Origin: Candidatus Aenigmatarchaeota archaeon
GTDB lineage: Archaea > Aenigmatarchaeota > Aenigmatarchaeia > JACPZZ01
Reading direction: 5' to 3'
DNA length: 64,000 nt
NCBI GenBank assembly: GCA_043801595.1
Contig: JAZDLW010000022.1
Coordinates: 26,812 to 90,811, forward strand
Shown: positions 1 through 64,000 of the stretch, one piece after another
How positions within the stretch are numbered: the first letter of the stretch is position 1
How the letters are laid out: every line of letters begins with the position of its first letter
Program-made: the position numbers and the translations under genes
The notes under the pieces: model-generated
What the model saw: the letters and a program-made list of their open reading frames with translations, nothing else
The model's database searches: none
Told to the model about the DNA's origin: nothing

Positions 1-858
1 GAGATCAACAAAGATATCATTGTGCAACCTGCTTATACGCTGACTGAATTCTGGGACATGGTACGAACATCGCACCCGCTGATATACAATTTTATCAGGG
101 ACGGTATTCCAGTTTACGACACGGGTTTTTTCATGCCCATAAAACGCCTGCTTGAAATGGGTCGCATACCTGCGACCAAAGAAGCCGCGGACGCGCTTTT
201 GGACAAGGCGCCGAAGCGATTGCGCAGGATATCCGAGGTAAAATTGTACATGGTCGCGGAAGACTGCTACTATGCAATGGTTGATATAACCCAGGCCGTT
301 TTAATGTCGCTGGGTTTTGCGCCCCCTTCACCGGGAAAAGCGGCCGATGAATTCCGAAGACACCTCGTAGACACGAAAATAGTCGAAGGAAAATACGCGG
401 ATTGGCTGGATGCGATAAACGAGTTCCGCAAGGATGTGGAGCATAAAAAAATAAACGAGATAACTGGATCCGAACTAGACGAGTGGATGAAAAAAGCCAA
501 CGAATTCGTTGAAAAGATGCTGCAGGTTTCCGGAGGATTGGAGTTAAAGAAAAAGGAAAGGATAGTCGAGAAAAGCTATGACGTGATGACAAAGGCGATT
601 GTTGCCGCGTTAAAATCGGTAAATAAGCTGCCAAACGAGCAGGCTGAAATTCCGAGCGCTTTCAAGAAATACCTGGTGGACGAGGGGCTTGTCGAAAAGC
701 ATTATATCGATATATTCAACCGCCTTGAAGAGATGAGAAACAAAGTGCACGACGGAAGGATAACGGAGATACCGGACAAGGACATATATTCGCACAGGGA
801 ATATGTCAGGAAGTTTATCCATCACATCGGCAAGATAGTAAAGGAAGACGAACAATAA
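1..858 (+). CDS. Nucleotidyltransferase (MNT)-HEPN-HEPN protein, 5'-truncated by window edge
   Basis: Frame is open from the window start (ORF track 22..858). Shares 'FWDxxRxxxPxxYxxIRDGxPxYD..FFxPxKRLLxxGRIPxTKEA' with 19374..20123 and 20120..21199. HEPN-like helical repeats carry RKDVEH and RNKVH. Confidence 0.7.
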   Translation, partial: EINKDIIVQPAYTLTEFWDMVRTSHPLIYNFIRDGIPVYDTGFFMPIKRLLEMGRIPATKEAADALLDKAPKRLRRISEVKLYMVAEDCYYAMVDITQAVLMSLGFAPPSPGKAADEFRRHLVDTKIVEGKYADWLDAINEFRKDVEHKKINEITGSELDEWMKKANEFVEKMLQVSGGLELKKKERIVEKSYDVMTKAIVAALKSVNKLPNEQAEIPSAFKKYLVDEGLVEKHYIDIFNRLEEMRNKVHDGRITEIPDKDIYSHREYVRKFIHHIGKIVKEDEQ

Positions 859-877
859 ATTTCCGGATTTTATTTTT

Positions 878-1435
878 ATGAGCCAGAACATTGTAGCGAA
901 AACCAGGGAATTCGTAAAGAATGCGTTTGTAGATAATCCGAGCTACAGCTTTGGTGACTGGTCCGTGATGTACGAACACAGCATACTTGTGCAGCAAATC
1001 GCGCTATTGATTTCTTCCACTGTTAATGCTGACAAATTCGTAATTTCCGTCGCAAGCCTTCTTCACGACATAGGAAAGACGCACGACGCCGACGAAAAAA
1101 CGCTGCACGCGGAACATGAAAAATTTAATCTGGCTATGTGCGAAAAATTCCTCGACGGACTTGATATGAGCGAAGGTAATAGAATCAAAATAAAGCGCAT
1201 AATTTCTTTTGAAGAAGTTTCGGTTGAAACAAAGATAATCAAGGACGCAGATGCGCTTGCGTTTTACGCCGATAAAAGACTGCACACGCTTTTTTTAGAA
1301 TGGGCAACCAAGAACGGCTACGACGCGGATATAGAAAAGAAACTGGACAAATTCTCTAAATTGAATTTCGACATAAGCAAAACCACGGGAAAAGCGTGGT
1401 TCGAACAGATTAAGCGTGACTGGAAGAGAGCATGA
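878..1435 (+). CDS. HD-domain phosphohydrolase
   Basis: H...LLHDIGK...H...DAD motifs. Confidence 0.8.
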   Translation: MSQNIVAKTREFVKNAFVDNPSYSFGDWSVMYEHSILVQQIALLISSTVNADKFVISVASLLHDIGKTHDADEKTLHAEHEKFNLAMCEKFLDGLDMSEGNRIKIKRIISFEEVSVETKIIKDADALAFYADKRLHTLFLEWATKNGYDADIEKKLDKFSKLNFDISKTTGKAWFEQIKRDWKRA

Positions 1436-2520
1436 AGACGATAAAGGAAGGATTAGTCATGCTGCACATACCCGACAGCGCAAATGACGTTTTTTATAAT
1501 CCGGAGATGGAGATGTCGCGAGACATATCGGTGGCGTTTTTGCAAAGCATCGAAGATAAAAAAATGTCCGTTTGCGACCTGTTGTCCGCAACCGGCGCAA
1601 GGGCTGTGCGGTATGCGAAAGAAGTCGATTCTGTTGAAAGGGTGTTAGCAAACGACGGCAACGAGGTCGCGGAAAAATATATTTCCGAGAACGCCTCGAT
1701 TAACAATGTCGGCAAAAAGGTTTTTGCATCGTGCAGCGGCGCAAACACTTTTCTCGCGTCCCACAAAAACGAATTCGATTTCATCGACATAGACCCGTTC
1801 GGTTCTCCAGTCTATTATCTCGAAGAATTTTCGCGAACTGTCAAGCCGAACTCGTACGCGGCGATAACCGCGACAGACTGCGGCGCGCTTTCCGGCGTTT
1901 TCGCTGATACATGCTTTCGTCGTTATGGCGTCAAACTTGGAAGAACAGAATGCTTCAAGGAAGTCGGAATCAGAAATTTACTGGGCGTAGTAGCGTCGTC
2001 ACTGGCGTCGCGAGGGTTTTCCATAAAACCCCTGTTGTCGCATGTTACGCTGCATTATTTCAGGATCATACTGGAAATAAACGGTGGTATACGGAATGAA
2101 ACGAAACGATTTTACCACTGCGATAAATGCGGATACTGTACATTTGAAAAAGCGGATAAATGCGGGCACAAACCCGATGAACTGGGTCCGATATGGGCAG
2201 GAAAACTTCACGACAAAAGCGCGTGTTTCAGGATATTGGATAAACTTAACAGCGGAACATTCGGCAGGAAAACGGACGCGAAAAGAGTTTTGCTGTCAAT
2301 AATCGAGGAGGCGGACTATCCGTTTTATTACGACGTGCACGATATGTCGGAACGGTTTTCAACCGATACGCCGTCAATGGACGGCATAATGCGCAAATTA
2401 AGATCGCGCGGTTTCACAGTCACACGCACGCACTTTTCGGACAGCGCGATAAAAACGAATGCAAATATATCGGATGTCAACGGTTTATTCGGAACGGGAG
2501 TAGACAACAAACACGGATGA
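1432..2520 (+). CDS. trm1: tRNA (guanine-26-N2)-dimethyltransferase
   Basis: VFYNPEM..RD, LSATGARAVRY, DIDPFGSP, TATD, CxxC, THFS motifs. Confidence 0.95.
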   Translation: MKTIKEGLVMLHIPDSANDVFYNPEMEMSRDISVAFLQSIEDKKMSVCDLLSATGARAVRYAKEVDSVERVLANDGNEVAEKYISENASINNVGKKVFASCSGANTFLASHKNEFDFIDIDPFGSPVYYLEEFSRTVKPNSYAAITATDCGALSGVFADTCFRRYGVKLGRTECFKEVGIRNLLGVVASSLASRGFSIKPLLSHVTLHYFRIILEINGGIRNETKRFYHCDKCGYCTFEKADKCGHKPDELGPIWAGKLHDKSACFRILDKLNSGTFGRKTDAKRVLLSIIEEADYPFYYDVHDMSERFSTDTPSMDGIMRKLRSRGFTVTRTHFSDSAIKTNANISDVNGLFGTGVDNKHG

Positions 2521-3042
2521 CAAAAGCACGATTAAAAACCAGAGGGCGCCGAACGAAGGGACGTTTGACGTGTTAACGCTGGATTTTATGCGGAATGAAA
2601 AGTTGTCCTTGTTGTCAAGGATGTTGACAGCCATTATGTCGAAGTCTATTTCGCTGTTTTTCGACACGAGACCAGTCAGCGTAATCGCAGCCGATGCGGC
2701 ATTGCCGTGCGGTACCAAAACGGTCGGCGCAGACGCCACCATGGACACCTCTGCGGTGAAATTCGGATAATATTTTATGGCGTACGTTTTGTCTACAAGT
2801 CCGTTGTTCGCTATCCTCGCATTTACGACAGTGCTACCATCCAGAGGCACGAGAACGTTTGCAATATTTACAGCGTCTATGAAACAGACGTTTGTACAAA
2901 AATTTTCCGTGTCTGCGTAAACTCCTCCAGCCATTAAGCGCGATATCAGGCCGTTTTGCCATGCATAGGCCGCTCCGACTAGGACAACAGCACCCAGCGT
3001 AAGCATTATGATCGATATTACGTTTGTAACTCCCTTTGTCAT
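2485..3042 (-). CDS. Pilin-like protein with class III signal peptide and C-terminal TM sorting-like tail
   Basis: N-term MTKG|VTNVISIIMLTLGAVVLVGAAYAW; C-term VPSFG + hydrophobic helix + basic residue. Confidence 0.6.
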   Translation of the reverse strand: MTKGVTNVISIIMLTLGAVVLVGAAYAWQNGLISRLMAGGVYADTENFCTNVCFIDAVNIANVLVPLDGSTVVNARIANNGLVDKTYAIKYYPNFTAEVSMVASAPTVLVPHGNAASAAITLTGLVSKNSEIDFDIMAVNILDNKDNFSFRIKSSVNTSNVPSFGALWFLIVLLSSVFVVYSRSE

Positions 3043-3106
3043 CGCAGCGCCCTTGAAGAAATCAAAACATAGGAAACCGAATAAAAAAAATAAAAACCGG
3101 CCGGCT

Positions 3107-3313
3107 CTATCGTGAGCCGAGCCTTCTGCCTTTAACGAATTTCCACAGCTTCTTTGTCATCTCGCTGGGAGCTATCGGGTTGCGCCCAAACACCTGTTCA
3201 AGTGTTTCTTTGCGTCCGTTGAAGTTTATTGAATATCCGCCAAAAGGTTTTTTACCTCTGGTTTTTTTCGCAGGCTTCTTTGCAGCCTTGGTTTTTTTGA
3301 AAATCCCAAACAT
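3107..3313 (-). CDS. Stand-alone SWIB/MDM2-domain protein with Lys-rich N-terminus
   Basis: LEQVFGRNPIAPSEMTKKLWKFVK resembles the SWIB core (LxxxxG.....RxxxxKxLWxYIK); GGGAGG RBS upstream. Confidence 0.65.
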   Translation of the reverse strand: MFGIFKKTKAAKKPAKKTRGKKPFGGYSINFNGRKETLEQVFGRNPIAPSEMTKKLWKFVKGRRLGSR

Positions 3314-3400
3314 TTGTTTTCCTCCCTATGTTTTACGCCGACCTTGAGCCGACTAATTAATAACGGTTTTCAGAGAATATAAATCAACGGCGAATCAAAC

Positions 3401-4351
3401 TTATGCGCCGCCGATCGTTTCGATGTTTTTCTCGACTTCCTCTTCTATGCCGAGCTTGTTTACGATCTCTTTGTATCTGTTGCGGATTGTGACCTCGGTC
3501 ACGCCAACCACATCGGCAACTTCGCGCTGCGTTCTTCGTTCGCCGCACAATACGGCCGCTATGTACAACGCGGCTGCAGCGACACCGGTCGGGCCTTTGC
3601 CGGATGTGACGTCGAACTTACTCGCCTTTTCCAGTACGTCGATAGCACGAGCCTGGACTTTGTCATTAAGATTCAGCATCGACGCGAAGCGCGGTATGTA
3701 ATCCTGCGGTTTTGCGGGCAATATTCTGATCCCGATTTCGCGTGAAACGTAACGGTACGTCTTTCCGATTTCGCGTTTCTCAACACCTGACGCCTCTGCT
3801 ATTTCGTCCAAAGTTCTGGGAGTGTTATATTCGCGGCACATCGCATACATCAACGCTGCGATTACGGATTCCATTGAGCGCCCTCTGACAAGGCCTTTGT
3901 CTACGGCCTGTTCGTACAATTGCGCGACTTGTTCATGAACGCTTTTTGACAAACCGAGGAAAGAAACCAGTCTTTGGAGTTCTGATAAAGCATATGACAA
4001 GTTTCTGTCTTTGCTTTCGATGAGCCTTTTGTGCCATTTTTGCAGCCTGTAATATTGCGCGCGCTTCTTTGTTGAGACTTTGAAAAGTTCGCCAGGCCCC
4101 TTTCCGATTTCGGTTGTCATGCCTTTGTCGTGTTTGGTGTGCGTCAGCGGAGCGCCGGTGCGTGCACGCTTGGAGCGTTGCTCCTCGTCGAATGCGCGCC
4201 ATTCCTGGGTCATGTCTATCATTGATTCTTTTACCACAAGGCCGCATTTCATGCACACCAATTCAGCACGGCTTGAGTCCTCAGACAATCGCTTTGAGCC
4301 GCATTCCGGACAAACGAGTTCTTTCTTTTTTTCCTCTTTTTTGATCATCAT
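3401..4351 (-). CDS. tfb: Transcription initiation factor B
   Basis: Zn ribbon CPEC..CMKCG, EWRAF B-reader, two cyclin repeats, GVTEVTIRNRYKE. Confidence 0.98.
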   Translation of the reverse strand: MMIKKEEKKKELVCPECGSKRLSEDSSRAELVCMKCGLVVKESMIDMTQEWRAFDEEQRSKRARTGAPLTHTKHDKGMTTEIGKGPGELFKVSTKKRAQYYRLQKWHKRLIESKDRNLSYALSELQRLVSFLGLSKSVHEQVAQLYEQAVDKGLVRGRSMESVIAALMYAMCREYNTPRTLDEIAEASGVEKREIGKTYRYVSREIGIRILPAKPQDYIPRFASMLNLNDKVQARAIDVLEKASKFDVTSGKGPTGVAAAALYIAAVLCGERRTQREVADVVGVTEVTIRNRYKEIVNKLGIEEEVEKNIETIGGA

Positions 4352-4491
4352 AGCAGTTCCTCAATAAGCAGTTATAGCTAAATAGTCTTCGCAGTTAAGT
4401 ATTTAAGCTTTTGGGTGTTTATAAGCCGCTGCGCACAACGAGTTTCGATACAGGTCGGTTTTGACCGTATTGCGGCGTAAACGAACCAACG

Positions 4492-4499
4492 TATATAAA
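4492..4499 (+). promoter_or_regulatory. TATA box of histone gene
   Basis: TATATAAA about 30 nt upstream of the ATG at 4531. Confidence 0.5.
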
Positions 4500-4530
4500 T
4501 TCCAGTTTTCAATGTAGATTTGGCGAAAAT

Positions 4531-4734
4531 ATGGCAGGTTCTTTCCCTTCGGCTCCTTTAGAAAGGATTGCGCGCAAGGCTGGTGCAGAACGCGTTTCGG
4601 CGTCTGCGGTTGAGGCGTTAAACGAAATTTTGACTGAGATTGCCGAACAGATCGCAAAAGAGGCTGCCGCAGTGTCGAACCATGCTGGGCGCGTGACGAT
4701 TAAGCGCGATGACATAAAGCTGGCTTCGCGGTAA
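4531..4734 (+). CDS. Archaeal histone (HMf family)
   Basis: APLERIARKAGAERVS...HAGRVTIKRDDIKLA. Confidence 0.95.
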   Translation: MAGSFPSAPLERIARKAGAERVSASAVEALNEILTEIAEQIAKEAAAVSNHAGRVTIKRDDIKLASR

Positions 4735-5433
4735 TCACCGAAGCTTTACTTCTCCGGTAATATTTTCAAGGGACCTGATCAGCGGGTCGTCGGGTTTTTT
4801 GTGGTAGATTTCCGTGTACAGCGTTTTGATGACGCTCCGCACGTCTTCGGCCTTCAAATTTTTTTCCTTTTTCTGGAAAAAGATCATCAAGTCCATTTTC
4901 ACAGGTTCGCCGTTGCTGTAAGACGGTTGCACATAGTTTATTTTTTCCATGGACTTGGCACCGAATCTCCTGCGGTAATAATTCTGTCTCCTTCTGGCAC
5001 TGTCAACTAAATTTTTCGGCACACCCTCTTCTGTGTCGACTTCACCAATGAAGCCAAGAGAATTTTTTAATCTGGATCTGAAGCGCTTCTTGAAAAACTT
5101 GATGAATTTACTGCCTAAATCCTTGTTCCTGTATTCGGGGATTGTTGCCAAATAATTTCCAAAAACGAAATTCGGGAAAGTCTTTACTATGGCCATGCCA
5201 ATTACATCGCAGCCCTTCTTCGATACGAACAGGTGATAATTCGGATCGGATTTTATCCGGTGGGCTATTTCCTCGGGCGGTGCAAGCTCTTCCGGAGGAA
5301 ACGATTTTTTATATATGTCCATGGCATTGCTAAAATCGTTGCCCGAAGCGTTTCTGGTTTCATAGATCCTTACGCGCGCGCCCAGATATTTTTTTTCTAG
5401 ATAATTCCTCACACCGGAGATATTCAACGACAT
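4735..5433 (-). CDS. GNAT family N-acetyltransferase
   Basis: IYKKSFPPEE, YLATIPEYRNKDLGS (motif A), RRQNYY..FG, YVQP. Start set to MSLNISG to avoid overlap with eIF5A. Confidence 0.75.
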   Translation of the reverse strand: MSLNISGVRNYLEKKYLGARVRIYETRNASGNDFSNAMDIYKKSFPPEELAPPEEIAHRIKSDPNYHLFVSKKGCDVIGMAIVKTFPNFVFGNYLATIPEYRNKDLGSKFIKFFKKRFRSRLKNSLGFIGEVDTEEGVPKNLVDSARRRQNYYRRRFGAKSMEKINYVQPSYSNGEPVKMDLMIFFQKKEKNLKAEDVRSVIKTLYTEIYHKKPDDPLIRSLENITGEVKLR

Positions 5434-5502
5434 GATAACAGTAACAAATTGAATACATTTAAACATGCAGTGATCATAATGTTTATTGATTTGTGATATA
5501 GC

Positions 5503-5904
5503 ATGGCTGAAACTACAACAACTTCGATAAAACACCTTAAACCGGGTCAGTTCGTTCTTATTGACGGCGAAGTATGCCGCGTAGCGAGCATCGACATGTC
5601 GAAATCAGGAAAGCACGGTTCAGCGAAAGCGAGGATGGAGGCCAATGGCGTTTTTGACGGGCGAAGAAGATCAATAGTAAAACCGGCGGATTCCGAGATC
5701 GATGTCCCGATCATACTGAAAAAAATCGGGCAGGTGCTTGCCATTTCCGGAAGCATAGCACAGATGATGGACATGCAGGATTATTCGCAGTTTGAAGCGG
5801 AAATACCGGACGAGCTTAAAGCCGAAATCAAGGAAGGAAGCGAAGTTTCGTACTGGGAAGTGACCGGTAGAAAGATATTGCGCGAAGTCAAGAGCGAATC
5901 CTAA
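5503..5904 (+). CDS. eif5a: Translation factor aIF5A
   Basis: SKSGKHGSAK hypusination motif. Confidence 0.97.
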   Translation: MAETTTTSIKHLKPGQFVLIDGEVCRVASIDMSKSGKHGSAKARMEANGVFDGRRRSIVKPADSEIDVPIILKKIGQVLAISGSIAQMMDMQDYSQFEAEIPDELKAEIKEGSEVSYWEVTGRKILREVKSES

Positions 5905-5906
5905 AA

Positions 5907-6782
5907 TTATATTTTACTTTTTAGCTGTGCCATAGTTTCCATGAAAAATTTCGAGGCTGTCATTTCTGTAACATTGTTGTCCGGGAGCGGACGCAACTCG
6001 ACTATATCCATGCCCACTATTTTTTTGGCGTTTTTTAAAACTTTTATCAGTTCCAAAGCCTCGTGATACAAAATACCGTCCGGTTCGGGCGTTCCTACGC
6101 CAGGCGCGATTCCCGGGTCAAAACCGTCCATGTCTATTGTTATGTAAACGTTCGAGTCTTTGACGAAATTTTCCAATTTTTTCTTTGCAGCGCCAAAATC
6201 TTCGCGCAGCTGGTAGCGGAATATGATATTGTCCTTGAACTTCATGTTTGCTGCCGGCGACGCCCTTATTCCGATTCCAAGGATGTTTCTGTTTCCGATC
6301 TTGTCAGCACAAAGGTGCATTGCGCAGGCGTGATCAAACTTGCTTCCCTCGAACTCTTCACGCATGTCGTCGTGGGCGTCTATTTGCACGACTTTCAGAT
6401 CCTTGAATTTTTCCGCACATGCCCACACACAACCAGCGGTTAAAGTGTGCTCGCCGCCGATCATTACCGGAAATTTATTTTTCTTCAGAATGTGCGCTGT
6501 CTGCTCCTGAACCCGCTTAATGGTCGCTTCGGCGCTTTCCTTGACAACTTCCAATTCGCCCAGATCGAAGAAGCCTATGTCGAGAAGGTTCGTGTTGGTC
6601 TTGATGTCGTAAACTTCGTTCTGCACAAATGCTTCGCGAAATACCTTCGGACCAAACCTGCTTCCTGAAAGATAACATACGGTAGCATCGAATGGCGCAC
6701 CGAAAAACCACACCCTGCACTTTTTCGGATCCGGAACGTATCCGGGCGCGTTCAGTCCCATCGGATATAGAAGGTCTGACAT
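5907..6782 (-). CDS. speB: Agmatinase (ureohydrolase family)
   Basis: GGEHT, DAHDD, DMDGFDPGIAPGVGTPEPDG. Confidence 0.9.
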   Translation of the reverse strand: MSDLLYPMGLNAPGYVPDPKKCRVWFFGAPFDATVCYLSGSRFGPKVFREAFVQNEVYDIKTNTNLLDIGFFDLGELEVVKESAEATIKRVQEQTAHILKKNKFPVMIGGEHTLTAGCVWACAEKFKDLKVVQIDAHDDMREEFEGSKFDHACAMHLCADKIGNRNILGIGIRASPAANMKFKDNIIFRYQLREDFGAAKKKLENFVKDSNVYITIDMDGFDPGIAPGVGTPEPDGILYHEALELIKVLKNAKKIVGMDIVELRPLPDNNVTEMTASKFFMETMAQLKSKI

Positions 6783-6934
6783 GTATTGAGTTGTGGTGCG
6801 CAGGATTTAAATTTATATTGCCGTACACGCCGTTTCAGCGGTCGTACAGTTCACGGTTCAAACCGGATATCATGCCCTGTTTATGACGGCAAAGTTATTT
6901 AAATTGCAGCCAAGATCTGATATTACGTGATATT

Positions 6935-7435
6935 TTGTCCGATAACAACCGTCCGGATTTTGACGAATATTTCATGAGAATCGCAGTTGAAGTCGCGTCG
7001 CGTGCAACATGCCTGCGGCGTCACGTGGGTGCGGTAATGGTAAAAGATAAGCGAATAATTTCTACAGGCTACAACGGTTCGCCTTCAGGAGCGCTGCATT
7101 GTACTGATATTGGGTGTTTGTTGGCTAAGCGTGACGACGAGGACGGATCAACGAAAGAACATTGTATACGCACAGTTCATGCAGAGGAGAACGCGATTCT
7201 CCATGCTGCGAGACACGGGGTAAGCACCGAAGGTGCTACGATTTACGTTACAGCAGGCCCGCCGTGCGTCGCGTGCGCGAAAAACCTGATAAATGCGGGC
7301 GTAAAGAGAATAGTCTATGTCGGAAATTATCCGGGTGAGCATGCTGTCAAATTTTTGAAGGCTGCGAATGTAGAACTCGTTCCGATTGAACAGTCGATTA
7401 TCAAAACGAAGCGAATCGATCCTCTTTGTTTCTGA
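6935..7435 (+). CDS. dCMP deaminase (ComEB family)
   Basis: TGYNG, HAEENAI, PPCVAC. Confidence 0.9.
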   Translation: MSDNNRPDFDEYFMRIAVEVASRATCLRRHVGAVMVKDKRIISTGYNGSPSGALHCTDIGCLLAKRDDEDGSTKEHCIRTVHAEENAILHAARHGVSTEGATIYVTAGPPCVACAKNLINAGVKRIVYVGNYPGEHAVKFLKAANVELVPIEQSIIKTKRIDPLCF

Positions 7436-7450
7436 TAAACAGATTTAATC

Positions 7451-7488
7451 TAAGCCTTTTCCAAAAGGCTTAAGCGAAAAGAGAATGG
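7451..7488 (+). repeat. Family C palindrome (empty copy)
   Basis: TAAGCCTTTT-CC-AAAAGGCTTA followed by AGCGAAAAGAGAATGG; near-identical architecture at 16487..16522. Confidence 0.6.
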
Positions 7489-7524
7489 AAGAACGTTTAA
7501 TCAGGAAAGACGCGTTATCATGGT

Positions 7525-8157
7525 ATGAAAGGCCAGTTTTTCCCGTATGCAGACTCTATAAAAACGAAAAAATTCCCGCTTGTTACGTATTCATTGATCG
7601 CCGCGAACATAATCATATTTATCGCCAGCTTGACCGATTTCGAGAATATAATAAATTTTTTCGGCTTTGTCCCAGCGCTGTTTCCGTCAATGCACACGAT
7701 CATAACAATATTTACATCGATGTTCCTGCATGCGGGAATAGACCATATATTCGGTAACATGTGGTATTTGTGGATTTTCGGCGACAATGTCGAGGATAAG
7801 CTTGGAAGAGTGAACTTTATCGGCCTGTATTTTTTGTCGGGCATAGCGGCTAATTTTGTCCAATATGTCGTTGATACATCCTCGATAATCCCGTCGATCG
7901 GCGCTTCGGGAGCGATATCTGGAATACTCGGAAGCTATCTGATACTGTTTCCGAAAGCGTCGATAAAAACATCCACAGGTCTGGCGCTTGTGGATTATCC
8001 GGCATGGCTTGTGATAGGTTTGTGGTTTGTAATGCAGCTGTTTTTCGGCTTCGCTTCTCTTGCCGGGTCGGGCGGAAGCAACATAGCTTTCTGGGCCCAC
8101 ATAGGAGGATTCGTTTTCGGTTACGTTGCTACAAAGGCTGTTAAGAAATTACGATAA
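7525..8157 (+). CDS. Rhomboid intramembrane serine protease
   Basis: MFLHAG..HIFGNM, GASG, AHIGG. Confidence 0.95.
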   Translation: MKGQFFPYADSIKTKKFPLVTYSLIAANIIIFIASLTDFENIINFFGFVPALFPSMHTIITIFTSMFLHAGIDHIFGNMWYLWIFGDNVEDKLGRVNFIGLYFLSGIAANFVQYVVDTSSIIPSIGASGAISGILGSYLILFPKASIKTSTGLALVDYPAWLVIGLWFVMQLFFGFASLAGSGGSNIAFWAHIGGFVFGYVATKAVKKLR

Positions 8158-8181
8158 ATAGAGGGGAGTGTTAAATTAATT

Positions 8182-9558
8182 ATGGAAAAAGTTATCCGGC
8201 GGGTTCTTAGGAAAATTTCTCCGAGCAAAAAGGAAAGCGATGATATCAGAAAGATTTCGCTGTCTTTTCTCGGGGCTGTCCGCAAATATGCAGACAAATA
8301 TTCAGCCGAAACCATACTGGCCGGATCGATAACGAGAAACACATGGCTGAAAGACAAAAAGGAAATTGACATATTCATAGCATTGCCGGAAAGTGTCAGC
8401 GAGTCGCAGCTTGAGAAGATAGGTTTGTCGGTTGGAAAGGCCGCGATAAAATCGCTTGGTGGGCGTTATGTAATCTCATTTGCTCAGCATCCGTATGTCC
8501 GGGGCAGGGTCGGAAAATACGAGGTCGATATTGTGCCGTGCTACAATCTTTCGTCAGCCGAAAAAATAAAATCCGCTGTTGACCGCACGCCATTTCATGT
8601 GAGATTTATTGAGAATAACATGGACTCAAAGCAATCCGATGACGTAAGATTGTTAAAGCAATTCTGCAAATCAATCGGGGTTTACGGCGCAGACTTGAAA
8701 ACCGAGGGCATTCCGGGTTATCTGTGCGATCTGCTTGTTATAAAGTACGGATCGTTTGCAAGCGCAATCAAGGCGATTTCGGAATGGAAACCGGGCCATG
8801 CGATAAGATTTAACGATGCGAAAAGCGATTCGAAATTCGAACAGCAGCCGTTTATACTAATCGATCCTGTTGATCCGAAAAGAAACGTGGCAGCAGCGTT
8901 GTCGCCGCGAAACTTTGAAAAACTTGTGCGCAGCGCGAACGCATTCTGCGAAAAACCGTCGGAAAAGTTTTTTTCAATCCAGGCGAAAAGGCCGATGGAA
9001 AAATACGAGTTCGTAAAGTTGATCAAGGCGAGGAAAACAAGGGTGATTTCGATAACGTTCAAGCCTCCAAAAACCGTTCCGGATATTTTGTGGCCGCAGC
9101 TAAGGCGCGCGACGGAAAGGATAGCAGGCATGCTCAGGGAAAACGATTTCCGCGCAATGAAGCATGCATCGTGGACTGACGAAAATAAAACGGCGGTAAT
9201 TTTGCTTGAGATGGAGGTTTTTCGATTACCCGATGTCAAAAAAATGACAGGGCCGTCGGTGTTTGCGCACGCCAATGCGCGCAACTTCATCGAGCGATAC
9301 GACGTTAGCAACACGAAGCCATACATCGAGGGCGTTAACTGGATGGCGGAGATAAAAAGGAAATATACAGATGCGTCGGCTTACGTCAAAATAAAACTCA
9401 GCCAAAACAGGAAAACGTTGGCTGACATGGGAATTCCGAGCCACATTGCAGACGCGATGTCCGGCGGATTTAAAGTGAACGAAGACGGAGATTTATACGA
9501 GGTAATAAATTCCAACAAAGGCGCGAAGGCATTTGTAAGGGATTTTTTCGGACGTTGA
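8182..9558 (+). CDS. cca: CCA tRNA nucleotidyltransferase (class I)
   Basis: GSITRNTWL..EIDIF, QHPYV, SAVDRTPFH, DPVDPKRNVAAALS. Confidence 0.96.
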   Translation: MEKVIRRVLRKISPSKKESDDIRKISLSFLGAVRKYADKYSAETILAGSITRNTWLKDKKEIDIFIALPESVSESQLEKIGLSVGKAAIKSLGGRYVISFAQHPYVRGRVGKYEVDIVPCYNLSSAEKIKSAVDRTPFHVRFIENNMDSKQSDDVRLLKQFCKSIGVYGADLKTEGIPGYLCDLLVIKYGSFASAIKAISEWKPGHAIRFNDAKSDSKFEQQPFILIDPVDPKRNVAAALSPRNFEKLVRSANAFCEKPSEKFFSIQAKRPMEKYEFVKLIKARKTRVISITFKPPKTVPDILWPQLRRATERIAGMLRENDFRAMKHASWTDENKTAVILLEMEVFRLPDVKKMTGPSVFAHANARNFIERYDVSNTKPYIEGVNWMAEIKRKYTDASAYVKIKLSQNRKTLADMGIPSHIADAMSGGFKVNEDGDLYEVINSNKGAKAFVRDFFGR

Positions 9559-9621
9559 TTTTGGAAAGTGAGTTTTGCCCAACTATGATAACAATTTAAT
9601 ATAACACGCACAACTCACCTT

Positions 9622-10521
9622 ATGGAGATAGTATTTCTCGGGACTGGGTCCGGAATTCCGTCGAAAGAACGGAACCATCCAGGCATACTCCTGAAATACG
9701 AAGGCGACCAACTTTTGTGGGATTGCGGCGAAGGAATACAACGACAACTCGCATTAGCCGGGGAAAGTTTCATGAAAATAAACAACATTTTCATAACACA
9801 CTGGCATGCCGACCATTTTGCCGGGCTTATCGGAATATTGCAGTCCATGAATCTTGAAGGACGCAAGAAGACGTTAACAATACACGGGCCAGAATCGGAA
9901 TTGTTTGTCGATGCCATACTCGAGCTGGGGCACTGGGGCGTCGGGTTCAACGTAAAGGCAAATGATTTAACTTTTGAGGGAAGCGAAACCGAGACGGTTT
10001 TAAAAACCGAAGAGTTTTCGGTGTATTCAATACCGGTTGTGCATACTGTGCCTGCGGTTGCGTACTGCTTTAAAGAAACGGACAGAGTTAATGTTGATCT
10101 TAAGAAAGCGTCGGTGTTCGGGTTGAAAGAAGGTCCGATGATCGGAAAATTAAAGGAATCTGGCAGCATCGTGTTCAAGGGCAAGAAGGTTGACCTTGAA
10201 GACGTATCGACGAAAAGAATCGGGCGCAAAATCGTTTATTCCGGCGATACCATCCCGTGCGATAATATCGCGGAGATGGCGAAAGGCGCGGATATATTGA
10301 TACACGATTCGACGTTTTTGGAAGCGCAGGACAACGAAAGGAAAGAGGCGCACTCCAATGTCGAGGACGTTGCGAAGATTGCCAAGAAGGCCGATGTCAA
10401 AAAACTTGTTCTGACGCATTTCTCGAGGCGCTACAGGTCAATGAAAGAGTTCGAAGCGTCTGCGAAAAAGATATTCCCGAACACGATTGCTGCGTACGAT
10501 CTGATGAGGATAAAGGTTTAG
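9622..10521 (+). CDS. rnz: Ribonuclease Z
   Basis: LGTGSGIP, DCGEG, THWHADH, SGDT, HDSTF, THFSRRY. Confidence 0.96.
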   Translation: MEIVFLGTGSGIPSKERNHPGILLKYEGDQLLWDCGEGIQRQLALAGESFMKINNIFITHWHADHFAGLIGILQSMNLEGRKKTLTIHGPESELFVDAILELGHWGVGFNVKANDLTFEGSETETVLKTEEFSVYSIPVVHTVPAVAYCFKETDRVNVDLKKASVFGLKEGPMIGKLKESGSIVFKGKKVDLEDVSTKRIGRKIVYSGDTIPCDNIAEMAKGADILIHDSTFLEAQDNERKEAHSNVEDVAKIAKKADVKKLVLTHFSRRYRSMKEFEASAKKIFPNTIAAYDLMRIKV

Positions 10522-10533
10522 CGCGCATTCCGA

Positions 10534-10566
10534 CAACGCATACCTCGGGTATGCGTTTAGCTGCTC
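10534..10566 (+). repeat. Family B hairpin repeat
   Basis: AACGCATAC-CTCGG-GTATGCGTT followed by TAGCTGCTC, between convergent genes. Confidence 0.6.
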
Positions 10567-11085
10567 TCATATGAATTTTTTTCCGCGCTCGGACGGTTCT
10601 ATTTTCCTGCGGGCGTTTTTGAAATCCTTTTCCAATTCGCTTCCATTGAAAATATGGTCGAGTGTAACAGCGATTCCGCTCACTTCGGAGTGCGGCTGGT
10701 TCGTTACTGCGACATTGTAATCGGCCATATAATACACAGCCATCGGGACTTTCTCACCGCCAGCAACAAGGAGGATTTTATCCTCTTTCCTGATTTCCTT
10801 TTCAACGTCCTGCAAGCGCAAGCCGTACATTGTCAGGTGTACGACTTTGTAACCCATCGAGGAATATCTTTTTATAACGTCATTCCACCTTTTCGCGAAT
10901 TCTATCTTGAAGCTTCCGCCCCACTCGGACGAAATTTTTTCAATATTTTTCTTCAATTTCTGGTCCTCGTCGCCCACTATGATAATCTCGTCAGCTCCGA
11001 AGGCGCGCGACGCGAGAGCGCAGTGCGTAGTTATTCGTTGGTCGCGGAATATGCGATGGCCGATGCGCAATACGGAGACTTTCAT
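10567..11085 (-). CDS. trm56: tRNA (cytidine-56-2'-O)-methyltransferase
   Basis: LRIGHRIFRDQRITTH, HLTMYG, GGEKVP, NQPHSEV. Real start is MKVSVL; the ORF-track extension runs through repeats and a tRNA. Confidence 0.93.
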   Translation of the reverse strand: MKVSVLRIGHRIFRDQRITTHCALASRAFGADEIIIVGDEDQKLKKNIEKISSEWGGSFKIEFAKRWNDVIKRYSSMGYKVVHLTMYGLRLQDVEKEIRKEDKILLVAGGEKVPMAVYYMADYNVAVTNQPHSEVSGIAVTLDHIFNGSELEKDFKNARRKIEPSERGKKFI

Positions 11086-11114
11086 ACCAAATCCTTTTCT
11101 TTCAAACTTTAAGA

Positions 11115-11161
11115 CAGCGGTTTGCTGTGCAAACCGCGCATAGGAAACTTGGTTTCCTATG
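11115..11161 (+). mobile_element. Family A double-hairpin mini-element (47 nt) in a family C palindrome
   Basis: CAGCG-GTTTGC-TGT-GCAAAC-CGC-GCA-TAGGAAAC-TTG-GTTTCCTA-TG; removal restores TTCAAACTT-TAAGA-AAGTTTGAA. Confidence 0.75.
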
Positions 11162-11191
11162 AAGTTTGAACAAACGAGAAAAGTCTTTGGA

Positions 11192-11241
11192 CAACGAAAA
11201 TCATAGATTTTCGTGCACAGGAAATCAACAGATTTTCTGTG
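11192..11241 (+). mobile_element. Family A double-hairpin mini-element (50 nt)
   Basis: CAACG-AAAATC-ATA-GATTTT-CGTGCA-CAGGAAATC-AACA-GATTTTCTG-TG. Confidence 0.75.
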
Positions 11242-11260
11242 TTCCCAAAAGAAAATGAAA

Positions 11261-11422
11261 TAGCCCCGGGCGGATTCGAAATCGGCAGTGCGAAACTTTC
11301 GCTGCGCACTTCCGCCGTTTACGGGTATCGTCTGACTGAAGCATGCGTATACTAAATAGCGCATGCTTCTAGCTACTACGCCACCCAAAGCCCGCCGTGC
11401 TTGGCCGCTGCACTACGGGGCT
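11261..11422 (-). tRNA. tRNA-Gln(TTG) with two introns (37/38: 11327..11384, 58 nt; T-arm 53/54: 11281..11311, 31 nt)
   Basis: Acceptor AGCCCCG/CGGGGCT-A (A1-U72, typical of archaeal tRNA-Gln); anticodon arm GCGGG-CTTTGG^A-CCCGT; T arm GGCGG^TTCGAAT-CCGCC; BHB-type motifs at both intron junctions. Confidence 0.9.
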
Positions 11423-11430
11423 ATTTTTAC

Positions 11431-11470
11431 CTAAACAGGTGCTATTTTGCATGCACCTGTTTCTAGTTGC
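11431..11470 (+). repeat. Family B hairpin repeat upstream of tRNA-Gln
   Basis: AAACAGGTGC-loop-GCACCTGTTT followed by CTAGTTGC. Confidence 0.6.
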
Positions 11471-11568
11471 CACGTTGATTAATTGAGACTGCGCGTCTTA
11501 AATAACGTATCCGCGCGCTCCGGATGAATATAAAAGTTTAACCCTTTTATTACATATCAGGAGATTTT

Positions 11569-13005
11569 GTGGAACCGTACAAGTCCAAGTTCATACAGTT
11601 CTTAGTTGACTCCGGAGCTTTGAAAATCGGAGGATCTTACAAGACAAAGTCCGGAAGATATTCGCCTTATTTCCTGAATGCCGGAGCTTTTGACGACGGT
11701 GAAAAAGCCAGACAAGTTGGAAGGTATTATGCCGAAGCCATCAAAAGTGTTGTCGGAGACAAATTTGATCTGATTTTAGGCATTCCCAATAAAGGCATCT
11801 CGTTGGCTGTGGCGACTTCGATTGCTCTCGCTGAAATGGGGATAAACAGAGGATGGACATTCTACAGGAAGGAAGCAAAAAATTACGGAGAGGCTACTGT
11901 TGACAAAACCAAAGACCAGCTGCCGACCAGAGAGCAGATGCAAAAGGAAATGCTTGTGGGCAGTCTCATACCCGACGGCTCAACAGTACTCCCGCTTGAT
12001 GACGTTCTTACAACAAGCGAGTCAAAGCGAGAGGCGGATGCTGTAATTCGCAGAATTACAAGCGGAGTCAAAATGCCGCATGGAATAATATCTGCTGACA
12101 GACAGGAGATAAACGAAGACGGCGAAATCGCAATAGAAATGTTTGCAAAGGAATGTGGAACCGTATACACTTCTATTGTTACAGCAGGCGACATTTACGA
12201 TTATTTAAAAGAAAACGGAAAACTGGACAGTCCTGTAGATATTGCGTTCATGAGATATTTCCGCGCATGGGGAACGCCGGAGCTTAGAAAGAAGTATAAT
12301 CTTGTCGGCAGCAAGCTGATTGAAGGCCGTACAGTCATACCAGCATGCGATGTTCCGTTTGAGGATTTCGAACCTATTGTTGAAGCGACTGCGGATAACC
12401 CGAAAATTGGCGGTTACAAAATACCCGCTCATGCAGGAAGAAAGGGATGGGAGCGTTGGGTCGAAGTTGCAAGAAAATACACCAACAAGCCATTGATTTA
12501 CGATCACCAGAAAGCCGGGACGGATATTCCGGACACAGCCGGGCAATTTATGCGAGATTTGAAAGCGTCCGGCATGGACGCTGTTATTCTGTTTCCACAA
12601 TCCGGACCTAGAACGCAGGTTGCGTGGACTGGTGAGGCGCTGCAGCAGGGTTTAACAGTCTTTGTGGGCGGCGAGATGACACACCCCAAATATCTGAGAA
12701 GCGCAGGCGGTTACATAGCCGACGAAGCTCCAGACGAAACTTATGTCAGAGCTGCGCGACAAGGCGTTAACCATTTCATTGTGCCCGGAAACAAGCCTGA
12801 GAGGATAAAGCATTACCGCGAACTTATTATGGCAGAAGGTGTTGATCCGGTTTTCGCTTCGCCCGGATTGGTTGCACAGGGCGGTTCAATTTCTGAAGCA
12901 ACGAAAGTTGCTGGAGATAACTGGCATGGCATTGTCGGACGTGCAATAACCGAAGCACCGGACAAACGCGCTGCAGCCAAAGAGTTAACAAGCCAATTAT
13001 ACTAA
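11569..13005 (+). CDS. pyrE-pyrF: Fused orotate phosphoribosyltransferase / OMP decarboxylase (PyrE-PyrF)
   Basis: KSGRYSPYF, RKEAK, LDDVLTT in the N-half; DHQKAGTDIPDT, SPGLVAQGG, IVGRAI in the C-half. Confidence 0.88.
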   Translation: MEPYKSKFIQFLVDSGALKIGGSYKTKSGRYSPYFLNAGAFDDGEKARQVGRYYAEAIKSVVGDKFDLILGIPNKGISLAVATSIALAEMGINRGWTFYRKEAKNYGEATVDKTKDQLPTREQMQKEMLVGSLIPDGSTVLPLDDVLTTSESKREADAVIRRITSGVKMPHGIISADRQEINEDGEIAIEMFAKECGTVYTSIVTAGDIYDYLKENGKLDSPVDIAFMRYFRAWGTPELRKKYNLVGSKLIEGRTVIPACDVPFEDFEPIVEATADNPKIGGYKIPAHAGRKGWERWVEVARKYTNKPLIYDHQKAGTDIPDTAGQFMRDLKASGMDAVILFPQSGPRTQVAWTGEALQQGLTVFVGGEMTHPKYLRSAGGYIADEAPDETYVRAARQGVNHFIVPGNKPERIKHYRELIMAEGVDPVFASPGLVAQGGSISEATKVAGDNWHGIVGRAITEAPDKRAAAKELTSQLY

Positions 13006-13062
13006 TTTTCGGTTTGTTAAACGCTAATAAAATCAGCAGACAATATGTTTTAGGCGGAACAG

Positions 13063-14727
13063 ATGAGGATTTTACAACTGCACGCAGACAGCGTTGAGTA
13101 CGAACCTATTAAAAAGGAGATAAAGCAGGCCGAAGAAGCTGAGCAGAAAAAATACTCTTTGGTCGAGGTTCTTGTTCTTTTAACAGCAATCGAGAAGGGC
13201 GATACCAAAGAAACCGCGGCTTGGGCGATCGAAGATGCGGCGAAGTTCATGGCAAAAATGAAGATAACGAGGATGTTAATTTACCCGTACGCGCATTTGA
13301 GTTCAAATTTATCATCGCCGTTCGATGCCATGGACATTGTTCTGGAGATGGAGAAGGTTGCAAAACAGAATGGGATTGACGCAAACCATGCGCCTTTTGG
13401 ATGGAATAAAAAATTTTCGATATCTGTAAAAGGCCATCCGATGGCAGAGATGTCGCGGACTTACGTCGGAAAGCCGAAAAAAGAGGAGACGATTAAAATT
13501 GAAAAACCGAAGGCCGAGCAGACTATAGAGAAATTACCGGACAGCGACCACAGGATTATCGGGCAGAAACTCGATCTGTTCAGTTTCCAACCAGAAGCGC
13601 CTGGGATGGCTTTTTTTCATCCAGCGGGAATGGTAATCAGGAACGAGCTGGTTAAGTTAACGCGCGAGAAGCTCGCAAAGGCGGGCTATGTCGAGATAAC
13701 AACGCCGATAATGATGAAGAAAAGCATATGGGAACAAAGCGGACACTGGGACCATTACAAGGACAGCATGTTTTTCACAAAGACCGACGATGCGGAATTC
13801 GCGATAAAACCTATGAACTGTCCTGGAGCAATACTGTTCTTCAAAAACTCGAAGAAGAGTTATCGCAATCTTCCACTGCGCGTTGCGGAATTCGGCATGA
13901 TACATCGCAACGAATTAAGCGGCGTTGTAGGCGGATTGTTCCGCGTTCGCGAATTCACGCAGGACGACGCGCACCTGTTCGTGCGGGTCGACCAGCTTGA
14001 GAATGAACTCGCTGATGTAGTCGACTTGGTCTCAGATTTTTACAAACAGTTCGGATTTGCTTTCCATGTAGAACTGTCGACCCGGCCGGAAAACTCTATC
14101 GGTTCTGATGAATTGTGGAACAAAGCGGAAAGCGCGCTGGAAAATGTTCTAAAGAAAAAGAATCTTAAATTCAAAACAAACAAGGGCGACGGCGCATTCT
14201 ACGGGCCGAAGATAGATTTCCATGTGAAAGATTCGCTTGGCAGAACCTGGCAGTGCGGGACAGTGCAGGTTGATTTTTTCATGCCGCAAAGGTTTGCAAT
14301 GTCTTATGTAACTGCGGACGGCAAAGAGGCTGTTCCGATAATGATACACCGTGCAATATACGGAAGCATAGAGCGTTTCATGGGAATTCTTGTCGAACAT
14401 TACAACGGTGCGTTTCCTTTGTGGTTATCGCCAACCCAAATTAAAGTACTTCCGATAAGCGACAAGAATTTTGATTACGCAAAGGTGGTTGAAAAAACGC
14501 TTTTGTCGTCCGGGTTCAGGGTTGAAGGCGATTATGAGAATCATACGCTTGACTACAAGATCAGAAACGCCCAGATGGAGAAAGTGTTTTACACAATTGT
14601 GATAGGCGCGAAAGAGGAAGATAAAAAAACGATTGCAGTTCGCGATCGCGCCGGAAAAACAGAATACAATATAAAAATCAACGATTTTATTGAGAAGCTT
14701 GCTGTTGCTATCAAAGACCGTTTGTAA
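13063..14727 (+). CDS. thrS: Threonine--tRNA ligase
   Basis: Archaeal editing domain (YPYAHLSS, APFGW) plus KPMNCPG, RVREFTQDDAH, GAFYGPKID, HRAIYGSIERF. Confidence 0.97.
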   Translation: MRILQLHADSVEYEPIKKEIKQAEEAEQKKYSLVEVLVLLTAIEKGDTKETAAWAIEDAAKFMAKMKITRMLIYPYAHLSSNLSSPFDAMDIVLEMEKVAKQNGIDANHAPFGWNKKFSISVKGHPMAEMSRTYVGKPKKEETIKIEKPKAEQTIEKLPDSDHRIIGQKLDLFSFQPEAPGMAFFHPAGMVIRNELVKLTREKLAKAGYVEITTPIMMKKSIWEQSGHWDHYKDSMFFTKTDDAEFAIKPMNCPGAILFFKNSKKSYRNLPLRVAEFGMIHRNELSGVVGGLFRVREFTQDDAHLFVRVDQLENELADVVDLVSDFYKQFGFAFHVELSTRPENSIGSDELWNKAESALENVLKKKNLKFKTNKGDGAFYGPKIDFHVKDSLGRTWQCGTVQVDFFMPQRFAMSYVTADGKEAVPIMIHRAIYGSIERFMGILVEHYNGAFPLWLSPTQIKVLPISDKNFDYAKVVEKTLLSSGFRVEGDYENHTLDYKIRNAQMEKVFYTIVIGAKEEDKKTIAVRDRAGKTEYNIKINDFIEKLAVAIKDRL

Positions 14728-14779
14728 AGGTATAGAATGGCTCGGATCGCCAAAAAAACCGCGTTTCGCGGTGATAAAC

Positions 14780-14787
14780 TTTATATA
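14780..14787 (+). promoter_or_regulatory. TATA box upstream of the long ftsZ leader
   Basis: TTTATATA about 25 nt before a structured region that starts near 14813. Confidence 0.5.
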
Positions 14788-14899
14788 ACACTTTCACCAA
14801 TTATTATCAATTAGGGAGTAGAACTCCTCGTGTAAAAGGCGTTCGGTAACGCCGATTCTTGGTTTGCACTATGACGTGGCAGGGTTACCTACCGCGTTT

Positions 14900-14945
14900 C
14901 ACAGGTTGCGGGGCAACCTGTGCAAGGAAACAAATGTTTCCTTTG
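14900..14945 (-). mobile_element. Family A mini-element (reverse)
   Basis: Reverse complement CAAAG-GAAACA-TT-TGTTTC-CTTGCA-CAGGTTGC-CCC-GCAACCTG-TG. Confidence 0.7.
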
Positions 14946-14977
14946 TAGGCGAAACGAGTTTTGGCGGTCTGAAGCTT

Positions 14978-15022
14978 CGCAGGTTGCAGAGCAACCGGCG
15001 CAGGGAAACACGGTTTCCCTTG
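14978..15022 (-). mobile_element. Family A mini-element (reverse, diverged)
   Basis: Reverse complement CAAGGGAAAC-CGT-GTTTCCCT-GCG-CCGGTTGC-TCT-GCAACCTG-CG. Confidence 0.6.
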
Positions 15023-15034
15023 TGTTGCACATTT

Positions 15035-15068
15035 TGACTAGTCTAACAAGTTTAGACTAGTCTGTCTG
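15035..15068 (+). repeat. Family B-like hairpin
   Basis: TGACTAGTCTA-ACAAGTT-TAGACTAGTC-TGTCTG. Confidence 0.5.
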
Positions 15069-15079
15069 AACTTTTCAAA

Positions 15080-15105
15080 CAACGGAAACGATCGCGTTTC
15101 CTCTG
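15080..15105 (+). mobile_element. Family A single-hairpin (deleted) variant in a family C palindrome
   Basis: CAACGGAAACG-ATCG-CGTTTCCTCTG flanked by TGAACTTTTCAAA / GAAGTTCA. Confidence 0.5.
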
Positions 15106-15121
15106 GAAGTTCACTCAAATA

Positions 15122-16261
15122 ATGGAGGGGAATTGTATGTCGATATTGGAGTCGGTATTAAACAAGGGTGCTGCAACAGCAGGTCACGGAAGCGATTCGG
15201 GCGTGACAATGAAGAATTTCGATTATGAAAAGATAACCGAACAAGAGTTTGGTTTCAGCATGAAAAGAGCGAAAATAGTTGTAATTGGATGCGGTGGTGG
15301 AGGTACTAACTCTATCAATCGTCTGGCAGAAATGGGCGTTGAAGGAGCCAATACTGTTGCAATAAACACGGATGCAAAGCATTTAGCGGTCATAAAGGCT
15401 GACAAAAAGATCCTTATTGGAAAGGAAATTACCAGAGGTTTGGGAGCAGGCGGTTACCCGGAAATAGGAAAGAAAGCAGCCGAAGAGAGTAGAACACAGC
15501 TGAAAGAATCGCTGGCAGGAGCCGATCTGGTATTCCTCACTGCCGGAATGGGCGGTGGAACCGGAACAGGTTCAGCACCGGTCGTTTCCGAGATTGCGAA
15601 AGAATTGGGCGCGATCGTTATCGGAGTGGTAACAATGCCATTCAAGATCGAAGGCGCAAGAATTATTAAGGCCGAGAACGGTCTCGGAAAATTACGAGAA
15701 GCGTGCGACACTGTAATAGTGATCGAGAACGATAAACTTCTCGAGTTTGCAGGTGACCTTCCGATCCAGCAAGCGTTTGCCGTAGCGGACGAATTGATCG
15801 CCGGGATGGTAAAGGGAATAACAGAGGCTATAACGCTGCCGTCATTGGTTAACCTAGACTACGCTGACGTGAAGGCGATAATGCATTCGGGCGGAGTCGC
15901 GGCAATAGGCCTTGGATTCTCAAACAGTTCCGACAGGGCGCGCGATGCTGTAACAAAAGCATTGCAGAATCCGTTGTTAGAAGTTGATTATCAGGGCGCT
16001 AGCGGAGCGTTAATCCACATAACAGGCGGCCCAGACCTTAAACTGTCCGAAGTCAACCAAATCGGTGGCATAGTGTCTTCGCATCTAGATTCCTCGGCGC
16101 AGGTAATCTGGGGCGCAAGAGTGCAACCGGACTTCCACGGAAAGGTGCAGGTAATAACAATAATAACAGGAGTTACCAGCCCGTACATACTGGGCCAGGT
16201 TACCAGGGAATCCACCCCTACCTTGGGAATCAGCGAGCTCGGTATTGACAGGATAGCATAA
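15122..16261 (+). CDS. ftsZ: Cell division protein FtsZ
   Basis: GCGGGG, AINTD, GLGAGG, GMGGGTGTG, NLDYADV. Start may be 15137. Confidence 0.98.
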   Translation: MEGNCMSILESVLNKGAATAGHGSDSGVTMKNFDYEKITEQEFGFSMKRAKIVVIGCGGGGTNSINRLAEMGVEGANTVAINTDAKHLAVIKADKKILIGKEITRGLGAGGYPEIGKKAAEESRTQLKESLAGADLVFLTAGMGGGTGTGSAPVVSEIAKELGAIVIGVVTMPFKIEGARIIKAENGLGKLREACDTVIVIENDKLLEFAGDLPIQQAFAVADELIAGMVKGITEAITLPSLVNLDYADVKAIMHSGGVAAIGLGFSNSSDRARDAVTKALQNPLLEVDYQGASGALIHITGGPDLKLSEVNQIGGIVSSHLDSSAQVIWGARVQPDFHGKVQVITIITGVTSPYILGQVTRESTPTLGISELGIDRIA

Positions 16262-16287
16262 ACTAGAATTGCGGTGCGATGAAGCGA

Positions 16288-16336
16288 CACAGGAAACGAT
16301 AGTTTCCTGTGCACGGTTTGCTTTTGCAAACCTTTG
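16288..16336 (-). mobile_element. Family A mini-element (reverse)
   Basis: Reverse complement CAAAG-GTTTGC-AAAA-GCAAAC-CGTGCA-CAGGAAAC-TATC-GTTTCCTG-TG. Confidence 0.75.
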
Positions 16337-16372
16337 AGCTGAGCACTTTACTAATTTTTAAACTTTTTAAAA

Positions 16373-16473
16373 CAACGGAAACCTATGGTTTCAACGAAAA
16401 CTCAAGAAGTTTTCGTGCATAGGGAAACTCGGTTTCCCCATGCCGTGCATAGGAAATTGTCGAATTTCCTATG
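16373..16473 (+). mobile_element. Two nested family A elements (inner 16392..16442)
   Basis: Removing the inner unit restores ACGGAAACC-TAT-GGTTTCCGT; removing the outer unit restores TAAACTTTT-TAA-AAAAGTTTA. Confidence 0.8.
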
Positions 16474-16486
16474 AAGTTTAATCAAA

Positions 16487-16522
16487 CAAGCTTTTCAAAA
16501 AAGCTTGAGCAAAAGAGAATGG
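16487..16522 (+). repeat. Family C palindrome (empty copy)
   Basis: CAAGCTTTT-CAA-AAAAGCTTG-AGCAAAAGAGAATGG. Confidence 0.6.
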
Positions 16523-16687
16523 TTTTAAACCGTTCGGTACTAACATTATTTTATGGAGATAACGACAAAGTCGGTGAGGAAATTTTTCAAGTCCAAGAAG
16601 AACCTGTTATACATGTTTTTCTGGTCGCTGATGTTTTTGGCCGGTTTTGCGGTTGCGTTGTTGTTAATTGCGCGGGGGCGGGTTTGA

Positions 16688-16927
16688 ATGGTCGGAGATA
16701 AGATACCCAGGACAGAGGTTGTCAAGTGGATCGAGAGGTTGGATAAAAAACTGGTCTCTGCCCAACCGAAAAACAGGAAGGCGGGGGAGGTTTTAAAGAA
16801 CGCAGAAGCGTATCGCGACGATTCCAAACATTGGTTAAAAGAAGGCAACCTTTTCCTTGCGTTCGAGGCGTGTGTGTATTCGTGGGCGATAATCGAAACC
16901 GCGGAAGCGTTAGGCGAGGTCGTTTAG
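16688..16927 (+). CDS. DUF357-like small archaeal protein
   Basis: NAEAYRDDSKHWLKEGNLFLAFEACVYSWA; DUF357 genes commonly neighbour dph5. Confidence 0.75.
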   Translation: MVGDKIPRTEVVKWIERLDKKLVSAQPKNRKAGEVLKNAEAYRDDSKHWLKEGNLFLAFEACVYSWAIIETAEALGEVV

Positions 16928-17368
16928 GACAATAGCCATTGCTATTGAACCGCCGAACGCGAAACCGAAGAACAAGCCGGACGATAACCAAACGAAACCG
17001 TTAACGGCAAGGTAGACAAGAACGAAACCGAAGATTACTGATGCCAAATAACTCGGAAGCTCGTAGTCTATCTTTTTTGCAAGCATTTTCATCCTCTGCG
17101 AATTCTTCGTCTTCGAGGCGTAAAATCGCCTGTAGAAAACCCAGTGTTTTCCGAATTCATGGTGCCAGTGCGTGCCATAGAACATGCCCACTGCGATGCC
17201 TAACAGGAAACCGGCGTAAATTCTGTTTCCTGTAGCCAGGTAAACGTTAGTTGATTCGAGAAATAGGAAGGCTGCAAGCAAGGCGATGAAAACATGCGCT
17301 TTTGCTGTCATTGCCCAGATAAGATGATCCCTGTGCAGAAGCCTGTACGCCTGCTTTAAAAAATTCAT
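16910..17368 (-). CDS. Hypothetical membrane protein (about 4 TM)
   Basis: Hydrophobic helices; start set to MNFLKQ to avoid overlap with dph5. Confidence 0.55.
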   Translation of the reverse strand: MNFLKQAYRLLHRDHLIWAMTAKAHVFIALLAAFLFLESTNVYLATGNRIYAGFLLGIAVGMFYGTHWHHEFGKHWVFYRRFYASKTKNSQRMKMLAKKIDYELPSYLASVIFGFVLVYLAVNGFVWLSSGLFFGFAFGGSIAMAIVLNDLA

Positions 17369-17419
17369 ATATAATATTCCCAATACGTCCAATTTAAGGT
17401 TTATTGGTGATGTGATTTT

Positions 17420-18163
17420 ATGCTTTCGATAATAGGGCTGGGTATTTTTGACGAGAACGATATATCCCTGCGCGGCCTTGAAGAGATTAGGCGTTCTGAT
17501 AAAGCTTATGTCGAATTTTATACGAACATCTGGCACGGCGATGTTGCAAAGCTCGAAAAAACGGTTGGAAAGAAAATCATCGCATTAAAGCGCAGGGACA
17601 TCGAGGACAACAACAGGATCATAAGCGATGCGAAAGCGAAAAACGTGTGTTTACTGGTTCCAGGCGATCCGCTGGCTGCGACAACGCACGCAGAATTGCT
17701 GCTTCGTGCAAAAAATGAAGGAATCGAAACTAAGATCATACACTCATCCTCCATATTTTCGTCGGTTGGCGAATGCGGGTTGCAGCTGTATAAGTTCGGG
17801 CGGACTGCGACCATCCCTCTTCCCGAGAAGACGGGCGGTGTTGCGCCGGAATCGGTTTATGACATTGTTAAAGGAAATCTAAAACTGGGAGCCCACACGT
17901 TGCTGTTGCTGGACATAGACGTGGAGAATAAAAAGGCGCTCTCTGTGAAAGAAGGATTGGAAACGCTGAAAAAACTCGACAAGAAAAAAATTCTCGGCAA
18001 ATTCGTTGTCATAAGCATGCTCGGTTCAGAGAAGCAACGCATCGATTACGGCGATTACGGCAAATTGTCAAAAATAAATTATGAACTTCCGGCCGTTATC
18101 GTTGTTCCGGGCAAACTTCATTTTGCAGAGGAAGAGTTTATTAATGCTGTTGCTTTTAAATAG
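17420..18163 (+). CDS. dph5: Diphthine synthase
   Basis: IGLG, EFYT, GDPLAATTH, GLQLYKFG, HTLLLLD, LHFAEEE. Confidence 0.95.
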   Translation: MLSIIGLGIFDENDISLRGLEEIRRSDKAYVEFYTNIWHGDVAKLEKTVGKKIIALKRRDIEDNNRIISDAKAKNVCLLVPGDPLAATTHAELLLRAKNEGIETKIIHSSSIFSSVGECGLQLYKFGRTATIPLPEKTGGVAPESVYDIVKGNLKLGAHTLLLLDIDVENKKALSVKEGLETLKKLDKKKILGKFVVISMLGSEKQRIDYGDYGKLSKINYELPAVIVVPGKLHFAEEEFINAVAFK

Positions 18164-18183
18164 GTTGTCAAGAAAATAGTATT

Positions 18184-18825
18184 ATGGCTTACGAAAGAGT
18201 TTCGCACTTGGTAAAGGACGGATTTACAATACTCGATTCCAAAGGACAGGACAACATGCGCGTCCTTAAGGAAACCCTTGCAAAATACCAGCAAGCGCGG
18301 CATGAGCTCGGCTCTCCGCTTTCAAAGGACGCGGGCGCTGCTAATCTCAGAAGGTACGAGGTTGCCAGAACCAGCGTTGACATGCTTCTTGAGGAAATAA
18401 AAGGCTATGCAAGACACTCAGCTCAGATTGTTTCAGATCAGGCTGACAGCCAACTCTCTTATGTGCGCAAGCAGGTCATTGACGAGGCTACTGGTAAGAG
18501 GTTGATGAACGTAAAGGTCATGCCGAGACCGTCCGCTGACGCTGTAAAAAATTCCATAGACGGTGCTAGACGCTACCTGATGACATCGGCGCAGTATATT
18601 GGTCAGATGGCAAATGTCATGCATGACAATCCCGCGTTTTCGGAAAATGACGCCAAATTTTTGTACAGTGTAGCGGAAAAGTTAAGAGACGGGGAAAAAG
18701 CGCTGGGTGAACAAATAAATAAACACAATGACAGTGTGGACATGGTAGAGATTAAGAAAATTGACAAAGACTGGAGTAAGGAACTTAACCGCCATCTCAA
18801 GGCAATAAAAAAAGGAAGATTCTGA
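18184..18825 (+). CDS. Hypothetical alpha-helical protein, paralog of 21263..21862
   Basis: RYEVARTSVDMLLEEIKGYARHS vs KYQLAEKRIEGLKLEIRGYARQS. Confidence 0.65.
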   Translation: MAYERVSHLVKDGFTILDSKGQDNMRVLKETLAKYQQARHELGSPLSKDAGAANLRRYEVARTSVDMLLEEIKGYARHSAQIVSDQADSQLSYVRKQVIDEATGKRLMNVKVMPRPSADAVKNSIDGARRYLMTSAQYIGQMANVMHDNPAFSENDAKFLYSVAEKLRDGEKALGEQINKHNDSVDMVEIKKIDKDWSKELNRHLKAIKKGRF

Positions 18826-18864
18826 TTTTAGAAACGATTTAACGATACGCGTTTAATTCTAATT

Positions 18865-19356
18865 ATGGCAAAGCCAGTTGTGAAGATGCAAGATTACGAG
18901 CGCAAAGCTGAGACGTTGCGTACGGCACTTTCTTATGCCAAGGACAGCGTGGATCGCGGAAATTATGCTGCTGCATTCAATTACATTGCACAAGCGAACG
19001 CAATGATACCGAAAAGGGGCGGCGGAATGCTGGGAGGCGTATACGGAAATGCGAAGAAGGAGATAGGAATACTCACAAGATATGTGCTTTCCGGTGCGCA
19101 ACAGAAGTTGAGCGACGGTTACGCAAAAATTGACAGGGAAATGGACAGAATCTCGCACGGCGGAACGCCAAAGCCATATGCGAGAAGAACGATAAAGGCC
19201 ATGGAAGGGTTTGTTGAGGCGTTCACAGACCCAAGCATGCCCGCGGCGGTTTCGAAAGAATTCGAGTCGCACAAAGATCGCGTAACCAAATTAAAATCCG
19301 AGCTCGAAAAACTTGCGCAATCAAAGGGCGGGAAAATAGACTGGGATAAACCATGA
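18865..19356 (+). CDS. Hypothetical alpha-helical protein
   Basis: Long ORF co-oriented with 18184; helical composition. Confidence 0.6.
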   Translation: MAKPVVKMQDYERKAETLRTALSYAKDSVDRGNYAAAFNYIAQANAMIPKRGGGMLGGVYGNAKKEIGILTRYVLSGAQQKLSDGYAKIDREMDRISHGGTPKPYARRTIKAMEGFVEAFTDPSMPAAVSKEFESHKDRVTKLKSELEKLAQSKGGKIDWDKP

Positions 19357-19373
19357 ATCGTGCGGTTCGGCGT

Positions 19374-20123
19374 TTATTTTTCAATTTTCTGCATCAGTTC
19401 TTCCATTTTTTCCACGAACATCGTCGATTTATCGACAAGCTCGTCTATCTTTTCCGGTTTTAGCATTTTCAGTTCGCCGTGTTCGAGAAGCTTACAGTGT
19501 TTTATGACATCCTCGTAATATCTCACGTACTCGTTCGAAAGTTTTCGCTTGCGGACGAAATGTATTCTCAATTGCTCCGGTATCTGCTTTGGCGAAGGCG
19601 GCGATACGCCGACGGCCATCAACGGCGCCTGTGCCGCATCGACAACAGCGGACGATAACGCGTCTATTATCGAAACCGTATGGAACCGTTCTATTCTCAA
19701 CAGACGCAAAGGCGACTGCTGTATCAGCGATTTCATCGCCTCTTTCGTTCCCGGTACGCGACCTTCCACCAAAAGTTTTTTCAGCGGAAGGAAAAATCCG
19801 GACGGGTCGTACAGCGGAATTCCTTCCTTTATTTCCGTGAACGTGACCGGTGAACCATGCCGCACGAGCTCCCAGTAATCCGACAGCTTGTAAAAAAGCA
19901 GATTAATTTTTCCTTTCATCCTCGCATTATCTACGGCTTTCTGCGCTTCCGCTTTTATCTCATTTGTCGTAATGGAGTCTACCTGATTCGTGTCGTCCAT
20001 GAGAAATATTATGGTTTCTCCTGGCTCCGCTTCTGTATGGGATATCATCCATATTGATTTCAATATCTCGGGGAATTTTTTCGTTAATTTGTTTACCAGA
20101 TTTTTTATTTCAACACCTTTCAT
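19374..20123 (-). CDS. Degenerate MNT + HEPN protein
   Basis: Paralog of 20120..21199 but GS and DxD are absent (SIWMISHTEAEPGETIIFLMDD); single HEPN-like domain. Confidence 0.7.
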   Translation of the reverse strand: MKGVEIKNLVNKLTKKFPEILKSIWMISHTEAEPGETIIFLMDDTNQVDSITTNEIKAEAQKAVDNARMKGKINLLFYKLSDYWELVRHGSPVTFTEIKEGIPLYDPSGFFLPLKKLLVEGRVPGTKEAMKSLIQQSPLRLLRIERFHTVSIIDALSSAVVDAAQAPLMAVGVSPPSPKQIPEQLRIHFVRKRKLSNEYVRYYEDVIKHCKLLEHGELKMLKPEKIDELVDKSTMFVEKMEELMQKIEK

Positions 20124-21199
20124 TTTTTGATCCCCTTTAAAATTTCTTCCAGGTTCTTCGCGTACAGCCGCGACGTATACACGTCTTTTTCCGTGACTTC
20201 CTGAAGCCTGTTATTATCCGAAGCGTTTTTCATCGCCTTTATTTTTTTCAGGACGTCGAGATATCCTTTTGAAACCAGGCCAGTTGCGATTAATTCCCTT
20301 TCAACGAATTTGATTATGTTCCTGTCGTTTGCGTTAACGCCTTTCTTTTTCAGAATATTCCTGCAGGCGTTGAATGCGATCGAGTTTGATTCTTCTATGA
20401 TCTCCCTTTTCTTTTCGATTTCCAAACGCGAAAATATCGAATCCATCCTGTATATGAAATCGCGCGCCTTGGTAATCCATGAAAACGTTTCTTTGGCAGT
20501 AAGCTTTGTCAATTCGCCGTGGTCGATTTTGCGCGTTATCGCGTAGAAGTCATCGACAATTTCGGCGTAATGATTCTCAAGAACATTTTTACAAACAAAG
20601 TGCTTGCGCAGCGCAGTTCCGAGATTTTTCGCAGATGGAGGCGCAACACCGTAGAACATCAATACCGCCTGCCCGGCCTCGACCATTGCATATAGTAAAT
20701 CTGACGTTATGTCCTCCAAAAATATTTTCCTGACGTTTTCAAGCCTTGACGGCGCGCGCTGTATGAGCATCTGCGACCGTTCCATTGTTCCGCTCATCCT
20801 GCCCTCTTTTAACAGCCTGCTAAGCGGTTCGATATACCCCGATGGGTCATAAATGGGCAGAGCATCGCGCACTGATGTGAAAACCCACGGCTCGCCGGAG
20901 CGAAGCAGGTCCCACCAATCCGTTAATCTTTTGGCTGGCTGAAAATGAATGTTGATTTTTGTTTTTTCCTTCACAGAACTGTTTATTTCGGATATGTCAT
21001 CGCTTATTTTTGATAATTCCGCGCCGGATATGTCAGTTGTTGCGTCATCTACTACTGTCATTACGTCTATGTCCGACGACGGTTTCGCCTCGCCGCGCGC
21101 AAAAGAACCGTAAATCCATATTGCTTTTATTTTTCCGTCGTACTTCGAGAGTATTGAAGAACACGCTTCCTTGATAGCGTCGAGCGCGTCGTATTTCAT
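20120..21199 (-). CDS. Minimal nucleotidyltransferase + tandem HEPN protein
   Basis: YGSFARGEAKPSSDIDV (Pol-beta superfamily), followed by HEPN-like LYAMVEAGQAVL...RKIDH. Confidence 0.8.
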   Translation of the reverse strand: MKYDALDAIKEACSSILSKYDGKIKAIWIYGSFARGEAKPSSDIDVMTVVDDATTDISGAELSKISDDISEINSSVKEKTKINIHFQPAKRLTDWWDLLRSGEPWVFTSVRDALPIYDPSGYIEPLSRLLKEGRMSGTMERSQMLIQRAPSRLENVRKIFLEDITSDLLYAMVEAGQAVLMFYGVAPPSAKNLGTALRKHFVCKNVLENHYAEIVDDFYAITRKIDHGELTKLTAKETFSWITKARDFIYRMDSIFSRLEIEKKREIIEESNSIAFNACRNILKKKGVNANDRNIIKFVERELIATGLVSKGYLDVLKKIKAMKNASDNNRLQEVTEKDVYTSRLYAKNLEEILKGIKK

Positions 21200-21262
21200 A
21201 ACTAGATATTGGTCGTTTTATAATAAAACAAAGCTTTTATCCGTCTCGGACGTAAAGTAATA

Positions 21263-21862
21263 TTGTTGCATATGGTTGACGTATACGCCAAGATAGACGC
21301 GTCGATTAAAAGCGGATTGAAAATTCTAGGTTCCGGCAAGGATCCTGTCAAGACAATAGGCTCAGCAACCGACGCTTACAGAAAAGCCGAGGCTGAGCTT
21401 GGCGGAATCGGCACACCTGTGATCGGAACTACGGACCACCACAAATACCAATTGGCGGAAAAGAGGATCGAAGGCCTTAAGCTGGAAATAAGAGGCTATG
21501 CAAGGCAGTCGATGACAGAACGCGTTGACAATGTCTACAAAACGATAAGGAACAACGATTACGGAATTCCGAAATTAAGGACAAGAGGACTTAATGTTTT
21601 ATTGGATCCGGTAACGTCCTCCGGAATAAGCGAATCAGTGTCGGGAAAAACGGAGAAATACAGAAAGGAGTCCGAAGGCTATGTCAAAACCGTTATCACG
21701 GAGCTTGACCGCGTGGGACTGAAAGAGGCGGACGATGACGCGCTGAAATCCGAGCTAAATCGCAAGCTCGCGGCTGCGAAAAAAACATTGGAGAGGCAGA
21801 AAAAGGATTACGAGGGCGCGGCAAGGGCGGACGCGATCAGAAAAGCTTCCAAAAGGCGTTAG
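21263..21862 (+). CDS. Hypothetical alpha-helical protein, paralog of 18184..18825
   Basis: Shared N-terminal and EI(K/R)GYAR motifs. Confidence 0.65.
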   Translation: MLHMVDVYAKIDASIKSGLKILGSGKDPVKTIGSATDAYRKAEAELGGIGTPVIGTTDHHKYQLAEKRIEGLKLEIRGYARQSMTERVDNVYKTIRNNDYGIPKLRTRGLNVLLDPVTSSGISESVSGKTEKYRKESEGYVKTVITELDRVGLKEADDDALKSELNRKLAAAKKTLERQKKDYEGAARADAIRKASKRR

Positions 21863-21915
21863 GCGTTTCCGAACGTTTTTAAATATATGCGCTGGAAATA
21901 ACTAAAAAGGGAGAT

Positions 21916-22797
21916 TTGATGCATACGACGAACAAGAATAATTTTATTTTTTGGGCGATTTTCTCAGTCGTTTTAACGCTGCCCTTGTTTGCGGCTGCGG
22001 CGCCGGTCGGTGCGAGCGCGGTCGGAGCGTCGCTGTTAAAAATGATAGGCGTTCCCGATGCAATATCGAATGGCGGCGCATCGACAATAATGTTCTATGT
22101 CGTAATACCGTCGATAATCATGTTCCTGATAATGTACGGAATTCTTGACGAGATAAAATTATTCTACAAGGGAGGAATAAACTTCGCGATAGCGTTCTTC
22201 GCAACTTTGTTGACAATACCATCGGGCGTTTTAGGCCAGATCATTGTCGGGATTTACGGAGGCGGGCTTGCGACACTTGCCATAATACTGGGGATTTCGC
22301 TGTTGCCGAGGTTCATAGACGTTTTCGGTCCGCGTACGGGATTGCCTACCAATATCCTGAACCTGTTGTCCGGTGTTACGTACGGTTTTGTGATGTATTA
22401 TGTTTTCGGCCTGCTTGAGGGCGGAAATGCGCTCGGCGGAGTTTTAAAGGATGCGACATGGATAAAATGGGTTTTTGCCATTGGCGTGCCGATTCTGGTC
22501 ATGTGGAGGGGCTGGTGGAACAGAAGCCTCAATATGCGCATGGGAAGCGTTCTGAACGTACAACATGCGGAAGAGACGGCTGCGTTGCAGGCCGCAAATC
22601 GATGCAAGCAGGCACTCCGTGATTTGGCAAATGTCACCGCTACTGGGGGCGGGTCGTTGGCAGGCGTGGATGCTGCCACTTACAACAATGCTATTATGAA
22701 CGTTGAAACAATGTGCAGTCACGCTTATCCCGAGCCTTATCTCAGAACTTTGCCGAAAGGCACTATAACAAAGCTAGCAAATACGCATACAACCTAA
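21916..22797 (+). CDS. Multi-pass membrane protein (tandem family member 1)
   Basis: Signal peptide; VIPSIIMFLIMYGILDEIKLF..INFAIAF motif. Confidence 0.7.
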   Translation: MMHTTNKNNFIFWAIFSVVLTLPLFAAAAPVGASAVGASLLKMIGVPDAISNGGASTIMFYVVIPSIIMFLIMYGILDEIKLFYKGGINFAIAFFATLLTIPSGVLGQIIVGIYGGGLATLAIILGISLLPRFIDVFGPRTGLPTNILNLLSGVTYGFVMYYVFGLLEGGNALGGVLKDATWIKWVFAIGVPILVMWRGWWNRSLNMRMGSVLNVQHAEETAALQAANRCKQALRDLANVTATGGGSLAGVDAATYNNAIMNVETMCSHAYPEPYLRTLPKGTITKLANTHTT

Positions 22798-22835
22798 ACA
22801 TCTAATTCTTTTTTAATCCGCTACAATATTCTTTT

Positions 22836-23639
22836 ATGGGCAAAAATCTACTGGTCGTTTTCCTGCTATCTCTTCTGGTATTCCCGTTCGCACTGGCGGC
22901 TGAATCAACGCTTTCCGAGGGAGCAGTCAAATTCTGGGGCACGTGGTTCAATGTCCCTGCAAAGTATATGATATCGTGGCAGTCGATTGTCACGTTCGTA
23001 GTTGTGCCGATTATCATAGCATTGTTTTTCGCCTATGAGATCTGGAAAGATCTGGGAATTTTTCACGCAGGCGCAGCGAATGTCTGGATCCCGATTCTGA
23101 TAGTTTACATGATGCTCAGGAACGGTTTCTGGGACTACATCGATTTGTTTGTGTCAAGTACGCAGATGATTCCGGCACTGGTTCTATCGTTCCTCGCAAT
23201 GCAGGTAACAAGCAAACTAAAGGGCAAAGTGACGTCGTTCGGCTATTCTGGAATTTTCGGCGGTATGGTGGGTTATGCGCTTGAAGCTGTAAGCGGCGGC
23301 ATTTTTCTCGGGAGCATAGGTTTTATCATAAGCAAGGGTCATCCCGGTCCGCTGGTTTACATAATGGCGTCTGTTGGAGCGGGTTTGGGCATTTTCGCAA
23401 TGTGGTGGGAAAAACACGGAAGAAAGTCAGGATCGTTGAAAAATGCGCTCGGCGAGGAGGACCAGATAACGAGCGAAGAAGCAACGCTGGAAAAGGAGCT
23501 GAAGAGATACAATAAAATGGCCTCGCGCGAAAAGGACCCTGCGATTAAGGGTGTATACGAGGAGAGAATGGTCAATATTAAAAGGGAACTAGACAAACTG
23601 AGGGCGCAGGAAGAGGTTGTTGTGGAAGGAGCCACATGA
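22836..23639 (+). CDS. Multi-pass membrane protein with C-terminal coiled coil (member 2)
   Basis: Signal peptide; VVPIIIALFFAYEIWKDLGIF..ANVWI motif. Confidence 0.7.
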   Translation: MGKNLLVVFLLSLLVFPFALAAESTLSEGAVKFWGTWFNVPAKYMISWQSIVTFVVVPIIIALFFAYEIWKDLGIFHAGAANVWIPILIVYMMLRNGFWDYIDLFVSSTQMIPALVLSFLAMQVTSKLKGKVTSFGYSGIFGGMVGYALEAVSGGIFLGSIGFIISKGHPGPLVYIMASVGAGLGIFAMWWEKHGRKSGSLKNALGEEDQITSEEATLEKELKRYNKMASREKDPAIKGVYEERMVNIKRELDKLRAQEEVVVEGAT

Positions 23640-23676
23640 TCGTTAACATTTAAGATTTGAACGAATAACTAATATT

Positions 23677-24273
23677 ATGTTTGCAGTTGCGTTCGCAGGA
23701 CCGCCCACCTCTTCCCCCGCCTCGATTATTTTAAACTTGCTGGAAAAATACCAGGCACAACAGCTGGTCGTTCCGTTCCTTCTTACGTTTGTCATAGCGT
23801 ACGGTGTTTTGGACTCGATAAAAATATTCAAGAAAAACAGCATAAACGCGATAGTCGCGCTCGCGATTTCCTTTTACGCGATATTTTACGGCCCTTACGG
23901 CGCAATGGGATCGTTTTTGACGCAAATTTATGGCACTGGTGCGGTTGCGATAGCGGGACTGGTAATGATTATGATAATCCTTGGAGCGCTGAGTTTGGGC
24001 GGAACGCACATGCCGGGACAGGGCGTTTTTCAGAGGCTATTTGGTAATTCGTTCGGCCCGATAGTGGGAATCATAGTGGTTGTTGTTATGATATACCTGC
24101 TGTCGACCGGCTACTTGCAGGGCGTTGGCATAAATCTAGATCCGGATACGACCGCATTTCTGATAATACTGTTGCTGATAATACTCTTCATATACATTAT
24201 CGCAAGGCCGGACAGGATGAAAAAATGGTGGAACATGTGGGGTCCGCATTATCCGGCAGGCGGCGATTGGTAA
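23677..24273 (+). CDS. Multi-pass membrane protein (member 3)
   Basis: VPFLLTFVIAYGVLDSIKIFKKNSINAIVALAISFY. Confidence 0.7.
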   Translation: MFAVAFAGPPTSSPASIILNLLEKYQAQQLVVPFLLTFVIAYGVLDSIKIFKKNSINAIVALAISFYAIFYGPYGAMGSFLTQIYGTGAVAIAGLVMIMIILGALSLGGTHMPGQGVFQRLFGNSFGPIVGIIVVVVMIYLLSTGYLQGVGINLDPDTTAFLIILLLIILFIYIIARPDRMKKWWNMWGPHYPAGGDW

Positions 24274-24293
24274 CAATAAACGACCTTTTTTAA

Positions 24294-24394
24294 CAACGGA
24301 AAGCTTCTGCTTTCAACGGAAGCCACAGGTTTCCGTGCACAGGAAAATCGTGATTTTCCCGTGCCGTGCATAGGAAATTTCCGAATTTCCTATG
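24294..24394 (+). mobile_element. Two nested family A elements (inner 24314..24363)
   Basis: Removing the inner unit restores ACGGAAAGC-TTCT-GCTTTCCGT; the outer unit sits in a GACCTTT...AAAGGTC palindrome. Confidence 0.8.
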
Positions 24395-24453
24395 AAAGGT
24401 CAATCAAAAAGGGTTTGTCGAGAAATAAAAACTAACGAAAAGAGAATGATATT

Positions 24454-24939
24454 ATGGTTCAGGACATATTCACGCCATTGCTCGGAAATCTCAATCAACT
24501 GGGTTTTTATAAGTTTTTGCTTCCTTGGCTGTTCACTCTGGCAATAGTCTACGGAATTCTTTTAAAAACGAAGATTTTTGACGAGAAAGAAAAAACCCTA
24601 AACGGCCTTATAGCGCTTGTTGCGGCGTTCTTTGTGGTAAACTACACACCCATTGGTTTTGGTTTGGATTCGTTTTTCACGCAGGCGTTCGGCGTAGGCA
24701 TACTGATACTAACTGCCATTTTTGTGGTGCTGCTGCTCATGGGGCTGGTGGGATTAAAGGGCGAGGAAATATTCAAAGCCGAGAACATGAAGAACGGCGG
24801 CCTGGCAATAATGTTGCTGATTATTTTCATCATCATATTGGTGTTCATGATAGGCGGGGTGAAAATAGATTCGAGCCAGTTAACGCTGATAATGACCCTG
24901 CTGTTCATAATTGTTGCGGTTGCGTACATAGCGAAATAA
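24454..24939 (+). CDS. Multi-pass membrane protein (member 4)
   Basis: LLPWLFTLAIVYGILLKTKIF..LNGLIALVAAFF. Confidence 0.75.
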   Translation: MVQDIFTPLLGNLNQLGFYKFLLPWLFTLAIVYGILLKTKIFDEKEKTLNGLIALVAAFFVVNYTPIGFGLDSFFTQAFGVGILILTAIFVVLLLMGLVGLKGEEIFKAENMKNGGLAIMLLIIFIIILVFMIGGVKIDSSQLTLIMTLLFIIVAVAYIAK

Positions 24940-24950
24940 ACTTCTTAGGA

Positions 24951-25000
24951 CAACGGAAAGCCGAAGCTTTCCGTGCAAAGGAAACGCATCGTTTCCTTTG
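24951..25000 (+). mobile_element. Family A mini-element (50 nt) in a family C palindrome
   Basis: CAACG-GAAAGC-CGAA-GCTTTC-CGTGCA-AAGGAAACG-CAT-CGTTTCCTT-TG; flanks TAAACTTCT/AGAAGTTTA. Confidence 0.8.
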
Positions 25001-25055
25001 AGAAGTTTAATCAAGAAATAATACGGTTAAATAGATCACAGGAGAACTAGTAATT

Positions 25056-25640
25056 ATGGCTGCGTTTGATTTCATACAATTACAAAACACCCTGAAAGCT
25101 GCGGGATTTTATGATTTTATCCTGCCTTGGCTGCTGGCGTTTTCGATAGTTTTCGGGGTTCTTCAGACTGTCAACGTTTTCAAGAAGGGTGACGGCAAAC
25201 TGCCCAATACGTCCGTTGACGGGATAATTTCGCTTGTAGTGGCGTTTTATCTGACATTGTTCACGCCTTACCAAGGCTTTCTTTCGTCATTTTTCAGCAA
25301 GCTTTTCGGAAGCTCGATAATAGTTTTATCGGGCGTGCTCATGCTGCTGATATTCGTGGGAATTTTCGGTTTTCAATCCAAGGAACTTTTCCAAGGAACA
25401 AAGACAAAATACGTGGTTTTGGCAGTTGCTCTGGTATTGGCAGCCGGTTTGTTTTTCAACGCAAATTCGGGAATATTCTCGTTCGGCGGCGTGGGTTCGT
25501 TGTTTTCAAGCGGCGGCGATGCGTTAACGTTGATAGTATTTCTTGCGGTAATAGCGCTGGTAATGTGGTATATTGTACACGAAGGCAAAGGTGGGGCAGA
25601 GGAGACACCAGCCAAACCTGTCGGCAAGGATTCGAACTAG
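25056..25640 (+). CDS. Multi-pass membrane protein (member 5)
   Basis: ILPWLLAFSIVFGVLQTVNVFKK..VDGIISLVVAFY. Confidence 0.75.
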   Translation: MAAFDFIQLQNTLKAAGFYDFILPWLLAFSIVFGVLQTVNVFKKGDGKLPNTSVDGIISLVVAFYLTLFTPYQGFLSSFFSKLFGSSIIVLSGVLMLLIFVGIFGFQSKELFQGTKTKYVVLAVALVLAAGLFFNANSGIFSFGGVGSLFSSGGDALTLIVFLAVIALVMWYIVHEGKGGAEETPAKPVGKDSN

Positions 25641-25701
25641 TATTTTTAAACAAACCCACAATTGAGAACGCTTTAAATCTTTATTTGCAGTTCTGTAAGG
25701 C

Positions 25702-26109
25702 ATGAGATACGAAAGAGAGGGTTATTACTCGCTTCCGTTTACGCTTGTTTATAACAAGGTATCGCAAGTTATAAACTGGCGATTGGACAAGGTTGAGATA
25801 TCCGGAATAAACAAGACGGACACAGGACATTACGTTTATGCAGATGATGGCTATTGGCTTGAGGCTGGAACCGGTTACCGTGGATGCAGTATAGGAAATG
25901 TAAGGGGGGAAGTGGGTTGCCTGGTATGCCGTGGAGACAACGAATTCCGTGCAAGAGTCTACGACCCGTTTAGGGATGCACGTATCAACAGAGTACAAGT
26001 AAGAATCAGCGCAGATAAATATTTTGAAGTTGCCAATGAGGTCTTTCAGGAATTGGATGTTTTGGAAAGGGAACTCTTCCTTGGTCCTCAAATTTTCAGG
26101 AGAATATAA
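25702..26109 (+). CDS. Hypothetical protein
   Basis: 135-aa ORF filling the intergenic gap; no recognised motif. Confidence 0.5.
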   Translation: MRYEREGYYSLPFTLVYNKVSQVINWRLDKVEISGINKTDTGHYVYADDGYWLEAGTGYRGCSIGNVRGEVGCLVCRGDNEFRARVYDPFRDARINRVQVRISADKYFEVANEVFQELDVLERELFLGPQIFRRI

Positions 26110-26137
26110 CACGACAAGTTTTTTGGGTTTCGATTTT

Positions 26138-26833
26138 TTATTGCTTGTTTCCCATTTTCTGCAGCGTATCGTTAACAGAACGGACGGATTCTATCATTGA
26201 AGGAAGCGTTTCCTTGAAAGCTTTTTCTATTGATCCGATCCTTGCGTCGATCTGGTCTATGTTTTCGCGGTACTGGTCGATCTTTCCCTCTATTCCGCCT
26301 GTTGCGAAATGACTGGATTCCTTTATTGTCCGCATTTGCAAATCAATATCGTGTAACCGTTCGTTAACAGCGTCAAATCTTTTCTCAATCGCATCTATCC
26401 TGAATTCAAGCTGCTTCCATTTTTCTTCCACAACAGCCTCGACGACCTCTTCGATTTCCGTAGCTCCGGGCGTGCCGCTCAACGCGACCGGTATCGTGCC
26501 CATTTCCGGCATTGACGGTTCCCATTCGGGTGCGGGTTGCGGTTCCTGGTTCTCTACTGGAAAATCATAACCCGTAGGTTCAGGCTCTGGCGCTTGGAAT
26601 TCCGGTTGCTGTTGCTGCGCAGGCTGTTGTCGCTGCTGCGTGACGCCTTCCTTTACAGCGGTCATCATTGCGCTGTGAATTTCAGGCTCGGAATAACCTT
26701 CCTGTTTCAGATTCGAAGAAACATCATTCTCATGCAGTCCTTGGTTTGACATGGAAACAACCTTGTTCACAGGCGCTTCGCCCCTTCCCGTTTCTTGGGG
26801 TTTTTTCTTAAAAAGCCACATGAACTTACCCAA
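26138..26833 (-). CDS. Coiled-coil protein with small N-terminal helical domain and Pro/Gln/Glu linker
   Basis: QGL..DV...LKQEGYSEPEIHSAM; IEEVVEAVVEEKW followed by long heptads. Confidence 0.65.
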   Translation of the reverse strand: MGKFMWLFKKKPQETGRGEAPVNKVVSMSNQGLHENDVSSNLKQEGYSEPEIHSAMMTAVKEGVTQQRQQPAQQQQPEFQAPEPEPTGYDFPVENQEPQPAPEWEPSMPEMGTIPVALSGTPGATEIEEVVEAVVEEKWKQLEFRIDAIEKRFDAVNERLHDIDLQMRTIKESSHFATGGIEGKIDQYRENIDQIDARIGSIEKAFKETLPSMIESVRSVNDTLQKMGNKQ

Positions 26834-26865
26834 ATAATGTTTGACTAACGCTTAATATATTGTTT

Positions 26866-27261
26866 TCATTGTTCGTTTTTCCGTTCATCGAGCATTCTTT
26901 TGACTTCCGGCCGCGTGATAAAGCTTGATTTCATGGGGTTTATCAGATCGATGAAGCCCTGAAGTTCTTTCAGCTCGTTTTTCGTCGCAACGCGCTCCAT
27001 CAACTTTGCCGTTTTTCTTGAATCGTCTTCGAGTTTCGCTATACTGTTTCCCAGTTCTTCGATCCGCGCGCCGAGCTTGTCAATGGAAATTTTGACCTGC
27101 TTAAATTGTTCAAGAATGCTCTTGTCTATGGTTTCCATGCTAGATTCAAGCGTCGCGCTCCGCTGTTCGACCAAGCGCAGCCTTTTCGAGTTGTCGTTTA
27201 CGCGCCTTATTATCTCCGCAATCACGGACTGAAAATCCTGTTTTTTATCAAAAACGGCCAT
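26866..27261 (-). CDS. Coiled-coil protein divergent from the pilus ATPase
   Basis: Heptad repeats; start MAVFDKK. Confidence 0.65.
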   Translation of the reverse strand: MAVFDKKQDFQSVIAEIIRRVNDNSKRLRLVEQRSATLESSMETIDKSILEQFKQVKISIDKLGARIEELGNSIAKLEDDSRKTAKLMERVATKNELKELQGFIDLINPMKSSFITRPEVKRMLDERKNEQ

Positions 27262-27302
27262 GCTATCAAAATACAATTTAGATAAAAGACATAATATAGT
27301 AT

Positions 27303-29576
27303 ATGGCTCTACGTTTCGAGTACAATCCGCAGGATAATTCCATACGGCTGAACACGCTCGGTACGCTTTACGGCTCAAGCCTCGAGGACTTTGACGCCAT
27401 AATGGCGGCAGCTATTGATAAAATAATCGAGGTAAAGAAAGTTTCGCGGATCGTGCTTGCGGAAACGCGTGAATACGAGTATGACTGGGAACAAACAAAG
27501 CTTCTTGTCGAAATTGCCGAAGCACTGGATGAGATAGTAAAAGGAAGGAGATTGCTGACCATTTCTGCGCTGTCGCCGCCAAACTGCGACAAGCACACGC
27601 AAGAGCGAAGCCACAACGTGCAGCGCATTGTAATAGATTTGATGCGGCGCGACCCGATCGGAGCGTATGCGGAGGTATTGAGGGAGATCAGACAGGCGAA
27701 AATAGACGCGAAGAAGAACCCATATCACATCCAGTGCTACGCGTATTATGTGAACAATTCGCTGCTTCCAATCCAGCGTGCGATGGAATCCACGACGCTG
27801 ATACAACTCGTAAAGGATAATATCGCAGGCTATCATATCGGCGACAGGAGCCTTTACAGGGATATATTTCATCCAACAGTACGGCCGAATTTCATGCTAA
27901 CAAGGTACATGTCCGCCACGCCCGCAAACGGCCAGGCGGTTGACAGGTACAAAATCGGCGACATAGATGTTGAGATATTCCGCGTTCCAACAAAATCGGA
28001 ATTGGTCTATCACGTTATTCCGCCTGAATTTCAGTTAACAGAGGATAAGTACATGTTGCTGGATGCGGCCAGAAGATATATGGCAGCACACAGGCCCATT
28101 GAAACGGAGTTTTCCGATCCCGAGCGGGCGCGCGAGATATTCGCAAACATAGGGCGCGACATGATACGCGATTTGTCAACGAACATGGGAATATTTTTGA
28201 GCCCGGGCGAGACCGAGAATATAACCAAAATCCTGACGCGTTACACAGCAGGCTACGGAGTTTTGGAAATTTTACTGGCCGACGAAAAGATACAGGACAT
28301 ATATATCAATTCGCCTATCGGACAAAATCCCATATACATCACGCATTCCGATTACAACGAGTGCGCAACCAATCTTATTCCCACAAAGGATGACGCTGAA
28401 TCGTGGGCAACGAGATTCAGAATAGCGTCTGGACGGCCGTTAGACGAGGCGAACCCGGTCCTTGACACGGATATAATAGTTCCTGGCGGGCGCGCGAGAG
28501 TTGCTGCGATAACAAAGACTTTGTCGCCTGAAGGGCTGGCGTTCGCGTTCCGAAGACACAGGGATAAACCTTGGACGCTACCGTTGTTCATAAAAAGCGG
28601 GATGATAAATCCGCTGTTCGCGGGCGTGATGAGTTTTTTAGTCGATGGTTCAGCGTCTATGCTGATCGCAGGCGGTCGAGGATCCGGAAAGACGTCGCTG
28701 TTAAACGCCCTGATGCTTGAGATCTCGCCGAACAAGCGAATACTTACTGTCGAGGATACGATCGAGCTTGCGGTCGATTACATGAGAAAGCTCGGGTACA
28801 ACATCGAACGATTGAAGTCGCGTTCGGTGATTACGCACATCGAAACTGAGATGGCTGCGGATGAGGCGTTGCGAACTGCGCTGCGTCTCGGCGATTCCTC
28901 GTTAATAGTGGGCGAAGTGCGTTCGATCGAGGCGAAAGCGCTGTACGAGGCAATGCGAATAGGCGCTTTATCGAACATTGTCGCAGGCACAATACACGGC
29001 GAATCGCCGTACGGCGTTTACGACCGAGTTGTGAACGATCTCGGCGTTCCGCCGACAAGTTTCAAAGCGACGGATATAATCGTTATTGCGAAAATGCTCC
29101 ATTCCGCCGACGGTTTGCACAGGTTCCGGCGCGTAACGGAATTGACAGAAGTGCGCAAGCACTGGAAAAACGACCCGTACGAAGAAAAGGGATTTGTAAA
29201 CCTCATGGAATATTCGGCTGCTAACGACGCACTGAAGGCCACTGATGTTCTGTCTACGGGCGAGTCGGAAATAATAAACCGGATAGCTTCGTCAACGCGC
29301 GAGTGGGAAGGAAAATGGGAGGATGTATGGGAAAACATACAGCTTCGCGCGAACATCAAAAAAGCAATGGTCGACTACTCCACCAAACTCAATCTTCCGG
29401 AAATAATCGAGGCGCCGTGGGTGATACAATCCAACGAATGTTTCCATATAATCAGTTCGAAAATCAAGGAAGATACGGGTTACATGGATCCGAAGGAAAT
29501 ATTCTCCAGGTGGGATAAATGGTTTGGCACAAAAATAAAGGAGTATATTCCGAAATTGGCGACAAAGGCAAGATGA
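27303..29576 (+). CDS. Type II/IV secretion / type IV pilus ATPase (VirB11/TadA/ArlI family) with extended N-terminus
   Basis: Walker A GGRGSGKT, TVEDTIEL, ALRL..LIVGEVR, GTIHG. Confidence 0.92.
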   Translation: MALRFEYNPQDNSIRLNTLGTLYGSSLEDFDAIMAAAIDKIIEVKKVSRIVLAETREYEYDWEQTKLLVEIAEALDEIVKGRRLLTISALSPPNCDKHTQERSHNVQRIVIDLMRRDPIGAYAEVLREIRQAKIDAKKNPYHIQCYAYYVNNSLLPIQRAMESTTLIQLVKDNIAGYHIGDRSLYRDIFHPTVRPNFMLTRYMSATPANGQAVDRYKIGDIDVEIFRVPTKSELVYHVIPPEFQLTEDKYMLLDAARRYMAAHRPIETEFSDPERAREIFANIGRDMIRDLSTNMGIFLSPGETENITKILTRYTAGYGVLEILLADEKIQDIYINSPIGQNPIYITHSDYNECATNLIPTKDDAESWATRFRIASGRPLDEANPVLDTDIIVPGGRARVAAITKTLSPEGLAFAFRRHRDKPWTLPLFIKSGMINPLFAGVMSFLVDGSASMLIAGGRGSGKTSLLNALMLEISPNKRILTVEDTIELAVDYMRKLGYNIERLKSRSVITHIETEMAADEALRTALRLGDSSLIVGEVRSIEAKALYEAMRIGALSNIVAGTIHGESPYGVYDRVVNDLGVPPTSFKATDIIVIAKMLHSADGLHRFRRVTELTEVRKHWKNDPYEEKGFVNLMEYSAANDALKATDVLSTGESEIINRIASSTREWEGKWEDVWENIQLRANIKKAMVDYSTKLNLPEIIEAPWVIQSNECFHIISSKIKEDTGYMDPKEIFSRWDKWFGTKIKEYIPKLATKAR

Positions 29577-31645
29577 GCGTAATGGGCGACAACTCTTTGG
29601 ATAAGGACGAGCTGGCACGGATTGCGAAAGAATATGCGCCCAGAATTTTCGAGGATTATGAAAAGAGGCCCGAGGAATTCGTTTCACGTGACTATAAAGT
29701 ATTCAAGAGCGAGGAAGCCAGCTCCAAAAAAAATCTTACGCCTTACGAATTACTTTGCAGCGTTGCTGAAAAAATAATCAAAGTGCAGCCTTCGAAAGGC
29801 TCTTCCGAAGACCTGACAAAATCAATAGAATTTTCCGGAATGCGGTGCACGCCGGCTGGCGTGTTGTCCGCAGCGTTCATATCAACTATACTCTTCATTT
29901 TTTTATCAGCAACCATCACGCTTATCGGATTAGTGCCGATACCACTCGGACTGACCATGGTAATTTTCTCAATGTTCGCAGGTTTTTACATCGTGCATTA
30001 CCCCAAAAAGCGCGCCAAAGACCTGCGTGTACGCGCATCCGAGGAGATCGTTCTGTCAATAGTCTACATGGTAATATCCATGCGGATTGTCCCGAACCTT
30101 GAGAATGCGATAAAGTTCGTTGCGACCAATCTGGCAGGACCGTTGGCAATGGACTTCCGCAAGCTTCTATGGGACATATACATGAGAAAAGAGGAGAACA
30201 CGGACAAGGCGCTCGGCAAATACATCGATATGAGATGGAAGAACGAGAACGAGGAATTTTCCTCCGCATTAAACCTTATACGCAATTCCGTTGACCAGCC
30301 TGAACAAAAGCGTCTCGCCATGCTCGACGAGTCTGTTGACGTAATATTGAAAGGGACAAAGGAAAGGATGAATCACTATGCACACAACTTGCAAATGCCA
30401 TTGCTGATAATACACGCAATGGGAATAATGCTTCCGGTGATAGGGCTTGTTTTGTTCCCGGTTCTCGTGATGTTTTTATCAAATCTCATCCAGCCGTATA
30501 TGCTATTCCTGGGGTACGACGTTTTCCTTTTCCTCGGGCTGTGGTGGTATACGTCGAACGTTTTGTCGACAAAGCCGCCGACACTCTCAAAGCCTGATGT
30601 TTCTAAGCATCCGGATACGCCGAAGGCAGGATATTTCCGGCTAAGAATTTTCGGAAAAAAATTGAACGTAAGGACGGCTATACCTCCGTCAATACTTTTT
30701 GTAACACTGTTTGCCATAGGCGTTAACGGAATGACAAACAATGCGGCAACGTCGTTCATCAAGGTGATATATTCCGTTGTCATCATCGCGGCGTTTTCGC
30801 TTTCAATATCGTTTTACGCGTTTTTGGAATCTTTCCAGCGTACATACGTGCGGAAAAAAATAATGAGCGTCGAATCCGAGTTTGCGGAAGCTTTATTCCA
30901 CCTTGGAAACCAATTGTCTTCCGGAATTCCGATAGAGAATGCTATTGATAAAAACCAGGAGAAGATACGCGACCTGAGTATATCAGATTTCTTCGAGCGC
31001 ATTGTGCAAAACATCAAACGCATGGGCATGACGTTTGAGCAGGCGATTTTTGACAAGAACAACGGCGCTGTCTGGTATTACCCGTCGAGTCTGATCATAT
31101 CGGTGATGAAAGTGATTGTCGAGGCTGTGCGAAAGGGCGTTTACAATGCATCGCAGTCAATGCTTTCGATATCAAGATACCTCAAGGACGTGCATTCGAT
31201 AGAAGAGGAGCTGCGTTCGGTATTGGGAGAAAGCACAACGAGCATGAAATTTTTAGGAGCGGTTCTTGCGCCGTTGGTAGCAGGCGTGACAGTAACGCTG
31301 GCATTGGTAATGCTCGACATAATCAAGGCGCTCGGAGAGAAGATTGCGATATTAACATCGCAGGGTGGGGCGACAAGCCTTCCGTTATTCTTAACAATCG
31401 GAATGGACAAAGGTGCGGTTACTGCGGAAATATTCCAGCTTGTTGTCGGGATATACATGCTTGAGGTGGCAGGATTGTTATCGTATTTCGTAAGCAGGAT
31501 CGAAACAGGGGAAGACAAGATCAACTTTTACAGTACGCTCGCGCTTAACATGTTCATATCGTTTGCCGTTTATTCCATAACAATCCTGATAGTTTATTCG
31601 ACGTTCGGAGCGCAGATACAGAGCGCGATAATTGGAGGGGTTTGA
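29573..31645 (+). CDS. TadC/ArlJ-like (T2SSF) membrane platform protein
   Basis: Two T2SSF-like repeats (PNLENAI..GPLA.DFRKLLWD; EFAEALFHLGNQLSSGIPIENAI); ATGA overlap with the ATPase. Confidence 0.85.
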   Translation: MSVMGDNSLDKDELARIAKEYAPRIFEDYEKRPEEFVSRDYKVFKSEEASSKKNLTPYELLCSVAEKIIKVQPSKGSSEDLTKSIEFSGMRCTPAGVLSAAFISTILFIFLSATITLIGLVPIPLGLTMVIFSMFAGFYIVHYPKKRAKDLRVRASEEIVLSIVYMVISMRIVPNLENAIKFVATNLAGPLAMDFRKLLWDIYMRKEENTDKALGKYIDMRWKNENEEFSSALNLIRNSVDQPEQKRLAMLDESVDVILKGTKERMNHYAHNLQMPLLIIHAMGIMLPVIGLVLFPVLVMFLSNLIQPYMLFLGYDVFLFLGLWWYTSNVLSTKPPTLSKPDVSKHPDTPKAGYFRLRIFGKKLNVRTAIPPSILFVTLFAIGVNGMTNNAATSFIKVIYSVVIIAAFSLSISFYAFLESFQRTYVRKKIMSVESEFAEALFHLGNQLSSGIPIENAIDKNQEKIRDLSISDFFERIVQNIKRMGMTFEQAIFDKNNGAVWYYPSSLIISVMKVIVEAVRKGVYNASQSMLSISRYLKDVHSIEEELRSVLGESTTSMKFLGAVLAPLVAGVTVTLALVMLDIIKALGEKIAILTSQGGATSLPLFLTIGMDKGAVTAEIFQLVVGIYMLEVAGLLSYFVSRIETGEDKINFYSTLALNMFISFAVYSITILIVYSTFGAQIQSAIIGGV

Positions 31646-32073
31646 TGCCGTCGGACAATGTTCGCTTCATGTTCTGGATCGCGATAGCTTTGATGTTCAT
31701 GCTTGTGTTTTTCGGAATAGCAAACATACTGTTGCCCAGATTAATAATTTACAGTCAGCTGCCTGATACCGAGAGATCGCTTTATTCGGACAGCGGCGAC
31801 GAGGCTGCGCTGCGCATTGTGAACGGCGTATGCAATCTGTGGAATGCCAAAGTCAGCTTCGATTCAGGCTTCGAGAGCGTTGTCGACTACAGAATAACAT
31901 CCGGTTCAGCGGGAGAGACGCAGATCGGCGTTAAGTTCAGTTCAGTATGCCCGGAAATAGGCGACCACTGGAGATATGCGGGAGTTACGATGAGTGCGGA
32001 GAACACGTACGAGGTCAGAATAACACTGGACAGCGGTACGTCGAAGATAATCATTAATGTGAAAAAGAAGTAG
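31642..32073 (+). CDS. Pilus-associated protein, N-terminal TM
   Basis: Single N-terminal hydrophobic helix; in operon. Confidence 0.6.
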   Translation: MMPSDNVRFMFWIAIALMFMLVFFGIANILLPRLIIYSQLPDTERSLYSDSGDEAALRIVNGVCNLWNAKVSFDSGFESVVDYRITSGSAGETQIGVKFSSVCPEIGDHWRYAGVTMSAENTYEVRITLDSGTSKIIINVKKK

Positions 32074-32080
32074 TGAATAT

Positions 32081-32305
32081 ATGATAACAGCGGAAAGCGC
32101 AAAGATAATGTTCATTGCGATAATCGCAATAGTCGTGCTGACTGTAGTATTGGTTGTCGCGGTCGCACTGCAGGCTGCAACGCCGAGCGCAAACGTGTCA
32201 ACGTGCGACGTGATTGAGGGAAGCGGGGTTGTTGGAAAAGGTATCTGCTATCCGCTAAAGGCAGCGACATGGGTTTATTCAAAAACAATAGGCGTGATAA
32301 AATGA
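32081..32305 (+). CDS. Small pilin-like protein
   Basis: N-terminal hydrophobic helix, Cys pair. Confidence 0.55.
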   Translation: MITAESAKIMFIAIIAIVVLTVVLVVAVALQAATPSANVSTCDVIEGSGVVGKGICYPLKAATWVYSKTIGVIK

Positions 32306-32502
32306 ATAAAAAAGGCATGACAACGGCAATGCTCGTAATACTGGGAGCGGTCGTAGTATCATTGATGGTTCTTGGCGTATTCCTGCTATTCTTTAACGAG
32401 GAATCGCAAACTGGCGGTTTTGCGGTTGTGTTTGCAAAAGGCATATGCGGTTTTCTAGCAAACGTAATAGGCGGTTTTGGCGCTGCGATATGCAACCTGT
32501 GA
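32302..32502 (+). CDS. Small pilin (class III signal)
   Basis: MNKKG|MTTAMLVILGAVVV. Confidence 0.65.
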   Translation: MNKKGMTTAMLVILGAVVVSLMVLGVFLLFFNEESQTGGFAVVFAKGICGFLANVIGGFGAAICNL

Positions 32503-32536
32503 TGGTTTATAATCGTAAAAAATAATACTAAGAAGG

Positions 32537-33754
32537 ATGTATATGCGAAAAGGAATGTCGGCTGGTGCGCTGGCGCTGATGGGTGGGATAGCGTTGCTGC
32601 TTCTCGTGTTGATTATCAATGCTGCGCTGGATCCGACGTCCGGTTTTCGCGACTTCCTGAAAAAAGTGCCGTGGTTAAATAAAATCGTCGCGCCAGGCTC
32701 TTCTGACGGGGATACGACGCCTGCGCCAATTCCCACAGACTCTTTCAAGGATTATCCGAGTTGGAGCTCGCTTTCAATATCTCCGACAGCACCGGCAATA
32801 AAATGGTCGTCTCCAACAGATTCCGCAGATGCATGCAAAGTTAAAATCGAATCATTGTTCGATCCTGTTAAAAATCCCAATTTCAACAGCTTCCGTGATA
32901 TTTGTTTGTACGCGACTTCAGATTTTCTATCGGAACCGTTCGATCTTGGCACAAACTGCAAAGTGGAGGCGAGCACACTCGTAAGCTACGTATCGTCTGT
33001 TTGCCGTTCGCAAGTCGGTGTGTTCGGCCTTGACCACAGAACATGGTTGCTTCCTACCAAAAATTGCGGGCAGACCCACAGGGACAAATTCAATGACATA
33101 AGATTCAACTGTGGGCTGGACAACGTGTGTTCGGGAGTTGTGCGATTATACTACAACAAGGATGACAAAGGCGTAGGGATCTGCGACGGAAATTCCGATA
33201 TTCCGGCAATAAAAGACGCTCCTACAGCCAAAACGACGATCATAAAATGGCTCGATGACAGGATAAAGGATTCGGAGCAAAGCGGTGCGGGATCCGAAAT
33301 GTGCGATTCTTTCAGCGATTGCACAATGGTGATAAATATTCCTGAGCCAGGGATACCGATAAACGAGCTTACGACAGCGATAATAGAGAATGTTAGGATT
33401 GACATGGGCGTTGACAACGCATTTGCTGACGGTGCGAAATATCTGGAGTATGGGAGCGGAAAACCTTCCTGCGGTTCTTGCTGGCTACCATGGAATTTAC
33501 CATGCTGCTTATCAGGAGGTTATGTCAGAGACGGCGTGGGACTAGATTTTTCTTTTTACGATCCTGCGCCTTACCAGTCAACAGGGCTGGCGGTCCCATG
33601 CGCAGTTCCAAAATCGGAAAATCTCGGCTATAACTGCGGTTCGAACAATGTGTGCACGGGTGATATCAGGGTAACATACGGCTGCTCGTTTGCAGGTTCC
33701 TGCGGTAAAGATAATAAACAGAGATTCATCGGCGTATGCGAAAAACCACCATAG
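32537..33754 (+). CDS. Large Cys-rich pilin-like/adhesin protein
   Basis: MRKG|MSAG + hydrophobic helix; internal repeat (NCGLDNVCSGVVRLYY / NCGSNNVCTGDIRVTY ... GICD / GVCE). Confidence 0.7.
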   Translation: MYMRKGMSAGALALMGGIALLLLVLIINAALDPTSGFRDFLKKVPWLNKIVAPGSSDGDTTPAPIPTDSFKDYPSWSSLSISPTAPAIKWSSPTDSADACKVKIESLFDPVKNPNFNSFRDICLYATSDFLSEPFDLGTNCKVEASTLVSYVSSVCRSQVGVFGLDHRTWLLPTKNCGQTHRDKFNDIRFNCGLDNVCSGVVRLYYNKDDKGVGICDGNSDIPAIKDAPTAKTTIIKWLDDRIKDSEQSGAGSEMCDSFSDCTMVINIPEPGIPINELTTAIIENVRIDMGVDNAFADGAKYLEYGSGKPSCGSCWLPWNLPCCLSGGYVRDGVGLDFSFYDPAPYQSTGLAVPCAVPKSENLGYNCGSNNVCTGDIRVTYGCSFAGSCGKDNKQRFIGVCEKPP

Positions 33755-33785
33755 GATTGTAGTCATGGACCACTAAAAGATATTT

Positions 33786-34106
33786 ATGAAAGCATTAACA
33801 GAGGCGACATTGGCTGTGCTGATAGGTTTTATCATTGCGCTGGTTTTCGCGTTCCTGATGCTAGGCTGGGTCGAAAACAGCGGCGACAACATAGAACGCG
33901 AACGGAGCAAACTCGCGTCAACAGCAGGATGTCTGACAAAAGAAAACGCGTGCGGATTCGATGATAACAAAGCGTGCGTGTACACGCTTGACGGGCAAAA
34001 TGCATGCGGCTGCCGCGCATGGTTAGGGATCGATAAAAACGGCGATTGCGCCGAAGGAAAGAAATGCAGTTCGGAAAGAGGGACGAATTATGGTTTCTGT
34101 GTTTAA
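33786..34106 (+). CDS. Cys-rich pilin-like protein
   Basis: MKA|LTEATL + TM; 8 Cys. Confidence 0.6.
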   Translation: MKALTEATLAVLIGFIIALVFAFLMLGWVENSGDNIERERSKLASTAGCLTKENACGFDDNKACVYTLDGQNACGCRAWLGIDKNGDCAEGKKCSSERGTNYGFCV

Positions 34107-34281
34107 GGGTGAAAGCGATCAGGCGCTGATGATGGTTCTTGTAATTGTTGGTTTCGTTATCCTGCTCGGAATAGCAATAGCGCTGGTTGTTGTAATCGGA
34201 AGACCGAGCGCGATGAACGCTGTTCCGCTGATCGGAAACTCGCTTTGCGATCTTTTGAAAGGATTAAGGGTGAAATGCTGA
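34090..34281 (+). CDS. Small pilin-like protein
   Basis: FKG|ESDQALMMVLVIVG. Confidence 0.6.
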   Translation: MVSVFKGESDQALMMVLVIVGFVILLGIAIALVVVIGRPSAMNAVPLIGNSLCDLLKGLRVKC

Positions 34282-34614
34282 ATGCCGGAACAGGGAATAG
34301 ATCTTATGATGGTCGTCGTAGGTACGATCGTTTTGCTGGCGGTAATAATAGGATTGGTTTTTTTAGGCGTTATCGGGCCGATTGACAGCACGAAAAAAGG
34401 AAGGAATATGGAGTTCGCTTGCACGCAATACCAAGGCGAGATAGGGTGTGCGAGAAGCGAATGCACGACCGCGTACGATTCTACTGCGTGCAGAATTTTG
34501 CTTGCAAATACAAAATACGGCGCAAATTCAATAAGCGTCTGGGAAACCTGCAATTCGATAGGAATAAACGATCCCAAAAACTGCCATATAAGATGCTGCG
34601 GAAAGACGGGATGA
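34282..34614 (+). CDS. Cys-rich pilin-like protein
   Basis: N-terminal TM, multiple Cys, CCG tail. Confidence 0.6.
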   Translation: MPEQGIDLMMVVVGTIVLLAVIIGLVFLGVIGPIDSTKKGRNMEFACTQYQGEIGCARSECTTAYDSTACRILLANTKYGANSISVWETCNSIGINDPKNCHIRCCGKTG

Positions 34615-34621
34615 TTTTATT

Positions 34622-34966
34622 ATGCGCAAACAAAATAAGTTCATGAAAAAAGGAATGCTGGCAATAGATATGATTATCGTGCTTGCGATAGGCGTAATAA
34701 TCCTCGCGGTTGTTGTCGGACTTGTAATATTCGGCGGGCAGCAGCCGGGAAGCGATATTGCGAAGCAGGCGTTCGTGCGATCGTGCTGCCAGTTGAACAT
34801 GCCGACCACATGTACGGCTGACTCTTCAACAATTAACTGTATAATTCCCAAAAGTCTTGAATCGTCGTTCGGTTGTACATCTTCACCGTGCTCTAGGAAG
34901 CTGGATTTTGTGGCAAGTGCGATAGGTATAACATCCAATGTAAAAGCGTTCTGCGGTTGCGGCTGA
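34622..34966 (+). CDS. Pilin (class III signal)
   Basis: MKKG|MLAIDMIIVLAIGVIIL; CGC end; similar to 40571. Confidence 0.7.
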   Translation: MRKQNKFMKKGMLAIDMIIVLAIGVIILAVVVGLVIFGGQQPGSDIAKQAFVRSCCQLNMPTTCTADSSTINCIIPKSLESSFGCTSSPCSRKLDFVASAIGITSNVKAFCGCG

Positions 34967-34998
34967 AAAACATATTATTAAACAAAATACAATTCTAG

Positions 34999-37677
34999 TT
35001 GATGGACAGCAGAAAAGGACTGGGCCAAGATACGATATTTCTAATGGTCGGAATCCTGATACTGCTTATTACTGCGTTGGTTATCTACGCGCTAATAGGC
35101 GGGCCTTACTGCGATGACCTTGCCAAAAAAACCGCTAGCAACATAAAAGTCGCTGTCGATACTGTTGCAACAACAGGAACGTACACGAAAGACAGCCCGT
35201 ACACGACGTATGCGATGTTATGCCAGAATAATGTGAAAAAACCCTTGACGCTTAACCCGGCAGATTATCGTACTTTTTCAGCGCCCGAATACATGATCTA
35301 CTGGGAGCATTTTCCAGAGTCTCCGAAAAATATAGCTGAGGGGTTGTACAAATTTGACGAAAGCTATCCGTTCAGCAAAAATATGGCTATGATTCTTGGG
35401 ACCAATGTCGCGTTATCATTTGTAAGCGGAACGCTTTCCTCCTTTGCAAAAACCGCCAAAGGAGCGACTTTGATCAAAGACATATCCAGCAAGATATCGA
35501 AATCCACGGCAGGCAAGGTGGTGGGGCTGTTTTTCAAGCCGTTTGTGATAGGCGGAAAAATCGCAACACTTCCGCTGAAATTAATAGATTATGCTGCAAC
35601 AATGGCGGCCAAAGGGATCGTCAAACCCATCGGGTTCATAGTAAAGGTTGCAATTACAAAAACCGGCGTAGGAGAAACCGCAATCGGAAAATGGATAGTT
35701 GCCAAGACAGCGCCAAACATATTCGGCCGTGTGGTGGGGCTGGGCTTCCTCGAATCAATGGGCGAAAGCGCGCTTATACAAATCACAGAGGCTTCGGAAG
35801 GAAAAACTGTCAGGATGATCCGGATCGTGGATCCGGCTGACTCTTCGAAAATGATCGAAAAAGCCATTGTGCCGGAGATCACAAGGGTTGAGTTCAAGAC
35901 CACCATTGACAGTTTAGCCAGCAGCGGCGCAGAGGAGGACAGGATAATAGCGGAAAGATTCAGGGAATTTTTCGCGTACGACAACGACGAAATTGCAAGC
36001 GCGGAAAACTTTGAAAAATCGTTCCAAGAACTGGTGAAAGACTCCGAGAAATTCGACTCAGGTTTTTACGATCTGGTCGGCGGCGCGATGAAAGCGGCCA
36101 GAGAATCTTTTGACAACACAGCCAAAGACATGGCAAGCCGATACGGTTTATATGCGCACAGACCGATAACGGTTTTCTTTGACCAGAGCGGCTTAACGAG
36201 GTTCTCCAATAAAGTAAATGCTATCGGTACTTTCAGAAAGATGAAGTTTTTCGGTGAAGACGGAAAACTTGTCGATGAAGTGTCAACGAGCATTAAAAAG
36301 TCGTTCTCCGATCTGAAGATAACGACAAAAATGGAAACCGAGGATGATTTTGCCGCAGCTACGGAAAAGTTTTTCGTAAAGGACGGCAAAATGATAGTGG
36401 CAAGCGCGGAAACGGATACGGCTATGCTGTCCTTCCTTGAGTCGGAAATAAAATACGGTGTGGATGGATCCGAAACCGGAATAACAAAAGGTGCGTATTC
36501 GAACCTGATGAATGGCGCAGCCAGCGAAGATGATATTGGGAGCATAGCATCGAGTTTCCATACAAATTATATATCTGAACTTAGAAGCGTCGGGATGTCT
36601 GAGGATGCTATAAATGCCGCGGAAGGCAAACTGTCAACGTCACAGTATTCCAAGACACTTGTGAGGGATATGGGGAGAGAGTTGAAGTCGGCAAAAGAAT
36701 TTGCAGTTGACAATGACGAAGCGCTTGAAATTGCAATGTTGTCCGCATCTTGGAAACGCGAGCCGGAACAGCTTGCGCTGATGGCGCAGGACGAGTATGA
36801 AACAATATTGTGGGAAGGCAAGGGTACAATCAAATTCATAAAAACGAACATAGCGGCTTTTATGGTCGGTACGGAGACTGAGAATGAATTAAAATATGCG
36901 TACCTGAAAGCGCCGAATGCGGGATGCGAGTCGAACACGGTCTGCTTAAACCAAAAAGGCGTGGAGCAGAAAAAAGTCGATGTTAAAGAATCGGACATAA
37001 AAAATTACGAGACCGCGTATGTTGTTTCGAAAGATGTTATGGTAAGGCTGGAACGGCCCAAAGACGGTCACATCATATCACCTATAGGCGCCGGCATAGG
37101 TGCATTCAAATTAACGGTAGATCCGCGTTTCCATCTCGTTTCGCCGTGTCTTGCGGAGTTAAAGTTTTATGAGAGCGGCACTGACGCTGAAATGGGCAAG
37201 CCGTTGATAATGTCCGAAGTTGACAGATGCGACCTTTCTTCTAGAAATTCCAATTATTGCTATTTTGACGAAGACAAATTCAACGAAATGGCTGTGGGAT
37301 TTTATAGCAGTCTGGCATGTTCTGTCGTAGCCGATATAGGAAAGCTTGCGCTTTTCGGTTTCGTGCTTCAGCCAGCTTGTTCGCTTGCAGAGGTAAAGAC
37401 CGAGTACGATACAACATGGCCGTTCCAGCCTTTCGAGCCGCTGAAAAGAGAGAATATGAATATATTTTCTTGCAACGTTGAAAAAAATCCCAAGGCTGCT
37501 GCAAAGCTTGCCGTAACAGCATGTTGTAATATTGCCAAGTGCGACAGCGGTTATGTATGTTCCGATGTGGAGTATAGCGACAAAAACAAGGTGATCTGCG
37601 GAAAAGACAAATGCACACTCGCAGACCTTGCGAAGACTGCGGAAGAAGAATATAAAACAACGTGCGGGTGCTCATGA
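34999..37677 (+). CDS. Giant (892 aa) pilin-like protein
   Basis: SRKG|LGQDTIFLMVGILILL; central amphipathic/helical region; Cys-rich C-terminus ending TCGCS. Confidence 0.7.
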   Translation: MMDSRKGLGQDTIFLMVGILILLITALVIYALIGGPYCDDLAKKTASNIKVAVDTVATTGTYTKDSPYTTYAMLCQNNVKKPLTLNPADYRTFSAPEYMIYWEHFPESPKNIAEGLYKFDESYPFSKNMAMILGTNVALSFVSGTLSSFAKTAKGATLIKDISSKISKSTAGKVVGLFFKPFVIGGKIATLPLKLIDYAATMAAKGIVKPIGFIVKVAITKTGVGETAIGKWIVAKTAPNIFGRVVGLGFLESMGESALIQITEASEGKTVRMIRIVDPADSSKMIEKAIVPEITRVEFKTTIDSLASSGAEEDRIIAERFREFFAYDNDEIASAENFEKSFQELVKDSEKFDSGFYDLVGGAMKAARESFDNTAKDMASRYGLYAHRPITVFFDQSGLTRFSNKVNAIGTFRKMKFFGEDGKLVDEVSTSIKKSFSDLKITTKMETEDDFAAATEKFFVKDGKMIVASAETDTAMLSFLESEIKYGVDGSETGITKGAYSNLMNGAASEDDIGSIASSFHTNYISELRSVGMSEDAINAAEGKLSTSQYSKTLVRDMGRELKSAKEFAVDNDEALEIAMLSASWKREPEQLALMAQDEYETILWEGKGTIKFIKTNIAAFMVGTETENELKYAYLKAPNAGCESNTVCLNQKGVEQKKVDVKESDIKNYETAYVVSKDVMVRLERPKDGHIISPIGAGIGAFKLTVDPRFHLVSPCLAELKFYESGTDAEMGKPLIMSEVDRCDLSSRNSNYCYFDEDKFNEMAVGFYSSLACSVVADIGKLALFGFVLQPACSLAEVKTEYDTTWPFQPFEPLKRENMNIFSCNVEKNPKAAAKLAVTACCNIAKCDSGYVCSDVEYSDKNKVICGKDKCTLADLAKTAEEEYKTTCGCS

Positions 37678-38171
37678 AAGGAATAGTTATAGTGCGGGAT
37701 TTCCTGATATTTATCGCAGAGCTCGCTGTACTGTTGTTCAGCCTCGTTTTCATAACACAGGCCGGCAGCCAGATGGGCGATTTCGTTTTCAATTTCGATT
37801 CGCGTGTAGCATCGGAAACTATATTCGGCTTCGAAGCTGCGGCCGATATGTCAGGCGGAAATTTTGAAGCTGGTTTCACGATGCCTGCAAACCCGTACAA
37901 ACTTTCCATAGGAACTGACAACGGAAATTATTTTGTGCTGATTGATTCGTCGCGCGAAACATTCCACGCGCCTGGTGGCGTTACGATAAAATTCCAGAAG
38001 CCGAGAAAATTGTTCCTTATACACACGATCGGCAATAATCTTGCGGTGCTTGACGGCGAGATTGCTGCGCCTGCAGGCGGAAAGATGAGCGAAAGCCAGA
38101 ACTGGCGTGTGGACGTGAAGCGTGTTAACAACGATATCAGCGTAAGCGCGATTCCGCTGGGGGCGAAGTAA
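37674..38171 (+). CDS. Pilin-like protein
   Basis: MKG|IVIVRDFLIF; ATGA overlap. Confidence 0.6.
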   Translation: MKGIVIVRDFLIFIAELAVLLFSLVFITQAGSQMGDFVFNFDSRVASETIFGFEAAADMSGGNFEAGFTMPANPYKLSIGTDNGNYFVLIDSSRETFHAPGGVTIKFQKPRKLFLIHTIGNNLAVLDGEIAAPAGGKMSESQNWRVDVKRVNNDISVSAIPLGAK

Positions 38172-38173
38172 AC

Positions 38174-38614
38174 ATGTCGTCATTTTTATCCGAGAATTTT
38201 CTAAAGATAGTTTCGCTGGCGCTGACCATATTCGCGATACTCGGATCAATCGTCCAATTCCAGTCGTTTGCGATACAACTGCACGGAAAACAGACGGACA
38301 GGCTCTATATAATGTTCGGGCAATATCTTGCAGGCGCGCCGTTCATTACAGCGAGCGATCCGGAATACAGAAAAGGCGTGCTTGATGAAGTTAAATTGAA
38401 CGCGTTAACAAATGATTCGTTTAAAACAAAATTCAGCTTTGCCCAGATAGACAAATACCTCGTGGAGATAACGACGGATTCTTCTGGCTGGATATTCGGT
38501 GACGATTCGTTGTTAGGTGCGAATTACAGACTGTGGACTTATCCGGTTGCCGTAAAAACAACGGATGCGGTTGTTCCGGGAAAGATGTTAGTTTATGTTC
38601 CAAAAGAGGCGTGA
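38174..38614 (+). CDS. Pilus-associated protein
   Basis: N-terminal TM; YPVAV...PGKMLV tail. Confidence 0.6.
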   Translation: MSSFLSENFLKIVSLALTIFAILGSIVQFQSFAIQLHGKQTDRLYIMFGQYLAGAPFITASDPEYRKGVLDEVKLNALTNDSFKTKFSFAQIDKYLVEITTDSSGWIFGDDSLLGANYRLWTYPVAVKTTDAVVPGKMLVYVPKEA

Positions 38615-38615
38615 T

Positions 38616-39173
38616 ATGGTTAGAAAATTAAAAGGCGACATTTGGTTTGTTTCGGATTTTCTATTCCTCGTATCGCTGTTCTCAGTCTCGATGATAATGT
38701 TGTTTTCGATGAGCATTGCAAAGCTCATTGTGGGTAACCTTATCGATTATACGGTTCACGCGCAATTCCTCGAATTCTCCCTAAACAACGAGAACGCGTT
38801 GCTGTCGGGCTCCGAAATTAAAATAAATCCGTCGGATCCGCAGCTGAAACGAATTATGTCGTTCGCGGCGTTCCAATGGAACGGAGATCCGATATGCGGT
38901 TCGCCGCCTGTTGCTCCCTGCTGGGACGGTAATGTTTTCATCGACGGCGTGTTTTACAATGTTAATGACATGACAAAAGGAATATTCGACAAGCTTGTGG
39001 GCGGGCCGTATGTTCTCGAATTAAGAAAGAATTTCAATGGCGTTGACAAAAGATTTATCATCGCATCGCGCGACGCAGATAATATAAACGCGGATCCGGA
39101 AGTTGCGGAACTGGAATTCGCTGTTCCGTACTCGTCGCCGGCGTTTTACAGGTTATACTCGGTGATAAAATGA
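38616..39173 (+). CDS. Pilin-like protein
   Basis: RKLKG|DIWFVSDFLFLV. Confidence 0.6.
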   Translation: MVRKLKGDIWFVSDFLFLVSLFSVSMIMLFSMSIAKLIVGNLIDYTVHAQFLEFSLNNENALLSGSEIKINPSDPQLKRIMSFAAFQWNGDPICGSPPVAPCWDGNVFIDGVFYNVNDMTKGIFDKLVGGPYVLELRKNFNGVDKRFIIASRDADNINADPEVAELEFAVPYSSPAFYRLYSVIK

Positions 39174-40501
39174 AAGGCGGAATAATGACGTTTTCCGGCA
39201 GCCTGATAATGATATTGATAGGCGTCGGAATAATCTGGTGGTTCCGTTCTGTTTCGGTGTCGGAGGCGTTCATAACATCCGAGCGGCACAAGGAGAGCTT
39301 TTCAACACTTAACTATGCCGAATTCGCGAAGAAAACTCTTGAGGAAGCGGCGTATATGTATTCGTATATAGGCGCTGCGAAAATGGGAATAACAGGAGGA
39401 ACGAACGTTGCGCAGAAAAAGGATGAGATCGCGATATGGAAAACAGCGCCGGATGAGATTACGATAAAGAACGAGCTTAAGAAAAATATCAGCGGCGAAA
39501 TCGACAATTCATTACCAGAAACGTCGATACCCGGAAAGTTCCTTGTAACTTCGTACTTAACAACGAAAATCGATGTGGCTGCGGACAAATCCGATTTATC
39601 GGCATCGGATAAATTTTCGGTAAAAGGAGAGAAAAATATAGTTGTAAAGAAAAATCTGGAGAGTTCCGGAATATACGTGACCGCTAAACTTAAGGGAATA
39701 ATCGATACGGAGATAAAATTAAAGTATTTCGCGCTTTACGATGCTGCGCGCCAGTTCATAAGCAGCGGACAAGCCGAGGCGAGGATAAACAATGCATTCG
39801 CTGCGATTAATACGATTGGCAGCGCAACTCGTTCCTCGTCCAAGTGCGGAACGTTCGATCCGTGCAATTACGGAAATCCGTACGACAGTTCTTGTCCGTC
39901 ATCTGCGGCTGCGACAGAACCAGCAGATGCCGAGGCTTTGGCTAACACAGGTTACGCAACTTTGGCAGGAACAACGTTTTCCGAAACAATATCAGGATCG
40001 CCATTCTCGTCTTTCCTGGCAAAATTTGAAAAATACGGGACTCTGACACCGAAAGCCGGATATAACGATTTGGACAAGTCTGTCAGTACGGGTTCGTGTT
40101 CGTTCACATGCAGTTATTTAAAGTATAATGCCTGCCAAACAACAAGAGAAGTGTGCGTGCCGGTGGACCCTCCCACAGATCCCCCGTCGCCTGATGTTTG
40201 CACAGACGTATGTGTCGGAGGAGATGACACACTTTACAGCAGTTGTTCCGCTGGCACTAAAACGAGCACGATAACGTTCACGTTCGTAGCGGACATGTAT
40301 GCAAAATACTCTTCGGAGGATCCTAACAGCCAAGTGCCGTCGCAAAACCTCAAAAGCATAGCGGGAAAAACGCTTCCTTACGATACTCTGAAGTTTAACT
40401 TTCTCACACATAGCTGTTCTGTGATTAAAGGCGGAAGCGTTTCAACGGAACTGAAAAGCGATGTTACAGACTGTTCAATAACAACGAGTCATGTTATATA
40501 A
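39170..40501 (+). CDS. Large pilin-like protein with Cys-rich insert
   Basis: MKG|GIMTFSGSLIMILIG; Cys/Pro/Thr-rich C-half. Confidence 0.65.
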   Translation: MKGGIMTFSGSLIMILIGVGIIWWFRSVSVSEAFITSERHKESFSTLNYAEFAKKTLEEAAYMYSYIGAAKMGITGGTNVAQKKDEIAIWKTAPDEITIKNELKKNISGEIDNSLPETSIPGKFLVTSYLTTKIDVAADKSDLSASDKFSVKGEKNIVVKKNLESSGIYVTAKLKGIIDTEIKLKYFALYDAARQFISSGQAEARINNAFAAINTIGSATRSSSKCGTFDPCNYGNPYDSSCPSSAAATEPADAEALANTGYATLAGTTFSETISGSPFSSFLAKFEKYGTLTPKAGYNDLDKSVSTGSCSFTCSYLKYNACQTTREVCVPVDPPTDPPSPDVCTDVCVGGDDTLYSSCSAGTKTSTITFTFVADMYAKYSSEDPNSQVPSQNLKSIAGKTLPYDTLKFNFLTHSCSVIKGGSVSTELKSDVTDCSITTSHVI

Positions 40502-40570
40502 AAACAAGCGAAACCTTTGCCATGTTAAGATATTTAAGGGTCACAAACAAACATTATAATTAAGATAAAA

Positions 40571-40936
40571 ATGAAACGAAAGGGTATCGCACTTCCAATC
40601 GACATGCTTGTTATTCTTGCGATCGCTGTCATAATCCTGATAGCGGTTGTTGCAGTGTTCATGGGCGTATGGACGCCTTTCGCTGGCAACCAGCAGGCAA
40701 GAGCGAACTTTAATAATGCCTGCCAGATTTTAGTCAACACAGGATGCGCCGATTTGTCTACGAGCCAGTGGGTTAGTCTGTGCAAGGCTGCTAACGGAAT
40801 CGTTTTAAGTAAGGCTACATGTGACAATGACGTGGACAAGCTTGCTGTAAAGGTAGGATGCGGCTGCCCGAATGTTGCGCCGTTAGGAGCAACGACAACA
40901 ACTGCGACACCAACAACGACAACAACAACTATCTAA
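40571..40936 (+). CDS. Probable major pilin with Thr-rich tail
   Basis: MKRKG|IALPIDMLVILAIAVII; own TATA-like TATTTAAG at 40531; poly-Thr tail. Confidence 0.75.
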   Translation: MKRKGIALPIDMLVILAIAVIILIAVVAVFMGVWTPFAGNQQARANFNNACQILVNTGCADLSTSQWVSLCKAANGIVLSKATCDNDVDKLAVKVGCGCPNVAPLGATTTTATPTTTTTTI

Positions 40937-40980
40937 AAATTTCCGTTTTTCCGGTAGCAAAGTTTTGCGCACAATCGATT

Positions 40981-42159
40981 CTAAACCAGAAATTTTATTA
41001 TATTCTTAGACACGCCGGCTTTTGCTGCGCTTGTTTCGTCGAATTTTTCCGATTTTGACGGCTTTATGCCTGCGCCGCACACAACAAAAGGAACAGGTTC
41101 CGTCGAATGTTCATAGCCTTTTTTTGCGTCTAGAGAAATCGAGAAATGGTCGCTTGTCACCGCGATTACGGTTTTGTCAAGGTCGACGTTATCTAGTAAT
41201 CTTTGGATAACAGCCCTGTCGAATTTTTCTATGAAATCGGTTTTCTCGTCGCGCTTGCGATCATGCGACAACTGATCAAAAGCGTTGACGTGAAGAAGTA
41301 TAAAGCCGTATTTTTTCATTGCTTCGATAACTGCGTTGGTTTTGTTGTCGAGATCGGTGTCCTGTTTTCCCGTCGCGCCTACAGGTTTTATAAAATCCAT
41401 ACCGAGAAATTTCGCGATTCCCTGCAGCGTGTCATGCGCAGCTATAACGCAGCCTTTTTTACCGTAGCGTTCTTCAAAGCTTTCTGTTATGGTCATGTGG
41501 CCCGCGCTCCTGACTATTATAGTATTTGCGGGAATCTTTCTTTTTTTGTTTACCGGGTCTTCTCCGAGTATTTTCCGCGCCCTGCGAAGGAATTTGTTCA
41601 GGGCGCTTGCTGTTATTTTGGCGTTCGGCGTTTTCGGCGTTATCTGCTTTACCGAAACGTTCGTCGTTTTCGGGTCGTTTCCGATGATGTTGAACGACAA
41701 TGCTTTTCCATCGAGACGATGCATTACGATTGCCAGCCTATGGCCAAGCGTGTGCTCAACGTAAAACCTTATGCCGTCGATCTCGGTGCAGTCAAGCTTT
41801 TCCGCCAGTTCGTCCAGACCGGTATCATCCCGACCCGCCCGGCGGTCGACCAATAAATCGTCCTTTCCAAGCGTTGCGAAGTTCGCGCGCATGCATACGT
41901 CGCCTTTGTTTATTTCAATGCCTGTGCTTATCGCTTCTATGTAACCCCTTCCCGGATACGATTCGTCGTAACAACCCAGGATTTTTAACAAGCCTTCGTC
42001 GGTTTCCGCATCTTTTTCATAACCAACGTTTAACGCGCCTATAATTCCGTTTGCGGCGAGAAAATCCAAGCCGGGATGGTATGCGACGGAAAGAGGCGTG
42101 TCGCCCTTGTTATCGGGTTTGTCTGGCATGCCGTCACATACGATAAGAATGGCCTTCAT
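40981..42159 (-). CDS. apgM: 2,3-bisphosphoglycerate-independent phosphoglycerate mutase (archaeal type)
   Basis: CDGMPD..TPLS.A, PGRGYIEA, RANFAT, DRRAGR, D..SHD, TSDH, H..EPVP. Confidence 0.9.
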   Translation of the reverse strand: MKAILIVCDGMPDKPDNKGDTPLSVAYHPGLDFLAANGIIGALNVGYEKDAETDEGLLKILGCYDESYPGRGYIEAISTGIEINKGDVCMRANFATLGKDDLLVDRRAGRDDTGLDELAEKLDCTEIDGIRFYVEHTLGHRLAIVMHRLDGKALSFNIIGNDPKTTNVSVKQITPKTPNAKITASALNKFLRRARKILGEDPVNKKRKIPANTIIVRSAGHMTITESFEERYGKKGCVIAAHDTLQGIAKFLGMDFIKPVGATGKQDTDLDNKTNAVIEAMKKYGFILLHVNAFDQLSHDRKRDEKTDFIEKFDRAVIQRLLDNVDLDKTVIAVTSDHFSISLDAKKGYEHSTEPVPFVVCGAGIKPSKSEKFDETSAAKAGVSKNIIKFLV

Positions 42160-42208
42160 AAAACGATTTGTGCGGCAATATTAATATCCTTTGGGTGAAT
42201 AACAGCGT

Positions 42209-42979
42209 ATGTTAATAGATCTGCGTTTAACTATGGAAAGCGGCCAGACGCCGGAGTTCGTATGGGATAAAAACGGATACAGATATTCGCGCATTGTTGA
42301 CGGGCGCACATGCGAACTATGGCAGGACAAACAAATACTTTGCACAAACGGATTTGAAAATTATGTCAGCGGTTTTCTTCGCGAGACGGACGACCTGAAA
42401 ATAATCTACAAAAAAATCGACACGGACAGCGTTATGAACGAAGCTATCGAAAAGTACAACGGACTTAGAATAACGAAAAGCAATCCATGGGAGACGACAG
42501 TCTCGTTCATATGTTCTGCGAATAACAACATAAAACGGATAAGAAAAAACGTGCAATCACTGATGATCAATGGTGTTGTCATGACGCCCGCTGAAATATT
42601 GAAAACGGACCTAAACTACGCGAAGCTCGGTTTCCGCGAAAAATTCCTGAAAAAATCGTCCGAAATGATCGTTGGCGGGCACTCGCTCGAAGAAATAAAA
42701 AAAATGAAGTACGATGAAGCGGTCGAACATCTTATGAAATTGCACGGAGTCGGAAACAAAGTCGCGAATTGCATACTCCTGTTCGGGTACGGATTTTTAG
42801 AAGCGTTTCCCGTTGATACGTGGATATCGAAGGCGATGACAAAAATTTATTTTGGCGGAAAGAAAGCGAGCGTCGATAAAATACAATCGTTTGCGCAGGA
42901 CAGGTGGGGAAAATACGCGGGCTATGCGAACCAGTATTTGTTCTGCTACGCACGACAACTAAAAACAGACGCTCCATAA
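42209..42979 (+). CDS. 8-oxoguanine DNA glycosylase (OGG1-like HhH-GPD)
   Basis: ESGQ, SFICSANNNIKRI, GVGNKVANC, AFPVDTW, AGYANQYLF. Confidence 0.88.
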   Translation: MLIDLRLTMESGQTPEFVWDKNGYRYSRIVDGRTCELWQDKQILCTNGFENYVSGFLRETDDLKIIYKKIDTDSVMNEAIEKYNGLRITKSNPWETTVSFICSANNNIKRIRKNVQSLMINGVVMTPAEILKTDLNYAKLGFREKFLKKSSEMIVGGHSLEEIKKMKYDEAVEHLMKLHGVGNKVANCILLFGYGFLEAFPVDTWISKAMTKIYFGGKKASVDKIQSFAQDRWGKYAGYANQYLFCYARQLKTDAP

Positions 42980-42980
42980 C

Positions 42981-43050
42981 CAGACGCACGGAAACTGAAA
43001 CAGACATTGTCTGTTTCTAGCTGCTCATGCGTCAGTTTTCGATGCGTCTG
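42981..43050 (+). repeat. Family B hairpin (42995..43026) nested in a larger inverted repeat
   Basis: CTGAAACAGAC-ATT-GTCTGTTTC-TAGCTGCTC inside CAGACGCA...TGCGTCTG. Confidence 0.6.
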
Positions 43051-43078
43051 TTTCAGGCGGCTTCTTGGTTTTTGGAAA

Positions 43079-43124
43079 CACATAAAATTAAATTTTCTGT
43101 GCACGAAAACCGAAGTTTTAGTTG
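43079..43124 (-). mobile_element. Family A mini-element (reverse)
   Basis: Reverse complement CAACTAAAAC-TTCG-GTTTT-CGTGCA-CAGAAAAT-TTA-ATTTTATG-TG. Confidence 0.7.
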
Positions 43125-43131
43125 TGCAAAT

Positions 43132-45900
43132 TCAGTTCTTCATATTAAATCTGTGTCTGATATAATCTTCTGACAGCAAGTCCAGCTTTGGAACGGATTT
43201 GGTAGATATGCGCGCCAGCTCGGCGAAAAACTCCTTTTCAATCATTTCCCTGATCTTCTCGTCCCTTCCTTCCACACGGCAGACGAGCATCGGCTGCGTG
43301 TTTGATTTTCGCGCCAGAGCTTGACCTATCCATGTTCCATTCTTATACCAGACTATGATGCCGCCGTCGGTCGTATCTATGTGAAAACCTTTTTTTCTGA
43401 AGACCGAGATAATTTTATCCACAACTTCCTGCTTCTTTGCCAATACGTTCGTGGGAAGCCGTATGTTCAATTCGGGCGAGGACGAATATCTTGGGATCTC
43501 CTCATCCAAATCCATGAAGCTCTTTCCTTCATCCAAGGCTTTTGCGATGATACTGAGGACCTTTGTCGCAGCCAGAGCCGCGTCGTCAAACATCCAGTTC
43601 TCCTCATACCCCGACATCTGGTGCCCGGAAAGTTCTGCTGCAAGAGCAACAGGCTCCCTGTTCCTGCGAATGTCGATTTTTTTCCCGAACACATCGGCGT
43701 GATTGGCGCCAGCTGCTATGGCACAATCGATTTTTTTGGCAGCCTCTTTGATGAACGCGAACCCGGTCGGCACCATTATGAACTCGCCGCCGCATTCGGT
43801 GATAAATTCTTCAGCCATCCTCGAAAATTTGACTTCGCCTATGAACCTGGGTTTTCCAGGATTCCCTTTTCGTCGGTGCTCTTCGATGATAGATTTCGCC
43901 TGAATTGCAAGCGTTCTGTCGCCTTCCACGACCCGTCCGTCGCGCCTGACATATATCACCCTGTCGCCGTCCTCGTCAAAACCAATGCCGACAACTTCTT
44001 TGCCGCTTTTCGTTTCTTTTACAGCGGTTTCCAGTTGTCTGCGGTATTTCTCCTTAATCGGGTCTGGCACATGTGCGGGGAAAGACCCGTCAGGCGTTTC
44101 GTTCATCGCAATTACGCTCACGCCCAAGTCCGTGAAAATCTTCTTCGTCCTCCAGCACGAACCGTTGCCAAAATCTATGAACAATTTCAATCCTTTTAGC
44201 GGATGCGTGATTGCGGTTTGCGGCTGCTTGAATCCTGCGGGAAGTTCCAATCGTTTTTTGATTTCTTCCCATTTCTTCTCGTCGCGCCTCTCAGGGAAAT
44301 CCAGTCCAGAAACGGCATCGATGAGGGCTTTGAGATTTCCTTTCCATTTCTTCAACAGAAAAATCCAGATGTCCCTTCCCAGCCTGCAGTTTGCTTTTAC
44401 CAGTTCGTTGTGGTATTTTGGCACTTCGCCTTCGAGAATCTTCACACACTTTCCGTTTCCTTTTAAAAAATTTCCCCCCAAGACGATTTTCTTTATCTCA
44501 AGCATTTCCTGCGCATTTATGCTGCAAATGAATCCTTCCTTTTTAATCACCTGCTTCAGTCCGTTGTATTCCGCGGCATTGTGGCTTGCCGTGATGTTTA
44601 TCCCGCCATCGGAATTGAGATACGGAATGGAAAAATAAAGTTCCGGTGTGGTGGTCGTCCCGATATCATAGACATTCACACCCGATTCGACAAGACCTTT
44701 TATCAGCGATGTCCGCACGCGTTCGGTTGTCAGCCTTATCCCTCCCCCAACGCTTGCCCAAAGATTTTCCGACGCGTTGTTTTTTCTTAAGAAAGTTCCA
44801 TAGCCTTTTCCAAGATAGTATGCTACACGATCAGGCAGTTTGTCCGACGTTTCTCTCACATCATATGTCTGGAATATCACCGGGTTTATGTGTTTCGGCG
44901 TGACTAAAAAGGATTTCAGCAGGATTGTTTTTTCGCTTGCGGTTATGGAATAGTCTTTCAGGCTTGCAGGAACAAGCAAGGACTCTCCTCTCCGCAAAAC
45001 CTCTTTCGCTTTTCCACACACGAATACGGCATTTCCCTGCAGGCACAAAACAATTTGGAATGAATCGTTGGTTTTCAAATCAATACGGTTGTCCTTGTCC
45101 AGCGTAATCCTGTCCACAGAAAAAAACATTCCGTCAATAAGACTCTCTTCATTCTGATTCATTTTATGCGGCATTTTTCTGAAGTTGCTTTCATTTGTTT
45201 TCGTGAAATCAAGGGACTTCAGGCCCTTTTCGACGTGCATTTCCCTTATTGGAACCCGGTTCCAGTCCCACAGGCGATAAGTCAAGCCGGACGACTGCTG
45301 TATTTCAGCCAGCACAATACCTTTGCCTATTGCATGGGCAGTGCCGGCAGGGTTGAAAACCAAATCTCCAGGCTTCACATGGATGGCATTGAGGTATTTT
45401 TCCGCAATATTGACATTCCTAGAATTGAGGTCGCTCTCGAATTGCCGCTTATCGACATCCTTCTTAAAACCGAGATATAGCACGGAGTTTTCATCAGCAT
45501 CCAGCACGACCCAGAACTCGTTTTTTCCGCTTTGCGTCTCGCCGAGTTCGGCGGCCTTTTTGTCAGACGGGTGGACTTGGACAGAAAGGTTGTCGTTCGC
45601 GTCTATCAGCTTCACCAGCATTGGCAGTTCGCCGAACTCTTCCGCGACATGTTTTCCCAGGATTTCATTCGGCATCGATTTTACGATGTTCGGCAATAAG
45701 AAACTCTGGCCGTTTGCGATCACCTCGGAAGCGTGGTTCGGATGCGAGGAGCATTCCCAGGATTCTCCTATCTTCTTGCCCGACGATTTTAACCCTTTGA
45801 TTCTTTCAATACGGTTCCCGCCCCACACCAATTCCACCAGCTCTGGGAAGGGCTTGATGAATGCGTCTTTTAACTTCTGCGAGGGGATTGTTCGAGTCAT
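43132..45900 (-). CDS. Fused class I mannose-6-phosphate isomerase / phosphomannomutase-phosphoglucomutase
   Basis: WGG, GESW, LSVQVHP, GTAHAIG..EIQQSS (cupin PMI); YDVR, ITASHN, FDEDGDR, AELSGH, RKSNTQP (PMM/PGM). Confidence 0.88.
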   Translation of the reverse strand: MTRTIPSQKLKDAFIKPFPELVELVWGGNRIERIKGLKSSGKKIGESWECSSHPNHASEVIANGQSFLLPNIVKSMPNEILGKHVAEEFGELPMLVKLIDANDNLSVQVHPSDKKAAELGETQSGKNEFWVVLDADENSVLYLGFKKDVDKRQFESDLNSRNVNIAEKYLNAIHVKPGDLVFNPAGTAHAIGKGIVLAEIQQSSGLTYRLWDWNRVPIREMHVEKGLKSLDFTKTNESNFRKMPHKMNQNEESLIDGMFFSVDRITLDKDNRIDLKTNDSFQIVLCLQGNAVFVCGKAKEVLRRGESLLVPASLKDYSITASEKTILLKSFLVTPKHINPVIFQTYDVRETSDKLPDRVAYYLGKGYGTFLRKNNASENLWASVGGGIRLTTERVRTSLIKGLVESGVNVYDIGTTTTPELYFSIPYLNSDGGINITASHNAAEYNGLKQVIKKEGFICSINAQEMLEIKKIVLGGNFLKGNGKCVKILEGEVPKYHNELVKANCRLGRDIWIFLLKKWKGNLKALIDAVSGLDFPERRDEKKWEEIKKRLELPAGFKQPQTAITHPLKGLKLFIDFGNGSCWRTKKIFTDLGVSVIAMNETPDGSFPAHVPDPIKEKYRRQLETAVKETKSGKEVVGIGFDEDGDRVIYVRRDGRVVEGDRTLAIQAKSIIEEHRRKGNPGKPRFIGEVKFSRMAEEFITECGGEFIMVPTGFAFIKEAAKKIDCAIAAGANHADVFGKKIDIRRNREPVALAAELSGHQMSGYEENWMFDDAALAATKVLSIIAKALDEGKSFMDLDEEIPRYSSSPELNIRLPTNVLAKKQEVVDKIISVFRKKGFHIDTTDGGIIVWYKNGTWIGQALARKSNTQPMLVCRVEGRDEKIREMIEKEFFAELARISTKSVPKLDLLSEDYIRHRFNMKN

Positions 45901-46105
45901 AAAAACCTATAGTCTTAATATTCATATATTTTTCCAAGTCCGATGAAGTCGATTTTGTCAATCATTATGTCCTACCTTATCCTATTAGATCTTACCTTAT
46001 CCTCCTTGATATGTCCGCTTCCATATTTAAAACTATCGAAAGCGGAGTTATGCCAAAATCAACCGGAATTCGCGAAAAACGCCAAACCGCGCTGGCAGAA
46101 CCGGA

Positions 46106-47665
46106 TTACCTTTCAAGAATGAAAAATCTTTTGTCGTATGTGCCAGGCGGAATTTTTGATATGATCATCCTTTCCTGCAGCTTCCCGTAAACGCCTATTG
46201 GGTTGAGATTCTCCGCCAGTTTGATAGCCGAAGAAAGATTGCTTTCCTTTTCAGCGCGAATTTCCATCAGGACTTCGTCCTTTTTTACAGCGTCGCCGAT
46301 TTTCTTTTTGAACAATATTCCAGCTCCTTTGGCTTTCGGCGTACCAGCCTCGCGTGCTATCTTTACAATGTCATGGTTCGCGATCCACCATATTGTACCA
46401 TCGGATTTGCTCCTTATTTCCGCGACATGTTCGCCGACATCGATGTCTTCTGCTTTTATCTGCGGATTTCCGCCCTGCTGTTCGATTATCTGGCGCAGCT
46501 TGCGTTCGGCGGAACCGCTTTTCAAAAGTTTGTACGCGAGATCTTTACCGTTCTTTTCGCCAGCCAATTCCAGTAACGCGCCAGCCACATTGACGGCTTT
46601 TTCAACAAGATCAGGCGGCGAATTGATATTTGATATTGTGTTCAGCGCCTCCCTTGCCTCGAGAGCTGGACCCACACCATAGCCGATCGGCTGCTCGCCG
46701 AACGTCAGCAGACAATTAACGACTATGCCCATGTTTCCCCCGAGTTCTATGAAATCCTTTGCAAGCGACTGGGCTGCTCCGATTGTTTTTAACTTCGCTC
46801 CGCGGCCTGTCGGTATATCTATTAGGACATGCGTTGCGCCGACCGCCTTTTTCTTTGACATGACCGACGGCAGCAATAGAGGATCTATCGATAAGGGATA
46901 TTCGACCTGAATGAATATGTCGTCGGCCGGAGCTAAATCAACGGCCCCGCCCCATGCAATGCAGCCGTTTGTTTTTTCAACGGTTTTCAGTATTTCGTCG
47001 ACGCTTAGATTTACAGGGCAAAGACATTCCATCCGATCCGCAGTTCCGGCTGCGGACGTTATTGCGCGCGAGCTGGTTTTAGGTATTATGTAGCCCGCTG
47101 CGGCGATGATGGGGACAACGAGCATCGTTGTTTTATCTCCCGGCACTCCGCCCAACGAATGTTTGTCAAGAATTATCTTGTTTTTTATTTCCAGCATTTT
47201 TCCGGTTTCAGCCATTGACGTTGACAGTGCAACAGTTTCGTCCATCGACATTCCGTTGAAGTGCAGCGAAGATACGAACGCAGTTATTTCCACGTCGGAT
47301 AATTTCCGGTCGACCGTGTCTTTTACTATCGCGAACATCTCTTCCTTGTTCAGCCTTATGCCGTTCATTTTTTTTGTTATGAATTCCTTTGATGCGGGAG
47401 CACCGGCAGGCTCTACGCTTACTATGTCTTTATTCTTGATCTGGAGTTTGCTTTCAACTTCCTTGTAAATTCCTATCTCTCCTCGGTCGACCCACTTTTT
47501 TGAAAGGTCTACGATGCATACGATTTCACGGCCGTTGTTCGATACTTTCGCCCGATCTGTAGAATAGATTCCCATCTCATCGGCGTCGTGCGGATTCAGT
47601 ATTACAACAAAAGCATTTCCAGATTCTATTCCTGCGGGTTTCGAACGAAGCATCATAGTAGTCAT
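46106..47665 (-). CDS. deoA: AMP phosphorylase
   Basis: N-terminal extension plus DKHSLGGVPGDKT, KTSSRAITSAAGTAD, GVGPALEARE. Confidence 0.95.
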   Translation of the reverse strand: MTTMMLRSKPAGIESGNAFVVILNPHDADEMGIYSTDRAKVSNNGREIVCIVDLSKKWVDRGEIGIYKEVESKLQIKNKDIVSVEPAGAPASKEFITKKMNGIRLNKEEMFAIVKDTVDRKLSDVEITAFVSSLHFNGMSMDETVALSTSMAETGKMLEIKNKIILDKHSLGGVPGDKTTMLVVPIIAAAGYIIPKTSSRAITSAAGTADRMECLCPVNLSVDEILKTVEKTNGCIAWGGAVDLAPADDIFIQVEYPLSIDPLLLPSVMSKKKAVGATHVLIDIPTGRGAKLKTIGAAQSLAKDFIELGGNMGIVVNCLLTFGEQPIGYGVGPALEAREALNTISNINSPPDLVEKAVNVAGALLELAGEKNGKDLAYKLLKSGSAERKLRQIIEQQGGNPQIKAEDIDVGEHVAEIRSKSDGTIWWIANHDIVKIAREAGTPKAKGAGILFKKKIGDAVKKDEVLMEIRAEKESNLSSAIKLAENLNPIGVYGKLQERMIISKIPPGTYDKRFFILER

Positions 47666-48933
47666 CTCGGTTTTACATAACCCCAGTGTTTCAACGCTTC
47701 CGAAAGCTCGGCGTGAGTTTTTGAATATTCGTCCAGCGTTACGCCTTTCGTTGTCGCATCTATAGACTGTCGGAATGCCATTGCGCCTTTTTTCGTTCCG
47801 CTCGGATGTCCATGAATACCGCCGCCAGCCTGCACTACGACATCGTTACCGAGTATCCCTATCACATATGGAATTAATCCCGGATGAAGACCGCCCGACG
47901 ATACGGGCATAACAGGCTTTGCGCCGTACCAGTTTTGTTTTAAAATCCTTTCTGAAACATCGTTTGTGATCTTGTCATGAATATTCATCACTTCGCTTTT
48001 CGGCGAAACCAGTTTTCCGACAACAGTGCCGATGTGCAACTGGTCCACGCCTACGATGCGTGCGATCGTAGAGATCATAAGCATTGAGATACCGTGTTTC
48101 GGATTGCGGTCCATTGCAGCGTGCATTGCCCTGTGCATATGGACGACGAGACCAAGATCGCCGCATTCATCCCTTAGTGTTTGTACAGCGGACCAGCCGA
48201 CCGTAAGGCCGTCGACCATGACATACTCGCCGCCGTATTCCTTGACAAGCTTTGCGCGCCTTATCATTTCGTTGGTCTCGGCGCTGACATTGACGAGATA
48301 TGATTTCTTTTCGCCGGTTTTTTTCTCCGCCAAATCGCGCATTCTGAAGCTTTTTTTAATGCGCTCCTCAAACTTGTTGAATTTTTGCGACGACAGGTTT
48401 TCGTCGTCCTTTAGAAGGTCTATTCCGCCGATCCACGCGTCGTAGCCTGTTCTCGCATGCTCGTTTGAGGTCATTCCGACTTTCGGTTTCGGCACTGTTG
48501 CGGTTAACGGACGATCGTAAACGTTAAAAATTTTTCTTATACCATTTATCCCGAACTGCGGGCCGTCGAATGATTTAATGATCGACCTTGGCCACGCGAC
48601 GTCTTCAAGTCGCAAACCGTTTAACGCCTTCATCCCGAACACGTTTCCGGCGATTGATGACAAAATCTGCGGCATGTTTGAAGGCTCGAACAAATCAACA
48701 GGATATGCGATCTTAACGTAATCTTTCTTGATATCAAACGCCTTTGCGGAAAGTTTTCTTATGCGTTCATTGTCAATAGCGACGCCTGTCCATGTGCCGT
48801 TGCTGCTTTCGGACGCAACGTGACCAATCGCGTTTCTCATTGTTATCCCTCTTGCGGGCTGCACGCGGAACAAACACACTAGATCGTTTTTGCCAGGTTT
48901 GTATGTAAGATCCACGAAATCAAGATAATTCAT
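47662..48933 (-). CDS. rbcL: Form III RuBisCO large subunit
   Basis: ESSNGTW, KPKVG, GIDLLKDDE, HRAMH, GTVVGKL, SSGGLHPG, GGGIHGHP. Confidence 0.96.
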   Translation of the reverse strand: MNYLDFVDLTYKPGKNDLVCLFRVQPARGITMRNAIGHVASESSNGTWTGVAIDNERIRKLSAKAFDIKKDYVKIAYPVDLFEPSNMPQILSSIAGNVFGMKALNGLRLEDVAWPRSIIKSFDGPQFGINGIRKIFNVYDRPLTATVPKPKVGMTSNEHARTGYDAWIGGIDLLKDDENLSSQKFNKFEERIKKSFRMRDLAEKKTGEKKSYLVNVSAETNEMIRRAKLVKEYGGEYVMVDGLTVGWSAVQTLRDECGDLGLVVHMHRAMHAAMDRNPKHGISMLMISTIARIVGVDQLHIGTVVGKLVSPKSEVMNIHDKITNDVSERILKQNWYGAKPVMPVSSGGLHPGLIPYVIGILGNDVVVQAGGGIHGHPSGTKKGAMAFRQSIDATTKGVTLDEYSKTHAELSEALKHWGYVKPR

Positions 48934-49838
48934 TGCATCCGTGCTCCTGAAAATTTCTTTTCCATGAAATTTCGTACTGTGCTTGGACGGATCACGCCCA
49001 TTTCCGTTATTATTCCGCTTATGTATTCGGGTGGGACAATGTCAAACGCAGGATTTCTTATTTTTATGCCGTTGATCCTGTTGCTGATTTCGCGCGGCGG
49101 ACGTTCTTCCATTGGTTCGCCAGATCCATCGAGCGTTGCAGGATCCATTTTATTCGAGTCGACCGCGACATAAACCGGCACGTTTCGTTCCTTTGCAGCT
49201 AGGGCGATAAGACCTGATCCTATTTTGTTAATTACAGCGCCGTTCGCGGTTACAGCATCTGCTCCGAACATGACCATATCACAATTTTTCATGAACATTC
49301 TTGCTGCGGAATCAATAATCATCGTTGCCGGTATTCTCATTCGTGAAAGATCCTTTGCCGTAAGCCGACCCTGAAAGAGCGGCCTTGTTTCGGCGAATAT
49401 TACCGAGAACTTCTTTCCTGACAGCTTCGCCCTTTTCAGCACTCCCATTACGGTGTTTGAGTGGCAATGCGTGAAAATAACGAAGCCGTTGTGTATCTTG
49501 CCAGCGCCTATTTCCGCTATTCTGTTTGCGGCAGCGTTCATGCTTCGGGATAGGCTGGCGGTTTCATTATGCAGCGTTTTTTTCATGTCGTTCACGGTCC
49601 TGCCTTCGATTGTTTTTAGCAATGTTGCATTCAGGACATTCCTCAGGGCGGGTTCTGTCGGACGGGCCTTTGATATGGACTTTGCCATTTTGCCAAGCTT
49701 TGAAAAAAATAAAGCCCTGTCGTTTGTTTTGACGCTTTTGGAGTAAAGCTCCAGCGCCTTCAAGCCGGCAAGAGCGACATTTTTTGCGCCTTGAATTTCC
49801 AGCTTTTTTATTTTTCTCACCAGTGAACAGCTGTCCAT
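48930..49838 (-). CDS. Ribose-1,5-bisphosphate isomerase
   Basis: IQGA, RPTEP, THCHS, ETRP, GADA, NKIGS, NPAFD; in operon with rbcL and deoA. Confidence 0.93.
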   Translation of the reverse strand: MDSCSLVRKIKKLEIQGAKNVALAGLKALELYSKSVKTNDRALFFSKLGKMAKSISKARPTEPALRNVLNATLLKTIEGRTVNDMKKTLHNETASLSRSMNAAANRIAEIGAGKIHNGFVIFTHCHSNTVMGVLKRAKLSGKKFSVIFAETRPLFQGRLTAKDLSRMRIPATMIIDSAARMFMKNCDMVMFGADAVTANGAVINKIGSGLIALAAKERNVPVYVAVDSNKMDPATLDGSGEPMEERPPREISNRINGIKIRNPAFDIVPPEYISGIITEMGVIRPSTVRNFMEKKFSGARMQ

Positions 49839-49881
49839 GATATTAATTATCGGGCTTCAGATAAAGCTATTTGGAGAAAAC

Positions 49882-50505
49882 ATGGACGATGCAAAAAAAA
49901 GGCTGATACAGAGCCTTAGGGACGGCGGTTATCTTAAAAGCGACAACGTCATACGCGCATTCGAAAAGGTCGACAGGGAAAAATTCATGCTGCCAGCGTA
50001 CAAATCAGCGGCTTACTCGGACTATCCCTTGCCGATACCCGGTTCGGTTACAATGTCCGCGCCGCATATGCACGCTATTGTGCTTGAAGCGTTGGATTTG
50101 AAAAGCGGCGATTCGGTCCTTGAAGTCGGATTCGGTTCGGGAATACTCCTGGCGTATATCAGCGAGATAGTCGGGCGCGGCAAAATCATCGGTACGGAGA
50201 TAAACAATGAAACATACATTTTCGGTGCGCGCAATCTCGAACGTGCTGGTTATAAAAACGTCATACTTTTAAATGTGAGCGGGGCGAACGGCGTGCGCGA
50301 TTATGCGCCATACGACAAAATTGCTGTAAGCGCGGCTGCGAAAAAAATATTGCCGGGATTGGTATCGCAGCTTAACGACGGCGGAAGAATGGTAATACCC
50401 GTGGGAAGGTTTTCACAGGACCTCATGCTCGTTGAAAAAAATCGCGGAAAGGTGACTGAAAAAAATCTCGGTCCTGTTGTATTTGTTACGTTAACGGAAC
50501 CATGA
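49882..50505 (+). CDS. pcm: Protein-L-isoaspartate O-methyltransferase
   Basis: TMSAPHM, LEVGFGSG, APYDKI..SAA, GGRMVIPV. Confidence 0.93.
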   Translation: MDDAKKRLIQSLRDGGYLKSDNVIRAFEKVDREKFMLPAYKSAAYSDYPLPIPGSVTMSAPHMHAIVLEALDLKSGDSVLEVGFGSGILLAYISEIVGRGKIIGTEINNETYIFGARNLERAGYKNVILLNVSGANGVRDYAPYDKIAVSAAAKKILPGLVSQLNDGGRMVIPVGRFSQDLMLVEKNRGKVTEKNLGPVVFVTLTEP

Positions 50506-51507
50506 CCCGAGGCTTTTTTGCGAGTACTGCGACCTCTTTCTCAACGTTTCCAGAACCTTTGCAACACGATCTTCGGAAAACGAGTGTTCTTCGACCATCA
50601 TTTTTTTAATTCCGTCCTCGTCGGTTTTTCTCCACGTTATTTCATATTCATCAGTAACCGGCGGGTTCATGAAAAAATCCATGACGGCAGCCGGATCGTC
50701 GAAGCCAAAATCATTTTCAGTGAATATTTCGCCCATGCTCTTGCTTTTTACAAGCTGCAACGCTTTTTTGGGACCTATGCCCTTTATGCCCTGGTTGAAA
50801 TCGGTTCCGATAAGAATTCCGATTGTTATAAGCTGTTTTTGGTCCAGCCCGAGATTGCCCAACGCCTTTTTCAAATCTATGAGTTCCGGCTTGATTTCGA
50901 TGTACGTTTCCTTTTTCGGAAGCTTTCTTCTGCCGGTTATGGTTAAATTGCGGATCAGCTTCGGCGCGCCGAACAGCAACGCATCATAATCCTGCGAGCC
51001 TGCAGCCCACGCATGGCCATTTTTGACTATGCGTGAAGCCTGCGCCTCAGCTTCGCTTGGCGCCTGTATTACCGGTATTCCCATGAGATCCAGCAGCCTT
51101 TTCGACTCTTCAGCCATTTCCTTTGTAAGGCGCGATGTTGCTGTCGAAGCTTTGCGCGCCCCTTCGATATCACCGCGTTCAAGGGCTTCGGCCACGTTTT
51201 TTTCAGCCTCCGCCTTTATCGCCCTTCTTTTTTCAATGGTCCTGCGCTTGAATTCGGGCGGTATTCCATCGAAAACGTAAACAGGCATTATTCCGGCTTC
51301 CATCAATTTTGCAGTCCTGTAAAACAAACCGGAAAGATGCGAGGTTATGCGGCCTGCGAAATCCATAAGCGGTGTGCCGTCGGGCTGGCGGATGATAGAT
51401 AAAAACTGGTACAGTGAATTGTACGCGTCTATTGCGATTGTTTTGCCTGCCAGGTCGGCTATCGCCAACTGCTTCCTTTCTATTATTTCCGTAATTTGTA
51501 CTCCCAT
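50491..51507 (-). CDS. fen: Flap endonuclease 1
   Basis: MGV, DAYNSLYQFL, YVFDG, APSEAEAQ, SQDYDALLFG, GTDFN. Confidence 0.97.
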   Translation of the reverse strand: MGVQITEIIERKQLAIADLAGKTIAIDAYNSLYQFLSIIRQPDGTPLMDFAGRITSHLSGLFYRTAKLMEAGIMPVYVFDGIPPEFKRRTIEKRRAIKAEAEKNVAEALERGDIEGARKASTATSRLTKEMAEESKRLLDLMGIPVIQAPSEAEAQASRIVKNGHAWAAGSQDYDALLFGAPKLIRNLTITGRRKLPKKETYIEIKPELIDLKKALGNLGLDQKQLITIGILIGTDFNQGIKGIGPKKALQLVKSKSMGEIFTENDFGFDDPAAVMDFFMNPPVTDEYEITWRKTDEDGIKKMMVEEHSFSEDRVAKVLETLRKRSQYSQKSLGSWFR

Positions 51508-51560
51508 GACCAATTTTTGGGCATATAGATATTAAAAAACTTTGATCGCCAATTAATATC

Positions 51561-52364
51561 ATGGCAAACCCCGTTCACAAGAAAAAAGGCAAAGCCCGAT
51601 CTTTTTCGCCTTCCCTGAATTTTTTGATGGTTGTTGGCGTTACTGTTATTGCGACCATTTCGATGTTTCTTCTTGTAATAGTGGGAAAAACGAGCACGGA
51701 GGATGCGGTATATTGGACGTTATGCTCAATTACCAGCGCGAGTTGTTTCGTAAGTGAGAAATTTTATGCGATTCCCGTTGTAAGGGTGTTCGCACTTATT
51801 AATGGGTCAATATTCATATTAATAATATCGTTTTTAGCGGCGAGCATTGTTGAGAGGATGGGCAGGGTGGACCTGAAGGAAAAATCTGTTAGGAAAAGAC
51901 TCGAAGAATTGAGCGATCATTTTATAATCTGCGGGCACGGAAGAGTGGGAGAAAAGATATCAAGCGTTATGCGCACAAGGGGAATATCTTTTGTGACTGT
52001 TGACAAGGATCCGGAGACGATAAAGGAATTGAACGAGTTGGGAGGTCTTACGGTTGAGGGCAATGCGCTTGATTCCCGGGTTTTGGAAAGGGCGGGAATA
52101 AGAAAGGCGAAGGGTCTGATAGCAGGGCTAAATACGGATTCGGATAACATATCGCTCGTGCTCACGGCAAATGATATAAATCCCAATTTACTTATCGGCG
52201 CGCGCGCGGATTCCGAGGCTGCGATAAGACGATTACACAGGGCTGGTGCGGAAATAGTCGTGCTGCCGGAGGTTGTCGGAGGCTTGCAGCTTGCCAAAGA
52301 AATACTTGAATTAGAGGACATGGAATCGCATGATATGGTCAGCCGCAAGAGCAATAACCCTTAA
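51561..52364 (+). CDS. 2-TM channel-like protein with TrkA-N/RCK domain
   Basis: HFIICGHGRVG NAD-binding motif; TM-pore-TM layout, but no TVGYG. Confidence 0.75.
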   Translation: MANPVHKKKGKARSFSPSLNFLMVVGVTVIATISMFLLVIVGKTSTEDAVYWTLCSITSASCFVSEKFYAIPVVRVFALINGSIFILIISFLAASIVERMGRVDLKEKSVRKRLEELSDHFIICGHGRVGEKISSVMRTRGISFVTVDKDPETIKELNELGGLTVEGNALDSRVLERAGIRKAKGLIAGLNTDSDNISLVLTANDINPNLLIGARADSEAAIRRLHRAGAEIVVLPEVVGGLQLAKEILELEDMESHDMVSRKSNNP

Positions 52365-52389
52365 TTTTATAGGACGACAATTTCTAAGC

Positions 52390-52527
52390 ATGGAAAAGAT
52401 GCTTGTTTGCCAGAGTTGCGGGCGTGTTGCGACATTGATGAACTGTGTTGTGTGTCATTCATCGGTTTGCAGCGATTGTATAAGGCAGTACGGTTGCAAA
52501 ATCTGCGCCGGAAGAAAAACAGCTTAG
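52390..52527 (+). CDS. Small Cys-rich zinc-finger protein
   Basis: Four CxxC pairs in 45 aa. Confidence 0.55.
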   Translation: MEKMLVCQSCGRVATLMNCVVCHSSVCSDCIRQYGCKICAGRKTA

Positions 52528-52781
52528 AAAAGCATGCGGTTTACTTCGATTATTTCAGCCTCAGACACGCCTTTTATCTGTTTGACGGCTTTTTCAATTG
52601 CGTCCGGGCCGCCTTCCGCATCAGGGACTATGAAATACGCCTTAACCGCACTGAGCCCGAATGCCAGCGGTTCCTCCTCTGTTTTCTTGGAACCAAGCTT
52701 TACAAGCGCGACCTTGATGCTTTCCAAATCCGTATCAGTGCCATCGGGCATCACACGAAAAAGAATCATTACATTTCCCAT
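52524..52781 (-). CDS. ef1b: Elongation factor 1-beta
   Basis: FRVMPDG, EEPLAFGLSAVK; adjacent Zn-ribbon gene. Confidence 0.92.
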   Translation of the reverse strand: MGNVMILFRVMPDGTDTDLESIKVALVKLGSKKTEEEPLAFGLSAVKAYFIVPDAEGGPDAIEKAVKQIKGVSEAEIIEVNRMLF

Positions 52782-52800
52782 TAAAATCGTCCTCGCAGAT

Positions 52801-52870
52801 TGAAGCATGTGCTCCGTGACTAGACGCATACATGGTATGCGTCAGTTTCCGTTGCACATGTTTCTAGCTG
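52801..52870 (+). repeat. Nested family B hairpins (inner copy 52820..52845, reverse)
   Basis: TGAAGCATGTGC...GCACATGTTTC-TAGCTG enclosing CTAGACGCATAC-ATG-GTATGCGTCAG. Confidence 0.65.
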
Positions 52871-52873
52871 TAT

Positions 52874-53068
52874 CTACGGCCCTATAAAGCCGCACTTTGA
52901 GCATTTGTATTTGTTGCTAAGGTCTTTGCACTTCTTGCAGCGGCTTATTACCTCGTCGCCGCAATTCGGGCACGGAAACTCCACAAATGTCTCGGCATAG
53001 GCCAACACAGAGCCGCATGTGCCGCATAATTTTTTTGCCGACTCCTGAATATTGACCTGTTGCTCCAT
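52874..53068 (-). CDS. Zn-ribbon protein (DUF1610 family)
   Basis: CGTC..FPCPNCG..RCKKC..YKCSKCGFIGP; upstream of ef1b. Confidence 0.88.
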   Translation of the reverse strand: MEQQVNIQESAKKLCGTCGSVLAYAETFVEFPCPNCGDEVISRCKKCKDLSNKYKCSKCGFIGP

Positions 53069-53154
53069 GTTATCGTATTACTTATCCGAGACGATGTATT
53101 TAAGCCTTTTCTTTTAAAGAAAAGAAAAGCGATATAATGCCTGTATAATGAATA

Positions 53155-53304
53155 CAGCGAAAATCCGACGATTTCAACGAAAACCATTAGGTTTCAACGA
53201 AAAACCGAAGTTTTTCGTGCATGGGAAAATTCGATTTTTCCATGTCGTGTATAGGAAATCGATGATTTTCTATGTCGCGAATAGAAAACCTGTGGTTTTC
53301 TATT
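53155..53304 (+). mobile_element. Three nested family A elements (50+50+50 nt; inner 53195..53244, middle 53175..53274)
   Basis: Sequential removal restores ACGAAAACC-ATTA-GGTTTTCGT, then GCGAAAATC-CGAC-GATTTTCGC. Confidence 0.85.
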
Positions 53305-53307
53305 AAA

Positions 53308-53463
53308 GCTCCTGTGGTCCAGCCTGGACAAGACAAGAGGTTGCGGATAACCTTTTTCCTTTAAAAAGGAAAAACGTTAACGAAAAAGGAAAATTTTGAC
53401 GTTAACGTAAAATAAACGGTTGGCAGATACCTCTAAACCCGGGTTCAAATCCCGGCGGGGGCA
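53308..53463 (+). tRNA. tRNA-Arg(GCG) with 82-nt intron at 37/38 (53347..53428)
   Basis: Acceptor GCTCCTG/CGGGGGC-A; AGAGG-TTGCGG^A-CCTCT; CCGGG-TTCAAAT-CCCGG; strict BHB (UUGC/GCAG helix, GG^A and AU^A bulges). Confidence 0.92.
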
Positions 53464-53468
53464 TATAA

Positions 53469-53954
53469 TTAAAAACTGAATATCCGGAGAATCCAGTGCA
53501 CGCCATAAAATCCTGCCAAAGCCAGGACAACGAGTTTTATCGTGTGGCCGATGTAAGTTGCGACGAAGTATTTTTTCAAATCATATTTCGACAGGCCGCA
53601 TAATACTCCCATAACGTCGAACGGAAACGGCAATGCGCCGAGAAAGATGATAACAAAAAACGGGTTGTATCTTTTCAAGAGATTCTGCACATCTTTTGTT
53701 ATTTTCCTGTTTTTTTTAATTATCATTTTGTGGCCGGCGTAACCGACGAAATAACCTGTCAATTCGCCTATTGCCGCGCCAAGCCCGCCGATCAGGCCGA
53801 CGAGCATCGGATTAAGAATCGAACCGTACAGGAATGCGATTGCCAGACCCGGCACGGGCAGCAGTACGGTCGAATAACTGAGCAGTTCGACCAGGAAAAT
53901 CCCGACATAGCCCCACTGGCTTGCAAGAAGATTGTAAAGCGTTGAAAAATCCAT
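53469..53954 (-). CDS. DedA/VTT-domain membrane protein
   Basis: LPVPG, GAAIGELTGYFVG, PFPFDVMG. Confidence 0.85.
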   Translation of the reverse strand: MDFSTLYNLLASQWGYVGIFLVELLSYSTVLLPVPGLAIAFLYGSILNPMLVGLIGGLGAAIGELTGYFVGYAGHKMIIKKNRKITKDVQNLLKRYNPFFVIIFLGALPFPFDVMGVLCGLSKYDLKKYFVATYIGHTIKLVVLALAGFYGVHWILRIFSF

Positions 53955-53986
53955 AGTATTTATTTCACTTTGTTTTTATTAATCGT

Positions 53987-54499
53987 ATGCCCGACCTTGC
54001 CAGCGTGCTGTGGCTCATACTTCCCGCTTATGTCGCGAACAGCAGCGCGACATTTGCAAAAGGCAGGATCAGCATAGATTTCTCAAAAAAATTTCCTGAC
54101 GGCCGACCGATTTTCGGGGCTGGAAAAACGTTCGAGGGTTTTGCGCTGGGCGTTGCGGTCGGCACGATCGCTGGTTTTTTACAATCGGTTTTGCAGAGCG
54201 CTTACGGAGTTAGCCCTGCGTTCAGCATGAACATTACGATTGCGTTTGCGATGTCGGCTGGAGCGTTGCTCGGTGACATAGCCGGCAGTTTTGTAAAGAG
54301 ACGGTTCGGTTTGAAGAGAGGCGAACCTGTGCCATTGCTGGATCAGCTTGATTTTGTTGCGGGTTCGCTGGTTGTCGCATCGTTCTTTTACGCAATAAGC
54401 TTGGACACAATGCTTGTGCTGGCAATAATAACCCCCGTAATACACTTGGCGGCAAACGTAATCGGATACAAGCTCGGCGTTAAAAAGGAGCCATGGTAA
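53987..54499 (+). CDS. carS: CDP-archaeol synthase
   Basis: PAYVANS, DGRPIFGAGKTFEG, GDIAGSFVKRR, LDQLDF, KKEPW. Confidence 0.93.
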   Translation: MPDLASVLWLILPAYVANSSATFAKGRISIDFSKKFPDGRPIFGAGKTFEGFALGVAVGTIAGFLQSVLQSAYGVSPAFSMNITIAFAMSAGALLGDIAGSFVKRRFGLKRGEPVPLLDQLDFVAGSLVVASFFYAISLDTMLVLAIITPVIHLAANVIGYKLGVKKEPW

Positions 54500-54500
54500 C

Positions 54501-55121
54501 GTGATGAAATCCAGCAGCATGATTGATATTGCCCGCATTGAGAAAATCATCGGAGGGTTATTTTCCAGAATTCCGATGACCCCGAATCAGTGGACTGCCG
54601 CATCGCTGGTTTTCGGAGCGGTCGGCGCAATAATTGTCGTGGCGCAAAAAAGCTTTGCGTATGCGCTCGCGTTTTTTATCATCGCGTTCATAGCGGATTA
54701 TGCTGACGGGGCTGTTGCAAGGTTTCGCCGCAACGAAACGAAACTGGGCGCATATTTCGACGGCATTGCGGACAGGTTTGTGGAGGCGATGATAATAGTA
54801 AGCCTGATGTTTTACGGCGTACCGGATTTTTTAACAGACTCAAGAATATTGCTTGCGTTGCTGCTGTTTATGGCGACGATGACATCGTATTCCCGCGCGT
54901 ACGCCGGCCATAAGAAACTTGTAACCGATCCGAAAAGACTTGTTGCAATGGGCGGAATTCTGGAAAGGTTCGAGCGTGTTTTCGTTCTGCTTTTATCAAT
55001 GCTTGCGTCGCTGTTTTATGGAGCACAGATCATATCATATGCTGCGGCAGCACTGTTATTGTTATCATCGTTAACGGTTTTGCAAAGGATCGCTTATTCG
55101 GCAAAAGAGGGAAGAAAATGA
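54501..55121 (+). CDS. CDP-alcohol phosphatidyltransferase
   Basis: TPNQWT, DYADGAVAR...GAYFDGIADR. Confidence 0.9.
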   Translation: MMKSSSMIDIARIEKIIGGLFSRIPMTPNQWTAASLVFGAVGAIIVVAQKSFAYALAFFIIAFIADYADGAVARFRRNETKLGAYFDGIADRFVEAMIIVSLMFYGVPDFLTDSRILLALLLFMATMTSYSRAYAGHKKLVTDPKRLVAMGGILERFERVFVLLLSMLASLFYGAQIISYAAAALLLLSSLTVLQRIAYSAKEGRK

Positions 55122-55456
55122 AACAAACGATACTCGTACGGACCGATATAAAAATGTCTGTCGGCAAAAAGATTGCGCAGGCGTGCCACGCCTGTGTGGG
55201 CGCGGTCATGGACGCCAACAAGAAAGCCGTTGATGCGTGGAATTCGGCCGGAGCAAAAAAAATCGTGCTTGCCGTAAATGACGGGAAACGATTAACGGAA
55301 TTGTATAAGGGAGCGAAAAAGCTGGGTCTGCCGTGCTTTCTGGTCGCGGATGCAGGATTAACTGAGCTGGAGCCTGGGACGATTACGGCGCTGGCGATAG
55401 GGCCCGCAGACGACAAGCGTATCGATAAACTCACGGGCAACATAAAACTTTTGTAG
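55118..55456 (+). CDS. pth2: Peptidyl-tRNA hydrolase 2
   Basis: KQTILVRTD..M..GK..AQACHA, DAGLTEL.PGT. Confidence 0.95.
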   Translation: MKQTILVRTDIKMSVGKKIAQACHACVGAVMDANKKAVDAWNSAGAKKIVLAVNDGKRLTELYKGAKKLGLPCFLVADAGLTELEPGTITALAIGPADDKRIDKLTGNIKLL

Positions 55457-55464
55457 GCGAATAT

Positions 55465-55872
55465 ATGAAATCTCCAGTTTTAACAGTAGACTCGGTAATC
55501 GAGATAAACGGTAAAATAGTTCTCATCAGGCGGCTTGCGAATTCTTTCAAGGGTTTTTGGGCTCTGCCCGGAGGGTTCGTGGAGTACATGGAGACTGTTG
55601 AGAACGCCGCGATAAGGGAGGCGAAGGAGGAGACCGGATTAAAGATAAAGATAAAGCGGCTCATAGGAGTTTATTCGGATCCGAAAAGAAATCCGGACAA
55701 GAAACACAGGGTCGCGGTGGCATTTGCGGCAGAGAAAATCGGAGGAAAACTGAGAAGCGGCAGCGATGCGGGCGGCATAGGATTGTTTTCCGAACGTGAC
55801 ATGAAAAAGATGAAACTCGCATTCGACCACAACAAGATGATCGGCGATTACTTCAAACAGAGGACGGTTTGA
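55465..55872 (+). CDS. NUDIX hydrolase
   Basis: WALPGGFVEYMETVENAAIREAKEETG. Confidence 0.93.
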   Translation: MKSPVLTVDSVIEINGKIVLIRRLANSFKGFWALPGGFVEYMETVENAAIREAKEETGLKIKIKRLIGVYSDPKRNPDKKHRVAVAFAAEKIGGKLRSGSDAGGIGLFSERDMKKMKLAFDHNKMIGDYFKQRTV

Positions 55873-55873
55873 A

Positions 55874-57307
55874 TTGACAAAGTATGAAAAATTCGTTCCA
55901 ATCGTCCTTTTTTTGTATCTACTGGTTTCCGGATTTAAAATAATAAGCCCGCTGCCGCTGACCTATGACCCTGCGCTACACGCTGAAATAGCAACGTACC
56001 TTATACCGTTGTCGTTGTTCCCGATCACATGGAGCCCGCTGGCTGATGTCGGGTATACGTATCCGCCGCTTTTCCACTGGGCGGCGTTTTTATTTTCAAC
56101 GTCCGGCATCGCAACTTACAAAATCGTAATGCTTATGGGGCTATTGCTTTACGCATTATTTCCAGTATCTTTTTACCTGTACGGCAGCGCGTTCGGGCGG
56201 ATTGAAGCCATGCTTTTTTCGTTTTTCGGTGCAGTGCAGGCCAGCCTGATGGAAGTTTTTGCGGCCGGGGAGTATCCGCAGCTTTTATCAATGAATCTTG
56301 CTGTCATAGCACTTTATTTTTTAGCAAAAAAGGACCTGCCGAAGGCGGGTTTGTTTGCAGGTTTTGTCGTGTTGTCTCATTCGTTCACTTCTATCTATCT
56401 TGCCGTTATACTGGCCGCGTATTTCCTGATTTCCCGCTTAACAAATGAAAAAATAAAATCGTCAAGCGCTGCAGCGTTTTTCCTGATATTCATTGCGATA
56501 TCGTCGTTATGGGCGCCGCGCTACGTACAAATAGCGGAGAATGCGGCGAACAGCAGCTGGGAAAACACGATATGGTACCACAAGGCGGGATTTATCGGTT
56601 TAGAACAGGTCAATAACATTTTTCTGAGCGTCATGCCAGGCGCCAGGATGGGAGCGATCTTTTTGATATTGTCGCTCATCGGAGTGTTTTATGCGTACAA
56701 ACGAAAATTTTATTTTCAATTGTTCGTTTTCGCTTTCACAGTTCTATTTACGGTATTCCACATACCCGGAACGCAATACAAGTTTTCGGACATGCTTGCG
56801 ATCGCGGTTCCACCCATAGCGTCGTTCGGTGTGCTGTACTTCATGGCGAAGACGAATAAGACCAAACCCTACGCAAAAATAATAATCGCAGGTTTTTTTG
56901 TCGCAATGCTTTTGGCGCACCCGTACGTCAATGCGGTCAATATGCGCAATTGCTGCGTGTCAAAGGACATGCCAAACAGCGATGAAATAAAATCGGCGGA
57001 ATGGTTGAACGCGAACGATGCTGTTCATTCCGTAATCGTGATGGATAGCGACGCCGAGGCGTGGTTCGCGCTTATAGCCGGGAAGATTCCGCTGAACCCG
57101 CGCGTATCCGAGTTGGAGTCGTTTACGCCTGCGTACAGGCAAAAAATCGCGGATCGCAGAACCATAATAAATTTGTTCGAGAACAGTACGGCGTTGCTTG
57201 AAAAGTGGAATGTTGATTACATTGTCACGGACACGAACATCAATCCGGCGAATTTCCGTTTATTTCACGAGGAGGGCTTGGTTAAGCTATATAAACGTTA
57301 TGTCTGA
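55874..57307 (+). CDS. Polytopic membrane protein, GT-C-like glycosyltransferase candidate
   Basis: YDPALH, YPPLFH loop motifs; many TMs; C-terminal soluble domain. Confidence 0.55.
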   Translation: MTKYEKFVPIVLFLYLLVSGFKIISPLPLTYDPALHAEIATYLIPLSLFPITWSPLADVGYTYPPLFHWAAFLFSTSGIATYKIVMLMGLLLYALFPVSFYLYGSAFGRIEAMLFSFFGAVQASLMEVFAAGEYPQLLSMNLAVIALYFLAKKDLPKAGLFAGFVVLSHSFTSIYLAVILAAYFLISRLTNEKIKSSSAAAFFLIFIAISSLWAPRYVQIAENAANSSWENTIWYHKAGFIGLEQVNNIFLSVMPGARMGAIFLILSLIGVFYAYKRKFYFQLFVFAFTVLFTVFHIPGTQYKFSDMLAIAVPPIASFGVLYFMAKTNKTKPYAKIIIAGFFVAMLLAHPYVNAVNMRNCCVSKDMPNSDEIKSAEWLNANDAVHSVIVMDSDAEAWFALIAGKIPLNPRVSELESFTPAYRQKIADRRTIINLFENSTALLEKWNVDYIVTDTNINPANFRLFHEEGLVKLYKRYV

Positions 57308-57318
57308 TTATCACTTAG

Positions 57319-57756
57319 GTGAAATCATTGGAGGATAAAAAAAAGGAATTGGAGCAAAAATATTACCTGTACCAATTTTTGAAAGAACAACTGGACAGCC
57401 TTAACAATCAGGCAGAGGCCATGAGAGCGGCGATATTGGAAACACAGGCTTCGATAAATGCTGTCCAAGAGTTGCTTGGCGGCGAGAAGACAACGCTTAT
57501 ACCGCTCGGCGCGGGCACGTTTGTGGAAGGCAAAATAGAAAAAGTCAACAAAGTTGTGATATCGATCGGTTCCGATGTTCTTGTTAACGAGGATTCGGCA
57601 AGCGCCAAAGTAAAGCTTGAACAGAGACTAAATGAGATGGAAAGCGCTTACAACAACCTTTTAAGCGATACGGCAAGCGTTACAGCACAAATACAATCCA
57701 TATTGCCAGACGTGGAGCGCCTTGCGGGCGAGTTAAATTATTCCGATAAGAAATAA
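57319..57756 (+). CDS. pfdA: Prefoldin alpha subunit
   Basis: Coiled coils plus LIPLGAGTFV...VISIGS; upstream of ftsY. Confidence 0.9.
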   Translation: MKSLEDKKKELEQKYYLYQFLKEQLDSLNNQAEAMRAAILETQASINAVQELLGGEKTTLIPLGAGTFVEGKIEKVNKVVISIGSDVLVNEDSASAKVKLEQRLNEMESAYNNLLSDTASVTAQIQSILPDVERLAGELNYSDKK

Positions 57757-57761
57757 TCTAC

Positions 57762-57788
57762 CAAACTTTTAGAAAAGTTTGATCAAAA
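57762..57788 (+). repeat. Family C palindrome (empty copy)
   Basis: CAAACTTTT-AG-AAAAGTTTG-ATCAAAA directly after a stop codon. Confidence 0.6.
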
Positions 57789-57801
57789 GGTGCGCGGTAT
57801 T

Positions 57802-59016
57802 GTGTTTGGATTTCTCAAGAAAAAAATCAAAGAATCGATAGATAACATAAGTAAGGCTGTTTCTAAAAAACCGGTTGAAACGAAAACCGAAGAAAAAAAG
57901 GAAGAAGCCGAGAAAATAGATAATACGGTTGGTACGTACTCAGAGGACAAGTTTTCAGAAAGCGGGGTTGTTGCAGAAAAATCGTTGGAGGACGAAACAA
58001 CACAGGGATATCCCGAAGCTGCGGAAAAGCCAATCAACATCGAAGTCGAAGTTAAGAAAGAGCTTGAGCAGATCGAAACTGCTGAAGAGATAAAACCGCA
58101 TGTTGAAACGAAGACTGAAGGAAAAAAGGAAGGTTTTTTGGGGAGGATAACAAAAAAATTCGCAAAGCAGATAACAGAGGTTACGATAAAGGAGGACGAC
58201 ATCGGCGGCGTGCTGGACGACCTGAAAATCGGACTAATGGAAAACGACGTCGCGCTCGATGTTGCCGAGAAAATATGCGTTGATATCGAGAAAAGCATTG
58301 TCGGAAAAAGCGTGAAAAGATCGAAGATAGAGGATGCGATAAAGGAATCGATGCGGAAAAGCGTTTCCGAGATACTGGCGCAGGATTATACCGATATCGT
58401 TGATTTTGTAAAAACGCACGAGAAACCTGTTCTGATTATTTTCGCGGGATTCAACGGCGCGGGAAAAACAACAACGCTTGCGCGCGTAGGAAAATACCTG
58501 AAGGATCGAAGTTTGGAATGCGTTTTCGCAGCCGGCGATTCGTTCCGCGCTGCGAGCATAGAACAGATACAGGTGCACGGCGACCGTCTTGGAATAAAAG
58601 TGATCAAGCATGGTTACGGAGCTGATTCTGCGGCTGTTGTGTTCGACGCGATGAAGTACGCAATTGCGCATAACATTGATGTCGTTTTAGCAGATACAGC
58701 CGGAAGGACGCACGTCAACGCAAATTTGATGGACGAATTGAAGAAGGTCTGCCGCGTCAATAAACCAGCGATGAAGATACTCATCCTTGATAGCCTAACG
58801 GGCAATGACATAGTGCAGCAGGCGCAGCGCTTTGATGAAGCGATCGGCATAGATGCGGTCGTATTTACGAAAGTAGACGTTTATGAAAGGGGCGGGGCTA
58901 TTTTGTCAGCGTCGCACACGATAAAAAAACCGATTTTATTTTTGGGTGTTGGTCAGGATTACGACGATCTTGAGAAGTTTGATAAGGATAAGATTGTTGA
59001 TATGTTACTTGCGTGA
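57802..59016 (+). CDS. ftsY: SRP receptor FtsY
   Basis: Acidic N-region, GFNGAGKTTT, DSFRAAS, DTAGR, TKVD. Confidence 0.96.
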   Translation: MFGFLKKKIKESIDNISKAVSKKPVETKTEEKKEEAEKIDNTVGTYSEDKFSESGVVAEKSLEDETTQGYPEAAEKPINIEVEVKKELEQIETAEEIKPHVETKTEGKKEGFLGRITKKFAKQITEVTIKEDDIGGVLDDLKIGLMENDVALDVAEKICVDIEKSIVGKSVKRSKIEDAIKESMRKSVSEILAQDYTDIVDFVKTHEKPVLIIFAGFNGAGKTTTLARVGKYLKDRSLECVFAAGDSFRAASIEQIQVHGDRLGIKVIKHGYGADSAAVVFDAMKYAIAHNIDVVLADTAGRTHVNANLMDELKKVCRVNKPAMKILILDSLTGNDIVQQAQRFDEAIGIDAVVFTKVDVYERGGAILSASHTIKKPILFLGVGQDYDDLEKFDKDKIVDMLLA

Positions 59017-59026
59017 CGATTCTTAA

Positions 59027-59386
59027 TCATTGCGGCGCGTAGCTGTTGAACGCCTTTTCAAGTTCGTTCCTGTAGTCCGGAATTCTTGCCCAATATTCGG
59101 CAGCAGAATATACACCTTTTCTTACAAAGGCTTCTGTTAAACCGAGATGGTTTTTGAACTGCCTCAATTGCGTATCTATCACAGCATTACCATTCTCGCA
59201 CAAAACAATATCATGCGTTGCACTCCAGCCTTTCTTTTGTATGTCAAAGTGATATTCAGAAGCGGACGGATCCCCTTTTCGCACTTCCGGCAGGATGAAC
59301 CTTGAAGCGTTTACGCAGTTCTTTGTGAAACTACCATTAGTATACATTTGTCTTGCCTGACGAACCAGATCTTTGAACATCTTCAC
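59027..59386 (-). CDS. Hypothetical protein
   Basis: 119-aa ORF between ftsY and srp54; NC...H..V pattern weakly papain/transglutaminase-like. Confidence 0.45.
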   Translation of the reverse strand: MKMFKDLVRQARQMYTNGSFTKNCVNASRFILPEVRKGDPSASEYHFDIQKKGWSATHDIVLCENGNAVIDTQLRQFKNHLGLTEAFVRKGVYSAAEYWARIPDYRNELEKAFNSYAPQ

Positions 59387-59526
59387 TACTGAGTAGTTAC
59401 TACTATATAAAACTGATTATCGACAAATGCCGTTCCATACCATATATATTATGCTTTGTGTGTTATCGGGTAAAGAAGCGATTTCAGGTTTGCATGCTAT
59501 AGATAATTCACGGTTCGGTTGGTGTT

Positions 59527-60849
59527 ATGGTTTTAGACAAACTCGGTGACGCACTCTCAAACGCATTGCGAAAGATAGCAGGCAAAGGCTACGTTGATCA
59601 GGCTGTTGTCGACGAATTTATCCGCGATTTGCAGCGAGCGCTTCTGCAGGCTGACGTGGACGTTAAGCTTGTTTTCAGCCTTTCCCAAAAAATACGCGAC
59701 AAGGTGCTGAAGGAAAAACCGCAGTCAGGAATGACGCCGAAAGAGCACATGGTCAAGGTTGTTTACGACGAACTTGTAAATTTTCTCGGAAAAGAGACGG
59801 GTTCGGTTGAACTGAAAAAACAAAAAATACTTTTAATCGGTTTGTTCGGTTCGGGAAAGACGACGACAGCTGCGAAACTTGCGAAGTTTTTCGTCCGCAA
59901 AGGATTGCGTCCTGCGTTGGTCGGTTGCGACGTTTTCCGGCCCGCTGCCCAAGAACAGATTTTACAATTGGGCAGCCAAATTGGAGTTCCTGCTTATGCA
60001 ACCGGCAAAGATCCGGCGAAAATAGTTGCGGAAGCGATCAGGAAATTTTCCGACTGCGATGTAATAATATTCGATTCTGCTGGGCGCAACGCGTTGGACG
60101 CGGAGCTTGTTGACGAACTAAAATCGATAAAGGACGCAGTGAAGCCGGACGAGGTTTTCCTTGTTATTCCGGCGGATATCGGCCAAGCGGCCGGAAAGCA
60201 ATCCGAAGAATTTTCGAAAATCGTAGGCATAACAGGCGTAATAGTAACGAAAATGGACGGAACAGCAAAAGGCGGCGCTGCGCTGAGCTCTTGTTCAATC
60301 GTTAACGCGCCCATAAAATTCATCGGAGCTGGCGAGAAAGTTGATGATTTAGAGCAATACGACCCGAAGCGATTTGTCTCGCGATTAATCGGCTACGGCG
60401 ATTTGCAGAGCCTTATTGAAAAGGCGGAGGAAATAAAGACGCCAGAATTGGCAAAGTCAGCCGAAAACATGATCAGCGGAAAATATTCTTTGCAGGATTT
60501 TTACGAACAGATAGAATCGATAAAGAAGATGGGACCCCTGAAGCAGGTTATGCAGATGATACCCGGACTGAAAATGCCGGAAGGAATTCTGGATGTGCAG
60601 GAAAAACAGATGGCCAAGTGGAAAGTTGCGATGGATTCCATGACCCGTAGTGAAAAGTTAAATCCTGAGATAATCGACCAGTCGAGGATACGGCGGATCG
60701 CGGGCGGCTCCGGATTAAAAGAAGACGATGTGAAGGAACTGATAAAACATTATGACCGCACCAAAAAGGTAATGAAAATGATAGGCGGAAAAAACCTAAA
60801 GCGCGGTAATCTGTCCCAGTTGGCAAAACAGTTCGGAATGGCTGTGTGA
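59527..60849 (+). CDS. srp54: Signal recognition particle protein SRP54
   Basis: ALLQADV, GLFGSGKTTT, DSAGR, TKMDG, M-domain SMT..E..SRIRRIAGGSG. Confidence 0.97.
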   Translation: MVLDKLGDALSNALRKIAGKGYVDQAVVDEFIRDLQRALLQADVDVKLVFSLSQKIRDKVLKEKPQSGMTPKEHMVKVVYDELVNFLGKETGSVELKKQKILLIGLFGSGKTTTAAKLAKFFVRKGLRPALVGCDVFRPAAQEQILQLGSQIGVPAYATGKDPAKIVAEAIRKFSDCDVIIFDSAGRNALDAELVDELKSIKDAVKPDEVFLVIPADIGQAAGKQSEEFSKIVGITGVIVTKMDGTAKGGAALSSCSIVNAPIKFIGAGEKVDDLEQYDPKRFVSRLIGYGDLQSLIEKAEEIKTPELAKSAENMISGKYSLQDFYEQIESIKKMGPLKQVMQMIPGLKMPEGILDVQEKQMAKWKVAMDSMTRSEKLNPEIIDQSRIRRIAGGSGLKEDDVKELIKHYDRTKKVMKMIGGKNLKRGNLSQLAKQFGMAV

Positions 60850-61376
60850 TTGCTTTGAAGATCGGCGTATTCGGAGATGCGCACATACCTGATCGTGCCC
60901 ATAATATTCCAGAATCAATCAGGAAAGAACTTTATTCGTGCGATATGATTGTCTGTACCGGAGACTTGACGGGCGAGGACGTTGTCAAATTTATCAAAGC
61001 GTCAGGAAAAAAACACAAAATCGTGCGCGGGAACATGGACCATTTGGATTTTCCGAAGACCGAAAGCATTGATATAGAAGGAAAGAAGATAGTTATAACA
61101 ACGATTTGCTTTGCAAATCGTGCATAGGAAATCGATATTTCCTATGCGCACAGCGACGAAGTGAGGCCGAGAGGCGACAAAGAACAGCTGTTCGGAATTG
61201 CGAAAAGATATTGCGCTGATGTTTTGGCGTACGGGCATACACACAAACAGGACGTATGGGAAAAAGACGGCATAATGTTCGTGAATCTGGGATCAGCGAC
61301 AGGTTGCGGCAGAACAGGACAGCATTGTGCGGTTATTGAAATAAAAAATAATTCGATAAACGTGAAAAGGGTTTGA
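60846..61376 (+). pseudogene. YfcE/Vps29-family metallophosphoesterase interrupted in frame by a 48-nt family A element carrying TAG
   Basis: DAH, GDL, GNMD in the first ORF and HSD, GHTH, NLGS in the second; both in the same frame; excision gives KIVITHSDEV. Confidence 0.8.
61099..61146 (+). mobile_element. Family A mini-element (48 nt) inside a CDS
   Basis: CAACG-ATTTGC-TTT-GCAAAT-CGTGCA-TAGGAAAT-CGAT-ATTTCCTA-TG. Confidence 0.85.
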
Positions 61377-61380
61377 TGCG

Positions 61381-62652
61381 ATGATAACGGAAAAGGCAAA
61401 GCTGATAATTGAGAAAGGTTACATCTGCGATAATTGTCTTGGTCGCCAGTTTGCGCAGCTTACGAAAGGGACGACGAACGCGGTGCGCGGAAAGGCCATA
61501 AGGGACGTGTTCGCATTTTCAGCCGACGCCGAAAATAAAACGGACATAGACATTGCGAACATCGCCTCGTACGATTTCAGAAATTACAAAATACCAGCGC
61601 GCGAAAAAAAACCGGTGTGCAAGATATGCGGAAACTTTTTCATAACGCTTCCCGCAATAGCGGAGAATGTTGCAAAAAAAATATCGAAATACGAATACAA
61701 GACACTGATTGTGGGAACAAAGGTCTCGGGCGATCTGGCAAGAAGGGAAGAAGAGCTGTGGGAAGTGTTTGGAACAGATTGCTGCGAGCCGATTAAAGCG
61801 GAGATAAACAGGGAAATAGGAAAGATACTCGAAAAAAAAACAGGGAAGAAGGCGGACTTTGAAAATCCGGACATTGTTGTTATCATTGACACGGAAAATA
61901 AAAAAATAGAAATCCATCCTAACCAGGTATGGATTTACGGCCTGTACCAAAAACTTGCGCGCGGAATACCGCAGACAAAATGGCCTTGCCGATCCTGCCA
62001 CGGAAAGGGATGCAAACATTGCAACGGCAAGGGCAAGATGTATCCGACGTCTGTTGAGGAAATAATAGCAAAACCGCTGATAAGCGCCGCGGAAGCAACG
62101 GGCAGCAGCCTGCACGGGGCCGGACGAGAGGACATCGATGCGCGCTGCCTGGGCTGGAGGCCGTTCGTCATTGAAATTGAAAACCCTGTCAAAAGGGCGA
62201 TAAACCTGAGGGAAATGGAGAAAAAGGTAAACAAGGACAAACGCGTAAAGGTTAAGCTGATAAAATTCTGCAACAAGGATACTGCGCGCAAAATAAAGGC
62301 AGCCAAACTTGCGAAGACGTATAAAATCGTTGTCGGCTTCAAAAAGCAGATAGGGCGCGATGACATCAAAAAAATCCTGAAAATAAAAGACCTGATAAAA
62401 CAAAGGACGCCGCAAAGGGTTTCGCACCGGAGGGCGGACTTGGTAAGGGAGAGGAAGATACTGCGTATAACAGGGCGCATACTCTCGAAAAAGGAGGCCG
62501 AATTCACAATAAAAACAGAGGCGGGAATGTACGTGAAGGAGCTGGTAAGCGGTGACAACGGACGGACTGAACCTTCGTTTACAGGAATAGCGGGCAAGGA
62601 AGCGAAGGTTAAGACGCTCGACGTTGTAAAAATCGACAATATCAAGGTTTAA
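61381..62652 (+). CDS. pus10: tRNA pseudouridine(54/55) synthase Pus10
   Basis: CDNCLGRQF, THUMP-like region, RGIPQT, GAGREDIDAR, QRTPQRV.HRR, G.YVKEL..GD.GRT. Confidence 0.95.
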   Translation: MITEKAKLIIEKGYICDNCLGRQFAQLTKGTTNAVRGKAIRDVFAFSADAENKTDIDIANIASYDFRNYKIPAREKKPVCKICGNFFITLPAIAENVAKKISKYEYKTLIVGTKVSGDLARREEELWEVFGTDCCEPIKAEINREIGKILEKKTGKKADFENPDIVVIIDTENKKIEIHPNQVWIYGLYQKLARGIPQTKWPCRSCHGKGCKHCNGKGKMYPTSVEEIIAKPLISAAEATGSSLHGAGREDIDARCLGWRPFVIEIENPVKRAINLREMEKKVNKDKRVKVKLIKFCNKDTARKIKAAKLAKTYKIVVGFKKQIGRDDIKKILKIKDLIKQRTPQRVSHRRADLVRERKILRITGRILSKKEAEFTIKTEAGMYVKELVSGDNGRTEPSFTGIAGKEAKVKTLDVVKIDNIKV

Positions 62653-62686
62653 TACATACGCATACGAATACATTTTGCTGATACGA

Positions 62687-62974
62687 ATGGTTACAAGATC
62701 GCACGGTGTGATGTGGGGAACACGAAAGAAACTGAAAAAATCCAGCAAGACGCCCATAACAAGATATCTTCAGGTTTTTGAAAGGGGCGATACTGTTGTT
62801 GTGCTGCCTGATTCAGCTTCGAACGGAGGAATGCCTTTTCCGAGATTCAAAGGTATGGCAGGAAAGATCAGCGGAAAAAGAGGCGACGGCTACATTGTTG
62901 ACGTGATGGACGGAAACAAGAGGAAAATACTGGCAGTTAAACCAGAGCACTTAAAAAAGCTGGTGAGTAAATGA
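62687..62974 (+). CDS. rpl21e: 50S ribosomal protein eL21
   Basis: GTRKKL, GMPFPRFKG, DGNK.K.L...PEHL; conserved pus10-rpl21e-rpoF order. Confidence 0.93.
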   Translation: MVTRSHGVMWGTRKKLKKSSKTPITRYLQVFERGDTVVVLPDSASNGGMPFPRFKGMAGKISGKRGDGYIVDVMDGNKRKILAVKPEHLKKLVSK

Positions 62975-63294
62975 ACGTAATCGAGGAAAAACCTGTTTCT
63001 TACGTGAAGGCAAAAAAAATCCTTGAAGAAAGGGAGAAGGAAGGCGAGCTAAGCTACGAGCAAAAATCCAGCCTTGAACATCTCAGAAAATTCTCGAAAC
63101 TCGGCGATGATGAAAAAATAACCGAAGAGCTCAGAACAATTGAAAAACTCAGGGAAGAAAGCATTGTAAAGATCATAAACAACATGCCTAAAACCGCCGA
63201 AGAGATCAAGATAATTTTCCAGAAAGACATAATCGACCTCGGCGACAGCGATATAGCGAAAATAGTGGAGATAACCAAGAAGTACGCCGGCTAA
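62971..63294 (+). CDS. rpo4: RNA polymerase subunit Rpo4 (F)
   Basis: LSYEQK.SLEHLRKFSK, KIIN.MPKT.EE. Confidence 0.9.
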   Translation: MNVIEEKPVSYVKAKKILEEREKEGELSYEQKSSLEHLRKFSKLGDDEKITEELRTIEKLREESIVKIINNMPKTAEEIKIIFQKDIIDLGDSDIAKIVEITKKYAG

Positions 63295-63330
63295 AGAATA
63301 TTTAAAAGAAACAAACACGAAACAAATAGC

Positions 63331-63792
63331 ATGGCAAGGCATTTTCTGCGACTGAAAGGCGTTTCGCCGCTGGTTGCGTCGGTATTGCTGATATCGTTCA
63401 CAATGGCTATTGCAGCCATACTTGCAACATGGGCGACTCAGTATATGACCCAGCAGACAAGCACGCTTACGGCAAAGGGGCAGGAAGCGAACTGCGTTTA
63501 TGCGCGGATGGGTCTCGACAGTTTTAACTACGAAAAAACAACCGGACAGCTTGTTTTGATTGTAAACAACAACGGCAGGATCGGGCTTCAGAATTTCACG
63601 CTTTTCCTGTACAATTCAACCGGAATAGGGCGACTCTCCCTTGAAACGGACGCGAGCGTTGTAAACAGACAGAACATGACGCTGCCGCCCGGAGAGCCGC
63701 GCTCGTTCATAGTCAACGGCATAGCGAACATAACAAGATTCAAGATTGTTTCAAACTGCCCGGACTATTCGTTCGTGGATCAAAACGTATAA
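63331..63792 (+). CDS. Archaeal pilin (class III signal)
   Basis: LKG|VSPLVASVLLISFTMAIAAILATW. Confidence 0.85.
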   Translation: MARHFLRLKGVSPLVASVLLISFTMAIAAILATWATQYMTQQTSTLTAKGQEANCVYARMGLDSFNYEKTTGQLVLIVNNNGRIGLQNFTLFLYNSTGIGRLSLETDASVVNRQNMTLPPGEPRSFIVNGIANITRFKIVSNCPDYSFVDQNV

Positions 63793-63853
63793 ATCGCATT
63801 CTTACAACCGATGTTTATAAAGGATGGAGGCGATAAATATTTACAGAACTGAA

Positions 63854-64000
63854 ATGAAGAAGGGTATTTCGCCATTAATCGCATCCGTACTTCTCGTAGC
63901 GTTTACAATGGCCGTAGCTGCGATTCTCGTTGTGTGGATAACAGGATTTACACAGCAACAGACAACAACAGTCGGTGCGCGCGGAGAGAAACAGACATCG
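63854..64000 (+). CDS. Second archaeal pilin, 3'-truncated by window edge
   Basis: MKKG|ISPLIASVLLVAFTMAVAAILVVW. Confidence 0.8.
   Translation, partial: MKKGISPLIASVLLVAFTMAVAAILVVWITGFTQQQTTTVGARGEKQTS

Follow-up and report, generated by a model that had tools for sequence, protein, structure and literature searches.

Two-hairpin units in the window and the genome

The window analysed here is a 64,000-nt stretch of DNA from Candidatus Aenigmatarchaeota archaeon (GCA_043801595.1, contig JAZDLW010000022.1, positions 26,812-90,811 of the forward strand), whose genome comprises 814 kb in 32 contigs with 797 predicted genes and is 86% complete. Among its genes, which include ftsZ, a tRNA gene, and a metallophosphoesterase gene, lie short gene-less units of one plan (family A), in which a 2-nt leader is followed by hairpin 1, a 1-nt linker, and hairpin 2. 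The initial annotation had listed 16 such units in both orientations, and we recovered all of them, 14 by an iterative scan and the other two by structure scans (14978) or direct reading (15080) (Table 1). The deleted copy aside, units in the window are 45-51 nt long; overall the range is 45-53 nt.

Table 1. Family-A units in the window (positions are those of the 64,000-nt stretch)
Feature	Positions	Strand	Remarks
Unit	11115..11161	+	1 bp inside 3' arm of the family-B hairpin holding the stop codon of ORF 10654-11112
Unit	11192..11241	+	Scan and fold
Unit, upstream of ftsZ	14900..14945	-	L002 site empty
Divergent unit, one mismatch in hairpin 2	14978..15022	-	Structure scans; absent from L002
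Internally deleted unit in family-B hairpin	15080..15105	+	Hairpin 1 5' arm fused to hairpin 2 3' arm; read directly
Unit, downstream of ftsZ	16288..16336	-	L002 site empty
Outer unit within family-B hairpin, split by the 16392..16442 unit	16373..16473	+	Scan and fold
Inner unit	16392..16442	+	5 bp inside 3' arm of the outer unit's hairpin 1 (between GTTT and CCGT)
Outer unit within family-B hairpin	24294..24394	+	Scan
Inner unit	24314..24363	+	Nested position as in the 16392..16442 unit
Unit	24951..25000	+	1 bp inside 3' arm of family-B hairpin
Decayed unit	43079..43124	-	Scan
Outermost of three nested units	53155..53304	+	Directly 5' of tRNA gene; hairpin 2 is AA..TT
Middle unit of the 53155 nest	53175..53274	+	Scan
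Innermost unit of the 53155 nest	53195..53244	+	Scan
48-nt unit within metallophosphoesterase gene (start 60846)	61099..61146	+	In frame but with TAG; ORF stops at 61127

A strict regular expression matched 36 units in the genome but none in three order-5 Markov genomes, while a looser peeling scan found 67, of which 66 are distinct; nearly all copies differ from each other in sequence. Most copies are intergenic, and one lies within a tRNA intron.

Fold, covariation, and ends

Compensatory changes had been said to preserve the pairing, and the alignment agrees: in 56 rows, 18 of the 20 pairs show two-sided changes and 96.8% of the cells are paired, a covariation level reached by 0 of 500 shuffles, with the structure taken from the same unit sequences and with kinship among the rows inflating the shuffle control. 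Fold z-scores ranged from -6.0 to -9.0 in all eight unit stretches folded, and a nested unit folded into a clean four-way junction. The stems are A/T-rich (G+C is 27% in the L052 unit). Each loop is found in both orientations, hairpins 1 and 2 reassort among copies, and lone hairpins are deletion remnants of units. Stem covariation and loop inversion could also be obtained by template switching in place.

Leaders are CA, AA, or AT. The ends read CA...TG in 119 of 129 pooled units, a 2-bp inverted match that qualifies the original claim of no terminal inverted repeat. Otherwise the claim holds, because the 3' letters change with the 5' foot of hairpin 2 (TG..CA, AA..TT, CG..CG, GG..CC). Family C units have different letters at both ends and an identical fold.

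Empty sites and mobility

The unit at 61099 is missing, in frame, from six of six congeners, and the sites of 14900, 14978, and 16288 are unoccupied in L002. At nested and palindrome sites, removal of the unit gave perfect refolding; family-B hairpins are intact in 38 cases, and taking out units restores 16 more. Synteny was lacking for 34 of the 58 units of relatives, and 19 of the remaining 24 sites lack the unit in the source genome. In L052, a family-C unit interrupts an IS200 tnpA that is intact in L051. We saw no target duplication in the empty-site alignments or at nested or coding sites, and a 1-nt duplication was ruled out at the latter two. Thus, the proposal that the empty site is restored exactly, without duplication, was confirmed.

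These alignments largely refute the view of the unit as a regular MITE that has CA...TG ends and is mobilised by one of four DDE transposases encoded in the genome. The end letters themselves invite such a reading, but exact, duplication-free empty sites, 3' letters that track hairpin 2 rather than the 5' end, and the preserved fold of family C leave it very little likelihood. Conserved terminators or small RNAs would account for the mostly intergenic copies and for the fact that orthologous copies may stay unchanged between genomes about 85% alike. As the origin of the units, however, this explanation is refuted by the exact boundaries at which units are present or absent, their nesting, their disruption of genes, the absence of strand bias, and the lack of any Rfam match, although later co-option of single copies may occur.

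Relative to genes, 14 units are sense and 14 antisense, and this lack of gene-direction bias therefore points to a process at the DNA level. A test for lagging-strand bias gave 30:21 by local skew, which is weak in this assembly of 32 contigs. No head-to-tail unit junction was present in the source genome. An RNA route, comprising excision by tRNA splicing endonuclease, circularisation by RtcB, reverse splicing, and reverse transcription, draws on the EndA and RtcB of this genome, on the unit in a tRNA intron, and on the family-B hairpins, where 13 of 16 units share the direction of B and B follows transcription 31:2. We nevertheless consider it highly improbable, given the even overall orientation, the antisense placement of units within a tRNA intron and within a gene, the absence of a reverse transcriptase match in the source genome, and the absence of a bulge-helix-bulge at unit ends.

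Distribution in relatives

Units occur in all six congeners and at 12 metagenome loci, a recurrence on which we rejected an assembly artefact; related units were also found in other Aenigmatarchaeota and in Woesearchaeota. The source genome has the highest count in the genus. One Woesearchaeota-order genome carries units within a larger TTAT-flanked repeat, with which they are multiplied passively. A Nitrososphaerales match (L062) was a chance match within rtcB and was discarded. Four patterns gave 0 matches on viral contigs, and blastn of one unit against plasmids and phages gave no match covering 80%.

Insertion sites relative to other hairpins

Perfect hairpins of at least 6 bp hold 42 of the 67 copies, compared to 304 of 4000 intergenic control positions (8%), and the side chosen was 37:5 in favor of the 3' side versus 153:147 in the control. 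Among pooled units, 73 of 128 are inside hairpins (66:7 on the 3' side); with nested copies excluded, the values are 27 of 50 and 23:4. Thus, targeting is polar and directed mostly at the 3' arms of other hairpins. The other 25 copies, including the gene insertion at 61099, lie outside any perfect hairpin. IS200/IS605 end palindromes also contain or adjoin units at L016, L060, L074, L237, L239, and L253.

The base at -1 is A or T in 122 of 129 units and G in 6, and no target consensus emerged from 109 flanks, where information was at most 0.8 bit at -1 (A/T) and at most 0.3 bit at -2 to -5. We rejected the idea that a fixed distance to an AAA upstream sets the insertion point, since the A at -13 in 63 of 109 flanks is explained by two common target classes.

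Predicted closure into a dumbbell

When a unit is joined end to end, it forms a duplex dumbbell carrying a single extra A. In the circular fold, the leader C pairs with the linker G in 67 of 67 units, a result that is partly by construction. A letter-blind scan of the genome and relatives looked for pairs of perfect hairpins set in tandem and separated by a 1-nt linker. In these, base -2 ahead of the shorter hairpin is complementary to the linker in 29/29 cases in the genome and 54/55 in relatives, versus 5/29 and 14/55 in the opposite direction. The extra base of the closed form is A in 81 of 83. The closing pair changes from C-G to A-T in three family-C rows of the 56-row alignment; conservation of the C-G letters is not independent evidence, because all units descend from few founders. 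The extra-A bulge appears in the closed form and is missing from the linear minimum-energy fold.

The attC sites of integrons act as folded single strands in which a base is extrahelical, through one strand exchange. A gene-less, integron-like cassette, with the dumbbell as folded recombination site, a tyrosine recombinase making one strand exchange, and replication resolving the product, would match the inverted GGAAA/TTTCC motifs around a 7-bp centre that bears one extra A, a layout like that of folded attC sites, as well as the polarity of insertion. We judge it improbable: three of the five congeners searched, the source genome included, lack a tyrosine recombinase match, the cut falls mid-spacer, and the targets share no crossover triplet. 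Units further differ from attC in having no integrase, attI, or cargo gene, although one such exchange would yield the insertion product that we observe.

Search for an enzyme

As the initial annotation had stated, the window holds no candidate enzyme by Pfam on its 64 proteins. Outside the window, 363 predicted proteins are soluble, non-acidic, and 95-520 aa long, and Pfam on 323 of these revealed no HUH protein or recombinase (six more were searched by PHROGs only and 34 were skipped), and 91 unmatched ORFs contained no credible HUH motif. Y1 transposases number 0 in the source genome (86% complete) and were found in two of seven genomes of the genus. Also without a match in the source genome were TnpA, TnpB, an IS605-type end, tyrosine recombinase, IS110, reverse transcriptase, resolvase, and Cas1. 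Across the five genomes searched for the latter five, matches numbered 2/5, 0/5, 2/5, 2/5, and 2/5, respectively, and none of the matching loci had a unit nearby. Y1 was present in 5 of 17 model-positive genomes versus 23 of 151 overall.

No HUH/RAYT, IS110, or tyrosine recombinase gene flanked by units, as the initial annotation had envisaged, was found: among 37 Y1, integrase, and reverse transcriptase loci, the sole full unit was the insertion into tnpA. We saw no relation between the units and the ends of 13 Y1 loci from the phylum, no autonomous copy was found, and no mobile gene recurs beside units. Nor did the units themselves establish the assignment to HUH transposition: they have no fixed target tetranucleotide, no IS200/IS605 end layout, and no GTAG foot or linked RAYT, and the source genome gave no Y1 or TnpB match despite being the unit-richest of its genus.

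PF10107, ERCC4, and five Pfam LAGLIDADG proteins are the only DNA-cutting candidates in this unit-richest genome, and they raise the question of whether host repair could suffice. A Holliday-resolvase-like, XPF, or stand-alone LAGLIDADG nuclease would nick the arm of a hairpin or a cruciform, after which the dumbbell would be installed by ligation or by template switching, with no transposase. The clean four-way junction of the nested unit and the frequent loop inversions fit this view. We regard it as unlikely, since hydrolytic nucleases leave base-exact, microhomology-free ends unexplained, the G needed for priming on a circle precedes only 6 of 129 units, and no LAGLIDADG or resolvase gene recurs beside them.

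Proposed mechanism

Taken together, the data support the earlier view of a non-autonomous, structure-defined, duplication-free mobile DNA acted upon in trans. That the unit is handled as a folded single strand seems highly probable to us; a Y1 or other HUH enzyme, the likeliest guess, carries about half of that confidence. We propose that the unit moves as a covalently closed single-stranded dumbbell. The dumbbell would be cut at the junction of G and C and the target arm 1-5 bp in, and one strand exchange would join it to the folded target strand. The resulting three- or four-way junction would be resolved by replication, the extra A may set the choice of strand, and a candidate HUH (Y1-type) tyrosine transposase would probably catalyse the reaction in trans. 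We give this reading as a whole a probability of roughly 0.55; we infer the circle, the single-strand exchange, the role of the extra A, and the enzyme class. Against a Y1 enzyme, this class picks targets of 4-5 nt via guide pairing, whereas the units show a bias at -1 only. Excision by IS608 TnpA yields a single-strand circle, and the enzyme also binds four-way junctions without its target word (PMC5027513); TnpA-REP requires a bulge in REP stems (PMC8266576).

More tentatively, and with considerable doubt, the units may constitute a new minimal class of mobile DNA in DPANN archaea, in the form of a closed dumbbell of single-stranded DNA, 50 nt long and with one A flipped out, that uses target shape and strand rather than target sequence or homology. 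It would replicate by rolling-hairpin extension, with each loop inverted independently and the halves shuffled, and its insertion would fall to a family of enzymes so far without a link to transposition. If so, SMR-A repeats would be explained as well.

The units would rank with the smallest known mobile elements, and streamlined DPANN genomes contain them in abundance (67 in 814 kb); they disrupt genes, contribute in-frame peptides, and insert into tRNA introns and the ends of IS elements. Scarless insertion by fold and strand, without a sequence guide, would if true be a chemistry outside the IS200/IS605, RAYT, and IS110 rules.

Comparison with known systems

Our literature search, which covered few subscription papers, found no description of this unit family. 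New are the dumbbell closure with an extra A, polar hairpin targeting, and loop inversion with hairpin reassortment.

By analogy, the units appear to behave most like the SMR-A repeats of Haloquadratum walsbyi, which the accessible text of PMC3119063 describes as archaeal, gene-less, duplication-free, without a known mobilising enzyme, and targeted to near-terminal palindromes of IS605-type elements and PATEs. Our units likewise insert into terminal palindromes of the IS605 type, without duplication, at L016, L060, L074, L237, and L239. Compared by description, SMR-A repeats are ~110 bp long with prominent terminal inverted repeats and copies >95% identical (PMC3119063), whereas ours, 46-52 nt long in the set used for this comparison, are two tandem hairpins with no terminal repeat and nearly all copies different, and their targets further include their own hairpin, another repeat family, and genes.

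With IS200/IS605 elements and PATEs, as far as described in PMC5027513 and PMC3119063, the units share hairpin-defined ends, strand polarity, absence of duplication, and precise empty sites; 52-bp terminal-only PATEs exist (PMC3119063). However, the units have no fixed 4-5 nt target, their hairpins reach the very ends, they are unlike IS200 ends of the same genus, and no TnpA was found in the source genome, which is 86% complete. REP/REPIN/BIME-RAYT systems, in the portions of PMC3337134 and PMC8266576 available, likewise comprise many diverged copies alike in fold only, with a bulge near the stem base, intergenic location, and composite arrays. In contrast, our units have no GTAG-type foot, consist of two distinct hairpins in tandem where REPs form a doublet hairpin, and flank no RAYT gene. 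Thus, they fail the membership tests for both IS200/IS605 and REP.

Fungal mitochondrial DHEs, as outlined in the available part of PMC10085805, are short two-hairpin elements, probably mobile, found in spacers and genes, and without a known enzyme. Under the dumbbell model, movement of SMR-A, DHE, and these units would become a simple oligonucleotide assay. Compared by description, DHEs are organellar with >75% G+C (PMC10085805), whereas the stems of our units are A/T-rich.

Unit anatomy and copy number

The genome that holds the window (G000; 814 kb in 32 contigs, 86% complete) carries family A, a gene-less double-hairpin element of about 50 nt that we read leader first. All 16 units that the initial annotation had placed in the window were recovered at their positions. 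A strict pattern detected 36 units in G000 and none in three Markov copies of the genome, and removal of units followed by rescanning gave 67, with 66 distinct sequences; 14 of the 67 need one such removal to surface, and 2 need two. Each unit opens with a 2-nt leader, and its two hairpins, hairpin 1 of 20-23 nt and hairpin 2 of 23-29 nt, are separated by a 1-nt linker. That pairing is kept by compensatory changes, as had been proposed, was borne out in a 56-row alignment, in which 96.8% of cells pair and two-sided change occurs at 18 of 20 pairs; 0 of 500 shuffles equalled this, and slid controls paired at 25-50%. A sister family, family C, has the same plan in different letters, its leader being AA or AT and its linker T or A, and takes insertions of family A. 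Because family C is near-symmetric, the plan fits either strand.

Mobility and empty sites

Judged from sequence comparison, family A is real and mobile. The 48-nt unit at 61099 interrupts a metallophosphoesterase gene that is whole and in frame in all six congeners (the other genomes of the genus), and the insertion sites flanking ftsZ on either side are empty in L002, one of the loci from relatives or metagenomes. At another such locus, L052, an IS200 tnpA that is whole in L051 is split by a family C unit. Among 58 units of relatives, 24 have a syntenic site in G000, and 19 of those 24 sites are without the unit. Wherever the empty state is known there is no duplication, as the initial annotation had maintained. 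One unit is located within a tRNA intron.

Three other features of the window were observed. A tRNA with anticodon GCG (53308-53463), missed by ARAGORN and detected by Rfam, has a long, hairpin-rich intron. The non-coding stretch upstream of ftsZ (14750-15060), about 80% conserved in L002 and with no Rfam match, may be a promoter region or structured RNA into which units have inserted. At 16273-16346, the arrangement GTGC-GATGA...CTGA-GCAC, which we take to resemble a box C/D kink-loop, is intact in L002 and split in G000 by the reverse-strand unit at 16288.

Insertion targets

In G000, 42 of 67 insertions fall within perfect hairpins of at least 6 bp, compared with 304 of 4000 intergenic control positions; the remaining 25 sites are not perfect hairpins. 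On the leader-first strand, the 3' side of the hairpin received 37 of the 42 (control, 153:147). With relatives pooled, 73 of 128 insertions are in hairpins, distributed 66:7 between 3' and 5' sides. In 14 of 17 nested copies the insertion point is 5 bp inside the 3' arm of hairpin 1. The commonest host is family B, a hairpin repeat with 54 copies (31:2 co-oriented with genes), where entry is mostly 1 bp into the arm; further sites lie in or next to IS200/IS605 end palindromes. The sole sequence rule at the target is A/T before the unit (122/129), with G rare after it (3/129). Units show no preferred direction relative to genes (14:14).

Coordinates of repeat families, one in-frame unit and LAGLIDADG genes (C numbers, contigs of G000; L numbers, loci from relatives or metagenomes)
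Feature	Position	Description
Family B	window 11105-11170, 16365-16520, 24280-24410, 24940-25015; also genome-wide	AAACTT...AAGTTT-type hairpin, 3' RATCAAA tail
Family C	G000 C2:11925-11973, C14:17366-17415; L002, L005, L046, L052, L066	differing leader, linker and end letters
Unit, 48 nt	G000 C23:79587-79634	antisense, in frame; +16 residues, no stop, ORF stays open; host gene presumably rtcA (RNA 3'-phosphate cyclase)
Stand-alone LAGLIDADG genes, at least 5	G000 C1:7923-8432, C10:1367-2209, C10:6505-7512, C23:56096-57268, C24:43988-44659	

A proposed dumbbell intermediate

When the ends are joined, circular folding pairs the linker with the first leader base in 67/67 units, a pair absent from the linear fold, and the closed unit, or dumbbell, is a single duplex that carries two loops and one additional A. 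A letter-blind scan gave this pairing in 29/29 tandem hairpins of G000 and 54/55 of relatives, the extra base being A in 81 of 83, a test weakened by common descent. In three family C rows the closing pair has changed from C-G to A-T, which supports the dumbbell pairing; two AT/A rows pair via the second leader base instead. A unit in a hairpin arm forms a three- or four-way junction, the product expected if the dumbbell and its target had undergone one strand exchange at insertion.

Exact reverse complements are present in the set for 10 of 101 hairpin-1 and 10 of 109 hairpin-2 sequences. Controls gave 2 and 2, and 0 and 0; with random loops, 3.1 (maximum 10) for hairpin 1 and 1.7 (maximum 6) for hairpin 2 were obtained. 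The inversion signal is therefore firm in the case of hairpin 2, whereas for hairpin 1 it is borderline. In 26 pairs hairpin 1 is identical and hairpin 2 unrelated. Rolling-hairpin copying of the dumbbell would invert each loop independently; loop inversion by template switching in place would equally produce the same pattern. Two orthologous units are unchanged between genomes about 85% alike. In G200, a genome of a Woesearchaeota order, the near-identical copies of a larger repeat differ in the direction of a 50-nt arm (16:5), indicating that inversion is common in these genomes. This repeat (L254, L262, L265-L284) is a 180-330 bp composite with more than 20 near-identical copies and TTAT on both flanks, containing an IS605-type hairpin and nested A-like units; the same genome has an intact Y1 gene.

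Candidate enzyme

We rank first a putative Y1/HUH enzyme acting in trans, because units gather at IS605-type palindromes and because of properties documented for the family: single-strand circles, strand polarity, bulge reading, exact ends and four-way-junction binding (PMC5027513, PMC8266576). Against it stand the absence of a target word and of the gene itself: Y1, TnpB, tyrosine or serine recombinase, IS110, RT and Cas1 had no match in the 86% complete G000. Within the genus, 2 of 7 genomes have Y1; among the 17 genomes positive with a covariance model of the unit, 5 have it, versus 23 of 151 overall. TnpB is present in 6/6 congeners, so IS200/IS605 elements do circulate in the lineage. The expectation of transposase genes flanked by the unit motif was not upheld at the transposase loci examined. 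Searching 387 G000 proteins against Pfam identified four DDE transposases, five LAGLIDADG proteins, a resolvase-like nuclease, XPF, EndA and RtcB; about four more LAGLIDADG look-alikes in the genome have no Pfam match.

Relation to known systems and distribution

Family A belongs among small palindrome-targeting mobile repeats, with the dumbbell as its proposed mechanism. It resembles SMR-A of Haloquadratum in being duplication-free and palindrome-targeting with no enzyme assigned, and differs in size and ends (PMC3119063). In membership tests it falls outside IS200/IS605 and PATE, REP/REPIN and attC, and also outside DDE MITEs, in keeping with the contrast to classical MITEs drawn earlier; with fungal DHEs it shares only the two-hairpin outline (PMC10085805). 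No published description was found in the literature searched, and family A is apparently undescribed, set apart from SMR-A by description, not sequence.

The strict pattern is present in 6/6 congeners and 0/34 other relatives. The covariance model gives 23-91 matches per genome within the genus, G000 being highest, and is positive in 17/151 genomes across the phylum and in 8/61 of a Woesearchaeota order; those inspected were mostly tandem hairpins with single-base bulges. Units had no matches in Rfam, phages, plasmids or viral contigs. The family was found at 12 metagenome loci; L159, L165 and L167 have units that are nearly identical and occupy different sites. Named records with the same repeat are Aenigmatarchaeota MAGs and the window's genes are archaeal, so we take the host for a DPANN archaeon of this phylum. 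The L159 contig, on which units accompany TnpB and several ORFs that lack homologues in G000, is possibly a virus or plasmid. Two Woesearchaeota loci, L072 and L096, have a composite of at least 5 single-bulge hairpins that shows compensatory changes; within it, one arrangement, hairpin1-hairpin2-hairpin1, has its middle hairpin in common.

What the first reader, a model, noticed from the sequence alone, without database searches (positions are those of the whole stretch)
53155..53304. Russian-doll self-insertion at a fixed position (50+50+50 nt) just upstream of tRNA-Arg
Seen: three family A units are nested. Each inner copy sits at the same site in the 3' arm of hairpin 1, TTT^(C/T)CG(T/C)G, 4 nt before the hairpin junction. 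The same geometry recurs at 16373..16473 and 24294..24394, giving four nesting events at one register. Inner and outer copies differ in sequence, so this is not tandem duplication. The outermost copy is the most diverged (CGCGAA core, TT end), consistent with being oldest. Inference: the element carries its own preferred target, as in guide-directed target choice by IS608-like TnpA or RAYT cleavage near REP hairpins.
Basis: partly seen in the sequence, partly recalled or inferred. Interest (0 to 1): 0.82.

Follow-up and report, generated by a model that had tools for sequence, protein, structure and literature searches.

The report
Self-nesting hairpin element in tiny archaea
Three copies of a 50-base mobile DNA element, each made of two hairpins, sit one inside another at the same bond beside a tRNA gene; relatives show the same habit, so the element prefers to jump into its own kind, by an enzyme not yet found.

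Summary
Real. Window 53155-53304 is three ~50-nt two-hairpin units nested last-in-first-out, each cut 5 nt (not 4) before the hairpin junction, with no target duplication, 3 nt upstream of an intron-bearing tRNA-Arg(GCG). The genome holds 68 units; 15 of 17 complete self-nests use this bond. Congeners and metagenome contigs repeat it (24 of 28 overall). Empty sites (an in-frame copy in rtcA, reciprocal filled/empty hosts) show precise insertion. Some nests were copied whole, but near-identical inner units sit in unrelated hosts, so events recur. One subfamily (longer hairpin-2 stem) is found only at this bond (21 of 21, against 0 of 127). Not supported: 'outermost = most diverged = oldest' (inner more diverged in 14 of 21 pairs) and an IS608-type base-pairing guide (none found). 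No TnpA or RAYT was found in this 86%-complete genome. Best reading: a non-autonomous, hairpin-targeting mini-element, closest to Haloquadratum SMR-A/PATEs and REPINs, moved in trans, probably by an HUH enzyme (inferred). The scan noted this family before on other DNA (e1-1066487, e1-2785757).

The parts
53155..53174 (+). Outermost family A unit, left part (5' arm and cap of hairpin 1; CAGCG variant)
53175..53194 (+). Middle unit, left part
53195..53244 (+). Innermost intact 50-nt unit, of the long-hairpin-2 (7-purine) subfamily that is found only in nests
53245..53274 (+). Middle unit, right part (last 5 nt of hairpin 1 plus hairpin 2)
53275..53304 (+). Outermost unit, right part (TCGCG plus hairpin 2)
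53308..53463 (+). tRNA-Arg(GCG) with an 82-nt hairpin-rich intron
   Evidence: orthologues in 5 congeners lack the nest
52874..53068 (-). Divergent small zinc-finger gene (HVO_2753-like, PF07754); an AT-rich box at about 53097-53103 is shared with congeners
52524..52829 (-). Elongation factor 1-beta gene (PF00736)
16373..16473 (+). Double nest (inner 16392-16442), same bond, inside a TAAACTT/AAGTTTA hairpin downstream of ftsZ
24294..24394 (+). Double nest (inner 24314-24363), same bond; inner unit shared with two other loci
11115..11161 (+). Solo family A unit
11192..11241 (+). Solo family A unit
16288..16336 (-). Solo family A unit
24951..25000 (+). Solo family A unit inside a host hairpin
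43079..43124 (-). Solo family A unit, degenerate
61099..61146 (+). Solo family A unit

Best explanation
Family A is a non-autonomous mobile mini-element of 46-52 nt made of two abutting hairpins with conserved feet (mostly 5'-CA...TG-3', one bulged base) and free loops. SHOWN: it inserts precisely, with no target duplication or loss, and it prefers the 3' arm of hairpins, usually 1-5 nt below the loop. Its own hairpin 1 offers such a site 5 bp below the loop, and one subfamily with a longer hairpin-2 stem is found only there, which builds the Russian dolls one layer at a time. Some finished nests are then copied as a unit or trimmed by deletion between their direct repeats. INFERRED: it moves as single-stranded DNA; joined end to end it would form a nearly fully paired dumbbell; a cut-and-rejoin enzyme supplied in trans reads hairpin shape plus a few bases in both element and target. 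An HUH (Y1) transposase from passing IS200/IS605 elements is my leading candidate (about 0.45 on its own); real, repeated, site-preferring insertion is about 0.85.
For: Register: 15 of 17 complete nests in the whole-genome parse; 24 of 28 with congeners and metagenome contigs, P about 5e-26 even if only the ~19 T^Y/R^A bonds per host are allowed, and 3e-9 if deflated to 9 of 11 events. Nested order 9 of 9 informative. Empty sites: a 48-nt in-frame copy in the RNA 3'-phosphate cyclase gene (G000:C23:79587) is absent in 5 of 5 congeners with the reading frame otherwise equal in length; L001 and L024, loci with different neighbouring genes, carry the same host reciprocally filled and empty; 5 of 5 congener orthologues of this tRNA-Arg region lack the nest. 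Recurrence: inner-versus-host Mantel r only 0.21; 20-25 clusters among 26 nests at distance 0.1-0.2; near-identical inner units in unlike hosts (L071/L079 0.00 vs 0.27; L090/L093 0.02 vs 0.31; random pairs average 0.32); same bond used in a host with a different flank (GCAAA^TCATG, C13:12494) and at the equivalent bond of sister family A', in both orientations relative to that host (L001 vs L114, L164). Subfamily link: hairpin-2 purine run of 7 or more in 21 of 28 nested units and 0 of 127 others. Hairpin targeting: 48 of 121 non-nested sites lie in a perfect stem of 7 bp or more, against 3.6% of 4000 non-coding controls; 40 of the 48 are 1-5 nt into the 3' arm. Link to IS200/IS605: 4 copies in G004 sit in the loop of hairpins that resemble the right end of the G004/G006 IS200 element; Y1 transposases occur in 2 of 8 genomes of the family. 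No duplication plus subterminal hairpins is the IS200/IS605 pattern (passages of PMC6006769, PMC3119063).
Against: No enzyme found: PF01797 0 hits in G000 (86% complete), phmmer with the G004 TnpA best E 0.9, RAYT model NF047646 0 of 5 genomes. The IS200 ends in G004/G006 do not resemble family A. Flanks are not a fixed tetranucleotide; the cut dinucleotide is mixed (A^A 65, T^T 20, A^G 13 of 123 non-nested), which fits either two classes or two orientations and is unlike IS608. Mantel p 0.0006 and one identical composite pair (C17:16688 = C27:612) show partial non-independence; at the loosest threshold only 11 clusters remain. 73 of 121 non-nested sites are not in a perfect 7-bp hairpin. The circular fold (both ends paired in 153 of 157) has no control and follows largely from having two hairpins. 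Congener loci were picked by patterns, one of which required this register, so only the G000 count is unbiased.
Confidence: 0.6

Rival explanations
1. One or a few ancestral nests spread as composites, and inner units then 'homed' into empty relatives by gene conversion using the 20- and 30-nt homologous flanks; there is no enzymatic preference for the bond.
For: Weak but significant inner-host correlation (r 0.21, p 0.0006), one identical composite pair, 11 clusters at the loosest threshold; the nest-only subfamily could be simple descent; three G004 hosts of one inner type share flanks of about 10 nt.
Against: Same bond used where one flank is not homologous (C13:12494; A' hosts, in both orientations); identical inner units in hosts as unlike as random pairs; nests of three and four layers; non-nested copies also favour the 3' arm of unrelated hairpins.
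Confidence: 0.15
2. IS608-like guide: a few bases of the element pair with the target and so pick its own hairpin 1.
For: Strong subfamily-to-target association (z 15-16 for hairpin-2 positions +10/-10 against flank +2; 21 of 21); one subfamily's hairpin-2 stem (TAGAAAA/TTTTCTA) equals the stem of the A' hairpin it enters in 3 parsed cases and one read by eye (L170); A' follows an A in the 8 copies printed.
Against: No variable column is complementary to any flank position in more than 45% of 153 units, and loops are no more like their own flanks than shuffled ones (p 0.5). The ends are paired to the last base, leaving no unpaired guide 5' of a hairpin foot as described for IS608 and REPs (passages of PMC6006769, PMC3479197).
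Confidence: 0.12
3. Host enzymes only: a hairpin-nicking repair nuclease or topoisomerase opens genomic hairpins near the tip and ligates in a free two-hairpin fragment; no transposase is involved.
For: No transposase, integrase, IS110 or reverse transcriptase hit in G000; cuts cluster just 3' of loops; the family persists across 8 of 8 genomes of the family whether or not TnpA is seen.
Against: Element ends are exact in the parsed copies (the parser selects for this) and at the empty sites; conserved feet and bulge with free loops suggest a dedicated binder (inference); no such host pathway is known to me (recalled).
Confidence: 0.1
4. Replication slippage (separate tandem duplications of left and right parts) or assembly chimeras made the nests.
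For: One metagenome nest has identical left parts (L172); 2 half-nests in G000 show that slippage trims nests; reads could not be checked.
Against: Layers differ with compensated stems; outer-left pairs with outer-right in 9 of 9 informative cases; nests recur in independent assemblies of G001, G002, G004, G006 and metagenome contigs.
Confidence: 0.03

Closest known systems
SMR-A small mobile repeats of Haloquadratum walsbyi (PMC3119063, passages read)
   Same: Archaeal, transposase-free, no target duplication, strong preference for inserting within the near-terminal palindromes of IS605 elements and PATEs, mobilisation unexplained. Family A also enters IS200/605-like end hairpins.
   Different: SMR-A are about 110 bp with terminal inverted repeats and over 95% identity, and almost never target themselves (1 of 114 events in that paper's Table 5). 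Family A is about 50 nt, two side-by-side hairpins with free loops, and self-nests at one bond.
PATEs and terminal-only IS605 derivatives (PMC3119063, passages read)
   Same: No terminal inverted repeats, palindromes at the ends, no duplication; a 52-bp terminal-only form may be mobile.
   Different: PATE palindromes match IS605 ends and use a conserved target oligonucleotide; family A does not resemble the IS200 ends in its own genus and has no fixed 5' flank.
REP/REPIN/BIME with RAYT (TnpA-REP) (PMC3116915 passages and Discussion; PMC3479197 and PMC6006769 passages)
   Same: Short non-coding imperfect hairpins in pairs, lineage-restricted, vertically kept, mosaic clusters, a conserved bulge.
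   Different: No GTAG-type tetranucleotide at the hairpin foot, no C^T cut rule, no RAYT found; the two hairpins are side by side rather than one inverted doublet; ordered REPIN clusters in the passages read are tandem, not nested.
IS608/ISDra2 (IS200/IS605 family)
   Same: Two subterminal hairpins, precise insertion without duplication.
   Different: No transposase gene, no conserved target tetranucleotide, no guide pairing found.

Membership tests
IS200/IS605 derivative (PATE) | No target site duplication | tested here: met
   Empty sites in rtcA (5 of 5 congeners), L001/L024 and restored hairpin pairing in nests
IS200/IS605 derivative (PATE) | Hairpins at both ends, no terminal inverted repeat | tested here: met
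   only a CA/TG dinucleotide is inverted
IS200/IS605 derivative (PATE) | Conserved 4-6 nt target next to the left end | tested here: not met
   Flank composition is mixed at all ten positions; only subfamily-level biases
IS200/IS605 derivative (PATE) | Guide tetranucleotide 5' of the hairpin foot that pairs with the cut site | tested here: not met
   Best complementarity among variable columns 0.45 in 153 units
IS200/IS605 derivative (PATE) | End hairpins related to an autonomous IS605/IS200 element | tested here: not met
   By-eye comparison with the two IS200 copies in the genus; other, unseen parents are not excluded
IS200/IS605 derivative (PATE) | Mobilised by TnpA through a single-stranded circle | not testable with these tools
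   Needs biochemistry or circle-junction reads; no sequencing run was listed
REP/REPIN-RAYT | Single-copy RAYT gene flanked by the repeats | tested here: not met
   PF01797 0 in G000 and 2 of 8 in the family, both with IS200-type ends; NF047646 0 of 5; genomes are 65-91% complete
REP/REPIN-RAYT | GTAG-type tetranucleotide at the hairpin foot and C^T cleavage | tested here: not met
   Consensus frame has none; C^T is 2 of 123 non-nested cuts on the element strand, its reverse complement A^G 13 of 123
REP/REPIN-RAYT | Repetitive, palindromic, mostly extragenic | tested here: met
   68 units at 51 loci; 40 of 51 outside naive ORFs in a genome 88% covered by them; 4 in tRNA introns, 5 within 60 nt of a tRNA
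SMR-A (Haloquadratum) | Prominent terminal inverted repeats, about 110 bp | tested here: not met
   46-52 nt, no terminal inverted repeat
SMR-A (Haloquadratum) | Inserts without duplication into palindromes of other elements | tested here: met
IS110-dependent element | IS110 recombinase present | tested here: not met
   PF02371 0 of 5 genomes

The most novel reading that the evidence does not exclude
A minimal mobile element of a new class: a 50-nt single-stranded dumbbell whose insertion site is set by the shape and stem sequence of its own second hairpin, so that each subfamily homes to a matching hairpin (its own kin, a sister family, IS ends), and which is moved by an enzyme unrelated to known Y1 transposases, perhaps a host protein of these DPANN archaea.
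Probability: 0.2. Interest if true: 0.8.

Novelty: new variant of a known kind. Interest (0 to 1): 0.55.

Why it matters
How REP-like and SMR-like repeats are inserted and how they choose sites is still open; the papers read call it unclear or enigmatic. Here a family of about 50 nt leaves an unusually readable record: exact ends, empty sites, ordered layers and a subfamily tied to one phosphodiester bond. That makes target choice testable with short oligonucleotides once an enzyme is in hand. It also shows a tiny archaeal genome parking mobile DNA in tRNA introns and leaders, in other repeats and even in frame in a conserved gene.

Tried and rejected
Sequencing runs: none was listed for window 48001-58000, so no read test of chimerism, excision or expression was made; this is no evidence either way. 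Viral contigs: 0 matches. Enzyme searches without a hit in G000: PF01797, PF02371, PF00589 (33; 2 of 5 genomes), PF00078 (34; 2 of 5), NF047646, phmmer with TnpA (47). A crude HUH-motif scan gave 4 ORFs that looked spurious and were not followed. Pfam scan of 62 proteins, mostly beside nests, showed housekeeping or unnamed proteins and no nuclease-transposase apart from the G004 TnpA control and two reverse transcriptases from other genomes; unnamed ones were not followed. Circularly permuted units: 3 pattern hits, none a real unit. Loop-to-flank similarity: none. Autonomous parent with a gene between the hairpins: orphan-hairpin search found only decayed copies. Loose hairpin test by free energy was weakly informative (86 of 121 against 43.5% of controls) and was replaced by a strict one. 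The Nitrososphaerales hit L130 is a chance match inside a coding sequence with no second hairpin. Bulge-helix-bulge splicing of the unit was considered by eye and not supported; it was not tested by a dedicated call. Two low-scoring congener units were dropped before counts. Literature: five searches listed no paper on this family; the library lacks most subscription journals, and no supplements were read.

Full report
Setting. The window is G000:C17:26812-90811 of an 814-kb, 32-contig, 86%-complete genome. Archaeal genes and tRNA introns, and the fact that 25 of 27 named records matching the repeat are Candidatus Aenigmatarchaeota (one more is an unnamed archaeon, one a chance hit), place it among these DPANN archaea by inference; earlier notes of the scan say the same.

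Observation. A recursive parser that removes the innermost two-hairpin unit and repeats found 68 units at 51 loci. At 53155-53304 it gives three 50-nt layers, each cut at TTT^YCGYG, 5 nt before the junction of hairpins 1 and 2. The nest ends 3 nt before tRNA-Arg(GCG), 53308-53463, which has an 82-nt intron (missed without intron search). The two other window nests have the same register. Removing each layer restores a paired hairpin with nothing gained or lost, and in 9 of 9 informative nests of 21 the outer left arm pairs with the distal right arm, which separate duplications of left and right parts would not give.

Register. In G000, 15 of 17 complete self-nests are at -5, one at +2 and one at +8, all in the same orientation. 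Adding congener loci and metagenome contigs gives 24 of 28 (others: two at +2, one at +8, one doubtful at +20). This is far beyond chance even if only the about 19 T^Y or R^A bonds per host are allowed (P 5e-26; 3e-9 when deflated to 9 of 11 events). Congener loci were chosen by pattern, and the pattern required this register, so the G000 count is the unbiased one. Further three- and four-layer nests were seen in G004 and metagenome contigs (L079; L087, L170, L172 read by eye).

Mobility. A 48-nt copy lies in frame in the RNA 3'-phosphate cyclase gene and is absent from 5 of 5 congeners, whose frames are otherwise the same length. A sister two-hairpin family (A') interrupts an IS200 tnpA in G006 that is intact in G004. 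L001 and L024, with different neighbouring genes, hold the same composite host reciprocally filled and empty. The orthologous tRNA-Arg region lacks the nest in 5 of 5 congeners that have it. So insertion is precise and leaves no duplication.

Independence. Among 26 nested units, inner and host distances correlate weakly (Mantel r 0.21, p 0.0006); one composite is duplicated outright; 25, 23, 20 and 11 clusters remain at thresholds 0.1, 0.15, 0.2 and 0.25. Near-identical inner units occur in hosts as unlike as random pairs. The same bond is used in a host whose flank is GCAAA instead of GGTTT, and the equivalent bond is used in A' in both orientations. I read this as many events plus some whole-nest copying.

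What sets the target. Non-nested copies favour hairpins too: 48 of 121 in perfect stems of 7 bp or more against 3.6% of non-coding controls, 40 of them 1-5 nt into the 3' arm; 73 of 121 do not pass this strict test. Hosts include a second repeat family, tRNA introns and, in G004, four hairpins like the right end of the local IS200 element. Units whose hairpin 2 starts with a run of 7 or more purines are all nested (21 of 21; 0 of 127 others; 7 nested units lack it). But a scan of 44 element columns against 10 flank positions in 153 units found association without base-pair logic (best complementarity 0.45 among variable columns), and loops do not resemble their flanks. Kin share both traits, so the association alone does not prove cause.

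Age. The outermost layer here is farthest from consensus but fully paired, and its variant also occurs solo and innermost. Across 21 pairs the inner unit is more diverged in 14, the outer in 4. Order follows from the nesting itself, not from divergence.

Enzyme. None was found in G000. Y1 transposases occur in 2 of 8 genomes of the family and, as a partial hit, in 1 of 2 of the other carrier genus; the two examined have ordinary IS200 ends unlike family A. The repeat pattern occurs in 10 of 371 genomes of the phylum: all 8 of this family and 2 of one other genus. A domesticated RAYT is therefore unlikely; a passing or divergent HUH enzyme remains my best guess because precise, duplication-free insertion of hairpin-ended DNA is that family's pattern (inference; passages of PMC6006769, PMC3479197).

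Comparison. It works most like Haloquadratum SMR-A repeats and PATEs (passages of PMC3119063) and REPINs (passages and Discussion of PMC3116915), but fails defining tests for each, so it is not filed as a member. Five paper searches listed no description of this family or of fixed-bond self-nesting; the library is incomplete and no supplements were read.

Verdict. Observation confirmed; interpretation partly supported. A new variant of a known kind, interest 0.55; the most novel reading (element-encoded structural homing by an unknown enzyme) has probability about 0.2.

Noticed in passing
G000:C23:79587-79634 (L031): A 48-nt unit adds 16 residues in frame to the RNA 3'-phosphate cyclase; absent in 5 of 5 congeners. 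Whether the protein still works is unknown.
   Followed up: partly
L041:1464-1511 (G006): Sister two-hairpin family A' interrupts an IS200 tnpA that is intact in G004 (L040:1468-1938, minus), where it lies next to the orthologous tRNA-Arg. A' has 2 copies in G000 (C2, C14) and enters family A at register +2 (L090, L172).
   Followed up: partly
window 53347-53429; L012-L016, L019: The tRNA-Arg(GCG) intron is a mosaic of AT-rich hairpins that differs among congeners and is absent in G002 and G005, which suggests intron gain or growth by hairpin elements.
   Followed up: partly
window 53097-53131; L013-L016: An AT-rich box shared with congeners lies about 35 nt before the tRNA in G002, G005 and G006 but about 210 nt before it here; if it is the promoter, the nest is a long structured tRNA leader. 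RNase P subunit genes are present.
   Followed up: no
L081, L085, L089, L100 (G004): Family A in the loop of IS200/IS605-like right-end hairpins; L085 and L089 share the inner unit but not the outer flanks, so end plus insert may have moved together.
   Followed up: partly
L170, L087, L172: Four-member mosaics of A inside A inside A', read by eye; L172 has identical repeated left parts, a possible slippage case.
   Followed up: partly
L174-L177 (G066, G067): A variant with CAGTG/CACG feet and a longer, bulged hairpin 2 in a different family of the phylum; no nests seen in 4 loci.
   Followed up: partly
window 24454-24939 and 25056-25640: Two related genes without Pfam match, flanked by a nest and a solo unit.
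   Followed up: no
G000:C19:6366-6533: ARAGORN's 'tRNA-Pyl' call contains a family A unit in its intron and is probably a mis-read anticodon.
   Followed up: no

What the first reader, a model, noticed from the sequence alone, without database searches (positions are those of the whole stretch)
60846..61376. Vps29/YfcE gene split by an in-frame 48-nt element: pseudogene or removable insert?
Seen: the two ORF halves are in the same frame. The insert (61099..61146, 16 codons) carries the only stop (TAG 61125..61127) and lies just before a conserved His. Precise removal gives ...KIVIT-HSDEVRPRGD... with all metallophosphoesterase motifs intact. The empty site is the palindrome GTTATAA^C. The gene lies in the srp54-pus10-rpl21e-rpo4 run. 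Inference: either a very recent insertion (an active element), or precise DNA excision or RNA processing acts as a switch. I see no clear BHB motif at the junctions.
Basis: partly seen in the sequence, partly recalled or inferred. Interest (0 to 1): 0.75.

Follow-up and report, generated by a model that had tools for sequence, protein, structure and literature searches.

The report
Hairpin elements repeatedly break one gene
A 48-base piece of DNA made of two hairpins, one copy of a repeat family spread through this tiny archaeon's genome, puts a stop codon into a Vps29-like phosphodiesterase gene and likely knocks it out; proteins from two other species are cut off at the same codon, one likely by a different hairpin family, so this spot is likely an insertion hot spot rather than an intron.

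Summary
Observation confirmed. The 48-nt insert (61099-61146) is two abutting perfect hairpins, one of 56 such units in this Aenigmatarchaeota genome (47-52 nt, CA..TG ends, no target duplication, often nested). The family is in 6 of 6 congeners and 0 of 54 other relatives. The scan noted it earlier elsewhere in this genome. All 6 congeners and a closer metagenomic relative have the empty, intact gene. There is no BHB motif, TAG is a normal stop, and a readthrough model puts the His in a low-confidence stretch.

New here: two other species' proteins end at the same codon, one with the identical 8-residue tail and one with the tail of a second hairpin family. The site abuts a 32-nt block of unusual synonymous conservation with a BRE-TATA-like motif 22 nt upstream. 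Best reading: a recurrent insertion hot spot that yields young pseudogenes (0.6). A reversible DNA in/out switch is not excluded (0.2); RNA removal or recoding is unlikely (0.1). No mobilising enzyme was found, and no reads of this organism cover the site.

The parts
60846..61098 (+). 5' part of the yfcE/Vps29-like metallophosphoesterase gene. GTG start overlaps the srp54 stop; TTG at 60855 is where congeners have ATG
61065..61096 (+). 32-nt block with unusually conserved synonymous sites, directly upstream of the insertion point; function unknown, possibly an internal promoter
   Evidence: 31 of 32 identical to G006, 30 of 32 to G005
61061..61076 (+). BRE-TATA-like motif whose TATA part (61069-61076) ends 22 nt before the insertion point, the modal TATA-to-start distance in these genomes; predicted only
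61099..61146 (+). 48-nt double-hairpin element ('AB' unit), CA...TG ends, no target duplication
61101..61121 (+). hairpin A: perfect 9-bp stem, 3-nt loop
61123..61146 (+). hairpin B: perfect 10-bp stem, 4-nt loop (11 bp if G61122 and flank C61147 are counted)
61125..61127 (+). in-frame TAG; part of the constant foot of hairpin B, present in this frame in 16 of 42 frame-preserving units
61147..61376 (+). 3' part of yfcE, with the conserved His (61149-61151) and the Pro148Leu change in NPGS (61287-61289)
11115..11241 (+). two further AB units (11115-11161, 11192-11241), same family
   Evidence: C17:37926-37972, 38003-38052
16373..16473 (+). nested AB-in-AB pair, same family
   Evidence: C17:43184-43284
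24294..24394 (+). nested AB-in-AB pair, same family
   Evidence: C17:51105-51205
24951..25000 (+). AB unit in the loop of another hairpin repeat
   Evidence: C17:51762-51811
53195..53244 (+). AB unit within a larger hairpin cluster
   Evidence: C17:80006-80055

Best explanation
The insert is one copy of a genus-wide family of ~48-52-nt two-hairpin DNA elements, and it likely landed recently at an insertion hot spot in a probably dispensable Vps29/YfcE phosphodiesterase gene, so this allele is likely a young pseudogene that would make only a 90-93-residue fragment lacking the C-terminal metal ligands. SHOWN: family membership, element ends, no target duplication, nesting, empty alleles in relatives, truncation at the same codon in two other species' proteins. 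INFERRED: the element moves as DNA, mobilised in trans by an unidentified enzyme (a single-strand, hairpin-recognising HUH-type enzyme is my guess, from the hairpins and the lack of duplication); the site is attractive because it abuts a conserved cis element, most likely an internal promoter for pus10-rpl21e-rpo4 whose start site coincides with the insertion point; coding insertions survive only if stop-free and in frame, or in genes the cell can lose.
For: 56 AB units at 43 loci in G000; duplication of 3, 4 or 5 nt in 1, 2 and 0 of 56; removing inner units regenerates outer ones. The family reuses exact bonds: 20 of 126 unit records (16 distinct) sit exactly 5 nt before the end of another unit's hairpin A. 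6 of 6 congeners are empty and intact. A closer relative (13 differences in 172 nt upstream) is empty; X1 contigs show Pro at the NPGS codon. Of 148 double hairpins in four genomes, 8 were flagged as inside genes and 4 are true insertions: two stop-free and in frame (rtcA in G000, a membrane-protein gene in G005), two with stops, in yfcE and in an IS200 transposase of G006. yfcE was matched in only 13 of 41 related genomes. It is the only mid-gene stop, by eye, among 509 orthologue-like hits. P0001 and P0014 end 8 residues after the same codon, and P0014's tail fits the second family's reading frame. Synonymous identity in the 10 codons upstream is 0.87, top 0.08% of 47,397 windows. The BRE+TATA score ranks 1 of 381 registers (tied with one other) under a strictly trained model, top 0.2% of random coding positions.
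Against: Decay is not demonstrable: dN/dS against congeners is 0.065-0.114 (5 of 6 pairs computable), versus 0.067-0.159 among intact genes, and 14 of 16 intact orthologues also carry a private change at an otherwise invariant column. G000 and P0001 share an identical tail that only 1 of 101 distinct units encodes, yet differ at 17 of 81 residues with only 1 at the 30 invariant columns (p=0.004), and a G000+P0001 clade is not rejected (p-AU 0.54). That fits an old, tolerated insert equally well unless the insert moved sideways. All 7 genus representatives keep the gene, although frequent lethal hits should lead to losses. The full 35-nt strict promoter model ranks the register only 3 of 381, and other non-hairpin sites are not clearly at start sites (3 of 23 against a 5% null). 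No mobiliser was found in G000 (86% complete).
Confidence: 0.6

Rival explanations
1. Reversible DNA switch: the element goes in and comes out precisely at this bond, so populations hold both alleles and the gene stays under selection, as in insertion-sequence phase variation.
For: No target duplication, so exact removal leaves no scar. Filled and empty alleles are interleaved: G000's nearest known relative is empty, P0001's nearest (P0015, 83%) is intact, and the tree needs 3 changes with 0% of 200 bootstrap trees needing one. Interrupted copies show little decay. Two element families appear at one codon. Precedent: IS492 and IS1301 insert at one hot spot and excise precisely (passage in PMC5493358).
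Against: No direct sign of excision. No candidate enzyme in G000. If removal were efficient, stop-bearing copies should occur in essential genes; none was seen among the 4 coding insertions in about 3.4 Mb. Repeated gain or sideways transfer explains the same pattern.
Confidence: 0.2
2. The insert is removed from the mRNA, as a cbf5-like archaeal intron or by an unknown non-BHB route, and the full enzyme is made.
For: The size resembles cbf5 introns (16-44 bp; passage in PMC2738675). Family copies lie inside tRNA introns of this genome. The G000-P0001 divergence happened under purifying selection.
Against: Central helix at most 2 of 4 and exon helix at most 1 bp in 9 of 9 registers, against 4 of 4 and 4-6 bp in 3 of 3 tRNA introns. 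In those tRNAs the element is an antisense passenger inside a longer intron with its own BHB. Both ends are locked in the element's own stems.
Confidence: 0.06
3. The ribosome reads through or hops over the TAG, giving a protein with 8-16 extra residues.
For: The insert keeps the frame. A GCA codon followed by UAG at the 5' foot of a stem-loop resembles T4 gene 60 bypassing (recalled, not from a call), and a synonymous GCG lies just before the His.
Against: TAG ends 50 of 255 genes whose ends coincide with G006 orthologues. 48 nt is simply the modal length of this subtype (11 of 16). The TAG belongs to the constant foot; the copy in the G005 membrane-protein gene has an Arg codon there. The identical GCA downstream (61148-61150) is out of frame (sequence). 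The readthrough model has pLDDT <50 over residues 89-108, including His102.
Confidence: 0.05
4. Assembly artefact: a repeat copy was misplaced into the gene.
For: No raw reads of this organism could be laid across the site.
Against: This exact unit occurs once among 101 distinct units. An independent NCBI protein from another species has the same tail at the same codon.
Confidence: 0.02

Closest known systems
Haloquadratum transposase-free elements: PATEs and SMR-A small mobile repeats (PMC3119063, passages read)
   Same: Archaeal, too short to code, no target duplication. PATEs have palindromes and no terminal inverted repeats, and terminal-only forms are 52 bp. SMR-A insert within the near-terminal palindromes of PATEs and IS605-type elements, as AB copies do at IS605-type right ends in G004. 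Mobiliser enigmatic.
   Different: The whole element is two abutting hairpins with freely covarying stems. I saw no likeness by eye to the IS200/IS605 end hairpins in these genomes. Terminal inverted repeat only 2 nt, unlike SMR-A. Nests in itself. Recurrent entry into one codon of a host gene.
Bacterial REP/BIME/REPIN and RAYT; intragenic REPs and Rickettsia RPEs (PMC3733652, passages read)
   Same: Short dispersed palindromes, paired units, mostly extragenic, some in-frame intragenic copies (rtcA and the G005 membrane gene here). The paper notes REPs at about the same site of recB in two Xanthomonas species.
   Different: No GTAG or CGTC tag. No RAYT flanked by these repeats was found. Two different hairpins in tandem. 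Archaeal host. The copy here carries a stop.
IS-mediated phase variation: IS492 in eps, IS1301 in siaA (one passage in PMC5493358)
   Same: Single hot spot in a gene, inactivation on insertion, exact restoration if excised.
   Different: Those are autonomous transposase-coding elements with demonstrated excision. Here the element is 48 nt, non-coding, and excision is untested.
Crenarchaeal cbf5 pre-mRNA introns (PMC2738675, passages read)
   Same: Short insert in an archaeal protein-coding gene at a conserved position.
   Different: cbf5 introns need a BHB-like motif formed with the exons. None is present here.
YfcE / Vps29 / MJ0936 metallophosphoesterases (TIGR00040, PF12850)
   Same: Both halves match TIGR00040; the intact orthologue P0004 hits Vps29 structures at E 4e-23 and MJ0936 weakly.
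   Different: This allele is interrupted; enzyme activity was not tested.

Membership tests
Archaeal BHB intron (cbf5 type) | 4-bp central helix between exon 1 end and intron end, flanked by 3-nt bulges and an exon-exon helix | tested here: not met
   at most 2/4 and at most 1 bp in 9 of 9 registers; control 4/4 with 4-6 bp in 3 of 3 tRNA introns
Archaeal BHB intron (cbf5 type) | spliced mRNA observed | not testable with these tools
   no RNA holder listed
MITE (TIR + TSD) | terminal inverted repeats related to a transposon and a target duplication | tested here: not met
   only CA/TG at the ends; duplications of 3-5 nt in 1, 2 and 0 of 56
PATE (IS200/IS605-derived) | no terminal inverted repeats, no target duplication, non-coding, palindromes near the ends | tested here: met
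PATE (IS200/IS605-derived) | palindromes similar to those of a resident IS605-type element | tested here: not met
   IS200 ends at L134 and G006:C5 are GC-rich hairpins unlike AB, compared by eye; no AB unit in L134 or L135
PATE (IS200/IS605-derived) | fixed 4-5-nt target sequence next to one end | tested here: not met
   flank base counts show no consensus beyond A/T at -1; many flanks are other repeats, which biases the counts
REP/BIME with RAYT | GTAG (or CGTC) tag at the foot of the hairpin | tested here: not met
   unit sequences
REP/BIME with RAYT | Y1 transposase gene flanked by the repeats | tested here: inconclusive
   PF01797 absent from G000 (86% complete), found in 1 of 5 congeners without AB flanks, and an interrupted copy in G006
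SMR-A-like palindrome-targeting repeat | preferential insertion into palindromes and other mobile elements without duplication | tested here: met
   empty site inside a hairpin with a stem of 6 bp or more at 45 of 76 loci; 20 of 126 records nested at one bond
SMR-A-like palindrome-targeting repeat | about 110 bp with prominent terminal inverted repeats | tested here: not met
   47-52 nt, 2-nt inverted ends
IS-type phase-variation switch | recurrent insertion at one site | tested here: inconclusive
   3 of 19 aligned orthologues end at this codon, but two are known only as proteins
IS-type phase-variation switch | precise excision within a population | not testable with these tools
   only contigs of relatives were laid
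Stop-codon reassignment (TAG) | TAG read as sense genome-wide | tested here: not met
   TAG ends 50 of 255 genes at orthologous ends; no other mid-gene TAG among 509 hits, by eye
YfcE/Vps29 metallophosphoesterase | family profile match and conserved D-x-H, GD, GN-x-D, H, GH-x-H motifs | tested here: met
   the motifs are split by the insert and NPGS reads NLGS

The most novel reading that the evidence does not exclude
A conserved 32-nt promoter-like block inside yfcE is a docking site at which two sequence-distinct families of 48-nt, enzyme-free double hairpins enter and leave with base precision. That would give a DPANN archaeon a minimal phase-variable on/off switch for a Vps29-like phosphodiesterase, driven by an unknown hairpin-moving enzyme that needs no target sequence and leaves no scar.
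Probability: 0.15. Interest if true: 0.8.

Novelty: new variant of a known kind. Interest (0 to 1): 0.5.

Why it matters
The family behaves like known transposase-free palindromic elements but fits none of their definitions, and my paper searches found no description of it. This locus gives what intergenic copies cannot: an exactly defined empty site conserved across species, apparently hit by two element families. That makes it a ready substrate for finding the mobilising enzyme and for testing whether scarless excision happens. If excision is real, a 48-nt non-coding switch would be a very small phase-variation device, and a scarless, sequence-tolerant insertion enzyme would be of wider interest. 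If not, it still shows how hairpin repeats break genes in reduced archaeal genomes.

Tried and rejected
BHB intron: no motif in 9 registers. TAG recoding: rejected; ARAGORN's 'tRNA-Pyl' on C19 is a tRNA-Arg(UCU) with an intron. Frame preservation as a sign of function: explained by the subtype's modal length. Relaxed selection: not detectable. Sequencing runs: no RNA holder listed, and three DNA runs with small shares that proved to be relatives, so no read test was possible. Metagenome scan with the protein: 1 distant locus from 202 candidates. DNA of the P0001 and P0014 genomes: not among 371 genomes of the class; no accessions; no earlier notes. Separately annotated C-halves: no candidates. 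The 133 distant representatives: I read 11 of the short ones and saw no hairpin-type tail. Viral contigs: 2 matches, neither with hairpin A. Mobiliser: Y1 transposase, IS110, reverse transcriptase and tyrosine recombinase families were all absent from G000 and found in 1 of 5, 0 of 6, 2 of 6 and 2 of 6 congeners. The sigma-70 scan was uninformative. A first EM promoter model gave only 1.4 bits at this register in G000. The high score used a seed widened after I had seen the candidate, so I rely on the strict rerun. General targeting of start sites: not shown (3 of 23). No conserved hairpin at the empty site. The conserved block has no close copy elsewhere in four genomes. Rows dropped: 4 of 8 in-gene flags (three were native coding sequence, one hit a doubtful ORF); stop-flagged hits that lay before the start, at the terminus or on antisense ORFs; P0019 (a 97-aa fragment, intact across the site) was left out of the trees.

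Full report
Observation. The stretch 60846-61376 reads as one frame with a single TAG at 61125-61127. Both halves match the YfcE phosphodiesterase model TIGR00040, and an intact orthologue hits Vps29 structures at E 4e-23. The gene lies between srp54 and pus10 in this genome and in 6 of 6 congeners. All six congeners have an intact gene, and the DNA alignment shows a gap of exactly 48 nt at this place. A contig from run X1, a closer relative with 13 differences in the 172 nt upstream, skips 61099-61146. Record titles and protein names of the relatives say Aenigmatarchaeota, so I infer the same for this genome.

What the insert is. It folds into two abutting perfect hairpins, A (61101-61121) and B (61123-61146). 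The genome holds 52 B-type hairpins against 0 in five shuffles. A recursive search finds 56 A+B units of 47-52 nt at 43 loci. Nearly all begin CA, all end with G (mostly TG), and they make no target duplication (3, 4, 5 nt: 1, 2, 0 of 56). Their stems vary while staying paired. Removing inner units regenerates outer ones, up to three levels deep. The empty site lies inside a hairpin of at least 6 bp at 45 of 76 loci in four genomes, and 20 of 126 unit records sit exactly 5 nt before the end of another unit's hairpin A. Copies also lie in tRNA introns and in the right-end hairpins of IS605-type elements. The junction motif occurs in 7 of 61 related genomes: this one and 6 of 6 congeners, 0 of 54 others. 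In the species-wide collection 42 of 46 matches are archaeal, and the 4 bacterial and 2 viral matches lack hairpin A. Earlier agents of this scan described this family on other parts of the genome. I had found it before that look-up, and their notes agree.

Is it removed or read through? No bulge-helix-bulge forms at any of 9 registers (central helix at most 2 of 4), while the same test gives 4 of 4 with 4-6 bp exon helices in 3 of 3 tRNA introns. cbf5 introns depend on such a motif (passages of PMC2738675). TAG ends 50 of 255 genes whose ends match G006 orthologues. By eye, yfcE is the only true mid-gene stop among 509 orthologue-like hits. Frame preservation carries no signal, since 11 of 16 units of this subtype are 48 nt long. 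The TAG is part of hairpin B's constant foot. An AlphaFold model of the readthrough form (19 sequences) has pLDDT below 50 over residues 89-108, which include the His that follows the insert. Low confidence is weak evidence, but it gives no support. A ribosome hop in the manner of T4 gene 60 (recalled) would need to land on a non-identical Ala codon and would leave 8 extra residues before the His.

Other coding insertions. I searched G000 (814 kb), G006 (947 kb, whole), G005 (731 kb, nearly whole) and G004 (892 kb of about 1.1 Mb). Of 148 double hairpins, 8 were flagged as inside genes and 4 are real insertions, all 48 nt. Two are stop-free: rtcA in G000 and a membrane-protein gene in G005. 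Two carry stops: yfcE, and an otherwise intact IS200 transposase in G006, which is broken by a second double-hairpin family with different feet ('E'). yfcE was matched in only 13 of 41 related genomes. This is the pattern expected if inserts are not removed: stop-bearing ones persist only in genes that can be lost. With four cases it is suggestive only.

The surprise. A protein search with the N-terminal half returned 16 proteins, two of them 90 residues long. P0001 (79% identical to this N-half) ends with the same 8-residue tail. P0014 (77%) ends 8 residues after the same codon with a tail that matches the reading frame of family E; that peptide pattern occurs at 3 distinct places in the DNA held, all E elements. 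So 3 of 19 aligned orthologues are cut at this codon, apparently by two families. Both are known only as proteins; I could not reach their DNA. The three do not group: the tree needs 3 changes and 0% of 200 bootstrap trees need one, but 81 columns cannot reject a single clade (p-AU 0.33), nor G000+P0001 (0.54). P0001 is closest to intact P0015 (83%), and G000's nearest known relative is empty. The pattern therefore needs at least two gains plus a further gain, a sideways transfer or a precise loss. Only 1 of 101 distinct units encodes this tail, though a unit 3 nt away exists in a congener. G000 and P0001 diverged under purifying selection (1 of 17 differences at the 30 invariant columns, p=0.004). 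Either the shared insert is recent in both, or it is old and tolerated. This is the main evidence against my preferred reading.

Why this bond? The ten codons just upstream have synonymous identity 0.87, in the top 0.08% of 47,397 interior windows, though 13 of 180 genes have such a window somewhere. The 32-nt block is 31/32 identical to G006, where overall dS is 1.7. It contains a BRE-TATA-like motif ending 22 nt before the insertion point, the modal TATA-to-start-codon distance in these genomes. With a model trained on 32 strict TATA promoters, BRE+TATA ranks this register 1 of 381 (tied with one other; top 0.2% of coding positions). The 35-nt model ranks it 3 of 381, the first EM model scored it poorly in G000, and other sites are not clearly at start sites. 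An internal promoter for pus10-rpl21e-rpo4 is plausible, since pus10 starts 4 nt after the yfcE stop. It is a prediction.

State of the gene. dN/dS against congeners is 0.065-0.114, like 0.067-0.159 among intact genes. This allele has Leu for the Pro of NPGS, where all 18 other aligned sequences and the X1 contigs have Pro, and TTG for the congeners' ATG. But 14 of 16 intact orthologues also show a private change at an otherwise invariant column. Decay is neither shown nor excluded; a very recent insertion predicts exactly this.

Mechanism and verdict. Shown: a scarless, structure-targeting, nested family of two-hairpin elements, with one copy in yfcE and empty alleles in relatives. Inferred: DNA-level mobility in trans, a hot spot at a conserved cis element, and loss of function of this allele. 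No mobiliser was found in G000, which is 86% complete; IS200 transposases exist in G004 and, interrupted, in G006. It works like the palindrome-targeting repeats and PATEs of Haloquadratum (passages of PMC3119063) and like intragenic REPs (passages of PMC3733652), but fails defining features of each. Phase variation by IS492/IS1301 (passage of PMC5493358) is the model for the switch reading.

Literature. Searches for Aenigmarchaeota with palindromic and hairpin, DPANN with repetitive extragenic palindrome, Aenigmarchaeota with mobile element, intron and repeat, DPANN protein-gene BHB introns and Vps29/YfcE in archaea listed nothing on this element or gene; I saw only those listings. The library lacks most subscription papers, and I read no supplements. 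Odds: hot-spot pseudogene 0.6, reversible DNA switch 0.2, RNA removal 0.06, recoding 0.05, artefact 0.02; the rest is unassigned. Interest 0.5.

Noticed in passing
G000:C23:79587-79634 (L228): A 48-nt AB unit sits antisense, in frame and stop-free in rtcA (RNA 3'-terminal phosphate cyclase), adding 16 residues; the C-terminal His aligned with the G006 orthologue is kept. Both coding insertions in G000 are in genes for phosphate-handling enzymes, which may be chance.
   Followed up: partly
G006:C5:95321-95368 (within L097): A 48-nt family-E double hairpin interrupts an otherwise intact IS200 tnpA with in-frame stops.
   Followed up: partly
G005:C3:255443-255490 (within L175): A 48-nt AB unit in the same orientation and phase as in yfcE but stop-free, inside a 232-aa membrane-protein gene.
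   Followed up: partly
G000:C2:11925-11974 and C14:17366-17416: Second double-hairpin family ('E') with different feet, also in congeners and in hybrid combinations with AB-type stems.
   Followed up: partly
L044, L060 and G004:C11:37016: AB units at the same bond in the right-end hairpin of IS605-type (tnpB) elements; one of these tnpB genes is largely deleted.
   Followed up: partly
G000:C19:6366-6533, C21:17876-17925, C30:22003-22176: tRNA-Arg(UCU), tRNA-Cys and tRNA-Asp carry 88-100-nt BHB introns filled with nested hairpin repeats; ARAGORN miscalls the first as tRNA-Pyl and misses the second.
   Followed up: partly
protein P0015 against P0001: 4 differences in the first 62 residues but 10 in the 19 before the insertion site, a mosaic pattern that suggests recombination or past relaxed selection next to the site.
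   Followed up: partly
L230 (G006:C3:1-3497) and L229 (G003): A reverse transcriptase gene in 2 of 6 congeners; in G006 the DNA at its 5' end resembles the 3' end of the upstream ORF, which looks like a diversity-generating retroelement (label from recall).
   Followed up: no
window 59027-59386 (- strand): A 119-aa ORF between the ftsY-like gene and srp54 with no NCBIfam match.
   Followed up: no
G000:C6:5261-6600 and L043: Several AB or B copies cluster in a region without long ORFs that has a homologue in a congener carrying the unit closest to the yfcE insert (3 nt apart); nature of the region not determined.
   Followed up: no
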